A DNA stretch of 64,000 bases from Amoebophrya sp. A120 (Eukaryota; Protista; Dinoflagellata), in NCBI GenBank assembly GCA_905178155.1, contig CAJINV010000019.1, positions 688,475 through 752,474 of the forward strand. The letters run 5' to 3'. Numbering within the stretch: position 1 is the stretch's first letter; each line of letters opens with the position of its first letter. The translations under genes were made by a program, and so were the position numbers. Of the stretch, positions 1-64,000 are shown piece after piece. The notes beneath the pieces were generated by a model. The model searched no databases. It had not been told where the DNA came from and worked only from the letters and a program-made list of their open reading frames with translations.

Positions 1-115
1 ACAGAAGGTCTGGCATGGAAGCTTTAGAATCACAGGTTTCGAGAAGCTTCCGCAATGCCGAATCCGCATGACCAATTTCTCATTTTGGTGACAGAAAGTG
101 GGCAGCTTTTGCTGC

Positions 116-3100
116 CTACGCATGAGAGATTTTTATGTGTTGTGAAATGCGCATCACAAGTTTGCATTCTTCTAGAGCTGGATATATTTGCAATGCATAA
201 CTGCCATCGCAACTCTCCTCGAAGTCCCAAGGCCCGTCGGCGAGAAAATCCTCCTGGTTCCTCGGATCTTCAAAGTGCGCAGCAAGTGCGTTGCTCGTCC
301 CAGCAGCGCTTGTTTCCTGACCGGGAATAAACGACCCTTCTTGTTGGCTTTCATACTGCAGTTTTTCGATCTTCCTTTTCTTCGACGATTTATTTTTCAA
401 TCTTCTACTTTTCTTCGGAAACAAGGGCGGGCTGCTTTCCGTCACCAAGCTTCTCTCGATTTCCGTCGCGATTTCTTCCTTCATCCTCTTCCCAGTTGCG
501 GAATTCGCGTTAGAAAGTTGCGCATTTGACAGCACTCCAGATTCACTGTACTCATAATCGGAGCTGTTGCCATCTTCTTCCTCCGTATCGGAATTTTGAT
601 TTTCGCCATGATCTTGCTCTTCGTTACTCCGCATGGTCTCCTTTCCGAATTTCGCGTAGAATTCGTTGTTCAGCTGCACAATGTTCTTCAAATTTCCCAC
701 GTTGTTTTCGAGGATGATCACCCGGTTTTCCAAATTCGTATTTTCCTCTTCCAAAACTTGCTTCTCGTCCTCCAATAGACCACATTTATCCTTCAATTCA
801 TTTTGGATCTCCGCATATCAAATGCAAAACTGTCTGGGTCTGGAAGATTCCCAGGTTTGTCATGCATATTTTGCATGACCAATGACGCCTGTAATGCATG
901 CCCTAGCATCCCAGATTTTTAGAAGGCTTCCTGATGCGTATTCCGCACGAGAAATGACCCGCCCGTGTAGCACAAACTGGACTCCCATTGCTAGTCATGC
1001 AATACAGATTTTTTTGGAATCCAAAGACAGCATCACAAGTTACCACCTTCCAGACCCAGACATTTTTGCATTTGATACCGCAGATTCGCGCTCCATCTGC
1101 AGCTTGTGCTCTTCCAATTCCTTGAAGTCCTTTTCCAACTCAGTAATTTTCGTTTTTGCCTTCTCGAATTCCTCGCTTTGTTCTGTGTACCGGAATTCCG
1201 CAAGTGTCTTTTGCTCTTCAAACAACTTATTTTCCGTTTCTAATTCCTTGTTTTTCAAATCCGCTTTTTCGGAATCTTTTTTCACTGTCGCCAATTCGTC
1301 CCTCAGACTATTCGTCTCAGTGACTTGCTCCCGGTAGTGCTGCCGGAGTTCGGTGGTTTGAGATTTCTCAGTGGAAAAAGAGTCTTCTAACTTCTCGAGC
1401 AATTCACTTTTTTCCTTCAGCGTTTTACTCATCGAGTCGAAATCTCGTTGTAAATCCTGCAACTCCAAAACTTGATTCTCCACTAATTCCGACTGCTTTT
1501 CCAAATCGAACCGGAACCTTTCCGCCTCCAAGCATTTCTGCTCAAACGCTTCACTCGTTTTTGCTAGATTTTCCTTCAAGGCTTTGATTGTTTCTTCAAA
1601 GTTGTTTTGCTCTGTTCTTCTATCCTCTTCGACCTTGCTGAACTTCACGAGGAAGTCCTGCACGCACAAGTCTAGGGACTTCGATTTCTGGTCCAAGTCG
1701 TTGATCAACTCGTCTTTCTGTTCAAGCTGCCCCGCGAGGTCGACGTTTGCGGACCGGAGTTGCACCTGCTCCTTCTCGTAATCGTCGACAATCTTCTTCT
1801 TTTCGTAGTTCAAAGTATCAATCAGTTTTTCCTGTTGTTTTGCTTTTTCCGCTTGCTTCGCAGTTGTTTGCTGAATTGATTCGAGCTCTTTCTCTAGTTT
1901 CTGTTTTTCCTTTTCCACATCTATCAACTGTTCCTTGAATTTCTGGATCTCCGCTAACAAATTCCTGCTGTTCGTCACGGAAGTTTTGTTCTCCTCCTGC
2001 TTCTATGAATTGCAAAAATGTCTGGCTCTGGAAGATTGCAACTTGTCATGGTAAATCTGAAGCATGCAAAAATCTGTGTTGCATGAGTGCCAAAAGCTGT
2101 CCACTTTTGACCAAGTTGGAACGGAGTTTCTCATGTAGAATAGGCACGGCAGAGACCTCGCAGAGTGTGTCATGCTAAGTCCCGCATCTCAGACCTCATG
2201 GGTCATGGAAAATCTGCATGACAAGTCTACACTCTTCCAGACATCCAGGGATTTTTGCAGTTGATAGCTTCAATAAAATTTCCGCCTCCAGCTGTTCATT
2301 CCGCTTTTGCAGTATCAAATGCAGCAAATATGTCTGGGTCTGGAAGATTGCGAGACTTGTCATGCTAGTCTTGCATGATTCTGCACTCTGTATTGCGTGG
2401 CCACCAAGAGGTCCTCTTGCCTGTCGTGCAAAAGCGCAGTTGCTCATGCAAAATACGCAGTACAGAAGCACGAAAAAACTTGCCATGCTTGGCGGCGCAT
2501 TACAGAGCGGTTATTGTTCACTGAATTGCATCACAAGTTTCCAGACCCCCAGACATATTTGCAATGCATATGCAGCCGGTTCATGACATTCTTCGCCCGC
2601 TGCTTCTCGCTATCTAGTTCGAGTTCCAGCTCGTTGCACTTTTTCTGGAACAATTTCGCGGACTCCGCTTCCGCTTGCAGCTGGCTGTACTCTTGGTCTT
2701 TCTCCAACTGTTTGAATTCTTCGATTTTTTTATCCTGAGTAAAAGCGTCCCCATACCAGAGTCAACATGGGAAATCTGCTAGACAAATCAGCAAACTTTG
2801 GTTATTTCGCATGGCCAGTTCGTCCTCGTAGTGTAACCCTGCTTAGCCAGTTGGGCAGCATCACAGATCTACCGTATCATGCTATTTCTAGGATGACAAA
2901 TCCCAAAACACGACTAGAAAAAGCTCCTCATGGGGCTTCGCATGAGAAACTTTTTTGGCATGCAGATTTGCATGATGATAAGTCTGGGGTGGGGATGTTT
3001 TTACTCAGAATATTTTTCCGCGCGGATTTCCCGTTCCTGCTGGAAATCCTCTTCGTTTTTATGCTGTGCAAAAGTATCGCAATCGTACTAATTGCAAATA

Positions 3101-4924
3101 TGCATGACAAATCTCCCTCCTGTATGGTAAAACAGCATTACAAATTCCATTGTTCTTCTTGCCAAAATTTGTAATGCAATTTGAACTAGAACTAGTACGT
3201 TTTACTTTTGCAGTTCATAGTTTTTCGCAACTTTTAACTGCTCCTGGACAATCAGCTCGACTAATTCACTATGGATTGCAAAAATGTCTGGGTCTGGAAG
3301 ATTGCCAGGTTTGTCATGCGCATTTTGCATGACTCCTGATGTCTGTGATGCATGCCCTAGCGTCACAGATCTTGTGAGGGCTTCCTGATGCCTATACCGC
3401 ATGGCAAATGCTCTTTCCGTGTAGCAAAACTCGGAGTCTCTTTGCTGCTCATGCAATACAGATTTTTTTAGAATCCAAAATCAGCATGACAAGTTGGAAT
3501 CTTCCAGACCCAGACATTTTTACAGTTGATATTCACGCGTCTGGTCGTCGAGAAACCTGTGTATTTGTGTTGCATACGACGTAGAAGTACCAATAATAGC
3601 CGCGTCCGCGGAGGTAGTGAGGTCATGGCGGTCTTTTTGTCTTCACGCCAAAAAAAGACGCAACTTCTCTGCCCGCCATGCCATCGTGAGTAATGTTATG
3701 CACGACGGCACGGCGGTCGCTAAAAGTATCGAGCTAGAGCTGGCCTCCATTTGGTTTCGAATCGAAAAACCTTCCCCGCATGCTATGGCCCCGCCAGGGC
3801 CCGAGCCAGGGGCGGCCCCTTGGGAGCCCCAAATCGGGCCCATAGCATGCGGATTGGCTTTTTGCTTTTGGCGGGCTTTGTTTTTTTTGTTTTTTTTTGT
3901 CAAAACGCCGCATCTTCTGGCCTTAAGTCCGCCTCTGAAATGGCGGATCTTGAAGGCGTTTTTTACGGGGCCCGAATGTGGGCCAAAATGAGGCCCATAC
4001 CATGCGGATTCGCTGTTTTTTTCGGAGTGCTACTTTTTGGGCGCCCCTTTTTGGGCGCCCCAAACCGCCAGAAACTAAGGCGGTGGGCGCCTCAGAAGGG
4101 CGCCCCTTTTGCCGGCTCCCCTGCGTCGTTTTATCAAGCGGGAATCGATAGTTTTCGACCGGGCTTGTTTGATGGCAAAGCCCCGGCCGCTTGATAATTG
4201 GAAATTTTTTATGCTCAAAAACACCTCCGGCCACTTGAAAACTGCCGGTCGTTTTGCGTGATGCATGGCAAAAAGATCGCTAGGATAGAACGTTCGTGAC
4301 CTCACTACATATGAGCGTCGTGTAGATTGTACGCATTTATTTTTGTCAAGAATGCACATGCAGATGCAACATCCATGGCGAAAACACTTTAAAAGCAACG
4401 GAAGCTGCAACTTCTAATCCATGAGAACCAAAAAAATCAGTCCTCCACCTTAGCGGTTCGTAAAACATTGTGTTCGGAGCGATCGCCGGTACAACGCCGT
4501 CGCTGCCAACAACATGATGAATCTGCTGCGCCTCCGCTGCGCCACTTGCAGTTCCCACGCTGGTCCGGCCCGGCCTCGCTTGATCGCGCAGCATTGAGAC
4601 CTCCTGCAAGTACGCTTTCTGCGATTCGGCTTTCTGCTTCGTGAGCAGAGCATTTTTCTGCTCGGCATCTTGCAGCTTCTTCTGTTCTTTGGACAAGAGG
4701 TCGAAGGTTTTCTTGAAAACGAGCTCCAGAAGCTCCTCATCCGTAGTCTTCGGCAGGGAGTACTTCAGCCGGCGAGCATAGTCGGCGTAGGTGGTAAGCT
4801 GCGTTGTTGGTTGTTGGGTAGTTGTGGGGGGAAGTAGGGACGTGGACGAAGAATTGTGGCCGCTCAACACCCCGCCGCCGTTCCGCGGCGGGTAATTTTT
4901 GTCGAGAAGATTATGGAGACTCAT
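116..4924 (-). CDS. Long coiled-coil protein, 799 aa after splicing (6 introners plus one GT-AG intron at 3557-4448)
   Basis: ORF pieces join in frame when each element plus one 5-bp repeat is removed (MERESA|EIQNELKDKC, EILLK|QEENK, AEK|IEEF, FYEPLR|FLDDQTREL). Spliced length is 2400 nt. E/K/Q/L heptad-rich. Confidence 0.85.
816..1077. mobile_element. Introner family A (TIR TATCAAATGCAAA..TGTCTGGGTCTGGAAG)
   Basis: ~30-bp TIR; direct repeat CCGCA at 811-815 and 1078-1082; removal restores frame. Confidence 0.92.
2004..2266. mobile_element. Introner family A
   Basis: TIR; direct repeat GCTTC; frame restored. Confidence 0.9.
2313..2570. mobile_element. Introner family A
   Basis: TIR; direct repeat TGCAG; frame restored. 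Confidence 0.9.
2731..3012. mobile_element. Introner family B (TIR TATCCTGAGTAAAA)
   Basis: TIR; direct repeat TTTTT; same TIR as 55842-56121. Confidence 0.88.
3060..3219. mobile_element. Introner family C (short; TIR TAT.CTGTGCAAAAGTA)
   Basis: TIR; direct repeat GTTTT; frame restored. Confidence 0.88.
3270..3531. mobile_element. Introner family A
   Basis: TIR; direct repeat TTCAC; frame restored. Confidence 0.9.
3614..4308. mobile_element. MITE-like GC-rich element inside the canonical intron
   Basis: Perfect 12-bp inverted repeat GTAGTGAGGTCA/TGACCTCACTAC, imperfect subterminal inverted repeat, many GGGCCC/GGCGCC palindromes; no TSD found. Confidence 0.45.
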
Positions 4925-6904
4925 TTTTTTGGTCTGACAAGAATTGAATTGCTCGTGACTTGCAAAAATCACAGGGGAAGAATTCAGTGTCGGTTGTCAA
5001 CATTTTATTTCCCCCTGTCGCGGGGGACACAGTTTTCTACTTCAGAGGGCCATGCACATGCTCCCTCCTCGTTTAAGGTTGATCTTCCTTCTACTTGTTT
5101 GGAGGCACTTCCTGGTTGCAACAAGCCAAACTGGTAGGTGTTGCAACAAGGAACAGAAATTCCTTGCCTTGTGCAAATAGAAATTTGCACTACACTGGAG
5201 CGAAATATAGAGGAAGACGAAAGCGCACGACTGAAAATTTGATAGTACGAAGGGAACACGACCTACATCTTCAAGCCACCCCCGACAACGATAATGATCA
5301 CGTGCTTCACGATGCAAACCACACACACCCTCGCTTCACTCTGCCTCATGTTCTCGAATCAAGATCAACCAAACTATGCCCCGAGCTTGAAAATACATAC
5401 AGACATATATACAGGATCCATGCGACAACTTGCTTGATTGCTTGGGTACACCCCACCCTCGCTGTAACACACTTCTGATGGTGAATTGAGTTTGATCCTG
5501 GTGTCCCCAGGAAAACGATCCATGCAACGATGTACGGACGAGCAAGACTTTGAAGCAACACTCTGTGTTCGTGATTCAGACAAACAACACAAGAGGTGAA
5601 CAGGGATCCATCCTGGACGTGCCCGGGCCGCCCAGGGCTGGGGTGGCGACTTAAAGCGCACCGGCGGGCTCTATAATTTCCAATGTTCCTGATGGCAGCG
5701 TCAATGCGTCCTCGCTACTAGCGTCGTGCTGATCGATTTTACCGCGGTCTTTCAATGGCGGCGGCGGGCTACAAGCCTCGCACCGCGTTCATTGTGCATC
5801 CTTCACTCTAGCGGATGCTGCTGCCTCTTTGCAGGAGCAATATTGTACAAAATATGTCTATGTAAGACGCGGTCTTTGGCACGGCACTGATTTCCCAACA
5901 ACATGGGCTCAGTGCTGCTCGTCATCTGTACTATCGCCTACGTCTTCTGTTGCCTGTGCAGATCCGTTGCGAGGAACTCGAAGCGGCATTGCCACTTCGC
6001 CTCTACTTCCATTCATTGGATCTGCAACTGCATCTTTGGCAAACGCAAAATCATGATGTCAAGGGGTCGGCGCGAAAACCTTCCGTTGGGTAGTTTGGGG
6101 CTGGTGTAGTTCATCATCTGTATTTCTAATCGAGCACCCTTGTCGTTTTGACTCGGAGCGGGGCTGGGGTTTCGAGAGACAAGTAGAATTTTGCATAGCA
6201 CTTCTCCACTTGCACTTCTCGATGTTATTACGGTTGTAGTTTCCATTCTGATGTACGTGCGTGCTTCGTGCGCCCTCGTGCAGCTTTTGGTTAAATCAAA
6301 AAAGTTGATTGTTTCAAAATGTAGCAATTATACAACAGTCATTTCAGTGCTGAATTCACGGCGACGGAATTAGAGGTCAACAACAGAAAAATCACTCAAG
6401 ATCCAAACCGTTTTAATATGAACTACGCAGTTGCAGTTCAACCGTTTCTGTAGTCGAACCATAATGAAAGATTTATCACATGCTATACAAAACTTCGCAG
6501 CATCTGGAAAACCAAAACAGAACCAAATCATACATACGTGGTGCGAAAATCAAAATTAAAGTACTATCTCACTATATTTCTTCTGCCAAAAACCAAACCA
6601 GCTCCGCCAATGCGTCAGCACGATTGAGCATAGTTGTGAGGTGTGGGTAGGTGGGACAAAAAATTATCAGTGTTGGACGCAAGCGGAACACGCACCGCAC
6701 AAATAGCGCAAGGCGCGAATGTTTGAGCGTGCCTAGGTCAGACGTTCCTTACTCGAAAGTTTCGTAGATGATCTTGTTCCATTATACATATGTAATATAT
6801 AATGCTGAGAATAGTGAAAGAATATACTATTCATAGCGTCCTGCACCTGCTTTCAACACAAGGCTGAGAAATAAATCGTGGTGAAAAATGCGGTGAAGCT
6901 AAAG

Positions 6905-8230
6905 CTAGAAGAGCCATGGACAACCTCCAGCGCCTGCACTACATCCTGACCATGCCTCCAGTTGCATTCGGACGAAATCTTGGCTGTATCCGTTCTGGTC
7001 AACATCGGACGATGAAGATCCATGCCGCTGGTCTTGAGCAGCTGCCGGGGGGTTCATCCTCTGCCCGTCGCGAGGTTGGCCACGAGGGGGGGCACTACGT
7101 TGGGCGTCTGCTGCCGCAGCAGCGGCTTGTGGTCCACTCAGTGCGGGACCACAAGCCTGCGAAGAAGCGGAAGCTGGAGCTGATGATGTCCACATCCTGC
7201 GAAAAAGGTTTTTAACGCGCCCCACGCAGGTACCTGGCTCCTGTCTCGCTGATGGGTATGCTCTAGCATCAACATGCATTCGCCTGCCTTGGGTCGCACG
7301 CCTGGTCGTTGGAGGGACAGGAGAGATTCGCCGGCCGTGGCTAGCACCATCAGGCATAATGCCTGACGGGAGAGACGGAGCCGCGAATGCCATTCGCGGC
7401 TCCGCCTCGCCCGTCTCAGTAGTTTCCTGCTGTCTCGGCGAAGAGACAGGAGACGAGATTCTTCGCAGGACGGAGCTAGCACCAGCACTCCTTCGCGGGC
7501 GCGTCGTGCCCGTCTCCACCGCGCCCGTCTCCGCCTCCTCCAGCATTCCCAGGCCGCCCGTCTGCATCGTCGACGCCGCTGGCCTTGCGTGGCTGGATGG
7601 CCCTTCCCTAGAATCAACAAGCATTCGCACGCCCGTGTTCACCGCGCCCGTCTGCGTCTCTTCTCCTCGAGCATTAACATGCATGCGCACGCCCGTGTTC
7701 ACCGCGCCCGTCTCTTCTCCTCGAGCATTAACATGCATGCGCACGCCCGTGTTCACCGCGCCCGTCTCTTCTCCTCGAGCATTAACATGCATGCGCACGC
7801 CCGTGTTCACCGCGCCCGTCTCTTCTCCTCGAGCATCAACATGCATTCGCACGCCCGTGTTCACCGCGTCCGTCTCTTCTCCTCGAGCAGCAACAAGCAT
7901 GCGCACGCCCGTGTTCACCGCGCCCGTCTCTTCTCCTCGAGCAGCAACAGGCATTCGCACGCCCGTGTTCACCGCGTCCGTCTCTTCTCCTCGAGCAGCA
8001 ACAGGCATTCGCCGCACGCCCGTCGGTATCGTCGACGCCGTTGGCCCTTCGCGGCTTGAACTTGATGCCCGTGTACTAGCATTAACACGCCGGCGCATGC
8101 CCCAGCCGGATGGAGGAGGTCTTTCTGCGCCTCTCATTCGCCGGCCGTTCACAGAGTCGAGCATGTTGATAGTAGCAAAAGTGAAGGCGACAGAAAGCGC
8201 CATGATGGTACGAAGAGACGACCTCATCAT
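6905..8230 (-). CDS. Putative secreted low-complexity protein with 18-aa tandem repeats
   Basis: Uninterrupted ORF; first ATG at 8230; hydrophobic N-terminus (IMALSVAFTFATINMLDSVNG). Confidence 0.7.
   Translation of the reverse strand: MMRSSLRTIMALSVAFTFATINMLDSVNGRRMRGAERPPPSGWGMRRRVNASTRASSSSREGPTASTIPTGVRRMPVAARGEETDAVNTGVRMPVAARGEETGAVNTGVRMLVAARGEETDAVNTGVRMHVDARGEETGAVNTGVRMHVNARGEETGAVNTGVRMHVNARGEETGAVNTGVRMHVNARGEETQTGAVNTGVRMLVDSREGPSSHARPAASTMQTGGLGMLEEAETGAVETGTTRPRRSAGASSVLRRISSPVSSPRQQETTETGEAEPRMAFAAPSLPSGIMPDGASHGRRISPVPPTTRRATQGRRMHVDARAYPSARQEPGTCVGRVKNLFRRMWTSSAPASASSQACGPALSGPQAAAAAADAQRSAPPRGQPRDGQRMNPPAAAQDQRHGSSSSDVDQNGYSQDFVRMQLEAWSGCSAGAGGCPWLF
7612..8010. repeat. 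54-bp coding minisatellite, about 7 copies (ARGEETGAVNTGVRMHVN)
   Basis: Near-identical units visible in DNA and protein. Confidence 0.95.
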
Positions 8231-10269
8231 TTTGCTTTCCCAGGGACTAATTCCTTCGTGCAAAAATTCTATAGACTGACGCAGTGTCTTGCTTGTTATT
8301 TCAAAAATGTGGCAAAGTTCTTGTGCTGTGCGGACGTGCTACAACACTTACAAGCGACAGGCACTGTCGTAGATAATAATACCGATGTTGCAAACAACCT
8401 TCTTATCCTATCAAAGTCTTGGATCAGGGCAACGCTTGTTCGTCTTTCCTGAAAGTCTTCTTAAACTACGATGCGATAAGAGGAGCAAAAATCGCAATCG
8501 GTTGGAGTTGGATGGTATTAATCAGGGGCCTGCTGGATGAATCGAGGTGGTTCAAAATAATCGATCTCTGACACGATTCATCACACCATAGGACCGATCT
8601 TCAGAAGTAGCTGGATATCCTGCGCAAAAATATCGCACTCGTAGTATTTGCATCGTTGGAGATTTGGAAAAGGAAAACAAGTCACTACGTAGCATAGGCG
8701 GGGCACTCAATCAGCGGCACACAATTCATAGATTGCATCGCACAAAAATTGTGATTTTCTGAAGATGCGGATCAACGTTATTCAGCCTCGTACAGGCCTC
8801 GGGGTTGAGCTTGGACCATCAACATCAATTTTGTTGAACGCTACCTCCCCGGATCAATCAATGGAATTTCAGAGCTGCATTTTTGGAATTCAGAGCTTCG
8901 GTTTTTCATCGAAAAATGATCTACCCCGGAAAACAAAGCAGATCTCGAACGCGTAAGTGAACAGTTTTTTTTTATTTTTGTGTAGCGTAATAAACATGCA
9001 GTCAAGTGCTGTACCGACGATTTTTTGGAAAACAAATTTGGTAGACAAGAGGCAGATCTGTCATGCGGGACAATCGTGATTGCTAAAAACGGTAGGATGC
9101 TCCTTTTGCAATGCATACCGCCAGGGAGACTTTGGACTCGACCAACGCGGTCAGGGCGAGAAACTGGTCCTTGGTGACCAAGGCAGATTTTTTGAGATTC
9201 ATCGCAGGCAGAGTCTGTGTGCTGTCACCTGCCTGTATGGAACTGTCAAGCGTTACAGTCTCAACTGTTACATACGTTTGTCATGCAAAACTGGCATCAA
9301 TATCCACACGATGTTGAAGCTGCCTCGCATGAGAAAATTTGGTCACTGATGAGCTGTACTTATCTTCGCATGCAGTACATCGTAGCGCGCCTTGACGTCG
9401 GCGCGCAAGACGTCAATCTTTGCCTGGCAAGGGTGAGGGTAACTTTTCTCGAGGAGGTTATGGACGACTTTTACGTTCGACCGACACTTTGGATTTCGAA
9501 GGGACCACGACGCGACAGGATTTGAAAATGATACTGAATATGACTGTGTAAACCGCATGATCAGAGCAATAAGAAGCAACGAATCCGACACAAAAGATGC
9601 ACATCACAACCAAAAAGAACACGCAACCCGAATAACGATAGTCAGACGAAAGTAGGCATTGCCTTTTCGTGGAACTACGCTTGCATTTTTTATGAAGAAA
9701 TTTACTGCGGACGACTGAAAGTAGGAGTTTCGTTGCCCCACACGATGATGTTGAGCCACCTCGCTTCATTCCTTCTTTCAGATGAGAGATTGAAAAGAGT
9801 TTTCTCTAATGATGGGGGAAAGCAAATGCGGGAAAAGTTCTGGATAAAAGCATGACAAATTTTCTTTCGGATGTATTTCTGGTCGTTGCGTTTCTCTAAG
9901 TTCGCTACTCTTTCACTGCAAGATTAAAAATACAGTGTAAAAGTAGTGCACCTTTTTTCTGTTACAACTTTAGTACTAACGCTTTTACCGAGGAGCAAAA
10001 TCAAAAAGCAGCTGGGTTACAGCTGTCTTTAAATACCTAAAAGTGGAAACTGAGAAAAACTTCTCTTCTGTGCGTGTAAAGAATTACGCCGGTCGGCGAA
10101 AAACTGAAAAATGCGACGTATAGGGAATAGCAAAATGGTGCAAGTTTTGAAAGGTTGATCTAAAGTATGAATGTGCGAATGTAAAGTGGAAAATGAAAAT
10201 GTAGCTATGTATACTATTGTTGAAAAAAAAATGCAAAATGCTAATTCAATTGGAAATCCGAAATACTTG

Positions 10270-13200
10270 TTACTTGTCGTCGTTGTAATATGGGTTGGCA
10301 TTCGATTGCAAAGTTAGGAAGTCGTCGTCGTCTCCTGAATTACTCCTTCCATAGCACTGCGGGTCCTGTAGTTTCTCTTTTGACAGCGATCTGCTCATCG
10401 CTTTTCCTAGCGCTTTCTTCTTCTGTTTCTCATAACTCATTTGTCGATTTAGTTTCTTTTGCTCCGCGGCTTCCTGTGCGTCGGCAAGCAGCGCCGGATC
10501 GATCGCGAAGTTGCCACTCGAGCTGACTTATGCATTGCAAATATGGCTGGGTCTGGAAGAGTGTAAAACAAGTTTTTCATGACCTATGAGGTCTGCTTCT
10601 GGAATGCGGAACCTAGCATGAGAGACTGTGTGAGGTCTCTGTCATGCCTATCCAGCATCAGAAACTGTGTGAGGTCTCTGTCATGCAATACAGATTTTTG
10701 CATGATTCGGATTTAGCATGACAAGTTTGGATTCTTCCAGACCCAGACATACTTATTTGCATTTCATATGACTAGCTCGTCTTCGCTCACCTGTACAATC
10801 ACGGAGGGCACACTGTCCGTCTGCCGGGTACCCCTCGCTAGTGTTTCGGCGGATTTCTCGTGGGCGGGGGCCTTGGATGCGGCACTCCCCGCTTTCGTCT
10901 TTTTCTTGTGCAGTTCCGCCTCCTTAGACGCTTGCCTCACAAACCCGTGCGCATTCGCTACCTTTTTCACACCAGAAGCCGGGCTCGGCTTTCTGGCACC
11001 TGCGGCGCTAGTACTTTTCATCGCAGATGAAGTGGAATTAGTGCTTTTCGCCGACGCGTTGCTTTTCATCGATGCGGCCGCAGCGCTCCTGGCGGCGGCC
11101 GAACTTGCGGCATCTTTGCCGAAGGTCATGTTGCCGCTCTTTAGCATGTCGTAGTTGTCGGATCTGCCCGCGATGGAGTTGCCCTGGGCGCTGAAGTCGT
11201 CGGATTTTTTCTCGTGCGCAAAATGGCCTGAGTACTGCTCCCCGGTGGCCGCAGCGTTCTTCGCTGCCTCAGCTGCAGATGTCCCGCCCGGTGGAATATT
11301 GTGATGTTGACCGTGATGTCCCCCACCTCCGATGTTATCTATTTGGGTTTTGTAACCGCCAGAAGCGAAGGCGCTGCTTCCCGGCTCGGATTCCTCGCTG
11401 GCGGTCCCGGCAGTTTTCGCACTACTCGGTCCCCCAATTTTTGCGCCCGGTTCGCCGTGCGATTTCTGCACTTTGCCCTCGCCGCTGACCTCCACGACCA
11501 CCATGACATCCGACTTCTTCTTGGTGTCTGTAGCAACCTCCGTCCCCGTCTGTTTTGACCGCTGGCCCCGCGACACCTTCGATCGCAGTTGCGTGCCCCG
11601 AGATTTGGCCTTTCGGGTCGCGCGGATCTGGTCTATCACTTTTTTCCGCTGTTTCTCTAACGCCTTCATAAACGGCCCGACCTGTGCGCAAAACACCTTG
11701 TCTTCTCGCTTCTGCTTTTTCATCTCTAACGAGGACCACTCATAGCCGCCAGAACTTCGCTTACTCCAATCAGTGCGGTGCGTCGCGCGCGACGGTACCG
11801 TGGAGGCTTTGCTTGTTGGTTCTTTGGCAGCTGCTCCGATCTGGTCGGTTTTCCGGGAGCCCTGGCTGCGAGGGCCTTTGTCATAATTTCCGGTGTCCGA
11901 CTGTTCGCTGGCGCTGCTCCCCGTTTCTTCGCCGAATCGCGACAAGTTCTCCCGCTCCCCCTCAGCGCGGTTTTTGCTCATCGCTTTCGCGGCAACAGCG
12001 TCCACATCCGCTTCGACGCGACTGCCTTGCCCTATGGGGTTCTCAAACGTTACATTCTCAACTGTTGCATGATTTGTCATGCAAAAACGCTATTGCTCTG
12101 CACACCATCAAGCCTTCTTTGCATCACAAGTTCTCGACGCGCTAGATAGCATTATAATCTGCTCCAAGCCTGTAATGCAAAAGGCGCAACCTTTTCCCTT
12201 TCACTTTTGCCATTCTTGCATCACAAATTCATGTAACAGTTGAGAATGCAACAATTGAGAATTCCATATGCCCGGTCGCCCGACTGTCCAGCTCGCGCCG
12301 CACGCCGTCGGACTTTTGATCTGTGGCGCGGGAAGGTGATTTTTGCTTCTTAGTCGCGCCGGTCTCTGTTTCTGTTTCTGACTCCGTGGACGTCGCCGCG
12401 CCGGTCCGTTTGCTGGCATCGGAGAGTATGTCGGACTCGGACAGAAACTCGAGTTCTTTATTCTTTCCGTGGACCACCACCATGCCCGGGATCTTTTTGA
12501 TATAGGAATTGATCCCGGACTCGGTTATATCCGGGTACTTGCCCCCCTCCGGGTGGTACCCCGCGCCTATGTCCTTCAGCGGCCCGAGGAAGGAAACCTC
12601 TTCGCTGAACTTGTAGTAGATGTCCAGCAACACCGCCTCCTCTAGGAAATAGTCGTCTTCGTCGTCGCTCAAATCCAACAGCCGTCCCCTCTCGAGGTCG
12701 GTGTCGCTATCGGAGGAAGTATTATCCCCACCAGCTTTTCTACTTTTGTTCTTTGCCGCGTGGTTGAAGCGCTTCTGTTTCCACACCAGGTTACTCCCCG
12801 CGGGGTAGTAGCTCAGCCGCACGTAGGCGCGTTCAAACACCATGTGGTACACGTGCCTCGCGCCCCACATCTGGATCCCGTCGGGGTACTTAAAGTCTTT
12901 ATCGGCGGTCCCGCGCTGCCCACAGCAGTACGGAATGACAAACGCGAATAGATAGAGCGGGAACAAAAGAATCGACCCGATCCAGCTCAAGATGATAAAC
13001 GCCGCGTTTTGCTTCGTCCCGTCCGTGCCGGGATTTTTCTGCCGGCACCCGCAGCACAGCGCCGGCGCGCAGCAGCAACACAGGGACTCGAACCACTGCT
13101 CATTCGCCAAGTACTCGGCGAAAAGTTTTGCATACTCATCGTCCCAGGTGGAATAGCAGATGATTTCGCCCAAATCAAGCTTCCCGAGTTCGGGGCATTC

Positions 13201-25770: not shown

Positions 25771-28700
25771 TTAATATTCTCTTTCATCTCTGCGAATCGG
25801 GGGCGGAATCGGGGGCGGAATCGGTGGGCGTCGGGGTCCTGCCCTGGAAAACTGCCTTGACCCGCGTCGCTCGTAGTTGTTGTCCGTCCTGCTATTTGTA
25901 TTGTGCCGTGCCGCTTCTGTTCTTGTAGCCTCGTGAGATGAAGTTGAAGAAGAACCTATTGCAGTGAAAAATGCCCCCACCCCCAAAGTTGCAAAAATTT
26001 GTGATGCGAAGTTTCCAAATGAAAATTTTTTGCCATGCATGAGAGGAGTATGAATCTTTCTGATGCAGAGTCTAGGCGTGTATCGCATCGCTTGCATGAC
26101 ATCCGCCACTCTTGCTGGGGTCTTTTGCAATACAAATTTTTGCTACTCACGATTGGAAACCTGTGATGCTGATAGATGCAAGAGGGCAAAGGTTTCATTT
26201 GGAAAGGTTTGCAATACAAATGCTCCCAAGTTCGGGGGTGGGGGCGTTTTTCATTGTAATAGAACCACCTGCTCCCGGTAGTTGTACTCCCGCACTTCTG
26301 CACAGATCTATCAAATGTAAAAATGTCTGGGTCTGGAAGATTGCTACTTACATTTGTCATGCGTGTCTGATATGGCTCAAGAATCTGTGATGCATGGGCA
26401 CAAAGCTGTCCTCGTACCTGTCATGCAAAAACGCAGTTTGCCATGCGGAACACGCAACACATAGGAGCCCAAAAATTTGTCATGCTTGGCCCCGTATTGC
26501 AGTGGAACTCCCATTCACTTTTAGCAATACAAATTTCCAGACCCAGACATTCTTACATTTGATAAGATCCGCATACAAGCAATCGATCAAACCTAGCTGG
26601 CGCGGGTATGGCGTTCTCAAACGTTACATTCTCAACTGTTTAATGCAAGACTAGCACAGCAGGTGAGAGGGAGAACCTTGCGCGTCTTGCATTACAAGTT
26701 TGATCCAGATTACAGTGCTATTTAGCCTTCCGAGAATTTGTCATGCGAAGCAGCTTGATTGTCTGGCAGGTCATGGTCATTTTGCATGACAAATCATGTA
26801 ACAGTTGAGAATGTAACGTTTGAGAACCCCATAGCGGGAACTGCGTCGCCAAAGTCGCCCGATGCGGTGCCAGCCGGTCTTGCCATTCCTCACAAGCCTT
26901 GGTCGGGAGAGAGTTATAATTTCTTGCGGCGGTAGTTACGTTTTCTGTTTCATTGTTCCACGTCCACCTGGTGAGCCCTTGATGCGGCTTTGGGTCGTAG
27001 AAATTGCAGGACCCAGAGGTCATCACGAGCCATTCGTTTTCCGTGATGCCGCGGGTTCGGAAAAAGTCTTCTGGCGAGAGCAGCGTCGTTTCATTATTCT
27101 TAACCTCCTCCTTGTTCCGCAGGTCAGAGAGAAAATCCAGAAAAATTTCTTCTCCGGGTAAAATCGTTCGTGTTGCACGCAGTGCTTCGGCTCCGATACT
27201 TTTATTGTCGCCTGTTGCAGCAAACCCCGCGGTCTCCGTGTTCGTAAGATTGGCATTCATGCGGCGTTTGGCCATGTCGAAAAAGGGAATGATGGCCCGC
27301 CTACCGGCCTCGGAAAGCATGTACAATAAGCGCGTGTCCAACAGGATTTCTGCGTGCTGCAGAGCCTCCGTCGACACCTCCGTCCCGTGGTCCAACTCGT
27401 CCAACTCGAAGTCCGCAAGCAACGCTTTGTGCATCTGCCGCTCGGCGGCGAGGTCCGCCCGGGCCTTTGCTCTTCCGCGCGCATACGCGAAAACCTGCGA
27501 AAAAGGCGTGAGGTCCCGCAAGATCGGGTCGGGAAGTTTCCACAAAAAACCCAGCTCCCCGGGTTTTGGCAGGAATTGCGCGTAGTCCAGAAAGCTGGAC
27601 GTCGCCCGCTTCGTCTTCGTCGGGGCTTCGTTTCTCATCCACAAGAAAAGACCAAAAATCCCCAAACAATTTGTCATGCAAAACATGCATAAACTGCTGT
27701 CTCTGCCACACAAGGAATTGATGGGGATGGGTTTTTTATATGTGGATACTGTTTGCGGCCTTTGCAGCGCAGGTGGAAGTACTATTGCTGTTTTTCCAGC
27801 CGTCCAGTACTTCGGAGGTGTGTCCCATGATCGCAATCGGTCTCTCGGCTGCACTTGTCCTTTGACACGCACTTTCATCCACTTCCGACAGCGTTTCTTG
27901 AATCTTCACCGGCCGAGCAGCGCCAGGAGCTGCCTCAGCATTTCTCGTGCTTGTCCGCTCCAACTCACGAGCACTTCGCTTCTCTGCTGCTAAGATGGTA
28001 CGCGCCAATCCGTGCGCGCAGTTCACTATCAAATGCAAATAAGTCATCTGGGTGGTCTGGACGGTTGCAAGACAAATTAAAACTCGTCATGCAGGAGGTT
28101 CTCCATGACCAAGGAAGTCTGGAAGTATGCCGGACCTAGCATGACAGCTTCAGATTCTGTGAGATCTCTACCATGCATCTTCTGCATGAGAAACACCCTC
28201 TGAACTGGAAGATCAAAAGTGGAAAACTTTTGGCAATCATGCAACGAAGATTTTTCCACGATCCACACTTAGCTTGGCAAGTTGGAGCTCTTCCAGACCC
28301 AGGAGTATTTGCAAAGCATATTCATGGGCACTGCTAACTCCCAGAGACGACCTAGTTCTTGAAAATAGTGGCAGCGGAATAGCTATGCATTGCAATCTGG
28401 AAAGACTGGAACTTGTGACGCTCTCGGTTAGTGACACAAAAATCTGTGATCCAAGAGAAGCAATACTTATCTTCTCCACTTTTGGCTGCCCTGAGACGAA
28501 AGAATTTCGCATGCAGCATGAACATGGGAAAGCTGTGGCAGCTGAATCTGTGATGCGGGGGGACCTACAAAAATTAAAATCCTGAAAATGAGCATGAAAA
28601 ACTTCGACATCTTCTTTATCTTTTCCAAATCCAGACATTCAAATTTGCAGCTAGATAACAACAAGGGCTGCGCGACGGTGGCAACGATTTCGCCCTTTTC

Positions 28701-31700
28701 TATTCTCACCTTGGCAAACATATAGATTGCAAAAGTGTCTAAATCTGGAAGAATGCAAGTTTGTCATGCTTGTCTGGCATAACTCATAAATCTGTGACGC
28801 AGGAGCAGGAAAAGGACCTCTTGTCTGTCATGCAGAAACGCAGTTTGCCATGTGGAAAACGAAACACAGGAGCAGCTCAAAAATTTGTCATGCTTGGCTG
28901 CGTATTAGAGTGCGCCCACCAGTCACATTTTAGCATTACAAGTTTCCAGACCCAGACACTTTTGCATTTGATAAAACAGTCCGCGGCCGGGTTGGGAAAT
29001 CATGCTGTAGTTGGTTTAGAGCTGTAACGCCCGTTAGCATGAGAAATTGAGTAGAATTTGTAGTGAATTTTGCATGACAAATTGCAGGTGGGTCCGCCGC
29101 TACATTCTCCCTCTTGCCCTTCTGGGAAGTGGGTTCTGCACACCGCAGAAGTCAAGGCTTATGCGCCGGGCAGCTTCTAGACATGGTCTGGGTGCCGTTC
29201 TTTCGCCATGTCCATTCGTCTCCCTGTGCTCGCATAAGAGCACTGCAACAGCCGCGGCAAAGACGCCAAAAAGAAAGGCTGCGAAGCACATGCAATTAGG
29301 CAAGAAGGCGCAAAAAAAAGGGCCAAAGGACCAGGCCGAGAGCTTTGACGCGTCTATCCGGCAGGCGCGTGAACTCTCCAGGCCTTTTCGGCAGAATAAA
29401 ATATAAAGGGGCTGAGGGCAACAGAAGGCGCTTGTCTTTTCCCCTCGGCCCCACTTCCCAGGGCCTATGTGCGGACATTCTTAAGCACTTTGCTGCGCTG
29501 AAGTTTGCTTATCACGGTCGAAAAGGGGAGCCCTGTGAATTTTGGGGCGAATTTTGAAAAAAGTGCCGGTGAGTTTTGGCCTACGGCACTTGTTCAAAAT
29601 TCGCGGGCGCATGAGAAACTCCGGGTTTTGGAGCTCCAAAAAAGTTTCGCAAAAAGAAGAAGCCTCAAAATTCCCCAAGAAAATTCCTGACCTGGGGGTC
29701 ACGTCAAAGAAAACTAGAGGACCCGACCAAGATGAGGCAGGAACACAGCCGGGAAGAAGGTACAGAGCTAAGCAGGCGATGCCAGCATCCATCGCAACGC
29801 GCCTCCAGATATCCAAGCCGAGACAGCAACAACCCGTGACGCGACTTCTCTATTTTGGGATATTGAGCTACTGTCCCTGCCCCCCTTTCCAGGCATGGCC
29901 CTCCCTATCGATCCGCCACCATCGAGTCTGCGGATCAACATGGAGCATCGTGTTGTAAAACCGGCGCCACAAGCCACCTGTGTTGCTTCGCAGTCCACCA
30001 GGTGCGCCTCTTTGGGCAACAAGCGGCAAGCGTCCATAGGAGGGCAGCGTCACCAGCCAAGCAGCCCATCAGCACGGCGCGCTGGCTGCTTGTTTTCCTC
30101 GTGTTCGTCGCATGCACGTGATTAGTTCATGCATTGCCACGCAATACAAATTCACTGCAAATTCACCTTGTTGTATGCTAACGCCCGTCCTTGGCAAACA
30201 GTCCGCGGTCGTGTCGGGGAATCATGCTGTAGTTGGAGCTGACAAAAACGGCGCGCAACTGCAACTGGTGCTTTCGCACTCCTGCAAAACGTGTTTCTTG
30301 GCCGGGTGTCTTGTTCGTCTCACCCCTCCGGGAGGGGCGCCCAGGAGGGGTAGCCAAAAACGCGCTTTTTTGCGCTTCCCCCGATGCTACGAGGGGCACC
30401 CAAAAAAGGCCTTTTAGGGGTAGCCGAGTGGCCGTTTGCTTCTTTTTTGCCCGGGGGTGGATCCGGACTTTTAATTTAAAGTATTTTCTGAGATAAGCAA
30501 CAGGCGAATGCATTCGGCGTGGGGCTTGCCAGGATGTCGGGAACCGGAGGCCAGAATGGGGGTCTATGAAAGACGGGGGGGGCAAGCCTCTACTAGAGGA
30601 ACTCACGGAAGAGGCCGCGGCATCGTTTGCGAACGGCCGGAGCATGTTTTTTTCGCGCTAGCCCGCCCCGTGCGTGTGCTTTGCATTTGCCAACGCAATA
30701 CTGCGAAGGCAATTGCCCCATCGCAGGCAAACCCTCTCCAGAGCGCACCGCGCCCCTGTTTTTCTGCCCTTTCCCCAGCCTCAGAGGGGCGGCGGGTGTT
30801 CTCGGTGGGTGGGGCAACGGGATGGCGGGCGCAGGGCTCGAAGGTAGCTAACCCGAACTCGATGCGCCTTCTTGTGGTAGCCGCGGCCGGCACAGCGCTC
30901 CGACCAATCTCTGTGCGCCACACTCGTCGGACGAAGCGACAGAGCGAGCCGGAAGCCATGCGGCCACCAGCAGCTGCTACTCCGGCCGGTCTGCCTTTGC
31001 CACTGCCTGAAAGTGGGGCCTTTCGGCTACTTATCTTGTTCATGCATGAGGTGGGGCGCCGGGGCCGGCAATTCCCGTCAAACGGGAGGGGCGACACGCG
31101 CGACCCCTGACATTTTTGGACATTTTTGACAATTCCGTACTTAGCATCGCCAAACAGTCCGCGGTCGGGTTGGGGAATGATGCTGTAGTTGGAGCTGCCG
31201 ACGACGTCTTGATGTTTCTTCAAGGTCAACATCATAGAAGTACTAGTACTGTTCGTCCTGTACGACCACGGGTAGTCGGCCACGAAGACTTTTGTCAGGT
31301 TTGTTTCCGGAAAATCCCGTATCAAATGTAAAAATGTCTGGGTCTGGAAGATTGCCGGGTTTGTCATGCACATTTTGCATGACTCCTCAAATCTGTGACG
31401 CATGCCCTAGCATCACAGATTTTTAGAGGGCTTCCTGATGCCTATTCCGCATGACAAATGCTCTTTCCGTGCTGCAAAATTCGGACTCTCTTTGCTGCTC
31501 ATGCAATACAGATTTTTTTAGAATCCAAAATCAGCATGACAAGTTGGATTCTTCCAGACCCAGACATTTTTACATTTGATGTCCCGCTCGTATCTCCGGG
31601 CCAGCTCCTCGAACGCGGGTAGTGGCAGTGGGAGGGGTGGTATCAAATGTAAAAATGTCTGGGTCTGGAAGAATTCATGTTTGTCATGATTGTCTGGCAT

Positions 31701-32155
31701 GACTCTTAAATCTGTCATGCACGTTACCCAAGAGCTCCGTTTTTCTGTGATGCAGAAGCGCAGTTTGTCATGCAGAATAGGCAACACCTAGGAGCTCAGA
31801 AACTTGTAATGCTGGGCCAGCATTTGTAGCCTCATCATGAGACGCCACCCAGCATCACAAGTTTCCAGACCCAGACACTTTTACTTTTGATAGGTGGAGT
31901 TCGCTCGACTTGGTGAGCAAGTTCGTCGTGTGTTGTAGTGGTTGTACTCGTCGTACTTGTCGTGCCAATGTTGTTGACACTGAGGACTTCGGGGGACGTC
32001 GCTGTGATCATCGCGGCGGTGGAAGAAAACAAGGCGGTCCTCTCGTGCCACGCGGAAACAAGCACAACACACGTCGGGGCCCTCATCGCCAGAAGGACCA
32101 TCAACGACTGCTGGATCCAGGACGACGGGGAGCCGACCGCGAGATTCATCGACAT
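25771..32155 (-). CDS. SET-domain (Rubisco-LSMT-like) methyltransferase, split by 8-9 introners and a ~2.2-kb insertion; possibly pseudogenised
   Basis: Spliced motifs SMISQPGRGLF|AKVRIEKGEIVATV and RAIIPFFDMA...ALRATRTILPGEEIFLDF; hydrophobic N-terminus. Confidence 0.65.
25957..26261. mobile_element. Introner family F (TIR TATTGCAGTGAAAAATGCCCCCACCCCC)
   Basis: Direct repeat GAACC; frame restored. Confidence 0.9.
26309..26564. mobile_element. Introner family A
   Basis: Direct repeat AGATC. Confidence 0.9.
26607..26833. mobile_element. Introner family D
   Basis: Direct repeat GCGGG. Confidence 0.9.
27636..27748. mobile_element. Highly degenerate introner-like intron
   Basis: Residual inverted repeat ATCCACA...ATCCCC / GGGGATGG...TGTGGATA; lies at the frame switch between two SET-gene exons. 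Confidence 0.4.
28027..28320. mobile_element. Introner family A
   Basis: Direct repeat TTCAC/TTCAT (4 of 5). Confidence 0.85.
28384..28657. mobile_element. Diverged introner, family A-like
   Basis: Direct repeat ATAGC/ACAAC (3 of 5); 5-bp-offset removal gives QPLL|FRCHYF. Confidence 0.7.
28721..28973. mobile_element. Introner family A
   Basis: Direct repeat AAACA; splits GRGLF|AK. Confidence 0.9.
29035..30180. mobile_element. Non-autonomous hAT-like DNA transposon, 1146 bp
   Basis: 8-bp TSD ACGCCCGT (29027-34 and 30181-88); termini TAGCAT...ATGCTA; subterminal inverted repeat GAATTTG(T/C)AGTGAATTT. Confidence 0.75.
31320..31581. mobile_element. Introner family A
   Basis: Direct repeat TCCCG; very similar to 3270-3531. 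Confidence 0.9.
31641..31892. mobile_element. Introner family A
   Basis: Direct repeat GGTGG. Confidence 0.9.
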
Positions 32156-34163
32156 CGAGATGAAAAAGTTATATGCAGCCCCTCACATTTTGACACAGAC
32201 ACTGTGATTGCCAGATGGGACGATGAACGTTATAAGTTTGTTTCATCCCGAAACTTTGATTTAGTAAACATCTTCTTGTTCAGAAGCGATCTTCATTGAG
32301 CATTCCTACTATATCGATGAAAATTAGTGCGTTATACGATTTTAAATTGATATTGTCATCACGACAGGATAATTATACGCGCATTGACATTGTCGCGCCG
32401 TCCTAACGAAAGTTTTCTGCTCGGCGAAAGATTCATTGTGCCGCATGAATGGAATCCTAAATGAAGCTACAACCAACTTAGCTCTCGTGGTCTATTTATT
32501 TCGTCGACTTTGCCGCTCTACTTCACGTGCTTAGTTCCACTAGTTCGGCACGAATCAGAATGCACATCAAGAACATTGTCGCGGACTTGAGCAGATGTTT
32601 CCACCGACGCCGATTTCTGCACGAAGGTTGACCATACACCCGACCTGATTCATCTTCGAACCACGATCATGCGGGGCTTATCCCATCAATTTGTTCATTT
32701 CGGCACCTAGGATGGAAGAAGCTTGTGCCTTGCAAGAGAAATGAACAACGAAACCAAAGTAGAGTTAGAGTACTTTAGTAAGTTTGTCCGTAGTTTCCAA
32801 TACATATTGACACAAGTGAACAAGTTGTACAAGAAGACGCTGTCTCTCTGTCAATTCTTGCACATAATAAAATGACTCTCCAGGGCCTCCAGCGGGTGTT
32901 GACACTTGTCGTATAGTCGACTATCCGGCGCACGACCACGACCCCCAGCTGTCCATAATTCGGAAGCAAACCTTCAGCCCGGTTATACTCAGATAAAAGA
33001 ATCGGGACGACCGGGACGTCGATGTGGCGACGGAAACAACAAAACGATCTCGCAGAACAAACGCAGCGCCCGCGCTCGACTTCCGCCCCCCCCTTGTGTC
33101 TTTCGGCGCAAAGTTTACAGAAGAATTTGTTCTCGAACAACGTGTTGGGTGGACATCGCGGAGCATCAAGATTTGCAATGCGTGGCCGCGACCAGTAGGT
33201 ACGAAAATAAATGCCATACTTTATTTGTAAGTCATAACGGTAGTCGTCGAGGGATTGTTGTTCGATTTCACCGTAATATATCGAATGCAACTGTAATACG
33301 CGCAAGCCAGGATAATTTTAGGGTTTAGGGTAGTAGTACTCGCCAAAAATTGATCGATGCTGTTCGACGGTAGGTGTGGTGTGTCGCTATCGTTTTGTCG
33401 TACGTTCCTTTCGATGCAATGCTTCGGGCAATGCTTCTTCTCGACGGCAGTTTCCCGGCCGTTTTCATTTCTGACAACATTCATGATCGGCTTCATCTCG
33501 TTCCGCACAGTTGGAATTTATTCGGTCTTGTTTTTGCAACAACGACTGATCGCGGCTCGGTAGCTAGTTTTTTGTTGAAAAAAAATTTGCACTTGCACAC
33601 TTCAGCTCGATTGGGTTATCTAGGCCTAGGGTCTGTTGCTTGAAAAATGACCGAAAGAATCCGACAAAGCACCACTCCACGGGTGAGGAGGACTATCTCA
33701 TGAGTGGCAGAATGGCTGAGACGAAGAAAAAAAACGCGGCGATTTTTGAAAATTGGCCAGCGCGGTCTCCTTAAGAAAACACCGAAAAAATCCAAAAAAG
33801 CGCCTCTCCACGCTTGAGCAGCACCTCGCTGGCGGTAGATTGGGTCGTGACACAACTCAGAAGAAAATTATCTGCTCACGCTCATTATCGTCCGTAGTGC
33901 TGCCGTTTTATCTACATTTCTATCAACTGCGGACCCACTTCCACCGACCATTATGTTGACCAAGGAACTTTTGATCGTACACCGCGGGCGGATGAAGACC
34001 TGACCAACACACTCAGGTTCTTGCAAGGATCACATGAGGAACGCAAATGAGATCCAAATCACGCGCTGCACGAAAAGCGCACCAATCCTTTTTCTGAACA
34101 ACGTTTCCTAGTACATGCGAACGCAGAACAACTAGAGAACGCCAGGGGCATGTTGCTGACACC

Positions 34164-37100
34164 CTAGCCAAACTGCGCAGCAGGATAGATATTTTTTCTC
34201 ATTCGATTGTGGATGTAAAAACCAGTAGGCTTGTAAAGGTCAAGGTGTGTGACCTTGAAATCATGATAAAAAGTTGATAAGTATTTTCGCGTCTTCGGCA
34301 TCAAATCCAATCTGGTGGTCGTCGGATTTTGCCACCACTTATTTCGCAGCTCTGCAATCGTTTTATTCGATTTTTTCAACAAAAGCTGTAACTGTAATTC
34401 TACTTCTACTGTTGCGCGCAGTAATTTGCCTCGTCGTGGTGTTGTGCGCAGAAGTTGTTGTCTTGATTCCTACCAGAGCTCGGATTCGTCCTATGGGCGC
34501 CGTGTTTTCCCTGCCCTTTCTGTGACCCGATCCCAAAATTATGTTGTCCCACCTGACGGCGATTGTTCGTTGTGTTATTCTGCGCCGACGTGGTCGAAGA
34601 CCCACTGCGTAGAAACGAGGTTGCGGCCCTGGTCGCCTGGTTAGCTCCCGCTCTTAAGAGCTGCTGCGGTCCCGCTCCCCCTGCACCGCCGTCTGGCGCT
34701 GTGCTGCCGCCGATAAAATTGTCAAACAGCCCGCATTATCCCCTGCAAAAGTGTAACGCACTCGTCGACTAATACATGCAAAACTGCATGACAGGTGTGT
34801 TTGCTTCTTGTTTCTCCTGCATGACAAATTGCATCTATGCATTTTAGAGCGAAGTTGTCATGCAATTTCGTCGTAGTGCGATACACAAATACTTTTGCAA
34901 GGCATACCCCCACACTGCAGTGGCGCTCGAGAAAGGTCGGCGTGCGCACGGCATTTTTGTTTTTCGAACTGTTCCCGAAAGATGACTTGCGGTTATTTTT
35001 CGCATTGTGTCCTCGTGGCGGCGAGCCCACTGTGAAGAGGAAGTCGTTTGCGGTGTTGCGTTCCTCCATGCTGTCGCCGTAAATTTCGTACGCTCGCTTT
35101 CCCAACTCCAGCAGCGCAAACGCCAGCTGGTCCTGTCGTTCCGCTTTGCGGAAAAAGCCCGCGGAAACCGCGGCCGCGACCGGCGTACCAGTGGCAGAAG
35201 TGGTGCAATTTTGATGATGATGTTGTTCCGAGGTAGGAAAAAGTCCTTTGGTAACATCCCCGGCTGCACCCCCAGGACCACCTCCACCGCCCTTCTTGGT
35301 CGAAGATTTATTTCCGCCTCCTCGCGTGCGCTGGGTGCAGATCCAGAGCAGGGTGTTGAAAGCTTCTTGCTCCTCGGGTGACAGAAGGGTCGTCGCTTGT
35401 TTTGGAACCACCTCTGCAGCTGCAACCGGAGCCGTAGCACCTGCGCCGGCAACTTCTACCGGAGCAGGCGGTGCAGCAGCAGCGGGGGTTTTGTTTTCTT
35501 GCTGTTGAGGTGGTTGTTCTAATGCTTGTTGCTTCAGCGGCGCAGCAGGAGCAGGCGGGACAGCGACCACTTCTGGCTGGTGTGAGAGAACTGGTTGCGG
35601 TGCTGGCTCTACTGTCTGTTGGAAGTTTGTAATATTACCGTTGTCCTGCTCCTGCAGCTGCTCGGTGTTCTTCGTGTGAATCGTGAAATCGTTTTGCTCC
35701 TTCACCACATTGTAACTGTTCGCGGGGTTCTTGTTCGTGACCATTTCCATTTCCGGCGCGGCCGGGGTCGTGCCGCTTGCGGGTGAAGGTGGTTCTACTT
35801 CGACAGATGGTAATGGAGTTTCTAGTACTTCTTCTACAACAGCAGCTGTGCCTGTAGTAGGTGCTCCTGCTGTGGTGGCAGCAGCAGCAGCAGCATGTAT
35901 CTCGTCCACTTTCGCTGGAGCCACGACCTCCGGCTGCACAGGTACCGACGCAACAAGATCTTCTCCTGGTGCGGTTGGAGTTTCAGAAGCTACAGCTACT
36001 TCTTCCTGTGGTGTAAGTATCACAGCAGGTTGTGATGGTACAGTAACTTGCTCCAGTACTTCTAGTTGTAGCGACGGTGGCGCAACGGCTTCTGGAGAAG
36101 GAGAAGCAATCTTTTCATCAACTTGAACTTCCTCCACGACATCTGAAGAATACGTTGCCGTTGTAGTCGCGTACGTTTTATTCTCTTTCATCTCTGCTCG
36201 CGGCGACGCAGCTGCCATGTTGTGCTGCTGGGGTGTGGGCAATGATCTGATATTAGCACCAGGCAGTAGTTCTTCTTTTTGCAGCATTATGTCCTCCGGT
36301 TCATCACCTTCCAGTACTTGTTCCCCCGCAGCCGGTGGCTGTAGTTCTTCTGTCTGCAAAATAGTTTCAGCTGCTGGCGTTGTCCCTTCACTTCCTTGTA
36401 CTAAAGATGAGACATCAGCTTCTGCTTCCACTTGTTCTTCCACTTTCTCTACTTTATGTCCTTGCACAACAGCTGAACTAGCCACAGCTTCCTCTTGACA
36501 ATAGTCTTCTTCATCCAGCTGCACTGACGCGGAGGTCGTCGCGAGTAACGGGGGCTCTGGTGCTCTTTGTGGTCCTTCTGTCGCAGGAGCTGCGGACGGC
36601 ACCTCTAGAAGCACTGGTTCCTCGGCTGGCTGGGGTGCTCTAGACGAGCTATTGATGTGGTCCTCCTCCTCTCCACCTTCTACCGCGGCTGGAGGAGGAT
36701 GATCAACATGAGTTGTAGTTGTTTGATTCGGCGTAATCATCTGATGGTCCAAAACTTCTTCCTCTCCCATCGTGAGAGTACTGCTCCCTACTGCAGCTGG
36801 CGCCTTCGTCAGATGAGGGTTGGCAACTGTACTTTCCACTTCAGGAACAAGTACGGGCGACGAGATATTACGCGAATTAGATTCATCGGGGGAAAAGGAA
36901 GCGGAGCTAGCGGGAACTACCGAAGTAGCTGCTGACTCGTTTTTAGGAAGATTTTTTGGGTCCTCTCCACACCCACCGTCGCTGCTGATCCGTGGTGGTG
37001 CATCCTGATGTTCTTTCCCTGCCTGTGGTGCCTGTGCCTGCGGAGCGGTGGAGGACATAGACCCGGTTCTGTCGTCTTGGTCACCTTGCTGGGGCATCAT
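34164..37100 (-). CDS. Acidic Pro/Ala/Glu-rich low-complexity protein, 892 aa (one introner, one GT-AG intron at 34470-34552)
   Basis: The 792-aa ORF reads into the introner; removal gives HCSVG|GLFDNF, then RRQ|ESRQQLL joins ORF 34164-34382; spliced 2679 nt. Confidence 0.75.
34737..34906. mobile_element. Diverged introner family C
   Basis: TIR TAT...TGCAAAAGT; direct repeat decayed (CGCAT/CCCCC) but 5-bp-offset removal keeps frame. Confidence 0.72.
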
Positions 37101-38085
37101 CTTGGATTCTTTCGGCCGAGCGGTGACTTGAGATGCTGTACTAGCAGAATTATCTTTAGTATCTACAACGATGGTGTGTATCTAAATGTCGAAATAAATC
37201 GCCTCTGTGCTCGGGTTCTTCCTGCTATAAATATTGAATTATTTGATAGCTTTTTCACATCCAGCTAGTGAGTGACACTGCTCACACGACTAGTGGGATG
37301 GCCTAGTGCCTAAAATTCATTCTCGTGTTGTAGATACATTATCAATTAGTTCACACAGCGCGGCGATCATCTTTGTCTTTCGCGTAAATGTAGTTGCAGA
37401 AGTTCTTCTTTATTGGCATCTTTTGCAATGGACAACTTCCAAGAATGAAAATGATCTGAGCCGTATGTGTTTTGTGTTTGTTCTTCGCTTTGCCTACTTT
37501 TATTTTGGGTGTTTGCGTCGAGTTGTATACTTAGAGGTGCGTTTTTGTACAATGGGTGACATAGACATTTTTGATCAAGACGAGCTCGCTGGCATATTGA
37601 TGTTTCCGCTCTGGCATGTTTGCAGTAGAAGGCACTCTCGCTCAAGTAGCCGGAGGACGAGTGTTGCGGAAAAACTGTAGTGGTGGTGCCTTCTCCAACA
37701 AGTAGTACGTTATTACACCGTGCAAACGGTGCAGGAGCGCTTGGGAAGAACAACGAAATTTGCCTCTTGCAGGAACAACAGCCGGAACCAGAAACAAGGG
37801 ACTCGATGAATCCGAGCAATGCTGAAGCGAATTACTAGATTAGGTTATGACTACTTTGTTTTTCGAGCTCCTTCTGAACCTATGTTCTCTGTCGATTACC
37901 GTTTTACTACTTCACGACAAAAATGAAACGGTTGGAATTATGCTGGGGATCGATGATTACAACTGAAAGGACGAAGATATGGAAGAGGTCTATTTGATGT
38001 GCCCTAGCTAAAATATAATGTGTTGAATAGACAACATCAACAACTACGTGGGAATCAAGCCCAAGCAAAAGCAGGTCCTGGGCCA

Positions 38086-41000
38086 TTATTCCGTTTTTTG
38101 CTGTGTCTTTTCGTTTTCATCCGCGTCTGTGGAAGATGAAAACTTTTCCTCTTCTACGGACTTGAATTCCTGTTCGTCCGCTGCTTCTACCTCTGGAGCT
38201 TCACCTACTTTCCCGAGGTACACCCACTCCAGGAACAGGGAGGAAAAGTGTCCTCCTGTTGCGAGTTCCTCTGCGGTGTTTGTCGTGCTGCCATCGCCCT
38301 CCTGGTGCGCGTAGCGGTCCTGGAGCGTCAAGGGCGACACGTGCGTCGCCAGATCTTCCCGCATACACGTGCAATCGTAGTCCTTCGGCGCCTTCGCTTC
38401 GAAGTCTTGCATCCAACACATCTTCACACTTTCCTGCAGCTTGCGGTTCACCAGGTCTTTGCCCGGCAACCGGAGCGGCAGCTCCACCAATTCTGCGATC
38501 GTTCCCGGCCGAAAACTCAGGTCTTTACCTGTTTTTTTGCTTTTGCCTTCGAGAACTTCTTCATTTCCGTCACCCTCTTTGGGAAGAAGTTCTGTCGGGA
38601 TCCGCATTGCCTGGCCGATCCACGCGCGCAGCTGCTCATGTTGGATCTGCTTTTGCTCTCTCTGCCACTGCTCGAGCCCTTCCACTTTATCTTCAGTCTT
38701 GTTCATCTCCAGTAACTTTTCCCACCCAGGGAGGTGCATGTAGTAGCTGCTGAAGTCCAGGATGTGCGCTCCGAAAGTCTCCAGGACCCACTTCGTGCTG
38801 TAGCCAAAGTGGAAGCAAGCTTCCCCATACCGAGGATTAACCGACGGGTACAAATCTGTGAGGACGTCGGTGCAGCTGCCTGCCGGATCGTTCTGATGAG
38901 AAGTTGATGTTTCAACACCTTCTCGCCCCTCGCTTGCCTTCGCAATTTTATGGAAGTCCGCGATGCGGTATCGGTCCATCTCATTGGTCCAGGAAATGCA
39001 TTTATCAAGTGCAAAAATGTTACAGGGTCTGGAAGGTTAGAACTTGTCATGCTAAATCTGAATGATGCGAACATCTGTGTTGCGTGAGTACTAAAAACTG
39101 TCCGCTTTTGACCAAGTTGAGAGGGAGTTTCTCATGCAGGAAAGGCATGATAGAGACCTCAAAAAGTCTGTCATGCTGGGTCTCGCATTCCAGACCTCAT
39201 GAGTCATGGAAAACCTGCATCACAAATCTTGCATTCTTCCAGACCCAGACATTTTATACATTTGATAGGACTTCGGCCTCAAGGCTCCGATGTCCTCCGC
39301 ATCGATAGGCTTTCGCCGCCAGTCCCGTTGCCGCAGGGTCACACAGAGCTTGTCCTCCCGCATCAGCGTGCGCAGGTTGGAAAGCTTCCGGCGCGTCGCG
39401 GAGAGAAACAGCTGCAGAAGGTTCTTCTCGCTTTTTTTAGCAGACGAGGTACTACCGCCCAGATCGCGTTCGTTTAATTTCATTTCCTGCACATAGTCGT
39501 CCAGCGACATGGACGCCAAAGCGTTCAGATTCCGCTGCAGCGGCGTCATATCTCGGAACATAAGTTCCACCGGCAAGATCTCCTCGTCGCTTGAGTGAAT
39601 GAACATGGTCACATTGCCGAACAGGAAAGTAGACCCTTTCTCACGAATGGGGACTGGTGACTTTTGTGCTGGACTTGATGTTGCAGCTCCTGCCTTTGCC
39701 TTGTCGTTTGTTCGTCCTGTGTTTATTTTCATTTCAGCCAATTTGTACGTTGGGCCCTTCACCAGTTCGACCTGCCCTTTTAGAATCTCTTGTAGCGTCG
39801 CTCTTCTGGCCGGCTCCTTCAGTGTGTACAGTCTGTCCAAAGCGGTCCGGGCCGTGAGTTCGGGAAACAAGTTCCCCGACAGGAAATAGTGGAGCAGAGC
39901 CTCGTGGTCGATGGCTCTGCGAAAGCACGCGACGGTGTCGAAACAGCCAAAGTTTTTCATGCAGGTCACCTCGTCAAACCACTGCCGGTGCACGTCCGGA
40001 AGCAGGACCGGCGTTGCTTTCTCGGACCAGTAGGCGAGGATGTCGCAGAGAAGATTTTCGTGGTTGTGGTTATACTTCCCCTCAAAAATGTCCTCGTCGA
40101 AGAGCCGCCGCCGCTGCGATTCCACTTCTTCCACACTGGCCGCCTCCTCCGGAGTCCGGGGCGGTCCCACGAAATACGGGGACTGGATTAGCCAGACGAC
40201 TGCCTGGCAAGCGGCTGCGAAGCTGGCGAAGGTCTCGAGGGTCCACACCGAGGAGTACCACACTTGGATCACGTGATCGATTATCAAATGCAAAGATGTC
40301 TGGGTCCTCTGGAAAATTGCCAGGTTTGTCATGCATATTTGGCACGAACCATGATGTCTGTAATGCATGAGTGACCTAGCAACATCACACATTTTTAAAA
40401 AGCTTTCTGATGCCTTTTCCGCATGAGAAATGCCCTCTCCGCGTAGCACAGAAAACTCCTCTTGCCCTTCATGCAATACCGATGTTTTTCGAATCCAAAG
40501 ATAGCATCACAAGTTGCATCCTTCCAGACCCGGACATGTTTGCAATGCATATCGATCGGGCAGCTCTCCGTATCCAGCATCTTCGAGATGACGAGAAACT
40601 TCGCCAGTGTGTACAGGTCGTGGCAGTAACCAACAAAACGGGTTTGCGGCCTAGAAGGACCGTTTTTCATTTGCTCCGTGGAAGAGTTTTTGCTTGCCTC
40701 CGCGGTCTTGATGTCAGGATTGTTGACTTCCTGGAGGTGATTTTTCACGTCAAGATTTTCACGGTTCTGCTCATCCGACCTCTCTTTTTGACCTGAAGTA
40801 CTACTAGATCGCTGTGCCACTCGTTCGACGTCTCGAAATGCTGCTTCCATTTTTTCCAATTCCGCTCGCTTGTCGAGGACCTCGTTTGGAACAAACTTGG
40901 CGCTCATCATATGCATTGCAAAAGTGTCGTACTAGTATGAATTGCATCACAGATTTCCTCAGCATGAGAAATGAAATGTGTAATGCGGATTTGCCTTAAT

Positions 41001-44000
41001 ATCGGGATTTGTAATGCATGACCGCGATTACGATTAGTACGTGTACGACACTTTTGCAGTGCATACATCAGCTCCTGGAAGTCGAGAAAGCCGACTTGAA
41101 CGTGTATGAAAGTGCACAACTCGTCCCCCTCCCCCTCATTTGTGATGCAAAATTCCAAATCCACCCTTTGCATCTTAGCACTGTTTGCATGACAGAATCC
41201 GGAATCCAAAACCGCACTGCAATCCTCTAGAAATTTGTCATCCAAAAGCTGCATCTTTGCCAGCGCTTCTGTTGCTGTTCATGCAACACAAGTGAGCGGG
41301 AGGGAGAGTTGTGCACACGACTCATAACGTGCGTGGTGTGTTCACAAATCTCCACCGGCCTCCTCGCTTGCCCGCACCCGGGTCTCGTGTCCCACGGCCG
41401 GTGGGGCGGGAGGTCGCCGTGTCCCTCGCCGGGAAGTCGGGTGTCTCGAGTCGGCGCCACGGAGTATGGAAGCGTCAGGTTTGAAATCGTCAAAGTTGAA
41501 ATAATTACTATTTAAACAGCAGCAAACCAGAGTTTTTGAAGCTTTGGGGTGTGTTCTGGGGTATGTAAGGTGGCCGCGTAGCACCGTGATTCGTAATTTG
41601 CAGGGCACACCCCGAACACACCCCAGACACACCCCAGACACACCCCCGACACACCCCCGACATACCCCCCGACAAACACCCCCGACAGACCCCGGCCGGA
41701 ACTTTTAAGGCTTTGGGGTGTGTTCTGGGGTATGTAAAGTGGCCGCGTAGCACCGTGATTCGTAATTTGCAGGGCACACCCCGAACACACCCCAGACACA
41801 CCCCCGACACTCACACCCGACAGACACCCCCGACACTCACACCCGACAGACCCCGGCCGGGACTTTTGAGGCTTTGGCCTGCGTTCTGGGGTATGTAAAG
41901 TGGCCGCGTAGCATCGTGATTCGCAAGTTACAGGGCAAGCCCCGAACGCACCCCAGACGCACCCCCGGCAGACACCCCCGACAGACACCCACGGCAAAGA
42001 CCCCCGATACACCCCAGGCAACCACACCCAGGGCAGGGGGCAGAACAAATATCCAGAGCGGAGAGCGTTTCCGGATCGATCCGAATCGCGTGAAAGATCC
42101 AGAGCGGCAGAAGTATCCAAACCTGGCGCATTTAAATAGTCTCGCAACCGGCGTCATTGCATACGAACGCGGCCCGGCATCAGGCCTCCGGGCCCAGCTG
42201 TTGACGCTTTGGACTCGGTCCCCACGTCATGACCTAGGGGCCAGCTGTTGGCGCTTCCCAGAAACTAACCGCGCGGCCCAGGGGCAATCAAACAAAAGCC
42301 CCAGGGCTTGCAGCTAGGGGACTCGCTCCCCCCATCATGACCTAGGGGCCCGCTTTGGGCGCTTCCCGGAAACCAACCGCACGGCCCAGGGGCAAAAGCC
42401 CTAGGTCAACGCGGGGACTCGGTCCCCGCGCCATGACCTAGGGGCCAGCCCTTGGCGCTTCCCGGAAATCAACAGCACGGCCCCGGGGCAAAAGCCCTAG
42501 GGCAGCGCGGGGACTCGGTCCCCGCGCCATGACCTAGGGGCCAGCTTGTAGCGCTTCCCATACACTAGCCGCACGGCCGAGGGGCAAGGGCCCTAGGGTA
42601 GCGCGGGGACTCGGTCCCCGCGTCATGATCTAGGGGCCAGCTTTTGGCGCTCCCCGTACACTAGCCGCACGGCCCACGAGCAAAAGCCCTCGGGCAGCGC
42701 GGGAACTCGGTCCCCGCGTCATGACCTAGGGGCCAGGTGCCGGCGCTTTGTTTCCGGAATGAATGAAAGAAACTAACCGCGCGGCCCAGGGGCAAGAGCC
42801 CTGGGGCAGCGCGGGGGCTCGGTCCCCGCGCCATGACCTAAGGGCCGGCTTTAGGCGCTTCCCGGAAACCAGCCGCACGGCCCAGGGGCAAAAGCCCTAG
42901 GTCAGCGCGGGGACTCGGTCCCCGCGTCATGACCTAGGGGCCAGCTTTTGGCGCTTCCCGGAAACTGACCGCACGGCCCAGCCCTAGGTCAGCGCGGGGA
43001 CTCGGTCCCCGCGCCATGACCTAGCGGCCAGCTCTGGGCGCTTCCCGGAAACTAACCTCACGGCCCAGGGGCAAAGGCCCTAGGTCAGCGCGGGGACTCG
43101 TCGGTCCCCGCGCCATGACCTAGGGGCCAGCTACAGACCCGGCGCCGGAGTTATCGGCGCCCCGCCCCCCGGCCCGGCGCCAGCTTCTTCCTTTCTTTTC
43201 TCCCTGCCCAGTGCCGCCACAACCCCCGAGCCCCCTCGTCCCAGACAAATGCCGGAAGGTCGCCGCACGGGGACTCTGTCCCCGTGCTCGGACCTTGTTT
43301 GTAATGCATAAAATGCGATACAAAAAGTGACTCTATTGCAGAGGACCCACGGGAAGCAGATTATAGTCCTGGTAAGGGTCAAAAGTTGGACTGCTGACTA
43401 GCATGACAGAAGGCAGCTCTTTTGCCCTAAACCGCATGACAGACTCGCTTCCATGACCGGGAAAATTTGTCATGCACCGACTACAAACTGTAGGTCTAAC
43501 TGGTATCCGTTTTATGCATGACAAAGTATTTCAACTTTGACGATTTCAAACCTGACACATCCATACGGAGGGTTTCTGTGATATCGCATGATCCGAAGAT
43601 GAAGAGGGATCTTCTGCAGTTCCATCGGCAGATGTTGAGCCTTTATTTTCTGCCTTAGCTGCTACCTTCAACACATTTGGGCTGAAGTCGCGGAGGTTTT
43701 GAAACACGTATCCCAGAAATTTTCTTTTTCCACTATAACCTGCTCAGGTGTTACAATCTCAAACGCTACAATAGAGTCTGAAACTTGTCGTGTTGCAAAA
43801 TGCGCAACATCTGGCCCACTCCCACAGGAGCGAGCATGACAAGTTTCGGAGCTCCAAACTCTATGAGAATATCGCGCAATTTCTATTGCGAAAAGCCGAA
43901 GTCTCTGTATGGCACTCATGCTGTTTATGCAAGACAAGTTTCAGTCTCTATTGCAACGTTTGAGATTGTAACATCTGAGCAAGCCATATCCACTGCCAAC

Positions 44001-47000
44001 TAGCATCGGGTCCGTCAAAGCGGTCAGCTGGCCGTTCAGCTCGGTGTGACAGAACTCCAGGAGTTGATATGCAGCGTAGCCAATTTGTATCGCGCCATGA
44101 TCTTCCACGTTGTCGGTCCACCACCGCTGCATTACCATTTCCGGCTGCGCATTGGTACATGCCAATGCCATCAACGTCTCGGGCTTCTGCTCCAGCAGAT
44201 TTTTCACGAACAGATAGTACGGCTGCACGTCGGCCTTCATTCGAGAAAAATTGAAAAGTATGTCCACCATTTCCATGTCGGTCTCGAGGCCCTCGGGCAG
44301 GCCGATGGGGTCTGACGAGCCAGGTCTGAATACTTGTAACTCGGGCCGATTCAGGAGGGGCAACAACCAAGGCAAAACAGTCGGTGGGAGTTCCAGACGG
44401 CCTCGAGTAGGGTCCAAGACAAAGAAACTCGACGAGGAGTCTTGCGCTTCAGAAGGCTCCTCGTCCTGCTCCGTAGAAGAAGTGCAGCGTTGCGCCGCAC
44501 GCATCCATTTGTCTTTCTCGAAAATGGTGCCATTGCGCTTCTTTGAAACTAAAACGTGATCTGTCACGAACCGTTCCAAAGAGCGGGCGTGCTCGTATTG
44601 TCGCTTGGCGAGGGCGAGACGCTTCGCGGTCAACTCGGCGTCCTCCGCAAGCTGCTTTCGCTCCTCCTCTTCCCGCAGGGCGCGGCGCTTCCTTTTCAGG
44701 GCGTGCTTGCTCAGCTTGCTAGTGTCCTCGTCGTGGAAGATCATCATGTCGGGGTTGTGTACTAGTAGTGTCTCCTCTGCTTGTTCAACATCCTTCTCTG
44801 CGGCCCCAACTGCTTCGCTCGCGCCACCAGCTGCCACAAGTTTTTGATCAAGAAGACCACCATCGTCTTGTTCTTCGCGACCCCGAGCGTCGGGTGTCTC
44901 ATCTGTTTTGTTCTCATCTGGGGTTGAGGCAAAAGCTAGCGCTTCTCTTTCGGTGCAGCGATCAGTTTGCGATTTGTTTGCGGTGTTGTTGATGATATTT
45001 CCCTCGTCGTCAACTACTCGCTGTACTACCTGGTGGTCTCCAGCCGATCCATTCTCGCCAGTAGGAGCCGTGCTGGTTTCCTTTACCGCCTCAATATTTT
45101 CACCCGGCACGAGTGTAGTAGTTGGTGTGGACGACGAGGATAAAGCAGCGGGCGCGGGGGTAGAACTAGAACTACTATTTTTATCTTCGATTACTATTTC
45201 TTTTGTCCAGGGAAAGACAATCGCAGAAGAAGTAGCTCCTGGTGCACCAGCAGCACCTGCAACCTCTGCGGAGAAGTAGCGCCAGCTAAAGGACAGCTGG
45301 TGGCTGCTGGAGGTTGAGAGGGGGGACAAGAGATTGAGTCCGTTTTCCTCGCAGTGCGCAATGATGTGCTTGGATTTCTTGCAGAAGAAGTCTTTGACCC
45401 AGCTCGCACAGGTGACCTGCTGCAAGACGTACCGGCAGAGCGAAAGAGCGGGCAACCGCAAGGGAGTGCTCAGCAGAGCGCAGTGATAATGGTCAAGTAG
45501 CACTTTTGCAACTTGGCCACTGGCGTGGAGTTGTCTCCGCGGGGGGATCAACATCCTGGAAGGTAGTTTTTTTACCGGTGTAGGACCATTTGACGCTCGT
45601 CCCCCAGATGGCTCCTCTTCGTCTTCATCGTCCTCCACATCTTCATCGTCTACCGCTGAGTGCAATTTCGTTTCTGCTTCTGCATAAAGCGCGGGCCTTG
45701 CGTTATTACTGGTTTCAGCAGCGTTCTTTGCTGGAGGTTCAACATCGTACGACAAGGCAGCTCCGCTCGACGTTGTTCGGTGTCCCTTCCTCGAGTAGAG
45801 GAACCCGTTTTCGCTGCAGCAACACGCCAGAATTTGTCTCACTTTTTTCAAGGTTTCGGGGTCTTGCTGGTACAGGTAGGCTTCGTCGGAGTTTTCATCT
45901 CTTTCGCCGCGCTCCTCTTGGGGCTTTTGTCTGGCGCGAACATAGCGATCCCACTGGTCTGTCGATCTGTTCGGGTCTGGAAGCGCGAGGAAATCGGTCA
46001 GGCAGGCGCCAAAAGTCTCCCCGATCCAATTCAGGGAGTAGGCATAATGCGTCGTCGGTAATTGCTGCTGCTGCTGCTGCTGGTGCGGTTTTCGACTGGC
46101 CCTTCGTGCCAGCTCGTGGAAAGCGTCAAGCGGGTATCTGTCCACCTCGTTGGTCCAGGAAACAGTTGCTGGGTTGTAAGTAGCAATGAAGTCGGCCAGG
46201 TCGTTCCTCCGACTCCATTCGTCGTGGGTTCGGTAGTGCAGAAAGACCTGAACTTTTCTGGACAGCAGGCTGCGCCGGAGGGACTGCAGCTGCCGCAGCG
46301 TCCGTCGGATAAATAGCTGCACGATGTTGCGTATTTCCCCCGCCGCTGCCCGTTTTTGATACTGCTTCCGCAGCAGAGTGGGATCGCATAGAGCGGTCTT
46401 GGGTTTCTTTCGTGTGGAAGATGGTGATGTTGTTGTGTCTGGTCGTTTACGAGAAATTTCAGTACTTTTATCCACTTGTTCGGCTTGATGTTGTTCAAGA
46501 TCGACTTCGAGTCGGCGACCGGCGTCATCCCGGGCTAATTCATCAATGTAGTCCTCGATGGAGAGACACGTCAGTGCATTCAGGTTTTTTTCCAAGCCCG
46601 CCACTATGTTCGCTCGAAACATAGTGATGTTTCCAAGAAATAAGGAAGTGACGTTCGTATCAAGAACATCCGGCTCATCATCTCCTCGCCCCTGTTGCTT
46701 AGTTCTGCTCTTTTGCTTTTGTCCCTCGTTGTTTGTCTTTTTGCTGGTTCCGCTTTGCTCCTGTTTGTCTACTTCCTCAACATCGACGAGCCCCCGCCCC
46801 CCAAGAGCGTCTTCATCGGTAGAAGAAGTTTTTGCTCCCGCAGCGACGCGGTCCATCCCTTCGCCTGGCACGAGTCTCCCGGTAAGGAGGTAGTGAACCA
46901 AGGCCACGCGGTTCGCCTCGCTCTTGAAAGAGGGAATCGCGTTGAACGCTTCGAGAAATTTCGTGCATGCGTGTGTGGAGAACGGCACGCCCGTACTTTT

Positions 47001-50000
47001 TTTCTTCGTCTGCTTTTCCACGACGCGGAGGTACGCGAGCAAATCTTCTGAAACACGGTCGTACGGCACGGGCCGGCCGATCACCGAGCTCATTTCGGCC
47101 CCCACCACGTTGTTGAACCAGGTGCACGCGGCTTCAGTCGGGGTGACCGGCTGTTCGGTGGCCGTGGCGAGCCACTTCTCCAGGAAAAGCAACACTGACG
47201 GGTCCCCGACCATGTCATCCGCTGCTTCGAAAGACAGCTTTTTGGCATTCTGATTCTTCTTGTTACCAGAAGAACTCTTCGCAGAAGTAGTAGTAGTTTT
47301 TGCTGACTGGTGCTTCTCTGGCTCTTCCTCGTCTCCCTCTGGTGGCACAACTCGTTTGGCACTCAGGACCACAATGGCAACCCTGCAGTGCGCGATGAAA
47401 CTTTCCAGTGCAGCAAAGGTCCACATCGAGCTGTACCAGACCTGCAGCACGTGCTCGAGCGGCGTGTCCTCGGAGAGCAGCATGAATTGGATCACCGTGA
47501 ACTTGGCAACGGTGTAGGCGTCGTAACAAATGCCGACGAATTTCAGGCGTTCGCTCTCGTGCGGGAGTTGCAGCAGTCCGCCTGGTGAACAAGACGGGGA
47601 AGAGCCACTAGTGGTCGTTTTTTTGCCGTCCGGACTTTGTTCACAACTCTCAGAAAAAGTTGAAGTTGTCTCACCACCAAGAATCTTCGCGTTCATGAGC
47701 TCCTGGAAGTCGAGAAACCCGACTTGGACGTGGGTCGTTCCTTGCACCAAAGTGATCTTGTTTCCCGTCGTGCCCCGCGTGTCCCACGGATGCCTGCGAA
47801 AATCCGTGTACAGCGAAACGGGTCGGTTACAAACCAACCCGTCCTCGCGTTCCAGATCCAATTCCATTTCCTCCTCCTCTGCCAGGGCCTTTTCATGGTC
47901 GACAACTTCGGTGCCTTTGCTGGCGGACTTGTAACTCATCTGTGCTGCTGCGCGCACCTGCTCAGCTTCGGCAAACACGTCCTTGACGACCTGGAAGCCG
48001 TAGGGAATGCGGGCCTTCACGGCCCGCTCCCTATTTCGCATTCTGTCCAAAAACCGCACGCCTTTGATGCTCTCCAAGAGCATTTTTGGAGGGCTCGAGG
48101 TGGTGGACGAGGAGGTCGTGCTACCAGAACTGGACGATGAAACAAGCTGCGAAGTGGACTCTTCGTCGCGTGCTGTCGAGGCAAGGCTCGTGGTGGTCTC
48201 GCCGCTTTCCGGACTAGTATACAAGTCGCTGCTGGAAGTGGTATGTGCGGCTGTACCAGACGAGGTGGAAACTGGATCGTGATTTATTCCAAAAATACTA
48301 CCACTGTGCGCAATCGCAGCGGACTCCTTCTTGGTTTTCCCGTAGCGAGTTGTACTGACGACCACCGGTTGCAGTGCCTTGCGCCACAAGGCAAGCTTGT
48401 CCATGATGCGGATTCTCTCTGTAGACGACACCATGACCTCACCCAGCATCGGGTTCCGTGCGTTCAACCAGCGAGCCTCCACCAAATCCTCGTCAAAGTG
48501 CAGATCCCGCCAGAGCATCGCGAAATCGCCGGTGCACAGCGACATCGCGCCCTTCCAGGGCGAAATGAAGCCCAGAAAGAAAGCGGGATACAGCAGTTTC
48601 TCGAAGAAAAACGTGGGCGACGCAGCGAATACTGGGTTATTTTGCCGGAAGTTCGTGTCCTCCGGGGGGATATGACGGACAAGGTCCGCTTCGCAAGGGT
48701 TACAGGATCCGGTGCGGGCAAAATCGTCCATGTATGGTGTTGTACCAGGTGATTTTGTATCTGAAAGAAAACCACCTATACGACCATTGCCGTAGAACCC
48801 CCTTGCGATTTTGTGTTTGAAGTGCGCTAAAAACTCCAGATGCAGGGCTTTGTGCGTCTCGTAGATCTCGTCGGAGAAGTGACGACTTTGCCGGAAAATT
48901 GCCTCTGTGTCGATGCCGGTGTCCTCGGGTTTCGTAGTCACGTACGCCAGCAGGGCTTCGAAGGCCAGGCACTTCTCGAGCATGTTCGGTTTTCTGTTGT
49001 AGCCGGAAATTAGAATTTGTTTCAGCGTATCCCCAGCGGCCTTGATGAATTTTTGCGTGTCGCTCGACTTTAAAACCTTCGCATTCAGCTTGTTCAGCTT
49101 CTTGAGGGTTCTTCTGTGGCCTGCGGGCGTCCGAGGTTCTGCGCCCGGATTGATGAAAATTTTTGTTGTAGGCAGCACTTCTACCCCTGTCGTCCCTCCG
49201 GGTATGGGTAACACCTCCAAAGCCGGGGGTGGATTGGCTTTTGTGGTCTGTTGCACTTTATCTTGTTTATCTCTACCGGCAGCTGCAGCTGTAGTTCTAT
49301 CCGGTTTATTTTGCTTCGTCGTCTGGCTTGTCGAAGCAGCGGCCGAAGAAGAGGGGCTAACGCCCGGCGAAGATTGTGGCTGGAATGCGGCATTTTGACG
49401 ATGCGGATGCCGCGAGGCAGGACCTCCTACTTCATCGGCAGCAGTTGTTGAAGATATACCCGCGAGGACACCTGCACTGGTTGATGATGCAAGCGGGGTG
49501 CTGCCGACCACACCGCCAGGATCACTCTCCAAGTCCAATTGTATGAGATCCGCTTTTGCCGTGTCTTCGTGTATCATGTTGCTATCGGCCCCGGCCGTTG
49601 TGGAAGTGGTCTGAAGATTCGTGCTGGTTTCTACTACTTCCCAGGATTTACTACTAATTTCACCCAAGGCGTCCCTGTTTTCCAGCGCGCGAAAAACGGC
49701 TGTTTTTGTGCGAATCGAGATCGTGCTTTTCCCGGCGCTAGATGAGGAATTATCCGTGGCACCGACCGAGTGGTTCAACATTCCACCGCCGCCAAACAGA
49801 TTCGTGGGGAAAAGGCGATGCAGAAAGTCCACTAGCGGGCCGTCGGGTCGAAGGAGCTGCGAGGCTAGCGCAGACGACGTCAGCCACTCGCCTACGGTTT
49901 CCTTTCTGGTCAACCGCAGCCCCATGTTGCTGTACCCGGGCCCGTGGCGGAGCAGCGCGCACTGCGCACCCAGTTGCTCCAAACAGCGAATCTGCAGTAC

Positions 50001-52562
50001 CCACGGGTCGGGATTCTGGTGGTCTAGCAACGCGGCGACACAGCTTTGGAGCAGCGCAAAGCGAACCATGTCTAGCCCTTTCTCTTGCTCCGACTCATCG
50101 AAATACTTTTCCCTCTCCATCCTCGCCTGCTCGTCTTTCACGACCTTGAGGGCCATATTGCTCTCCAGACATAAAACTTTTCCGCAGTGCTTTGCCGTCT
50201 CCACCATCTCCTTAGTCCAGAACAGCAGTCGTGCGTATGCCCGCTGCGTTTCGGCGCCAAATTCATGCCGGCGGAAAGGTGATTTCGCCTGGTCTTTGGC
50301 TGCTTCGAACTCCTGGTAGGTGGCGCGCTCAGTAGTTGTAGAGGTTTTATGGTTGTCGTTGTTGTTTTTCTCCAGTTGACACACCTCCTGTCGCTGTCTC
50401 TCAAACACGTCCATCACGCCCGGCAGCGCGACGGTCGCTGCGAAGGAAAGATTACATAGCTCCTTCACCGCTTCTTCTTTCACATCAGCAGCAAAGTTCT
50501 TGAACATCTGCAGCGTGCCGGTCCCGCGGTCCCAGGCCTTTCGCTTGGCGCGCAGAGCTGGGGATGGAGACTCGAGATAAACGAAAAAGGGATGCCCGGG
50601 TGGATCATAGAAATCTTCAGAACAACACGCATTTTCCAAAACGCCTCTTGTTCTTCTTGGTGGAATTAGCGACCGAGTTGTTGGAGACGGTGGAGATAAT
50701 GATGATGCAAAAAATCCCCTCGTCGCGACAAAGTTAGTAACGAACTCTCCGAGCAAATTCACAATCGCGTCTGGGACGGCCTCGTTCTTGGCACGGAGAA
50801 TGTCCGCGAGAATTCGCCAGGCCCGAAAACTGTCCACGTCGAGCACGCAAGCAATCAGCGCCGCCCGGATGGCCTCGGCTGACAAGTGGTTCGATTGGTA
50901 AAAGCAGTAGCCGTAACTGGCGTAACAACTGGACAGCTCAATTCGGTTGGGAATGCTGGCGAAAGCCCGGCGGTAGCACAGCAAAGCGAGTTCCGCCTCG
51001 TTGCCGGGGGACGTCAAGTCCTTCTTTCTCAGATCGCTATAAAGACTATACCGAAAGGAGCGATCGTCGCGTGTTTCGGCATCGTTTTTGTCCGTTTGAT
51101 TTCCTTGCCCAGCAGGATCCGGACGTTGAAAATACTGTTGCTCAAACTTTTGCCCCAGCGCGATCCAATCGCGAATGTCCTTCGGAAAGGCGGGCCAGGA
51201 GAGGATTGCTTGTGCTTCGGCTTTGTGCTCCACCGGCAGCGAGGAGGTGGACGTCGACGCACTAAGTACAATTTTGACCGTGAAGGTGCAACGAATACCG
51301 CTGAACGTGGGAGCTTCAATAGGCGTCGGTGCGCCCGATGCGGCAGTATTAACTTCATCAGGAGGACCACCATCATCATCATCAGCACAGCGATGGCTCA
51401 CTACAAGCGGCTCTAGCAGCATCAACCCAGTGCCAGGAGGGTATTTGTTTTCATCTTCACGTAGTTGGCACCAGTGTCCGCTGCCTCCTCTCTTCGTGTC
51501 GCTCGTAGAAGTTTCGGTTGTTCGCTTCTCCTTGTCCTTGCTTCTCTTACTGGCCTTCTCATTGTTTCTTCTACTGCTAGGCTTATCGTGGTCTTCTTTG
51601 CGTTTGTCGGCTACTCCTACTTCTGGTTCTGCTCCAGGAGCCGAGACTTCGCGCGCCGGCAAGCCAACGTCGTTCTTGCCACGACTGGCATTGACATTAA
51701 GGCTATAATCTGGTCGGGCAAGGTGGTCGGTTCTTGTTTTATCCTGCTGAGCAACTGCGTCAAGTGGAAGTGGTGCAACATTTGTGCCTGTCTCATAGAT
51801 GATGATCTGCAGCAGGTCTCCGAAGAGGTCTTCGAAGAGAAAAGTCGTGGCAATGTTTTCTCGCGATCCGCTTGATTGTGTGGCGGCAACGATAGCAGCA
51901 CTATCTTCTGTTACCCCACTTCCGGCTGCGTTTACCTTCGCTTGCTTTCCTCCGGCGTTTCTAATTTTCTTGTCCATGTCCTCTCCCGCGCGGCTGGCTG
52001 CTGCAGAACTGGCACCGGATGCGGCGGCCTTATTCCGTCCCGGTTTTGCAATCTGCCCCGCAGTCTTAAGTTGTGGTGCCTTACTCAGAGCAACAGCATC
52101 GTTACAACCGTTCGCAGTCGATGTCGTTCCGCTTCCGGTTTTTTCCTCCACAGCAGCCACACGGCCGCACAGGTAGTAGCCTCTGTGCTTGAGCTCATTC
52201 GAAGAGGTCGCGTCTTCCGACGGAGTTGCACCGTCAAATTCTGCCGCGAGCAAAGCATTTTCGTGCAAATTTGCCAGTTCCCGGAGGGAGTAAATGGGCC
52301 GCAGGGACGAGAGGGAAGGTGGTGCCGGGGGAGTAACGGTTCTTGCTGCAGTATGGTGATCCTCTGGAGAACTTTTGTCATTGGCCGTATTCTCGTGGTC
52401 ATCTTGAAGATGATGAATGCCTTCACTAAAAACTTTTGCGATATCTGAAGTGTTGTCTACCTCCGGGGCATTTGTGGAAGTACATGTGCTGACGAGATTG
52501 CTCACCCCCGCGTTCTTGCCGGCGCGCGCTTCCAGCACGTCGTTCTCTTCTAAATCGAACAT
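38086..52562 (-). CDS. Giant 3725-aa protein with TPR-like helices and two copies of an uncharacterised domain
   Basis: 2873-aa ORF continues through 6 introners (LVGSG|KRK, KPS|VAP, TTH|VQVGF, QELM|SAK, CPID|HVIQVWY, PKS|ISWTNE); spliced 11178 nt; four of these joins rebuild motifs that are uninterrupted in the first copy. Confidence 0.85.
39003..39267. mobile_element. Introner family A
   Basis: Direct repeat decayed (GCATT/GGACT); join validated by the internal paralogous motif SWTNE.DRY. Confidence 0.85.
40282..40551. mobile_element. Introner family A
   Basis: Direct repeat TCGAT. Confidence 0.9.
40910..41065. mobile_element. Introner family C
   Basis: Direct repeat CATCA. Confidence 0.9.
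41105..41326. mobile_element. Introner family G (TIR TATGA..GTGCACAACTC)
   Basis: Direct repeat ACGTG; splits TTHV|QVGF. Confidence 0.88.
41530..42030. repeat. Tandem array, 3 units of ~160-170 bp containing CACACCCC(A/C)GA subrepeats
   Basis: Units begin GCTTTGG..TG.GTTCTGGGGTATGTAA at about 41541, 41711 and 41871. Confidence 0.9.
42200..43132. repeat. Tandem array, about 10 units of ~96 bp, most with a GCGGGGAC-TCG-GTCCCCGC hairpin
   Basis: Recurring GGGACTCGGTCCCCGCG.CATGACCTAGGGGCCAG. Confidence 0.92.
43734..43988. mobile_element. Introner family H (TIR ...TGCTCAG.TGTTACAATCTCAAACG)
   Basis: Direct repeat TCCAC; ~50-bp TIR. Confidence 0.9.
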
Positions 52563-53231
52563 TTTGATTTCCAGAAGAAGATTTGGAAACGAGGACTAGA
52601 AAGACTCTCCCTAGTACGAAAGAGAAAATTTACGGTGTAGTCTGCACTTTATACAATTTCCAAGCCAGGGAAAAGGGACCTGCAAAACGAGAAAAGATGA
52701 GATATGACGCTTGATAGATGTAACAAGTTGTATGTGGTCAAACACAAACTGAAATGGGGACGTCGACATCAGCATCACATAGACGGAGCATTTTGTCGTG
52801 CACGAAAGTATACTAAGAGAAGTACGAAAAGAGGACCAAACGGTAATTCCAAGCGGGCAGAACCAGCTAAGAAAGAACGACGTCGGTATGAACGATGTAG
52901 GTTTCAGCTATTGACGAATTATGATGTTTAAGTTTATGTGTCGATCGTGACGGCCGTGTTTCTGTTTTAGCACGTTGTACGAGTCGGACGACGTGGGTGA
53001 ACTTTTTGCTGGAGTACTCTTCCTGTTTCTACTTTTATGACCACGAGAAGCAATAAATTCGAAAAGAAAACGACAAAGCGTGGAAAGAACCCTAAATCAG
53101 AATACCAAGAACCCTAAATCAGGTGCGCAACAAATCATGACTTCCGGAAAGTCAGCACTGTAGTGTGTACCAAATGACTTCGTGTGAGACCGCAGTGTTT
53201 CTATTGCGTCGCAGCATCATGATCATCTACT

Positions 53232-56197
53232 TCATCGCTCGTCCTCTGGAGAGTGAATGTGAAGATGCTGCGCATGTTCGTCATTTATTTCGTCAAGCTT
53301 TTGTAGTTCCGAATCCGAGCCAGCGTCTGCGTCAGACTCGTTTTCCATATCGGAAATTTCATCTTCCTCACAGCTTTCTTCCTTGACAATGGCTCCGCGG
53401 CCACCTGGTTCAGCAGGACCCGCCTCGTCGTCATCTCCACAGCCTCCTGTTGCTCCTTCCGCATAGTTGTACGCATGATTGCAAAGGTCATCATGCCCCC
53501 TGGCGTTCGCTTCCGAGCTCTCTTCATGCCCTGTCGCTTGCTTCTCGGGCTCGGCACAAAAGCTAGGGTCGTCAAGAGAATGAGAATTGTTTTCAGGGTG
53601 CTCGTGATTGTCGTCGTCCCCGTTAGATTGTGATTGACCTTGAAGATGGCTTTGTTGATCATCTGCAAATAATCCCCCTGGAGATTGAAGATCATTCGTT
53701 CCCGCCGTCGTGCGAGGTTGGTTCCCGTTCATCGTCACCAGTTTTTTATCCACTTCTCCGCTCGACAATGCAGTTCCAGTTCCCGCAGCTGGTGCCGTGA
53801 CTGTTCCCAACTTCGGATTTTCCGGATGTTCCAAAATCCGGAACATCACCTTCCGCCCGGAAAGTTTGAAATACTCGGCATACAAATTGTCCTTGACAAA
53901 CTTCCGCAGCACCCCCTTCGCCTTTTCGTACACTAATTCAGAGTTCGCAACCACGGAAATTTGGTACTGGTGGTTGGAACGAGATACAGGATGATGGTCG
54001 TGGTGTTCATCTTGGAGCTGCTGTCCTGAAGAAGATCCTCCTGCTGCTGCTGCTGTCTCCATGGAGGAAGTTTGTCCAGCTGCTGCGGCTGGACCAGCAG
54101 TCTTCTGCGCGACGTTCTTGTGCTTCTTAACTAGCTTGAAAGTCACACCCCCGCTGGCGCACGATTTTTCTAAGTCCAGGATCGTTTTCGCTGTCAGGTA
54201 TTTGCTCATCAGTTCTTGCACCTGATGCTTGATATCACACAGAAAAAAGCTGGCAGGGCAGACTTGTAATGCTAAAATAAATACACAAAAAAATTTGCAT
54301 TGCTTACCCTAATCAGCATGCTATGGGGCTGCCCATGACAGATTTTTCTGCGTGTTTATTTTTGCATTACAAATGTGCCCTGCCAGCTTTTTTGTTTTTC
54401 TGTGGGATACTGGAAATCGTGGTTGTTTCGCCCGTTTAGTCCCCGCAGGTTGTTTCGTGGATGAAGCTGCACAGAAGTCGCGGTTGAACCCGCCGAAGAA
54501 CCAAAAGTACAAGATGTTGACACGACGATCCCAGAAGCAGCTCCGGTTAATACAGGGCCAAATTCTACTTCACCTCCAGCACCTCCACGAGCGGGCGCCA
54601 CGTCGTCTATTCCAATCGGCACTATGCAGAGCCACTTCAGGGTTCTCTGCAACACAGTGACCTCCTCGTCCTTTGCGAGTAGAATCCGCTGCTGCCACTT
54701 TTTTTCCATCTGCTGCTTTTTCCGCTGCTGTTGGTAGTACCGCTTCACTTCCTTGTTATACGCCGCGTAGGCGGTAGCAGTACTGTGCGACGGATAGTAG
54801 TAGTTTTTAGTACTCGCGAATAGAGCAGCAGAGGGGAAGTAGGGAGGGGTGTGTGTTGATGCTGCGTCCTCAACATCCAAAATCAAATCCGTCCCATTCA
54901 CATGGTACTTCGCAAGGCGGTCGTTTTGAAGTTCATGCTTTGATGGAAGCTTGTGCAACTTGTCCGGTAGTTGCTCCATCTGCGAGGACAATGTAGAACT
55001 TGTCCTTTCGTTGCTGCTCGAAAAGAAATTCATCGCTTTTTTCACCTCATCATCCCCAACAACTTCTTTTCCATACTTCAACGGGAAAACGTGCTCGGTG
55101 CCTCGTTCCAGGGACCGTCCGACACACCACGCCATTTCGTCGCAAAACAAAATTTCCATGAGCTCGCCGAGGAAAAAGAGGTCGCGGTTGCGTTTTTTGA
55201 TGATCTTCACAATTGGGAAGGGAAAGGTTGAGGATTGGTCTTGCTGGTCATGGTTTCCCGCTGTCGTCGCATCATGATGTACAAGTTCCGTTGCGCTGTC
55301 GGGGGTGGTGCTAAAATTCTTCTCCTCCGATGAAGATGATCGATGAGGACCAAGAACAACTTCCGGATCAACATTCGACGTTTTTTTCCTGCCGCCACCA
55401 AGAGCAAGAAGAGCAGCGGCATCGGGGTTTTGGTACTGCAGATCCTCGGCGAAACTACTGGAAATTTCGGAGATGGTTGAAGTTCTGGGGTTGTTGTCTT
55501 CTAGTACCACATCACCAGCATCTTCTGCAGACTGCCTGCCTTGACCTTGTACTTGTGCCTCGTTTATTGTCGTAGTGGATTCGGCGTCGGCGTCGACGCA
55601 TGGTGGTTTGCGTTTGTCTTCAAATGCAGATAAATTCGAGCGGCTGGTGGTGGTGTCCACTTCTTTTGAGAAGTAGTTCTCTTTTTTATTCTGCGCGATT
55701 CCTGCAACTACAGGCAGATCATCGTCGTGTTCAATGGTCGTGTCTTGGTCGCTCCCATGGCCATGCAGCAGCTCTTGGCTTTCTGTCTCATCATCTTCCT
55801 CGACTTCGTCTAGCAGAAAGTCGTGAAGATGCACGGCATCATATCCTGAGTAAAAACGTACCCACACCAGAGTTGTAATGCAGATTTGCAAAGACAGGAA
55901 GACTTGTAATGCGCATCCCCATGAGAGCCATTTCCAATCGTGTTTTGGAATTTGTGATGCTGTGAACAGGATGAGCAGACGAATCTGTGACGCGGCTGCA
56001 CTTGCTACCCTGCACTACACTGCATAGCGAAACCTGTCATGCGTGACTCACAAAACTCCTAGGTTTGTGTATGCAAAATCCTCATCCTGACTCTGGTGTG
56101 GGTACGTTTTTACTCAGGATACATCAAAACTGTCCGTCTGGGTCTGCTGCTGGACCACATAGAAGTCGTCCAGATCGAAACCCTCGAGGAAATCCAT
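53232..56197 (-). CDS. Uncharacterised 832-aa protein with an SH3-like segment (2 introners)
   Basis: Joins TDSFD|AVHL and HDFQ|HQVQEL; spliced 2499 nt; GELMEIL...AWCVGRSLERGTEHVFPLKY resembles SH3. Confidence 0.75.
54233..54409. mobile_element. Introner family I (almost complete fold-back)
   Basis: ~60-70-bp TIR TATCACACAG..AAAAGCTGGCAGGGCA; direct repeat CTTGA/CTGGA. Confidence 0.88.
55842..56121. mobile_element. Introner family B
   Basis: Perfect TIR TATCCTGAGTAAAAACGTACCCACACCAGAGT; direct repeat CATCA. Confidence 0.92.
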
Positions 56198-57396
56198 AGT
56201 GAAGATAGGTCACGTTTTCGTTTGTTTTCGATTCCTTTTTTTTTCTCCGAAAAAATCGTTGTCGTTTTGCATCGAAGAGTGATGAGGAAGATGCCGCTCT
56301 TGCTTATGCTTCAAAAGATACGTTCGTGCTTTACACGGATCTTGTCTTCTCGAGAAACATCAAAAGCGTGCAAACAATGATCATGCGTCGCAGATGAAAA
56401 AGGCAGTCGAGCAAGGGATCCGTAGGAAACAGAACCAGAAGAAGAAAAGTGCAAGATCACATAGTAAATACTTCATGATCATTCGGAGGCTCACAAAAGA
56501 AAAGGTGCTTACAGTGTACGACGCAGGGGCGGGAACAAGAGAAACGCCTCCGGAACAAAAACGAGGGATAGGATCCTACAACAAGATCTTGTTGCTCGCC
56601 GACGTTAATCTTGATTGCGACAGCGACAAGTAGAGGTGGAAATCAAAATGAAACCATGCGTGCGCGACTCTTCGGTCGTTCCTTTTTCTAACGATGGCAA
56701 ATCAAAAAATCTGCACCGGTCTCGCGAAACTGTACAGTGTACCGTGGCCATCGTATGGTGTAATCCCGCTTTTCTCCAACCTCCGGTGACGTAGTTCTGG
56801 CCATCCATACTACGGCAATCAATTCTAAACTGTACAGAAGAAATGAAATGAAGATTTCGTGATACTTCTATCAGCGAACGGGGCTATTTGAAACTCCGCT
56901 CTCTTGCGAGCGGGCGTCACTGCCACTGGTAACATTAACTGGTCGCATTTCTTAGTAGTATTCGCTCGAGCTTTCGCATTCGCTAGTGTCAAAGAAAAAA
57001 GAACTACAAAAACTTAGCAGCGGAATAGCCACTTTCGACTCATTCATTGATGAGTGTCGTTGTTTCATCTTGCACAAACCATTGAAAGTTTTCTATCGAC
57101 GCTTTGCCTCCCAGGCGGGGGGCGAAGTCGCATCTTTTTAGAAGGTTAAGACTAAGACTGAACTTGGAATTGCCACAAGGCCGACCACTATTTTTCAATG
57201 CTAAAAACGACTTGGTGGATAAAAGGTGTACTTAAGACTGTTAAAAAATTAAGAAATTCGCATGATGTTGTACAGATTCATAAACTTTGCTTTCGTGAGG
57301 ACGTTAAAAACATTTAATGATACATGGGCATTTTCGCCGCTTCCGATGTCTTCCGCTTTTGTTCCTCTGCGCCTCTACTTCCCGCCCCCCTGCTTC

Positions 57397-60300
57397 TCAC
57401 ACCGGCAGCGCCCCGGGAAATTTGATGGGCATGGCCATCGGGTGGGCTTCCGTATCCAAGGAAAAAACTGTGTAGGTGTAAAGTAATTTTCTTGGAGGAA
57501 TAGCATCACAAGTTTGCTCTGCATGACACAGAAAACCTGTCATGCGTATCCAGTACCTGAAAACACGAAGGAAAGAGCCTCTGATGCACATCCAGCATGA
57601 CAAGTGTAGCAGTTTTGCACTTTCTGCATCACAGACTTACACTCACATAGTTCTTTTCTTGCATATTCCGTGCTGATGATGTACTTGCTCAAGTCCAGGA
57701 TTGTGATGGGGGAAAAAATCAGGTAGAAGTATTTCATCGTTTCGGCCATGAAGAAGGATTCCTGCTGGTTACTCCGGACCGACGGATTCCGCACGTCCCG
57801 CAACGCGGTGTAACCGTATTTGGTCTTCGAGTGCTTCTTGAACGCCAAAAACATTATCACACAGACAAAACAAAAAGCTGGCAGGGCATATAATTTGTAA
57901 TGCAAAAATAAACACACACAAAAATTTGTCATGGGTGGCCCCATAGCATGCTGTTTCCGATATGCAATACAGGTTTTTTTGTGTATTTATTTTTGCATTA
58001 CAAATGTGCCCTGCCAGCTTTTTTCTGTGTGATAAACATCTCGGTCGCCCACTTCCGGTATTTCGGGTCCCCGGTGTAGTAGTGCAGGTAGTACAGATAT
58101 GCAGTGCAGATATGTCTGGGGTCTGGAAAAGTAAGAGCAAGGTTTGTCATGCCAGGCTAGCAAGACTCCCAAGTCTGTCATGCACGTTACCCAAAAGCCC
58201 TATTTTTCCGCGATACAGAGACGCAGTTTGTCATGCAGAATAGGCAACACGAACACTTAGAAGCTCAGAATAAACTTGTCATGATGAGCCATCATTTGTG
58301 GCCTCCTCATGCTACGTCACTCAGCATTACAAGTTTATTCCAGACCCAGATAAGTATATTTGCATTTGATAACAGAGCCTCGATCGCTTCCGGCCGAAGC
58401 AAATTGTGCGCGCCGTCGGGCGGGAGCACCATATCGTTCGCATTATCCTTGGCATTCACGTCGAAACGGACATACTCCGGGGAGAGACCGGTGTGCGCGA
58501 GCTTGTACCTTGGTTTTGGTAGAATTATTGAGGGAGGAGTAGAGTTTGCATGATGAAAACGGATCACTCTTGGTTGTTTTTTGCATGATCGGTATAGAAG
58601 AGAGAACCACGAAGGAAATAAATGAAGTTGTACTACGGTATTACATTTTGTAACAGGTTTCCGCAACTCCTTCCGCCGCCGGAAGCCACCTTGGGTCCAC
58701 CTCTTCCTTGTCTAGTTCGAGGATCCCGAGTATCAACATGCCCGGCACGAAGCAGGCCAAGTGGTCCATCTTGTCCAACCGCTTTCCCGCATTCTCTTCC
58801 GCGATGAAAATGGTGCCCTTTTTGGTTTTCACCACGAGCCGGTCCATCATTTCATTCATGGCCTTCACGAATAATGCCTTGTACCTGATTTATATTTTTG
58901 TAAGAAATTGAAATTGCCATCCGCATCTTCACGCGCGCTGACTGTGACTATCTCCTTCTACTTTTTCCTTCTGGAAGATGACAAAAAGCTAAATTTTCGA
59001 ATACAAAACAGGCATGAAAATAAAAAAACGAAGCATCACTATCATAATACCGTGCGTCCCTCTTCCCGTTCTGTAGCCACTGCTTCACTAGATATTCGTA
59101 GTAACTGTCCCCCATTGCCCCGAGACTTATCCTCCCTCCGATGAACCCGCTGTGCGCGGACTGCTGTTTCGACCCCATGTAGATCGGCACCAAACCCTTC
59201 TTCGCGTTTTCGCTGTTCTCGACGATCTTCATGAACGCTTTATCTGGCACGGTCCAGAATTCCGTCCTCTTTGTGTGCGCGGACAGCATGCGAAACTCCA
59301 GTTGCAAGGTTCCGACTTCTGCGATGTTTGTGCCCGTCGCCCAGTTATGGATTGCAAATATGTCTGGGTCTGGAAGAATGCAGGGCCTGTCATGCTTGTC
59401 TGGCATGACCCATGATGCTTGTGATGCATGACCCAGCATCACAGATTTTTGGAAGGCTTCCTGATGCCATTTCTGCATGACAAATGCCCTCCACGCGTAG
59501 CACAAATGCGGCTCCTCTACTTGCTGGTCATGCAATACAGATTTTTTTAGAGTCCACAGTTAGCATCACAAGTTCCAACTTTCCAGACCAAGACATTTTT
59601 ACAGTTGATACCAGTTCAGCCACCTGCTACCGCCGGATGCGAGGTCTATCTGGGGTTTTGGTAGCCCGGACTCCTGGGTGAAAGCGCGGAGCAATCTGGA
59701 ACCCAAATCCGCTGCTTTGTCGAGAAAAATCTGGTGCTGGGACAGCGAGAAGGCCGAGAGCAGCCCACCGAGACCACGGATCGTGATTTCGAAGACGGAA
59801 TGGTAGCCAGATCTGTGATAACGATAAGGAAATTTGGCATGCGAAAATGGATAAGTACGCAAACACAAGTTGTGTTCATCGTTGTGATAGCTGCATCAAC
59901 ATCACATCACATCACCGCAATAATCACCTCCCACATCAGCACTTTTTACCTTATCGCCCCAAAGTCTAGTTTCTGGACGAAGTCCTCCCCCTCTGCAAAT
60001 TCTTTTTTCAGGTCCATCACCCACAGCGTGTCCAGCGAGTCTAGTATGGTGATCCCGATGGAGACCCAGTTGTGGCCTCCCCCGGTGACCGGGCGCACCT
60101 CGTCCTTGCCCCACGCGGTTGCCTTGTACCCCCGCCAGCAGTGCACCATCTCTTTCCGGACGGTTTCGGCCATGACGTCGGCGTCTCGTTGCGACTGGAC
60201 CAATTCGTCCTCGGAGAACTTTTCTTTCCATCGGGCGGGAAAACTTGCCTTCAACACGTCATCCGGGAGTGTCGCCCGCGGCTCCACGTCGGTAATGTCG

Positions 60301-62230
60301 GCTATGTATCAAATGCAAATATGTCTGGGTCCTCTGGAAGAATGCAGGAGTTTGTCATGCAGATTTTGCATGACCCATGATGTCTGTGATGCATGCCGTA
60401 GCATCACAGACTCTGCGAGGACTTTCTGATGCCCATACTGCATCAGAAATGCCCTCTCCGCGTAGCAACAAACTCGACTTCTTTTGCTGTTCATGCAATA
60501 CAGATTTTCTGTAGAATCGAAAGGTAGCATCACAAGTTGCATCCTTCCAGACATCCAGGGATATTTGCAATGCATACTATGAACGGCGGAGGGGTCCTGT
60601 TCCACCACCACGACTTTTATCGAAGAAAAAAAGTTCGTCACGATCACTCATGCGCATTCTTGCAATACAAAATTGTTTGTCATGCGTAAAAATGCATCAC
60701 AGACAAACTTCATTAGGGAGTTCCCTAGTGTTTCTGCAATACAAGGAAAGTTTGTGATGCTGAGAAAATTTGTAATGCAAATCCTGCAAGTTAGTGAGTG
60801 TGACAAACTTTTTTCTCTCCATAATTTTGTGGGGTCTTTCAGTTTCAACCTGGGTCTTCCTATTCTTTGCATCAGCATCACTCTCATCATCTTACCATCT
60901 TTCATCACGATATGGATGTGTCAGAGTTGAAATCGACAAAGTTGAAATAATTTGCCATGCATAAAATGGACGCCAGCTGGAACCCAGTTTCCAAGTGGCG
61001 CATGACAAATTTCGGCGGTCCCTAAATCCAGTCTGCCATGCTGTTTAGGCAAAGAAGAGCGATTTTCTCATGCTACTTTAGCAGCTCGATCTGTAACCCC
61101 AAACAGGCTGACAATCGGCCTCACTTGCCTGCTCTGCAACACACGTGCCTCGGGTCATGCATTTTATGCATTACAAATTATTTCAACTTTGACGATTTCA
61201 AACCTGACGCTTCCATACACGACGCGCGTCCGCTGCGCGGGTCCCCGCTTCGGCGGGAAGTACCGCCTTGTGGATTGCAAAAATGTCTGTGTAAACTTGT
61301 CATGCAGGTTTTCCATGACCCATGAGGTCTGGAATGCTGGACTTAGCATGACAGACTCTGTGAGGTCTTTGTCATGCCTATCCTGCATGAGAATCTCCAT
61401 TCCAACTTGGTCGAAAGTGGACAGCTTTTGCCGCTCATGCAACACAGATTCTTGCATGATTCGGATTTAGCATGACAAGTTGCAATCTTCCAGACCCAGA
61501 CATGTTTGCAATCCATACGCCTTCTCCGGAGCGGAATGCGGGCCTGCCGTCGGCGGAACGGAAACCGCGCCGGTCTCTGTTTGAGCCCGCTCAATACGGA
61601 CCAGCGGTGGGGAAACACCGACGGCGGGCGCGGGTTGATGTTCTGGTTGTTATGCAAGGAAGCGTCTTGTTGTGACAGGCTCGGAGTACTTGGTGGATTT
61701 CTTGCCGGCGGTTTCGGAAGAGGCGGTAAAACAGGTTGCGGCTGCTGCGGCTGCTGCTGCTGCGGCGGCGGCTGTTGTTGTGCAACTGCACCAGCATTGG
61801 GAAGGCTTTCTGCCGGCGGGGCGGCGAAAAAAGGCGGGAAAACCGGGTGAAAAAGCTGCGTCCGAGTCTGGTGTAGCAACTCGGGGTAACTGCTCTGGGC
61901 GCCGGACGCAGATTCTTGCACCGCTAGAGGTGCTGCCAGGACTAGTCGGCCACCGGGGGGCGGTGGGCTGGGGAGCAGGGGGAGATGGCCTGCATCGGCA
62001 GTCGCCCCCGCGACAGCTTTGTCGGCTGCCGTTGAAGTTGTACCAGTTGCACCAGCTTCCGCTTCGGCATTGGAAGCAATTTCCGATGCGAGTGCTACCT
62101 GGAAATAAAATAACGATCGCGAGTAGAGCAACAAAAAGCTGCTGCTCGCGCCGAAAAGTACTTGCGCTGGTGCCCCCTGTCGTGCTGCGGTACTCCTAAA
62201 ACCTCCTCGGCCGGCGCCTGCATTGCGCAT
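57397..62230 (-). CDS. Class I alpha-1,2-mannosidase (glycoside hydrolase family 47), 796 aa; 8 introners plus GT-AG introns 58509-58644, 58885-59050 and 59813-59949
   Basis: GH47 motifs AWGKDEVRP, LDSLDTL, SVFEITIRGLGGLLSA, AEVGTLQLEF, GAMGDSYYEYL, MDHLACF, LRPEAIEAL, ESFFMAETMKYFYL, STEAHP; spliced 2391 nt; start codon inferred. Confidence 0.93.
57453..57665. mobile_element. Introner family J
   Basis: Direct repeat TTCCG; splits the conserved TE|AHP motif. Confidence 0.9.
57855..58034. mobile_element. Introner family I
   Basis: Direct repeat AACAT; long TIR. Confidence 0.92.
58098..58371. mobile_element. Introner family A
   Basis: Direct repeat ACAGA; IEAL|YYLH. Confidence 0.92.
59346..59610. 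mobile_element. Introner family A
   Basis: Direct repeat CCAGT. Confidence 0.92.
60307..60576. mobile_element. Introner family A
   Basis: Direct repeat CTATG. Confidence 0.9.
60618..60823. mobile_element. Introner family K (TIR TAT.GA.GAAAAAAGTT.GTCAC)
   Basis: Direct repeat ACTTT/ATTTT; DPTK|SWWW in frame. Confidence 0.8.
60911..61217. mobile_element. Introner family E
   Basis: Direct repeat CACGA. Confidence 0.92.
61269..61517. mobile_element. Introner family A
   Basis: Direct repeat CGCCT; left end is TGT instead of TAT. Confidence 0.88.
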
Positions 62231-63105
62231 CGCAGCAGGTGCTGCAGCGCAGGCTGGAGGGGCTGGAAATTTTGACGAGCTTCTGTTTAAGTAATGTTCA
62301 TCTGTATTCTCATGATGGTAGTGCTGCCTCTTTCTTGGAAAGATCTTCAAATTTACTGTATTCTCATGGTCGTGCTGTGAAATAAGTCGAAGCACCTCCG
62401 TGCTTCCTAAGATTTTTTTTTTTCAAATGAAGCGCGATATTTGATTTTCTTTCATTCTCGGTAGCTGCAGTAAAAGAAGTGCTGCAGTGCTCGTCTTCGT
62501 CTTTCCTTTTTGTCATTAAGGAGCGTCACAGGCGACGAGCTAGTACTACGAGCGCGGCAAATTCGCTAGCTGGATGCTGTGTTCAAGTCCAGCCCAGGGT
62601 AAGTAGGTCTACTATTGAGCATTCACCTCGGCACTTAAGTCTCTCGCTCTTGCACTAAGTGCATTTCACTCTCAGAATGAATAGAAAGCTACCGCTAGGG
62701 TGATGCGCAGACGTCTCTCGACAACCAGTATGAGCTTCGTCCATCGTTTATACTCTGAATGCATGGGCTCTACTCGATGGTAGTCATGTACTTGAGCTAT
62801 ACGCATGCATGGCACAGAACTTCTGCTTAACCTTATTTATCGACTTCAGCATGCATATCAATCAAGCTGGAGAAACAGCTTTCCCGGAATAATTGACCAT
62901 GACTGTGTTGTGGAATAGTGAATCAGGCAGCCGCTTGCATATCCGTCGCTTCTGGAGGAGGCGTTTTCGCAACCCAGGACACGTCTGGCCGTTCTATGTA
63001 CCTAAGGTTTGATGATTTCTGAAAAGTGAGAAAATTTTTTATGAAATCCGACTCCTTCTGGGACGAGTTCGCGTGAGACTACGCGTGGGTTTGAAGCCCC
63101 AACCA

Positions 63106-64000
63106 TCAGATAATGAAAATGGAAAAACTATGAAAAAAGCAGTACGGGGTCGATTTGAAGAGCGGCACCGGTTCTTTGCTGTCCAACGTTTTGTAGATTC
63201 CGATTTCCCTCGTTACCCTATTGACCACCGGCCCGGTAGACTGTCCAAACTGCACGTGCACTTTCATGCTACTCCGGTCTAGTAGGTGTTTGTTGTCGAT
63301 CAAATCGTCGAGTCTCGTTATCGTCGCGTCGAAGAACGCTTTTGCGTCGGGCCACGTGTAACTGTAGTACCGCGCGTCGAGCATGTATCCCATGAAGCCG
63401 TGCATGCCCTGCTGCTCCGGTTTGAAGCCGCCCAGGTAGAGCCGTATCCCACGAAAAAAGTGTTTCACTGTAAGGATTTTGCCAGTTTTGCATCACAAGT
63501 TCACTCTACATGACAGAGAAAATTTGCCATGCGAGGTTCCTAAGCGAAAACACAGCTAAAATCGATTGTCTTTCATGTGTAGCAAGACAAACACTTCGAA
63601 GATACTGATACATGTTTTGCATTACAAGTTTACAGTGAAACAGTTTTTTCCTGCGGTAGGCCGATCCGTCTCCCTATTGGCCACCATCCGCGGGAACAAA
63701 CCCCCGACGTAGACGGAACCCTTGCTGTAGATATCCCGGTTGGCTTCGGATGTGTCCGCGACAATCTTGTTCCCGATGTACCCATATGCAGTGAAAAAAT
63801 ATCGCACGTGCTAATCGCAATCACGCAAGACAAATCTCTTTCCCAAGCTCAATCAGCTTGAAAAACTCCATTTGTCACGCAGAGCTAAATTTGTATTGCA
63901 AGAAAAAGAATTAAGTAGATTGAGTACTAGCACGGGGACGATACTTTTGCCATTCATAACACAACAGCGCGATCGGGGTAAAAGGAGAAGCCGACCAAGG
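63106..64000 (-). CDS. 3' part of a gene with a LamG/concanavalin-like beta-sandwich domain; starts beyond the window
   Basis: Spliced LVGFSFYPDRAVV|YIGNK...DR|.YLGGF...FMGYMLDARYY; 3' end uncertain. Confidence 0.6.
63445..63658. mobile_element. Introner family J
   Basis: Direct repeat AGCCG/GGCCG; internal similarity to 57453-57665. Confidence 0.82.
63785..63958. mobile_element. Introner family C
   Basis: Direct repeat ACCCA/ACACA. Confidence 0.82.

What the first reader, a model, noticed from the sequence alone, without database searches (positions are those of the whole stretch)
811..63963. Window-wide system of TAT...ATA TIR elements with 5-bp direct repeats acting as non-canonical introns
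Seen: about 42 elements from at least 11 families with distinct TIRs. Almost all are bounded by TAT...ATA and a variable 5-bp direct repeat, and all lie in coding exons. Removing element plus one repeat gives spliced lengths divisible by 3 in six complete gene models, with no GT-AG requirement. Established: introner elements with inverted and direct repeats and non-canonical boundaries have been reported in Amoebophrya, and as far as I know their removal mechanism is unresolved. Inference: a structure-guided precise excision (RNA splicing, or IES-like DNA excision) operates alongside the normal spliceosome.
Basis: partly seen in the sequence, partly recalled or inferred. Interest (0 to 1): 0.92.

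Follow-up and report, generated by a model that had tools for sequence, protein, structure and literature searches.

The report
Hairpin introns cut at fixed offset
These are already-described transposon-derived introns of the marine parasite Amoebophrya that ignore the usual GT-AG rule; every junction that could be resolved here fits one cut position just outside their hairpin, so the cell likely measures from RNA shape instead of reading splice letters.

Summary
The window encodes three proteins identical to Amoebophrya sp. A120 models, whose TAT-starting inverted-repeat introners with direct repeats (DR) are in PMC7789003. I count 45 distinct elements; 33 have an exact 5-bp DR, and removing element+5 nt opens every host ORF. 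RNA-like contigs skip exactly element+5 and a DNA-like run holds filled sites, so IES-like DNA excision is unlikely. New here: elements with a damaged DR locate the cut. Seven informative junctions all fit one register, and only that one: the intron starts 1 nt before TAT and ends 4 nt after ATA (N-TAT...ATA-NNNN). One was predicted before looking, at a site with no DR left. In this register 0 of 45 are GT-AG, but U+2/A+3 are kept. All clustered families share an internal octamer, TGTVATGC (132 copies inside, 7 outside), likely a transposase site. Best reading: hairpin-guided RNA splicing, probably by a U1-less spliceosome; the catalyst is untested. Five of the seven junctions rest on the public annotation, not on reads.

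The parts
816..1077 (.). element, family A, exact 5-bp DR
   Evidence: in 669-aa ORF
2004..2266 (.). element, family A, inverted orientation, exact DR
2313..2570 (.). element, family B, exact DR
2731..3012 (.). element, family E, exact DR
3060..3219 (.). element, family C, exact DR
3270..3531 (.). element, family A, exact DR
10529..10768 (.). element, family A, exact DR
   Evidence: in 1103-aa ORF
12033..12268 (.). element, family F, exact DR
13366..13672 (.). element, family D, exact DR; 93.8% identical to 60911
13751..14016 (.). element, family A, exact DR
14109..14258 (.). element, family C, exact DR
14690..14962 (.). element, family A, exact DR
15052..15201 (.). element, family C, exact DR
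17339..17684 (.). decayed element, DR 2 of 5 matching, no strict octamer; register 2-5
   Evidence: P0003
18392..18619 (.). decayed element, DR 0 of 5 matching, no strict octamer; register exactly 4 (intron 18388-18620, GT...TG)
   Evidence: predicted (P0003)
21069..21319 (.). element, family B inverted, DR 2 mismatches (synonymous in the likely frame; untested)
21379..21531 (.). element, family C, exact DR
22365..22615 (.). copy of 21069 inside the duplication next to the N
22675..22827 (.). copy of 21379 inside the same duplication
25957..26261 (.). element, singleton, exact DR; the only one of 43 with a GT-AG placement at +5 (register 1)
26309..26564 (.). element, family B, exact DR
   Evidence: P0001
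26607..26833 (.). element, family F inverted, exact DR
27636..27748 (.). element, CAT...ATA ends, DR 3 mismatches; register 3-4
   Evidence: P0001
28027..28320 (.). element, family A, DR 1 mismatch; register 1 or more
   Evidence: P0001
28384..28657 (.). element, singleton, DR 2 mismatches (synonymous); weakest predicted hairpin
28721..28973 (.). element, family B, exact DR
   Evidence: P0001
31320..31581 (.). element, family A, TAT...ATG ends, exact DR
   Evidence: P0001
31641..31892 (.). element, family B, exact DR
   Evidence: P0001
34737..34906 (.). element, DR 3 mismatches; register not tested
39003..39267 (.). element, family A inverted, DR 2 mismatches; register 4-5
   Evidence: P0002
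40282..40551 (.). element, family A, exact DR
   Evidence: P0002
40910..41065 (.). element, family C inverted, exact DR
41105..41326 (.). element, singleton, exact DR
41465..43565 (.). 2101-nt element, family D inverted, filled with tandem repeats; removed as +5 in the annotation
43734..43988 (.). element, singleton, exact DR
54233..54409 (.). element, family G, DR 1 mismatch; RNA contig skips 182 nt; register 3-5
   Evidence: (X1 record 1)
55842..56121 (.). element, family E inverted, exact DR; one side of the RNA junction seen
57453..57665 (.). element, singleton, exact DR; RNA joint 57447 to 57666 skips 218 nt
57855..58034 (.). element, family G inverted, exact DR
   Evidence: contig length fits +5
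58098..58371 (.). element, family B, exact DR; splits the GH47 domain at Pfam position 367
59346..59610 (.). element, family A, exact DR
60307..60576 (.). element, family A, exact DR
60618..60823 (.). element, singleton, DR 1 mismatch at position 4; register not tested
60911..61217 (.). element, family D, exact DR
61269..61517 (.). element, family A, TGT...ATA ends, exact DR
63445..63658 (.). element, TAT...GTA ends, DR 1 mismatch at position 5; register 4 or less (one side of the junction seen)
   Evidence: (X1 record 4)
63785..63958 (.). element, family C, DR 1 mismatch; register not tested
58509..58644 (-). ordinary GT-AG intron in the GH47 gene
58885..59050 (-). ordinary GT-AG intron in the GH47 gene
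59813..59949 (-). ordinary GT-AG intron in the GH47 gene
57400..62422 (-). GH47 alpha-1,2-mannosidase host gene: 8 elements and 3 GT-AG introns, 860-aa open frame
38089..52595 (-). host gene with 6 elements; model identical to P0002 (3725 aa) in register 4 or 5
17006..18945 (-). host gene with 2 decayed elements; model identical to P0003 (452 aa) only with register 4 at 18392
25774..32182 (-). host gene model P0001 (662 aa) with 9 elements; the 493-aa tail is identical only in register 3 or 4

Best explanation
These are non-coding hairpin elements, likely spread as DNA transposons, that sit in coding exons and are missing from transcripts as element plus 5 nt; the cut is inferred to fall at one fixed place set by the hairpin, probably made by a spliceosome that works without U1. 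Steps. (1) Insertion (inferred): a transposase encoded elsewhere binds the TAT inverted repeats and the internal TGTVATGC sites and duplicates 5 bp of target, in either orientation. (2) Folding (predicted): the transcript pairs the two ends into a long stem. (3) Removal (length shown for 2 junctions by RNA contigs and for 17 by annotated proteins; position inferred from 7 junctions): the 5' cut is 1 nt before TAT and the 3' cut 4 nt after ATA, so the mRNA keeps repeat letters 1-4 of the upstream copy and letter 5 of the downstream copy, restoring the original target in any phase. The repeat is a by-product of insertion, not the splice signal. (4) Catalyst (inferred, untested): the U2/U5/U6 core, with the stem replacing U1 and AG recognition; the donor keeps U+2 and A+3 of the ordinary GUA donor while +1 and the acceptor are free. 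Odds: RNA-level removal 0.93; fixed register 4 as the main rule 0.8; spliceosomal catalysis 0.65-0.7.
For: RNA-like run X1: joint 57447 to 57666 skips 218 = 213+5; adjacent contig pieces skip 182 = 177+5; a 2205-nt contig equals the model with four elements at +5 and three GT-AG introns. DNA-like run X5 (flat depth about 44) shows 0 at that joint and its contigs run from exons into the elements. Register: 18392 exactly 4 and 17339 2-5; 27636 3-4 and 28027 at least 1; 39003 4-5; 54233 3-5 and 63445 at most 4. 7 of 7 allow 4; no other value fits all. 18392 was predicted beforehand and has 0 of 5 repeat letters matching. In register 4: 0 of 45 GT-AG, 44 of 45 donors NT; A+3 and A-7 in 43 of 43. 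All 7 multi-copy families occur in both orientations. 41 of 42 short elements pair their first and last 30 nt, median z -6.9. All 9 top A120 non-canonical site classes in the published Table S4 have T at donor position 2. Spliceosome: U2, U4, U5, U6 and 83 of 89 proteins found, U1 not found, in A120 (PMC7789003); a relative with U1 has mostly GT-AG introns (PMC12005148); decayed elements more often start with G (5 of 7 against 10 of 38, Fisher p=0.03).
Against: Five of seven register points come from annotated proteins, which reflect an annotation pipeline; both junctions of P0003 start with GT, which a pipeline may favour. The RNA contigs may be the same data the annotation used, so the two are not independent. 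63445 was seen from one side only. One search hid 224 joints and 10641 pieces; raw-read runs X9 and X10 gave 1 and 0 reads (no test). X1 is only guessed to be RNA and X5 has no library record. Five damaged-repeat elements gave no information (21069, 28384 synonymous; 34737, 60618, 63785 untested). PMC7789003 describes splice sites as variable relative to the hairpin. The G+1 trend was post hoc and is not significant at the other threshold (6 of 12 against 9 of 33, p=0.17). The terminal TAT/ATA pairs all have probability above 0.5 in only 29 of 42 folds, and 28384 hardly pairs its ends. A branch adenosine would lie in a stem, 5-7 nt from the 3' cut. All host genes are on the minus strand, so polarity by transcription could not be cross-checked on a plus-strand gene.
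Confidence: 0.55

Rival explanations
1. Same fixed geometry, but cut and joined by a non-spliceosomal endonuclease and ligase that recognise the base of the stem (as proposed for euglenid nonconventional introns), releasing circles or linear RNA.
For: No acceptor consensus at all (AG in 3 of 45); symmetric signal that works in both orientations; stable stems; a similar asymmetry in Euglena, 3 nt on the 5' side and 5-6 nt on the 3' side (abstract of PMC12501133); euglenid introns leave as full-length circles (passage in PMC11282704).
Against: U+2/A+3 match the ordinary GUA donors of this genome; spliceosome core retained, with only U1 missing among the snRNAs; 15% of canonical A120 introns share the IR/DR layout, suggesting a continuum; weak drift to G+1.
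Confidence: 0.22
2. RNA splicing is real but the cut floats within the repeat or slides to the nearest GT or AG; register 4 is only the commonest.
For: Published text calls the sites variable; annotated sites per family are mixed (20 of 58 A120 rows seen in PMC12130899 dataset); n is only 7 here; 25957 allows a GT-AG placement.
Against: With an intact repeat any of six placements gives the same mRNA, so mixed annotation is expected from alignment ambiguity; every unambiguous case here allows 4, including 39003 (CT...TG) and 63445 (CT...GC) that gain no GT; at 17339 and 18392 nearby AGs are not used.
Confidence: 0.15
3. IES-like excision from DNA before transcription, by a domesticated transposase.
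For: TIR and TSD anatomy; strand-neutral octamer with about 32-nt spacing suits a DNA-binding protein; other life stages were not examined.
Against: Filled sites and no empty joint in the DNA-like run (contigs drop rare variants); an off-centre 4+1 cut is hard to make with a symmetric transposase dimer and holds for an element inverted against most of its family (39003); a site without any repeat is still removed at +5; no germline-soma split is known in this group (recalled).
Confidence: 0.04
4. The junctions are reverse-transcriptase template-switch artefacts at hairpins flanked by direct repeats, and the elements stay in real mRNA.
For: Hairpin plus short repeat is the classic setting for such artefacts (recalled); all RNA evidence here is presumably cDNA.
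Against: Retention would break every host ORF, including a GH47 domain whose pieces abut at profile position 367; 18392 has no repeat to switch on; the register is consistent.
Confidence: 0.03

Closest known systems
Amoebophrya sp. A120 introner elements (Farhat et al. 2021, PMC7789003; sections 10, 11, 12, 16, passages and supplement text read; figures not seen)
   Same: Same organism (three proteins identical); inverted repeats starting TAT, seven variable bases, then As; 3-5-nt direct repeats with a 5-bp example; RNA-supported non-canonical introns; about 240 nt.
   Different: Nothing in kind. Added here: one repeat length (5), one cut register (1 before, 4 after), repeat dispensable, shared octamer. 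The paper calls the sites variable and part of the border unknown.
A120 introner families in Gozashti et al. 2025 (PMC12130899; passages and 20 of 58 A120 dataset rows seen)
   Same: Most rows seen are classed as TIR DNA transposons; one family has TIRs with Copia/Gypsy-like ORFs.
   Different: Automated TSD calls there range 2-5 and splice sites are mixed; no fixed register in what I saw. No autonomous copy in this window.
Euglenid nonconventional introns (PMC12501133, abstract and introduction only; PMC11282704, passages)
   Same: No GT-AG; ends joined by pairing; fixed spacers, longer on the 3' side; coexist with normal introns; mechanism unknown.
   Different: Motif is CDG/CHG at +4, not TAT/ATA at +2; unrelated lineage; purine preference at the next exon start not evident here.
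Polarella, Symbiodinium and Aureococcus introners (bioRxiv 10.1101/2020.10.14.339549, passages)
   Same: TIR elements whose TSD supplies boundary letters; some work in both orientations; one class has a 5-nt TSD.
   Different: They need G(T/C/A)...AG letters recruited from the target, so insertion sites are filtered; here any target sequence works.
Ginger2/TDD DNA transposons (PMC2836005, passages)
   Same: TIRs; TDD-4/5 make 5-bp TSDs.
   Different: Ginger ends are TGTNR; here TAT in 44 of 45 at that end; no transposase seen.
Paramecium IESs (recalled, no call)
   Same: Short transposon-derived inserts in exons, removed precisely.
   Different: IESs are TA-bounded and removed from DNA; these persist in the DNA-like run and are cut off-centre.

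Membership tests
Amoebophrya A120 introner elements | Inverted repeat starting TAT, seven variable bases, then a run of A | tested here: met
   Position counts for 43 elements match the description
Amoebophrya A120 introner elements | 3-5-nt direct repeat at the exon borders | tested here: met
   Exact 5 bp in 33 of 45
Amoebophrya A120 introner elements | Repeated families | tested here: met
   7 multi-copy groups holding 34 of 43 elements
Amoebophrya A120 introner elements | Absent from transcripts, non-GT-AG borders | tested here: met
Amoebophrya A120 introner elements | Host genome is A120 | tested here: met
   P0001-P0003 carry that name and match the models letter for letter
Canonical U2 spliceosomal intron | GT (or GC)...AG borders | tested here: not met
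   0 of 45 in register 4; 1 of 43 in any +5 register
Canonical U2 spliceosomal intron | Lariat with branch adenosine | not testable with these tools
   No lariat or stranded raw reads mapped
Non-autonomous TIR DNA transposon (MITE) | TIRs, constant-length TSD, no coding capacity, both orientations | tested here: met
   the long copy's 213-aa frame has no Pfam hit
Non-autonomous TIR DNA transposon (MITE) | Cognate autonomous transposase in the genome | not testable with these tools
   No genome held; none in the window; PMC7789003 found none in A120, PMC12130899 reports integrase-like ORFs in one family
Non-autonomous TIR DNA transposon (MITE) | Recent mobility (near-identical copies, empty alleles) | tested here: inconclusive
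   Closest pair in the window 93.8%
Ginger/TDD transposons | TGTNR termini | tested here: not met
   TGT at one end of 1 of 45 (definition)
Ciliate-type IES | Empty site in the expressed genome | tested here: not met
   Filled sites in X5, depth 0 at the empty joint; one sample, contigs only
Ciliate-type IES | Stage-specific excision | not testable with these tools
   No staged DNA available
Euglenid nonconventional intron | CDG at +4 to +6 pairing with CHG | tested here: not met
   +4 is T in 42 of 43 (definition)
Euglenid nonconventional intron | Excised as full-length circles | not testable with these tools
   No suitable reads

The most novel reading that the evidence does not exclude
Amoebophrya A120 runs a second, non-spliceosomal mRNA splicing machine that ignores boundary sequence, measures from the base of a TAT/ATA stem, cuts 1 nt before and 4 nt after it, and so undoes any insertion of these transposons in any gene, phase or orientation. 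It would be a structure-only splice code tuned to a 5-bp target duplication.
Probability: 0.2. Interest if true: 0.9.

Novelty: already known. Interest (0 to 1): 0.52.

Why it matters
The elements are published, so the finding as written is a rediscovery. The added rule matters because about 30,000 such introns are reported in this genome with borders left undefined. A fixed 1-before, 4-after cut explains why a 5-bp-duplicating transposon is harmless anywhere in an exon, gives exact ends to look for in lariat or circle sequencing (which would decide between a U1-less spliceosome and a new enzyme), and would let the annotation be corrected mechanically. It also shows that the stem, not the repeat, is the likely signal, which suggests a minimal synthetic intron to test.

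Tried and rejected
No whole genome is held, so nothing could be counted genome-wide. No listed holder of the stretch is on record as RNA; X1-X4 are guessed RNA. Raw-read runs X9 and X10 gave 1 and 0 reads, no test; X2, X3, X4, X6-X8 and X11 were never laid, and reads were laid on 44001-64000 only, leaving 33 of 45 elements without read evidence and the position-4 mismatch at 60618 unread. A first homolog search for the giant gene found nothing because its length range stopped at 2000 aa. The three protein hits had no relatives beyond themselves, so there is no intron-free ortholog. Pfam: GH47 in 4 of 24 pieces, weak coiled-coil or repeat hits in 2, nothing in 18. Rfam: 0 matches. Earlier scan findings: none. 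Rejected: removal as element+2 (frame-equivalent but excluded); cut at the TIR edge, register 0 or 5; candidate pairs 5672-5854, 8516-8730, 8616-8730, 9236-9571 and 37160-37336 (no open frame at +5), dropped before the count; pairs inside the 42.2-43.1 kb tandem array. Helical phasing of the octamer was looked at with one copy per family and is only suggestive. Literature: searches found no paper stating a fixed register; one search found the octamer only in three unrelated papers. Figures 3, S19, S21 and S23 of PMC7789003, 38 of 58 A120 rows and two files of PMC12130899, and journals outside the library were not seen and may already hold the rule.
Full report
1. Observation. A de novo scan for inverted repeats with flanking direct repeats, not told to look for TAT, returned mostly TAT...ATA elements with a 5-bp flank, apart from a tandem array at 42.2-43.1 kb. 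With homology searches and frame checks the catalogue reached 47 full elements, 45 distinct, 113-346 nt long plus one of 2101 nt, together 12,975 of 64,000 bases. Ends are TAT...ATA in 41 of 45. The flank repeat is exact in 33 of 45 and is specifically 5 bp. Shuffles give a mean of 1.9 such pairs against 32 observed, and 0 against 30 when the inverted repeat is also required (50 shuffles). The first 43 fall in 13-16 groups, and all 7 multi-copy families include both orientations. Removing element+5 nt puts all 47 inside open minus-strand frames, among them 669, 1103, 452, 866, 3736, 836 and 860 aa. The 860-aa frame also needs three ordinary GT-AG introns and is a GH47 mannosidase whose four Pfam pieces come in order.

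2. Identity. Three searches returned one protein each, all named Amoebophrya sp. A120. P0002 (3725 aa) and P0003 (452 aa) equal my spliced models letter for letter; P0001 does so over its first part and its last 493 aa, with an odd stretch between them in a locally triplicated exon. PMC7789003 describes, for this strain, introners with 8-20-nt inverted repeats that start with TAT, direct repeats of 3-5 nt, 29,850 copies in 1954 families, and a 5-bp example (I read sections 10-12 and 16, passages and supplement text, not the figures). The system is therefore known.

3. Is it removed from RNA or DNA? Runs X1, X5, X9 and X10 were laid on 44001-64000. X9 and X10 gave 1 and 0 reads. X1, guessed to be RNA, shows a joint 57447 to 57666 skipping 218 nt (213+5), and two adjacent pieces of one contig skip 182 nt (177+5). 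A 2205-nt contig equals the model with four elements at +5 and three GT-AG introns removed, which also shows that X1 behaves as spliced RNA. A 1129-nt contig equals the model with four more elements at +5 if it overlaps the first by 30 nt, an assumption. X5 has flat depth near 44 over unique sequence, its contigs run from exons into the elements, and it has depth 0 at the empty joint. The output hid 224 joints, contigs drop rare variants, and these runs may underlie the annotation. Annotated proteins give +5 at 17 further junctions (9 in P0001, 6 in P0002, 2 in P0003). Divisibility by three alone could not exclude +2 or +8; these data do.

4. Where is the cut? With an intact repeat all six placements give the same mRNA. 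Twelve elements have a damaged repeat, and seven were informative. In transcript orientation, the number of letters kept from the upstream copy is: 54233, 3-5 (RNA); 63445, at most 4 (RNA, one side seen); 27636, 3-4 and 28027, at least 1 (P0001); 39003, 4-5 (P0002). Only 4 fits. I then recorded a prediction for 18392, where each of the six registers gives a different residue pair. P0003 matches register 4 and no other, and 17339 allows 2-5. At 18392 none of the five flank letters match, yet the skip is still element+5 in the same place. If registers were uniform over 0-5, all seven would include 4 with a chance of about 0.004 (hand arithmetic; 1 in 6 for the predicted junction alone). Five damaged elements gave nothing (two synonymous, three untested). 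The intron is thus N-TAT...ATA-NNNN. In this register donors are GT 15, AT 10, TT 10, CT 9, AC 1; acceptors are AG in 3; none of 45 is GT-AG. The nine commonest A120 non-canonical classes in the published Table S4 all have T at donor position 2, which agrees, though they cover about a fifth of introns and depend on aligner placement. The paper itself calls the sites variable relative to the hairpin, so the rule is either new or hidden in figures I could not see.

5. Structure and shared motif. 41 of 42 short elements are predicted to pair at least 15 bases between their first and last 30 nt, with median z -6.9 against 8 shuffles each; the terminal triplets all pair with probability above 0.5 in 29 of 42. 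The octamer TGT[ACG]ATGC occurs 132 times in 12,975 element bases and 7 times in 51,025 other bases, in 42 of 45 elements. It is strand-neutral (62 against 64), faces inward 29-47 nt from 47 of 84 ends, and 18 of 49 same-orientation neighbours are 31-33 nt apart; family members are not independent counts. It is missing in strict form from 17339 and 18392, which are still spliced in the annotation, so it is more likely a transposase-binding subterminal repeat than a splice signal (inference). It suggests that the many families share one mobiliser. A paper search found it only in three unrelated papers.

6. Mechanism. Insertion with a 5-bp duplication followed by a 4+1 staggered cut restores the original target exactly, in any phase and orientation, which explains the density in exons (inference). 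The off-centre cut follows transcription direction rather than element orientation, as far as a window with only minus-strand genes can show, and this argues for RNA processing and against IES-like DNA excision. The catalyst is untested. For a U1-less spliceosome: donors keep U+2 and A+3 like this genome's GUA donors; U2, U4, U5, U6 and 83 of 89 proteins were found and U1 was not; a relative with U1 has mostly GT-AG introns; strain A25 donors are TT with repeats starting TTA; decayed elements lean to G+1 (p=0.03 at one threshold, 0.17 at the other, post hoc). Against it: no acceptor letters, and a branch point that would sit in a stem 5-7 nt from the cut. A Euglena-like non-spliceosomal route stays open; its code also has a longer 3' spacer.

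7. Comparison and verdict. Member of the A120 introner class on every feature tested. Works like a MITE for spread and like a euglenid nonconventional intron for removal, without being a member of the latter. Not a Ginger element by its ends, not an IES by the DNA evidence. Novelty: already known. Interest 0.52, carried by the fixed register, the dispensable repeat and the shared octamer, which make an open question directly testable but rest on seven junctions from one window.

Noticed in passing
window 29035-30180: A 1146-bp element with TAG...CTA ends, an imperfect inverted repeat and an exact 8-bp flanking repeat (hAT-like geometry, label recalled); it carries the same octamer and no long ORF (at most 139 aa), and sits among three tandem copies of a short exon piece where the annotation of P0001 looks unreliable.
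   Followed up: partly
window 21047-22342 and 22343-23638: About 1.3 kb repeated back to back, apparently exactly, with the window's only N at the joint; probably an assembly overlap. It doubles two elements.
   Followed up: no
window about 9000-9118 and 9236-9340: Two half-elements flank a short open frame; each keeps only one inverted-repeat end, one giving a GT donor and the other an AG just after ATA. They may be introners turned into ordinary GT-AG introns (speculative).
   Followed up: partly
window 8616-8652 and 1-199: A lone left end of family C, and an element cut by the window start.
   Followed up: no
window 41465-43565: A family D element swollen to 2101 nt by 96-nt and about 165-nt tandem repeats is still removed as +5 in the annotation, so the distance between the ends seems not to matter.
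   Followed up: partly
window 38089-52595: A 3725-aa protein with an 8.6-kb exon free of elements and internally duplicated segments; no Pfam hit in the pieces scanned and no relative found.
   Followed up: no
whole window: All host genes with elements lie on the minus strand, in line with the unidirectional gene clusters reported for this genus.
   Followed up: no
window 37160-37336: TAT...ATA pair with a 10-bp perfect inverted repeat, no flank repeat and no open frame across it; perhaps a decayed element in a 5' UTR.
   Followed up: partly
window 15950-16620 and 19900-20560: A diverged non-coding duplication of several hundred bases, seen by eye.
   Followed up: no

Follow-up and report, generated by a model that had tools for sequence, protein, structure and literature searches.

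Introners of Amoebophrya A120 were described by Farhat et al. in 2021 as non-canonical introns bearing inverted and direct repeats, the inverted repeats consisting of TAT, about seven variable bases, and then three or more A (PMC7789003). As far as excerpts of that report go, U1 snRNA is undetected in A120 and no transposase was found, the latter being taken by its authors to exclude general transposase-mediated mobilisation (PMC7789003). Gozashti et al. (2025) give family lengths of about 106, 149, 160, 208, 252-262, 278, 305, and 320 bp and assign hardly any A120 family to a superfamily. Their family 38, which has TA/TA ends and a 5-bp duplication and shows integrase-like homology, bears the label Ginger (PMC12130899). 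Both the movement and the splicing of these introns are stated as open questions in the excerpts of the literature on them, in which we found no report of the internal motif described here.

Several classes of mobile element offer partial parallels. In the subterminal repeats of hAT elements (Hermes, Tol2, Ac, Tag1), as in the elements described here, several short sites in both orientations lie inside the ends at position-critical spacing, and in Hermes the spaced sites are bound by an octamer, that is, by a multimeric transposase (PMC10368747). The Hermes site, however, is 4 bp with an AT-rich flank (PMC10368747), whereas ours is about 12 bp and fills the whole element; the typical hAT duplication is 8 bp rather than 5 bp, and here one motif is common to families whose inverted repeats align no further than about 15 bp. 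The hAT5 group, placed among animal Blackjack-type hATs, does have a 5-bp duplication (PMC12730594), and hATs characteristically carry subterminal repeats, but no hAT transposase was found here among the Pfam-searched open reading frames (ORFs). The IS3EU, GingerRoot, and Ginger elements share TA...TA ends (TAYGG...CCRTA in fungal IS3EU), long inverted repeats, and the lack of a strict target (PMC10045372, PMC6839031, PMC12730594); on the other hand, Ginger ends are TG...CA rather than TAT...ATA, the published excerpts describe no internal repeated site for any of them, and the usual duplication of IS3EU and GingerRoot is 6 bp, so that membership in those two groups was rejected on the 5-bp duplication.

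The stretch analysed, here called the window, is 64 kb long and contains 42 curated elements (11,884 bp in total; Table 1), which match the published A120 introners in their repeats of TAT, about 7 nt, and an A-tract, in the direct repeat at the exon-intron boundary, in being repeated and removed from mRNA, and in their family lengths. TAT stands at both ends of 39 of the 42, the ends common to the families reading TAT(C/G)-N5-A-tract, and in external families A occupies positions 11-14 in 77-93%; a perfect 5-bp target duplication flanks 33, and its length is uniform in every intact copy, unlike the 3-5-nt direct repeats that the published excerpts give alongside end motifs. Excising an element with one duplication restored the reading frame in 21 of 21 cases and reopened six of seven gene stretches, the exception being 57300-58520, which failed to open fully and whose chosen bounds may overrun a stop codon. 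Since long frames reopen in this way, the elements are introns, and genes contain them in both orientations. GT-AG boundaries are usable, in any register, in just 1 of 33 elements. In run X1, element depth far exceeds flank depth, and the four elements of the glycosyl hydrolase 47 gene are missing, by length arithmetic, from contig X4, a putative RNA contig whose RNA status is guessed. Raw RNA runs X9 and X10 yielded 1 and 0 reads, too few to be informative.

Table 1. Positions of introner elements and other features in the 64-kb window.
Feature	Position	Strand	Remarks
Family A element cut by window start	1..198	.	right end, motif 151-159
A01, family A	816..1077	.	TAT...ATA, 5-bp duplication; 7 sites, inward ones 45 and 43 bp from ends
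A02, family A	2004..2266	.	
A03, family A	2313..2570	.	
F01, family F	2731..3012	.	strict 9-mer absent; 5 matrix sites, 4 same direction
B01, family B	3060..3219	.	outward sites, 46 bp from each end
A04, family A	3270..3531	.	
Truncated D-like left end	9237..9336	.	motif at 9278
A05, family A	10529..10768	.	
D01, family D	12033..12268	.	inward sites, 45 and 46 bp from ends
C01, family C	13366..13672	.	6 sites, inward 45/45
A06, family A	13751..14016	.	
B02, family B	14109..14258	.	
A07, family A	14690..14962	.	
B03, family B	15052..15201	.	
A08, family A	21069..21319	.	second copy 22365-22615, probable assembly duplication
B04, family B	21379..21531	.	second copy 22675-22827
H01, family H	25957..26261	.	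inward 46/46
A09, family A	26309..26564	.	
D02, family D	26607..26833	.	
Degenerate copy, 109-bp family (cluster 9)	27634..27748	.	motif at 27671
A10, family A	28027..28320	.	
K01, diverged, A-related	28384..28657	.	
A11, family A	28721..28973	.	
hAT-like element	29035..30180	.	TAG...CTA, 8-bp duplication; sites 41 bp (left), 35 bp (right) from ends
A12, family A	31320..31581	.	mutated right terminus
A13, family A	31641..31892	.	
B05, diverged, B-group	34737..34906	.	
A14, family A	39003..39267	.	intron of 3725-codon gene
A15, family A	40282..40551	.	in 3725-codon gene
B06, family B	40910..41065	.	in 3725-codon gene
L01, family L	41105..41326	.	in 3725-codon gene
C02, family C	41465..43565	.	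in 3725-codon gene; ~1.8 kb tandem repeats between left inverted repeat and first motif
I01, family I (links to D)	43734..43988	.	in 3725-codon gene
Long exon, negative control	43990..52562	-	zero strict motif
E01, family E	54233..54409	.	sites 35, 66 / 72, 41 bp from ends
F02, family F	55842..56121	.	five sites, single direction
G01, family G	57453..57665	.	glycosyl hydrolase 47 gene; missing from putative RNA contig
E02, family E	57855..58034	.	glycosyl hydrolase 47 gene; missing from putative RNA contig (length arithmetic)
A16, family A	58098..58371	.	glycosyl hydrolase 47 gene; missing from putative RNA contig (length arithmetic)
A17, family A	59346..59610	.	glycosyl hydrolase 47 gene; element and one duplication missing (length arithmetic)
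A18, family A	60307..60576	.	
J01, family J	60618..60823	.	outermost sites outward
C03, family C	60911..61217	.	
A19, family A	61269..61517	.	mutated left terminus
G02, family G	63445..63658	.	mutated right terminus
B07, B-group	63785..63958	.	

What unites these families beyond their ends, and has no counterpart in the published excerpts, is an internal motif with spacing rules. The 9-mer TTGTNATGC has 96 exact matches on both strands of the whole window, against 2.28 +/- 1.36 expected (100 dinucleotide shuffles, the largest giving 5). The curated elements hold 84 of these, with at least one in 38 of the 42; a truncated element, two duplicated copies, two fragments, and a hAT-like element account for a further 9, leaving three (9850, 20141, 61647) unexplained. 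The centre letter is C in 51 matches, G in 22, A in 22, and T in 1, and the full motif, aaYYTGTVATGC(a), is longer and more degenerate than the 9-mer. The initial annotation had proposed the 9-mer as common to differing introner families, and the sites it quoted are present, at 857(+) and 1030(-), at 3102(-), 3135(-), and 3169(+), at 13407(+) and 13488(+) with a variant near 13622, at 54264(+) and 54364(-), and at 60677, 60752, and 60770 (all +); the scarcity it saw in the exon at 43994-52562 extends to zero strict matches between 43842 and 54264. Its description of sites facing inward from both ends holds in part: the outermost site points inward at 60 of 84 element ends but outward at the other 24, including the example quoted at 3101-3178, and multiple sites in both orientations do lie inside both ends, but they also occur throughout the interior (2-7 sites per window element).

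With the matrix aaYYTGTVATGC trained each time without the family under test, the motif was detected in 12 of 12 window families at 0.73-2.34 sites per 100 bp, compared with 0.032-0.045 in background, so that the enrichment anticipated earlier appears in every family at 20-70 times background, and no shuffle equalled the observed count. In a related assembly, where elements were called by their ends alone, 334 of 346 contain the motif, as do seven of eight clusters without a curated window member; cluster 14, a single TAT...ATA element, has zero sites. For the Rpb1 of that assembly, the best relatives with names include Chromera and Toxoplasma; the link of these introners to A120 comes from their agreement with the published account. 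The motif in these introners is real.

The arrangement of the sites is also constrained. Elements usually carry 3-7 copies, the first inward site standing 35-36 or 43-47 bp from the tip in most lineages and the one after it frequently lying three helical turns (31-33 bp) farther along. Same-direction sites 31-33 bp apart occur in 10 of 12 family representatives (1.6 expected) and in a mean of 6.3 of 10 merged lineages (1.1 expected). A 10.2-10.5-bp period among same-direction and among convergent pairs (p<=0.0003 each) was seen in the window, and a general 10.4-bp lattice was not accepted as proven, the phase being non-significant in seven held-out families (p=0.24, 0.14, 0.71), three of which have the 31-33-bp spacing. 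Divergent pairs show no 10.4-bp phase at the lineage level (p=0.54), the same-direction phase is weak once gaps of 30-33 bp are removed (mean cosine 0.24), and element length has no 10.4-bp period (best 8.5).

Our preferred reading, to which we give a probability of roughly 0.6, is that aaYYTGTVATGC provides sites inside the elements at which one mobilising protein, common to all TAT...ATA introner families, binds double-stranded DNA. The common binding site proposed by the initial annotation is thus supported as a recognition site by enrichment, conservation, and spacing, with a DNA-level factor such as a transposase favoured and the splicing protein also suggested there disfavoured. As to which protein reads the motif, we infer a DDE transposase that acts as a multimer and is supplied in trans, an integrase-like type (IS3EU/GingerRoot/Ginger) being most likely and hAT5 less so; it would bind several sites along the same helical face, pair the ends, and cut at TAT. 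Copies that lose sites would be copied less often, so that motif and spacing would persist while spacers drift, and splicing would use the terminal hairpin and the duplication rather than the motif. Pfam searches returned zero transposase or integrase matches among 44 window ORFs, 221 (79 + 142) of the 448 locus ORFs of at least 170 aa, and 28 ORFs inside long elements (four of them window ORFs), and no autonomous TAT...ATA partner was found in the window and 141 loci. This outcome, the siteless cluster 14, the failure of phase in held-out families, and the strong folding of element RNAs speak against this reading.

Alternatively, a host-encoded sequence-specific protein that binds or bends DNA may aid unrelated transposases or mark chromatin, the superfamilies having converged on its motif; we consider this unlikely. 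Strand-blindness and the 31-33-bp spacing are equally compatible with it, as is the lack of a transposase among the Pfam-searched ORFs. The hAT-like element, where a motif variant had been noticed earlier, indeed bears two near-terminal sites, with a further variant within its left terminus, and with its different ends and 8-bp duplication it also speaks against one family-specific transposase; it is, however, a single post hoc case without a close relative in the 141 loci, the only non-TAT carrier found, and near-end sites are missing from the other elements with inverted repeats in those loci. Outside recognised elements a residual rate of 0.45-0.72 per kb, several times that of shuffles, could reflect such a host role, but the residual matches inspected often resemble decayed or rare TAT elements, and 2355 of 2494 strong sites in the 141 loci fall within sequence matching TAT families. 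A bolder reading, which we hold to be rather improbable, has a single protein missed by standard searches, whether a host factor that was domesticated or an integrase-like transposase that has diverged highly, recognising a phased 12-bp code on DNA. Through it, thousands of introner families as well as elements with other ends would be licensed to spread, and the same binding might mark them for non-spliceosomal removal during transcription.

The motif might instead act in RNA, single-stranded or within a stem, as a signal recognised by the apparatus that cuts out these non-canonical introns, a proposal that we regard as quite improbable. It draws on the apparently exact removal of the elements as introns, on the rarity of usable GT-AG boundaries, which calls for some non-standard recognition, on the undetected U1 snRNA (PMC7789003), and on the strong hairpins of element RNAs (z -8.9 and -5.0), some motif sites lying within stems; moreover, a pair of inward-facing sites would read the same whichever way the element is oriented. 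Against it, the motif strand at each end varies by family, C02 has no motif beside its left end, the first lying 1.8 kb away, and yet sits within an intact 3725-codon frame, and family F, in which 16 of 25 copies have 4-5 sites that all point the same way, occurs in genes in both orientations (8:5). Relative to transcription, motif strands within elements stand at 580:653, near symmetry with a slight departure from 1:1 (p=0.04, the sites not being independent), and at 29:39 in other non-coding DNA, and none of 10 families shows an orientation bias. Of 39 short gaps that lie between coding segments and are free of elements, 4 have the motif and 35 lack it; these gaps and the strand ratios do not fit a general splicing signal carried by ordinary introns on the sense strand. 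The small strand bias, the one-direction family, and the 35 motif-free gaps together favour a double-stranded DNA site. T is almost absent from the motif centre (8 of 1681 sites), and the centre letters of the outermost left and right sites differ in 103 of 141 family A copies, so these paired sites mostly mismatch at the centre; both observations argue that it is their sequence that is read and that pairing is not what maintains the sites.

That the motif is a functionless remnant, left by common ancestry or by duplication within a single ancestral element, is very unlikely and as a sole cause largely refuted: the families share their ends and duplication length, masked profiles join several of them, and G, J, and B have a similar three-site layout, but masked cross-family alignments score at shuffle level except for D-I, motif columns exceed spacers in conservation within families, the centre letter wanders between C, G, and A yet avoids T, and the 31-33-bp spacing persists across layouts of opposite polarity. 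The question raised earlier of whether the families are alignable thus has a divided answer, most being unalignable once the motif is masked and some being linked at the profile level (A-K, the B group, and G-cluster 7, more weakly D/I-L and F-H), which leaves about 10 independent lineages rather than 20. When sites were defined on the majority sequence of each family, conservation was higher in motif columns than in spacers in eight of 10 families at p<0.01, the centre letter being spacer-like in most, and between nearest copies motif positions still diverge at about half the spacer rate, a comparison that does not separate selection on copying from selection on the host. The common ends suggest deep shared ancestry, but ancestry alone fails to account for the selective retention of the motif.

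The uniform end, the 5-bp duplication, and the spaced motif suggest that these many families ride one system. The motif can be used directly as pull-down bait and as a signature in searching for the missing autonomous element, and it divides the element into one portion with a probable role in mobility and another with a probable role in splicing. In viral contigs the family A pattern had 0 matches, and a two-site pattern was set aside as chance, 109 of its 120 loci having only 2-3 sites. The motif also resembles the animal Sox-Oct composite site, which we take to be a coincidence.

On its two strands together, the window holds 96 matches to the 9-mer TTGTNATGC, compared with 2.28 ± 1.36 (maximum 5) in 100 dinucleotide shuffles; the motif coordinates quoted in the initial annotation were all borne out, and an 8.6-kb exon has zero matches. 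Elements were initially called on inverted ends and flanking duplications without use of the motif, a search that returned a uniform anatomy, and the 42 curated elements include some imperfect-end copies added by eye, partly led by motif clusters. Of these elements, 39 start with TAT and end with ATA, 33 have a perfect 5-bp target duplication, and together they contain 84 of the 96 matches. Another nine are accounted for by a truncated copy, two fragments, two copies in a duplicated stretch and one hAT-like element, and three are without explanation. Element counts omit the second of two tandem near-identical copies (table), a repeat that is probably an assembly duplication.

The motif is real and selected. 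When the 42 elements were grouped by their ends into 12 families (A–L), the most widespread 7-mer obtained without any prior, TGTCATG, occurred in 11 of them, and a matrix trained without each family and then scored on that family recovered sites in all 12. Enrichment over background likewise held for every family, with 0.73–2.34 sites per 100 bp in held-out families versus 0.032–0.045 in 50.6 kb of background, and with observed counts unmatched by any shuffle (30 for family A, 100 for each of the others); the full motif reads aaYYTGTVATGC(a). A metagenome scan with a family A pattern yielded 149 stretches, representing 141 loci, and the contigs listed all belong to one assembly. Elements there share 77–97% identity with their best counterparts in the window; unique window DNA gave no match. 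YTGTVATGC occurs at least once in 334, and at least twice in 302, of 346 short external elements called there on ends and duplication alone; the family A seeds are biased because the seed pattern included the motif, and the other families entered via the flanks of seeded stretches. Among eight clusters of external elements with no curated window member, seven have sites and one has none; the siteless exception among 20 clusters is a 111-bp palindrome that sits within the end of a C-family element and scores zero matrix sites. When sites were taken from family majority sequences, conservation was higher in motif columns than in spacers in eight of ten families (0.81 versus 0.64 in A, 0.88 versus 0.67 in H; p=0.24 and p=0.07 in the other two).

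The caveat that the families might prove alignable is partly warranted, since masked profiles join several of them, yet about 10 lineages stay separate after merging. With the motif masked, local alignment scores had within-family medians of 28–186 and cross-family medians of 16–26, D–I excepted (34), shuffled pairs scoring 19.6 ± 2.6; more sensitive profiles, with extra copies added, joined A to K, B to four small clusters and G to cluster 7, with weaker links between D/I and L and between F and H. The shared ends make deep common ancestry likely. Within single copies of all families, inverted-repeat bases 4–10 are mostly unlike between the two ends (all of the first 10 bases agree in 23 of 177 copies for family A and in 1 of 47 for family B); they comprise few variants, from a pool common to A and B, and in close pairs change faster than the spacer, a variability that may arise from end swapping or error-prone repair.

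Sites are spread across the whole element, 3–7 of them in 325 of 346 external copies, and in most lineages the first inward site lies 35–36 or 43–47 bp from the tip. The description of sites as facing inward applies to the outermost site at 60 of 84 window ends, whereas at 24, including those of families B and J, it points outward. Same-direction spacing of 31–33 bp occurs in 10 of 12 family representatives against 1.6 expected (p<=0.0003), and after lineage merging in a mean of 6.3 of 10 against 1.1. A 10.2–10.5-bp period peak is present in the window for same-direction and convergent distances (p<=0.0003 each; p=0.007 for divergent ones); it was not significant in seven held-out families (p=0.24, 0.14, 0.71), divergent gaps showed no helical phase at lineage level, and the phase signal is weak once 30–33-bp gaps are taken out. 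The robust geometry is a three-turn spacing unit, a general lattice being unproven.

The word probably acts at the DNA level. Relative to gene direction, as predicted by a codon model, its strands within elements divide 580:653 (p=0.04, the sites being non-independent; a further 918 had no assignable gene), and orientation bias is absent from every family. In family F, 16 of 25 copies point all of their four or five sites the same way, and the family is inserted in genes both ways round, so its sites can neither pair mutually nor present a fixed RNA word. Centre letters number C 885, G 476, A 312 and T 8; between the outermost left and right sites they are unlike in 103 of the 141 copies of family A and mostly agree in family H (27 of 33). 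Of 39 short gaps that separate coding segments and contain no element, only 4 have a site, and in C02, an element inside an intact 3725-codon frame, 1.8 kb of repeats separate the left end from the first site. Element RNAs fold strongly, which may serve splicing via a terminal stem.

We predict that the word is a double-stranded DNA binding site for a multimeric protein that would pair element ends, and put at roughly 60% the probability that it is a shared transposase site. The common recognition site proposed earlier is favoured by a conserved, spaced, strand-blind word, with a transposase likelier than a splicing/excision factor as its reader. The transposase itself was not found by Pfam in 44 window ORFs, 221 locus ORFs or 28 ORFs within long elements, four of which are also among the window ORFs. 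Alternatively, a host factor may bind the word: the hAT-like element, with an 8-bp duplication unlike the 5 bp of TAT elements, carries sites close to both termini, as had been noted, although it is a single case. Elements with large insertions, one of them between Rpb1 exons at L183, encode no recognisable protein. A ~720-bp repeat, tentatively Helentron-like by resemblance, contains no strong word site.

For a shared transposase site, the Hermes octamer on position-critical subterminal repeats would be the closest working model (PMC10368747). TA...TA ends suggest integrase-like IS3EU/GingerRoot, although those elements produce 6-bp rather than 5-bp duplications (PMC10045372, PMC6839031); hAT5 is also defined by 5-bp duplications (PMC12730594), and A120 family 38, labelled Ginger and listed as having a 5-bp duplication between TA/TA ends and flank, shows homology to LTR-element integrase regions (PMC12130899). 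The window elements match published A120 introners (PMC7789003), a match that, together with alveolate Rpb1 relatives, underlies the host assignment. In the portions of the literature searched, including the text of two supplements, neither the internal word nor its spacing is described, and the passages covered of PMC12005148, PMC9860276 and PMC4455052 add nothing on the word. Because subterminal repeats are already known as a kind, the internal word and its spacing are a variant, not a separate category.

Coordinates of features in the window and in metagenome loci (L-numbers) of the related assembly
Feature	Position	Observation
hAT-like element	29035-30180	TAG...CTA ends
Direct repeat around hAT-like element	28974-29014; 30195-30241; 31151-31197	41–47 bp, three copies
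~720-bp repeat	3590-4315; L183:5142-5904	78% identity; 12-bp inverted pair near ends, small hairpin, no clear duplication
Tandem near-identical copies	21049-22341; 22343-23635	split by the window's only N (22342)
~550-bp dispersed direct duplication	16050-16620; 19950-20520	non-coding; one copy contains stray match 20141
Large internal insertions/tandem repeats	41465-43565; L134:505-1608; L139:632-1465; L183:9985-10956	
Siteless palindromic element	L131:1846-1956	TAT...ATA, own 5-bp duplication
Exon without matches	43990-52562	
Tandem array	7500-8060	unit ~54 bp, within long open frames of both strands
Joint in X4 contig 10	60298-63141	63142-63440 joined to exon ending near 60297

The elements are introns. 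Excising an element with one duplication opens frames of 3725, 1100, 833, 608, 365 and 322 codons (6 of 7 stretches), and among 21 elements with coding segments on both sides the frame is restored every time, although element length is not a multiple of three. GT-AG is possible in any register in only 1 of 33 elements. Contig sequence from sequencing run X4, taken as RNA by guess only, is without elements G01, E02, A16 and A17, and its lengths fit loss of the element and one duplication, given one GT-AG intron per gap. With only 56 bases at its joint, X4 contig 10 suggests an isoform omitting most of 60600-63100.

Follow-up and report, generated by a model that had tools for sequence, protein, structure and literature searches.

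A reversed, 2.1-kb introner of Amoebophrya sp. A120 with a likely rolling-circle-type insert, and its likely removal by RNA splicing

The introners of Amoebophrya A120 have been described as repeated, non-canonical introns bounded by inverted repeats that start with TAT and by direct repeats at their borders, with a consensus end of TAT, seven variable bases and at least three A (Farhat et al. 2021, PMC7789003). Introner-type introns are thus a known class, and intron creation in both orientations is published for Polarella glacialis and Aureococcus anophagefferens, in which it is brought about by inverted-repeat transposons with one orientation favoured (bioRxiv 10.1101/2020.10.14.339549). 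The nonconventional introns of euglenids carry CAG/CTG motifs, and circles are formed on their release (PMC11282704). Opposite orientation and secondary insertions are treated as routine in PMC9860276, secondary insertions also in PMC12130899.

The window analysed here is a single 64-kb stretch of Amoebophrya sp. A120 DNA (64,000 nt), and the locus of interest within it is a full-length element of a family named E, 2,101 bp long (41465-43565), which starts with TATGGAAGCG, ends with ACATCCATA and has TAT..ATA ends identical to each other at 28/30 positions. The flanking 5-bp duplication CGGAG is perfect, as the original prediction had stated, and the true junction homology is 6 nt (ACGGAG). 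This segment is likely a non-coding, non-autonomous cut-and-paste DNA transposon, an introner of the Amoebophrya type. Four features of the class according to Farhat et al. were found at the locus, i.e. inverted repeats at the intron ends, a 3-5-nt border repeat, membership in a repeated family, and removal at non-GT-AG borders (in runs X1 and X2, presumed to be RNA).

Like the described A120 introners, the element is non-canonical, with TAT inverted repeats and border direct repeats, and stands among many families in co-oriented genes; unlike them, it is a reversed copy, 2.1 kb in length, with a nested element inside, and its terminal repeat is ca. 60 bp instead of 8-20 (PMC7789003). The length as such is unremarkable, since introns of tens of kb are included in Table 1 of that work. 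The ends also lack the run of A at positions 11-13, which is a strain-level consensus and not a definition of the class (PMC7789003); family E has TCA at these positions, where A was present in 32, 31 and 33 of 39 window elements, respectively. Non-canonical ends, inverted termini, duplication-like repeats and a length of up to thousands of bases are shared with the euglenid nonconventional introns, which are set apart from the present element by their CAG/CTG motifs and release as circles (PMC11282704).

Table 1. Coordinates of the 2.1-kb introner, its nested insert, the surrounding host gene and related copies in the window.
Feature	Position	Strand	Basis or remark
Family-E copy, 307 bp, opposite orientation, duplication GTTCT	13366..13672	.	
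Host gene, ca. 3,725 aa from first Met, six introners	38086..52562	-	Three exon pieces scanned, no Pfam match (0 families)
Introner of the same host gene, imperfect duplication GCATT / GGACT	39003..39267 (with duplications 38998-39272)	.	X1 joins 38997 to 39268
Downstream host exon (VAPTRD..)	41327..41459	-	Loose letters of X2 contig = 41429-41458
Target-site duplication copy CGGAG, downstream on transcript	41460..41464	.	One copy left in joined contig
E short arm, outer 42 bp of ca. 60-bp terminal inverted repeat	41465..41506	.	Alignment
Nested insert, 1,793 bp, boundaries slide 2 nt left over TT	41507..43299	+	Global alignment to empty copies
About three tandem units of 161-169 bp, CACCCCCGA-type microrepeats	41534..42030	+	
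About nine GC-rich tandem units of 96 bp, each with a 10-bp-stem palindrome and CTAG or CTAA 6 nt later	42211..43139	+	
Terminal palindrome, 10-bp stem, 3-nt loop, 10-12 nt before insert 3' end (..CTTG|TT)	43265..43287	+	Also in L001
E long arm, 266 bp, with intact terminal inverted repeat; intron 5' end	43300..43565	-	Alignment
Target-site duplication copy CGGAG, upstream on transcript	43566..43570	.	
Upstream host exon (..AISQKPS)	43571..43733	-	
Family-E copy, 307 bp, opposite orientation, duplication CACGA, within GH47 mannosidase gene	60911..61217	.	

Three copies of family E were located in the window, and a fourth in a metagenome contig (L001). Against the two 307-bp copies of the window, the 2.1-kb copy was identical at 231/306 and 232/306 positions (ca. 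75%), with one single gap of 1,793 bp in the global alignment, and it represents a diverged subfamily. Positions 41465-41505 matched the end of the copy at 13366 in full (41/41). The swapped orientation of the ends, noted originally from the termini, was borne out by the interior, which aligned to the copies at 13366 and 60911 with scores of 94 and 97 when reversed versus 25 and 24 in forward direction. Behind the E end at 43565/43567, mixed flanks were present in 36 and 12 contigs, respectively, of the DNA-like run X4, which is the behaviour of a mobile end.

In total, 41 introner-like elements were catalogued in the window, 35 of which were found by script and six by hand; the search required TAT..ATA, and the invariance of both triplets is therefore by construction. 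A count of TAT..ATA spans whose ends match and whose 5-bp repeat is perfect gave 33 versus 0-2 per shuffle (20 shuffles), and under a strict score 16 versus 0, so introner-like elements are present beyond chance. The 41 elements made up eight multi-member families and five singletons, and all orientation links between them were consistent. Because seven of the eight multi-member families were found in both orientations within the 64-kb window, reversal is ordinary here: it is common in this genome and no peculiarity of the 2.1-kb copy. The long reading frames of the window are on the minus strand. On these co-oriented genes, the largest family (family A, 816-61517) was oriented 11:2 (p=0.02, for a family chosen post hoc), owing either to insertion bias or to selection on splicing.

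All three host genes of family E were confirmed to be on the minus strand, with open frames once the elements were removed in silico. For the 2.1-kb copy, removal of all six elements of the host gene, each together with one duplication copy, resulted in a single frame of 3,736 codons (52595 to 38086), in which the junction reads KPS|VAPTRD, and the preservation of frame claimed at the outset thus stood; when the 2.1-kb element was kept, the frame stopped at codon 2930. The six introners were all located in the last quarter of the frame, downstream of an uninterrupted stretch of 8.6 kb. The host protein contains an internal duplicated module (ca. aa 1620-2250 versus 2945-3515, 23-55% identity in pieces). 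For the copies at 13366 and 60911, the frames were 235+868 (1,103) and 474 codons, the latter leading into a Pfam GH47 domain, and this continuity of frame suggests that the two forward copies would be spliced as well. The GH47 gene (57400-62422, minus strand; glycosyl hydrolase family 47, alpha-mannosidase) is cut by about eight introners.

Evidence for removal of the element came from contigs of one sample (X1 and X2), the RNA status of which is presumed. Five of 10 runs were compared with the window, X1, X4, X8 and X9 over 37600-56600, and X2 and X4 over 43130-43730. One X1 contig of 8,019 nt covers 37822-49139, and its listed pieces contain no mismatch. Adjacent pieces of this contig show that the introners at 39003, 40282 and 43734 are removed, and the number of letters outside the listed pieces (166) is the one expected if those at 40910, 41105 and 41465 are removed exactly. 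In an X2 contig of 7,976 nt, the letters before 43565 are those of window positions 41429-41458 with one duplication copy kept, i.e. the exons are joined at the predicted junction. The transcript does not end before 41465, as the downstream exons are on the same 8-kb contig, nor is the downstream part a separate gene, both exons being on one contig. In X4, depth was flat at ca. 44 on exons, the element was retained, and contigs crossed both exon-element borders at single-copy depth. In the raw RNA runs, matches were limited to part of one unrelated introner copy (X8) or were nil (X9, 0 reads).

The 2.1-kb element is thus likely removed, together with one duplication copy, by RNA splicing. Two related elements that face opposite ways, at 39003 and 40282, are both absent from the same X1 contig, and this directly supports the view that either orientation is tolerated. 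Removal tolerates both reversal and a length of 2.1 kb, and to this extent the proposed independence of orientation and length was right; its orientation part was somewhat overstated in view of the 11:2 skew of family A.

Short direct repeats next to a strong stem are a signature of reverse-transcription artefacts, and both are present here, so the exon join could in principle have come from a reverse transcriptase that jumped from one direct repeat to the other at the base of the hairpin. The evidence at hand consists of contigs, and artefactual introns confined to cDNA are documented (PMC8240250). Against such a jump, however, all six elements are absent from one contig, and X1 cover is nil at 42038-42671 inside the insert; the element at 39003 was removed with a junction homology of 1 nt; retention of the 2.1-kb element truncates the protein; the peptide TTHVQVGFLDFQELM, which extends across the 41105 junction to the 40910 junction, is intact in the uninterrupted duplicate module; and the window contains 41 such elements, many of them within long frames. 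We regard the jump as highly improbable. Precise excision from DNA in some life stage, with X1 and X2 representing DNA of that stage, would leave the same footprint (loss of the element and one duplication copy), and the RNA status of both runs is presumed only. The X1 contig, however, stops 264 nt beyond the stop codon and its cover ends near the first Met, and depths are uneven between contigs as opposed to the flat depth of X4, where the elements are kept; such excision is accordingly a very slight prospect.

With splicing of RNA as the favoured reading, the borders at which it takes place are not those of conventional introns. None of the seven equivalent placements of the 2.1-kb intron gives GT-AG, GC-AG or AT-AC, and under any equivalent shift such borders are possible in only four of the 41 elements. 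In Polarella and Aureococcus, G(T/C/A)..AG sites are supplied by the duplication or the element (bioRxiv 10.1101/2020.10.14.339549), in contrast to their absence from 37/41 elements here. A cryptic GT-AG rule acting through the composition of the duplication was rejected, as the duplication bases were unbiased among 34 perfect cases.

The perfect duplication leaves several placements of the cuts in the 2.1-kb intron, and it is the neighbour at 39003, with its imperfect duplication and junction homology of 1 nt only, that supports a pinning of the cut sites, the geometry being that of one element (n=1). The X1 contig retains the transcript-upstream duplication copy of this introner, and two equivalent placements remain (CT..TG or TA..GC), which put the 5' cut where the duplication meets TAT or 1 nt earlier, and the 3' cut 5 or 4 nt beyond the closing ATA. 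On this model, a splicing machine would place both cuts at these distances from the symmetric element ends, whatever bases follow the ATA, and would restore the original coding sequence at any length and in either orientation; the insert would be removed passively along with the intron.

As to the nature of this machine, a modified major spliceosome that reads the element ends is preferred over a separate cut-and-ligate enzyme. We give the former a slightly better than even chance, and the latter, of the kind proposed for euglenids, a tentative standing well below even. In the text of Farhat et al., the majority of spliceosomal proteins are reported to be present, and U1 snRNA is reported to be missing (PMC7789003). 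The reading as a whole, i.e. a reversed introner with a likely rolling-circle-type insert that is spliced in RNA, its ends measured by the splicing machine, is one that we hold with good confidence.

The original prediction had gone further and made removal dependent on paired termini. In the minimum-energy fold of the whole intron, 38 of the 42 terminal bases pair across 2.1 kb, and the predicted 42-bp terminal duplex has an energy of -59.6 kcal/mol. A requirement for an RNA stem of both terminal repeats, with removal done by a non-spliceosomal enzyme, would be consistent with this duplex, with the absence of splice dinucleotides, with the outer 42 bp being spared by the insert in the 2.1-kb copy and, as far as the long arm shows, also in L001, and with the precedent of euglenid introns (PMC11282704). 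On the transcribed strand, however, G-U mismatches were not in excess over A-C mismatches (12/20, 26/35, 35/36 and 61/59 at 12, 20, 30 and 40 nt) among 39 of the 41 elements, those at 22365 and 22675 being left out as members of a perfect duplicate, and this lends no support to selected RNA pairing, in a test that is weak because copies inside a family are related. Positions 4, 5 and 7 of the ends pair in only 21, 21 and 13 of the 39 elements. Complementarity of the termini is needed for transposition anyway, and is therefore no evidence of RNA pairing. Inverted repeats moreover show the same sequence at each end either way, so symmetric ends suffice for orientation-blindness, and dependence on pairing is unproven. 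The terminal stem may assist removal, its necessity being hypothetical; a strict requirement for it seems unlikely to us.

How introns of the Amoebophrya type are excised is an open question (PMC7789003, PMC11282704), on which the locus places three constraints. Reversal is tolerated, as are a sevenfold gain in length and the shortening of one terminal repeat by its inner 18 bp, and in one neighbour (39003) the cuts are set by the element ends and the direction of transcription and not by GT/AG.

The element nested within the E ends, suspected already from the sequence, was delimited as an insert that splits the ca. 60-bp terminal repeat 42 bp from the element end, cutting off the inner 18 bp. 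Since this repeat is uninterrupted at the opposite end and in the two 307-bp copies, the insert is a later arrival, and descent of the 307-bp copies from the long form as their parent was rejected on the same ground. The empty site is AATAATTTGT; its flanks share only TT, and no other target duplication was found. Four contigs of X4 show the empty site, diverging at 43298. Summed X4 depth over the 3' end of the insert was 2,284-9,409 versus 37.5 on exon, a figure that is not a copy number and that suggests the presence of the insert in many copies.

The insert contains two tandem arrays, of ca. three 161-bp and ca. nine 96-bp units, as well as a tail of 160 bp. CTRR follows all of the listed array palindromes (8/8) and does not follow the terminal one, to which the array palindrome is related. 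The insert's two longest frames had no Pfam match. An Rfam search of 41400-43650 gave five weak matches to miRNA families, all far under the gathering scores and thus set aside as chance. The terminal palindrome had 0 matches in the viral contig set, and the array unit was found at one locus in the metagenome contigs.

The insert likely works as a non-autonomous mobile element of rolling-circle type, to judge from its ends and target. Its terminal palindrome of 23 nt, 10-12 nt from the 3' end, corresponds to the 16-20-nt palindrome of Helitrons at ca. 11 bp, slightly over the range. Insertion between A and T holds in one of three equivalent placements, and a 2-bp duplication of TT fits equally. 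The TT target with T at both flanks is that of Helentrons and HINEs. The canonical 5' TC of Helitrons is missing, the insert starting with TT, TA or AC depending on the placement of the boundary, as is the canonical 3' CTRR, the end being CTTG(TT) both here and in L001. Subterminal inverted repeats of 12-15 bp, as in Helentrons and HINEs, were not found either, the best inverted match between the ends being 6 bp; an inverted 10-bp copy of the 5' end is located at 42131, far from the 3' end. In view of these three results, the insert was not classed as a Helitron. Identity with a Replitron was considered as well, and the search for terminal direct repeats gave nothing longer than 5 bp apart from the TT.

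Compared to non-autonomous Helitrons and HINE/DINE-1 elements (PMC4067079, PMC10288648), the insert is thus similar in its 3' palindrome ca. 11 nt from the end, T-rich target, lack of a clear duplication, internal tandem repeats and non-coding nature. It differs in ending TT..CTTG instead of TC..CTRR, in the absence of paired subterminal inverted repeats, and in that both of its observed occurrences occupy the same fixed site in another transposon (PMC4067079, PMC10288648).

The second of these sites was found in a scan of metagenome contigs, in which a further E copy, on L001 (JACKZZ010008494.1), carries this insert end at an identical position. The contig ends within the insert. With other introners removed in silico, a 348-codon open frame begins at the element end, and according to this predicted frame the composite would face the opposite way relative to transcription. 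In positions 1-2454 of the contig, six further introners of window families were observed in the one 348-codon frame, with 73-86% identity.

Between L001 and the 2.1-kb copy, the insert ends are identical at 88/96 positions (92%) and the E arms at 175/265 (66%; Fisher p=4e-7), where the identity of the insert ends could be inflated by constraint on that end. The E arm of L001 is nearer to the empty copies (200/265 and 203/265, 75-77%) than to the 2.1-kb copy. With arms diverged and insert ends alike, a single ancient insertion with no later exchange is unlikely. The two filled sites (n=2) are most simply read as independent insertions at one target; an arm-swapping composite would fit them too. 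The comparison hints that the insert may be a passenger that targets introners. In its full form, this reading would make the insert a site-specific element of rolling-circle type, with one target in the terminal repeat of family E, that rides into genes and is spliced out free, which we consider quite possible while giving it somewhat less than an even chance.

Alternatively, the insert may have entered family E once, after which the composite either multiplied as a whole or recombined with empty copies and so exchanged arms, and no targeting would be involved. The dissimilar arms next to similar insert ends, and the greater closeness of the L001 arm to empty copies, speak against this course of events. 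Nonetheless, just two filled sites are known, a conserved 16-bp motif beside the junction could serve crossover, and behind the 3' end of the insert no cluster with mixed flanks was found among the 12 of 66 loose ends of X4 listed, an absence that fits targeting equally. We place the composite only just short of an even chance.

Should the targeting reading hold, the locus would clearly show one mobile element profiting from the splicing of a second, with introners as the safe haven of a targeting transposon; if it is false, what is seen here is a nested insertion of the ordinary sort, within an intron class already known. In the literature searched, the text of the sources contains no report on how Amoebophrya introners are oriented or on a passenger of this kind, the passages on orientation seen in Farhat et al. 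being about genes, although figures or supplements may hold one. The passenger insert may accordingly be new. New to a modest degree are the RNA-level support (from presumed RNA) for removal of a reversed and enlarged introner with no canonical sites, the one pinned cut geometry, and the candidate passenger that targets introners.

Several other features were observed in the window. Introners with an altered terminal triplet are located at 31320-31581 and 61269-61517 (sense start CAT and sense end ACA, respectively), and the predicted frames stay open upon their removal in silico. Lone introner-like ends at 8616 and 9236, for which a partner end and matching duplication were absent within 12 kb, are possibly truncated or decayed copies. 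An additional introner-like element with the duplication AGCCG/GGCCG is present at 63445-63658, outside the catalogue of 41. The region 21047-23637 comprises a perfect tandem duplicate of 1,295 bp with the only N of the window (22342) in between, probably an artefact of scaffold joining. A 54-bp tandem array was found within an open frame at 7613-8023, and a dispersed repeat of ca. 550 bp at 16066-16608 and 19948-20529, the two copies of which are 81% identical.

Follow-up and report, generated by a model that had tools for sequence, protein, structure and literature searches.

Introners of Amoebophrya A120 are genome-repeated elements of ~240 nt with TAT-starting inverted repeats and non-canonical ends, which are flanked by direct repeats of 3-5 nt (5 bp in the Fig. 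S19 legend) and are mixed with GT-AG introns in what have already been described as 'heterogeneous genes' (PMC7789003). All nine predominant A120 motifs have T as the second base (Farhat Table S4, PMC7789003). The same work considered introns of 40-1000 bp and gave the position of their borders as 'unknown' (Farhat et al. 2021, PMC7789003). Introners derived from TIR transposons (MITEs), A120 families included, are non-autonomous, bear terminal inverted repeats and occur many per gene (Gozashti et al. 2025, PMC12130899), while euglenid nonconventional introns have ends that pair together, junction repeats and lengths of up to several kb (PMC11282704). In twintrons and fungal stwintrons, as far as the parts of these reports considered here describe them, an inner intron lies within the terminal signal region of an outer one and both are GT-AG spliceosomal introns (PMC6616335, PMC8469720).

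The element system at the locus described here is the published Amoebophrya introner system, with which it shares these traits, and it resembles the MITE-derived introners in the same respects as listed. The locus goes beyond the published A120 introners in a 2,644-nt intron that holds four elements, in a likely second in-frame 5' form, and in mismatched repeats that narrow the cut to 0-1 nt before TAT. Paired ends, junction repeats and length are also reminiscent of euglenid introns, yet the ends here are TAT...ATA, the lineage is unrelated, and the euglenid-type CAG/CTG at +4-6/-8-6 was not found at the ends of the eight elements.

The window, i.e. the whole 64,000-nt stretch of DNA that was analysed, contains on its minus strand what is by sequence a conserved LamG-like plus GH47 alpha-1,2-mannosidase gene, the enzymatic activity being predicted. 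All six core exons tested match PF01532 (five exceed the cut-off and the sixth narrowly misses it). Together these six, which are all GH47 exons but the 58-nt exon and the last, span positions 2-449 of the 455-position profile. Which of the conserved GH47 residues are catalytic is an assignment that we presume. Identity to two orthologs, AT5 and A25, reaches 76-79% over 514-519 aa with ungapped junctions, in agreement with the conservation claimed by an initial annotation of the sequence, and the acidic and calcium-binding GH47 motifs align without gaps with the orthologs and, via AT5, with 1fo2. AT5 matches the whole domain of human ER mannosidase I (PDB 1fo2/1x9d) at E 1e-97, and the window protein is 79% identical to AT5 there; unlike in the human enzyme, a weakly scoring LamG-like domain precedes the predicted GH47 domain. 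Ortholog DNA was absent from the metagenome scan, and Rfam gave zero matches in 57000-64000.

Junctions were followed in assembled contigs from four runs (X1-X4) of one sample and one study, which are probably RNA (a status assigned by the tool, with no record) and, as assembled contigs, are silent on transcript starts, strand, levels and phasing. The catalytic part of the gene and its inserts are as follows.

57397..60297, minus strand: GH47 catalytic-domain exons, common to both forms (60297-59950, 59812-59611, 59340-59051, 58884-58645, 58508-58372, 58092-58035, 57849-57666, 57447-57397); Pfam PF01532 per exon and ortholog alignment; all joined by one contig in X1 and X3
59813..59949, minus strand: GT-AG intron, 137 nt; frame model and contig joint
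58885..59050, minus strand: GT-AG intron, 166 nt; frame model and contig joint
58509..58644, minus strand: GT-AG intron, 136 nt; frame model and contig joint
61269..61517, minus strand: element 1, 249 nt, group A, within the outer intron; joint skips 254 nt in four of four runs
60911..61217, minus strand: element 2, 307 nt, within the outer intron, with a 94% copy at 13366-13672; joint skips 312 nt
60618..60823, minus strand: element 3, 206 nt, within the outer intron, repeat copies differing at position 4; joint 60612/60824 skips 211 nt; hairpin z -7.3
60307..60576, minus strand: element 4, 270 nt, group A, with an insertion site made up of the final 4 nt of the outer element and 1 nt of the outer repeat; joint skips 275 nt
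59346..59610, minus strand: element 5, 265 nt, group A; joint skips 270 nt
58098..58371, minus strand: element 6, 274 nt, group A, in the opposite orientation to 1, 4 and 5; joint skips 279 nt
57855..58034, minus strand: element 7, 180 nt, with an 87% copy at 54233-54409; joint skips 185 nt
57453..57665, minus strand: element 8, 213 nt; contig pieces 57447/57666 consecutive in X1 and X3

The initial annotation had placed eight introners of five families and three GT-AG introns in this gene, and a de novo scan of 57397-62230 on the minus strand returned exactly eight elements of 180-307 nt. The family count also holds, as elements 1, 4, 5 and 6 are alike at 62-78%, while for 2, 3, 7 and 8 the likeness to the other seven never exceeds 61%. 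In every element 13-18 of the first 20 bases are complementary to the opposite end, in keeping with the terminal inverted repeat of 8-20 nt expected of an Amoebophrya introner, and a 5-nt direct repeat flanks all eight (perfect in seven, with one mismatch in element 3). The motif TGT[ACG]ATGC is present in all eight, in 2-5 copies each, and they therefore probably form one superfamily. The A120 end motif (TAT, seven bases, at least three A) fits the sense 5' end of six elements; element 8 fits at its opposite end, and element 2 has the TAT start and no A run. The fold z-scores of all eight lie between -2.9 and -14.2, versus -2.6, 0.5 and 1.2 in the GT-AG introns. The ends of element 6 pair poorly (5/20 first bases), and element 6 is nonetheless removed; in one GT-AG intron 11/20 terminal bases are paired. 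GT-AG ends were found in none of six registers for any of the eight, and a strict GT donor was ruled out, as G precedes TAT in only four.

Across the window, a perfect 5-nt repeat flanks 25 of 60 non-overlapping inverted-repeat candidates that were chosen without using the direct repeat; other repeat lengths gave 0-2 among the same 60 (lengths 3, 4 and 6-9) or 6 (length 2), and in shuffled windows a single candidate among 67-74 had a repeat of at least 4/5. Copies of elements 1, 2, 4, 5 and 7 occur in the window at 78-94% identity, and in X5, a DNA-like run from a different sample and study, 18-93 variant contigs were counted per element at whichever of its listed sites had the best cover, which marks all eight as repeated in the genome. 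We infer that each element is a non-autonomous DNA transposon whose insertion duplicated 5 bp of the target.

Removal of each element plus five nucleotides and of the three GT-AG introns (137, 166 and 136 nt) leaves 2391 nt, or 796 codons with a single terminal stop, so that the claim of a frame free of stops and frameshifts stands. Uniform removal offsets of 0-4, 6, 7, 9 and 10 bring a stop by codon 283, offsets of 8 and 11 keep the frame open and lose residues, and a premature stop results if any one of elements 1-7 is kept in the transcript. The argument that conserved motifs are rebuilt exactly applies at elements 5-8; elements 1-4 lie outside conserved sequence, hence it has four supports. 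The 796-aa model correctly opens the GH47 frame and is not the orthologous gene, its residues 1-293 having no ortholog match (E>=0.1).

In length, the proposed nucleotide-precise removal is borne out: all 11 junctions are joined in contigs at the predicted lengths. Joints across 185, 279, 136, 166, 270, 137, 275, 211, 312 and 254 nt occur in all four runs, and element 8 (218 nt with its repeat) is skipped in both runs checked for that joint, X1 and X3. Element 6 is removed in its inverted orientation as well. One contig drops elements and the three GT-AG introns together, which, in these probable RNA runs, agrees with the expectation that both intron classes are processed in one transcript. 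X5 contains unspliced contigs that run into elements (e.g. 58305-59371 and 59582-60333). In raw RNA reads with the same species label (X9), cover was confined to a part of element 1, at 90-95% likeness, and the exons had none, so that these reads are uninformative. Among runs X1-X11, the comparison took in X1-X5 and X9.

The orthologs AT5 and A25 consist of LamG-like plus GH47 domains, and their 5' part is matched beyond the 796-codon model, across a much longer intron, in the following features.

60298..62941, minus strand: outer non-canonical intron, 2,644 nt; loose contig end at 60299 continuing at window position 62944 (X1, X2, X3), and ortholog colinearity
62942..63998, minus strand: upstream exons of the ortholog-like LamG-GH47 form (63998-63959, 63779-63659, 63439-63146, 63001-62942); ortholog alignment
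63785..63958, minus strand: element A, 174 nt, with repeat copies that differ at position 3; predicted to be removed (ortholog alignment)
63445..63658, minus strand: element B, 214 nt, TAC start, with repeat copies that differ at position 5; predicted to be removed (ortholog alignment)
63002..63145, minus strand: GT-AG intron, 144 nt; predicted to be removed (ortholog alignment)

The upstream exons (63998-62942) match the orthologs at 53-61% (E 1e-62 to 1e-72); only 62944-62973 of them is present in contigs, and the gene extends past the window. The LamG-like domain itself scores weakly, at E 3e-4 in the orthologs (below the cut-off) and 1e-5 in P0006. A contig join 62942/60297 skips 2,644 nt in at least three of the four runs (X1, X2 and X3 among the matches listed); its loose end at 60299 is at least 255 nt long, and the 30 letters of it that were compared occur once in the window, at 62944. 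Both orthologs align colinearly with the joined long-form protein for ~675 aa (75% and 71%). The skipped segment reads as TATG...CATA (62941-60303, 2,639 nt) plus five, with repeat copies 3/5 alike, a likeness that ties with one other site.

The outer intron is single-copy where depth was compared: in X5 its depth over 61675-62600 at 90% likeness is 46-55, versus 42-47 on exons. Unlike the MITE-derived introners (PMC12130899), it therefore does not strictly qualify as an introner. The segment was not found a second time in the window, the internal motif common to the eight elements is missing from it, and it resembles none of the 29 window elements; a short introner at 62941-62729 was rejected as well, because its fold signal was absent (z -0.8) and its sequence unlike any window element. 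Single-copy depth and the missing motif and similarity speak for a reading in which a piece of a gene was inserted, or the 5' part of this gene was partly duplicated long ago, and the segment is spliced out at ends that merely resemble TAT...ATA+5, as does a TPPP at equal distance from the joint in both forms (shuffle p 0.014). Against this stand the ends, which would show TAT and ATA+5 at the registers of the joint by chance at ~2e-4, a TPPP likeness that is surpassed elsewhere in the Pro-rich frame (38 versus 34), and ortholog N-termini without a blastp match to the nested residues; paralogy of the two pre-junction tails was likewise not significant relative to other Pro-rich windows. We regard a gene piece as a serious but unlikely origin, and favour an old insertion of transposon type.

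Pairing of the outer ends is less distinctive. The outer arms score 15 against runners-up of 14, 14 and 13, with a duplex of -15.0 versus -8.4 kcal/mol, and 7-14% of 144 control ends do equally well. The best right-arm match among 22 ATA ends directly precedes element 4, which thus sits between this arm and the cut site, and the longer arm is available only with element 4 removed. The arrangement may be twintron-like, although the statistics are weak; it would resemble the twintrons and stwintrons in the parts of those reports considered in the placement of the inner intron and differ from them in that both introns here are non-canonical (PMC6616335, PMC8469720). No second nested case was convincing in the window by iterative collapse, at thresholds that would miss the outer intron too.

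The first four exons of the 796-aa model and elements 1-4 all lie inside the outer intron.

60577..62230, minus strand: nested 5' coding exons, short form (62230-61518, 61263-61218, 60905-60824, 60612-60577); contigs reach 62392-62450

With 60301-60300 the nested exons make up 293 codons in frame with GH47, and contain no stops, whereas the other frames have 14 and 3; the probability by chance is 0.00025-0.005. A codon model scores the frame weakly, with window values from -14.6 to +10.2 versus 7 to 27 for held-out conserved exons, and an alternative frame with a TAA read through was ruled out, being negative in 13 of 14 windows of that model. There is only a weak hydrophobic segment (19-aa mean 1.15 versus 2.4 for AT5). 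The first 237 residues had no homolog among the 416-2000-aa proteins, a homolog search of the nested residues gave a single 13-stretch match that is probably low-complexity, and no usable Atlas match was obtained. Contigs of the nested form end at 62392-62450, with cover absent to 62600 in X1 and X3; these ends come from one study, are not taken as start evidence and bear no spliced-leader letters. An earlier ranking of the LamG form as 'major' (depth 120 versus 18) was withdrawn because contig depth cannot rank forms (back-calculated, the joining contig has ~11/43/27/17 and the nested form 18/34/13/35).

The short form might instead be a processing intermediate or an intron-retaining long transcript, with the inner elements out and the outer intron kept, rather than a separate mRNA: it holds exactly the outer intron sequence, crosses its 3' end (contig 60270-60301), and has no homolog, a weak codon signal and no spliced leader. 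However, a retained outer intron would end translation a few codons past 62942, so that nothing would hold open a frame of 293 codons that continues into GH47, and we consider this rather improbable. The locus likely makes two proteins with different N-terminal parts. That the 62942/60297 join stems from DNA of the sampled culture, where one allele might have lost the insert or another copy of the gene might lack it, is very unlikely: the join does come from one sample and X5 from another, but an X5 contig is continuous through 60299, exon depth equals insert depth, and no letter differences are listed in X1-X4 at 99%.

The position of the 5' cut could be narrowed to 0-1 nt before TAT because mismatched repeat copies show which copy was kept. 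At element 3 the upstream copy is retained with 1 nt shared at the joint, which places the cut at -1 or 0 relative to TAT; at the outer intron the upstream copy is also retained and -2 to 0 are allowed. At element B the Leu of the ortholog is obtained only when the downstream copy supplies position 5, which corresponds to a cut at -1, and this single protein-level case makes a cut 1 nt before TAT and 4 nt after ATA the most likely register. Reverse-transcriptase template switching is known to arise where short direct repeats accompany strong hairpins. It should preserve the downstream copy, the first to be copied, whereas the upstream copy was kept, only 1-2 nt are shared at element 3 and the outer joint, and keeping element 5, 6 or 7 would truncate a domain that is 76-79% conserved, all of which makes such artefacts a highly improbable source of the joins.

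Taken as a whole, the locus is with good probability an Amoebophrya-type LamG-like plus GH47 gene from which eight elements are removed as element plus five, and which likely gives two mRNA forms: a long, ortholog-like form that skips the outer 2,644-nt intron, and a short form that would start inside it and read in frame into the same catalytic exons. The paired ends of an element would form a stem from which the cut is measured, and cutting 1 nt before TAT and 4 nt after ATA would lose one repeat's worth and restore the old coding sequence. As the putative catalyst, a spliceosome lacking U1 is slightly preferred. The outer intron would be an old, degenerate, single-copy insertion of the same type, later invaded by elements 1-4; that element 4 is removed first, returning the outer right arm to its cut site, is somewhat short of an even bet. 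A bolder version is doubtful: a degenerate 2.6-kb transposon-derived intron would still be excised across kilobases by the same end-measured rule, and would have to shed an inner introner first so as to regain its right arm, as a non-canonical twintron. Through domestication it would now provide an alternative promoter and N-terminus, giving a conserved mannosidase a new leader in place of its lectin-like domain, and the cut would always fall 1 nt before TAT and 4 nt after ATA, regardless of sequence or orientation.

Many introners and GT-AG introns in one gene are ordinary for Amoebophrya, which removes tens of thousands of non-GT-AG introns without detectable U1 and for which published work gives no defined cut position. 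Direct-repeat copies that differ are natural cut markers, here limiting the cut to two positions, and existing RNA-seq would allow such copies to be scored across the genome. As the outer intron suggests, the excision rule works over kilobases with very short arms, introns of this length escaped an analysis capped at 1 kb and may break up gene models, and new protein N-termini may arise from introner-like insertions.

Within 57397–62230 of the minus-strand GH47 mannosidase gene, a scan blind to earlier coordinates recovered eight elements of 180–307 nt, all of which start with TAT and end with ATA, apart from one ACA end, and show terminal complementarity at 13–18 of 20 bases. A 5-nt direct repeat surrounds each element and is perfect for seven of the eight. 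When every element plus 5 nt is taken out together with three GT-AG introns, 796 codons are open, starting with the ATG at 62230; with a different uniform offset the frame stops early, the exceptions being 8 and 11, which lose residues. The 5-nt repeat is a general rule across the window, where 25 of 60 candidates have a perfect repeat of this length and only 0–2 one of length 3, 4 or 6–9. Shuffled windows yield 67–74 candidates, one with a good repeat, so that noise accounts for roughly half of the 60. Folding beats shuffles in all eight elements (z −2.9 to −14.2; element 3, −7.3). The five families proposed in the initial annotation are real groups (1/4/5/6; 2; 3; 7; 8), though an internal motif is common to all, and element 6 is inverted relative to elements 1, 4 and 5. 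GT-AG is absent from every register tested of every element.

Across the whole window, 29 elements were retained with a 5-nt repeat matching at 4/5 or better, and these hold 90 of the 139 copies of the internal motif, while the remaining 49 are clustered (e.g., 2168–2528, 10640–10716, 31362–31852, 43300–43516) and mark further or degenerate elements. Closely similar copies of element 2 (13366–13672, 94%) and element 7 (54233–54409, 87%) suggest recent spread. Candidates of ~570 nt at 2004–2570 and 31320–31892, with terminal complementarity of 18/20 and without a matching direct repeat, are possibly adjacent or nested elements. A perfect tandem duplication of 1,295 nt (21047–22341 and 22343–23637), which doubles two elements, lies around the single N of the window (22342) and is probably a scaffolding artefact. 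At 7610–8023, a GC-rich stretch carries an array of tandem repeats with a period of roughly 57–60 nt. Raw RNA reads with the same species label (X9) match part of element 1 (61434–61507, 90–95%) and no exon, the match being to a related element from another strain or locus.

Removal from transcripts was followed in contigs of four runs (X1–X4) from one sample, whose RNA status is a guess by the search tool; they contain 0.48 of the query words, which is the share made up by exons. In all four, joints skip 185, 279, 270, 275, 211, 312 and 254 nt at elements and 136, 166 and 137 nt at the GT-AG introns; element 8 is skipped (218 nt) in X1 and X3. The skipped length at elements always equals the element plus 5 nt. 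The claim of eight introners and three GT-AG introns in one GH47 gene, removed by an element-plus-5 rule, is correct and now has contig support from these probable RNA runs. In a further run, X5, unspliced contigs enter the elements, with 18–93 variant contigs per element, hence X5 behaves as DNA and the elements are shown to be repeated.

The 5′ part of the gene involves the following minus-strand features:
63998–62942, minus strand, exons upstream of the 796-codon model
63445–63658, minus strand, element B
62941–60298, minus strand, outer intron of 2,644 nt
62450/62392–61518, minus strand, 5′ part of a nested form with 293 codons inside the outer intron

The long shared contig stops at 60299 in all four runs, and in X1, X2 and X3 the path is taken up by another contig, which extends at least 255 letters beyond that point; the 30 printed letters past 60299 have a single match in the window, at 62944. 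The joint in these contigs leads from 62942 to 60297 (±2), with 2,644 nt skipped. An X5 contig passes 60299 without a break and at single-copy depth; this speaks against a deletion in the DNA as the source of the joint, although X5 comes from another sample. The best homologs come from Amoebophrya AT5.2 (1035 aa) and A25 (952 aa). In both, GH47 is preceded by a weak LamG-like domain and, at the N-terminus, by a hydrophobic segment that is clear in AT5 and weak in A25. These orthologs, together with the element ends, point to an A120-like Amoebophrya as the source of the window. When connected to 60297, the exons at 63998–62942 can be aligned through the joint with either protein (75% and 71%, some 675 aa), and residues 1–293 of the 796-aa model give no alignment to either (E ≥ 0.1). 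Thus the orthologous gene starts beyond the window, and the first four exons of that model, with elements 1–4, sit within one of its introns; the frame of the initial annotation stands, whereas its residues 1–293 are unmatched and the upstream exons and the 2,644-nt intron had been missed. Judged by the ortholog alignment, two further upstream elements and an upstream GT-AG intron would also be removed. In a distant 604-aa protein (P0006, ENA), for which a literature search turned up no paper, LamG (PF13385) lies ahead of the GH47 start, hence this arrangement is not confined to Amoebophrya.

A second contig, present in all four runs, extends from 62392–62450 down to 61518 with elements 1–4 dropped, and leads past the 3′ end of the outer intron into the path shared by both forms; contig depth does not rank this nested form against the long one. 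The 796-aa protein is likely a second isoform with a putative start, as 293 codons are open in frame with GH47 (chance 0.00025–0.005 under four nulls), a property that speaks against the main rival, a splicing intermediate. Against the nested form stand its weak codon signal, its weak hydrophobic segment and homolog searches, orthologs included, that gave no match.

The outer intron starts with TATG and finishes with CATA plus 5 nt (repeat copies 3/5 alike), and the chance of TAT and ATA being so placed at the joint is ~2e-4. It works like an introner and is not classed as one, because it is single-copy where tested and the shared internal motif was not found in it. The site of the element 4 insertion comprises the final four bases of the outer TATG…CATA stretch and a single base of its repeat. 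Element 4 may be removed ahead of the outer intron: of 22 ATA ends downstream of the outer start, the one directly preceding element 4 gives the best arm match, and a repeat match tied for best directly follows that element. This reading is tentative, as the arm margin is small (15 vs. 14) and 7–14% of control ends pair equally well.

The cut is hidden where repeat copies are identical and revealed where they differ. Contigs keep the upstream base of position 4 at element 3 (both = 1), which places the 5′ cut 0 or 1 nt before TAT, and at the outer joint they keep that of position 3 and, from printed letters, position 1. At element B, one protein-level case, the Leu of both orthologs is obtained solely with the downstream base at position 5, which points to a cut at −1. 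As predicted from N+TAT, T is second in all nine predominant A120 motifs of the available Table S4 (Farhat et al., PMC7789003), where aligner placement may introduce bias. In register −1, a GT donor occurs in only four of eight elements, and acceptors have no common feature. Template switching as the source of the joints would be expected to give the opposite of the observed upstream-copy retention. Repeat copies also differ at one position in the elements at 54233–54409 and 28027–28320, further natural markers of the cut register.

The contigs establish the lengths removed, the copy kept and the indifference of removal to orientation and terminal dinucleotides. The elements would be non-autonomous DNA transposons whose insertion duplicated 5 bp, their ends may pair in the pre-mRNA, and the cut would be measured from the stem, with one repeat's worth removed. 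A U1-less spliceosome is slightly favored as candidate catalyst, because a U1 snRNA was not found, unlike 83 of 89 spliceosomal proteins, according to the available text of Farhat et al. (PMC7789003).

Many introners and GT-AG introns in one gene are known biology: the accessible parts of the respective papers describe these elements, their A120 TAT ends, 3–5-nt repeats, RNA-seq support and genes carrying both intron types (PMC7789003), and single A120 genes with tens of introners (PMC12130899). AT5 and Kv are reported to use canonical introns (PMC12005148), and euglenid introns are described in PMC11282704. The intron analysis in the available text of PMC7789003 is restricted to 40–1000 bp, with the border marked as unknown, and the word "nested" is absent from its supplement text as accessible; literature searches, subscription papers aside, returned no report that introns of this kind are nested, or extend over several kb, in Amoebophrya. 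What is new here is an outer intron that holds further elements and a likely alternative 5′ form, together with a handle on the register of the cut.
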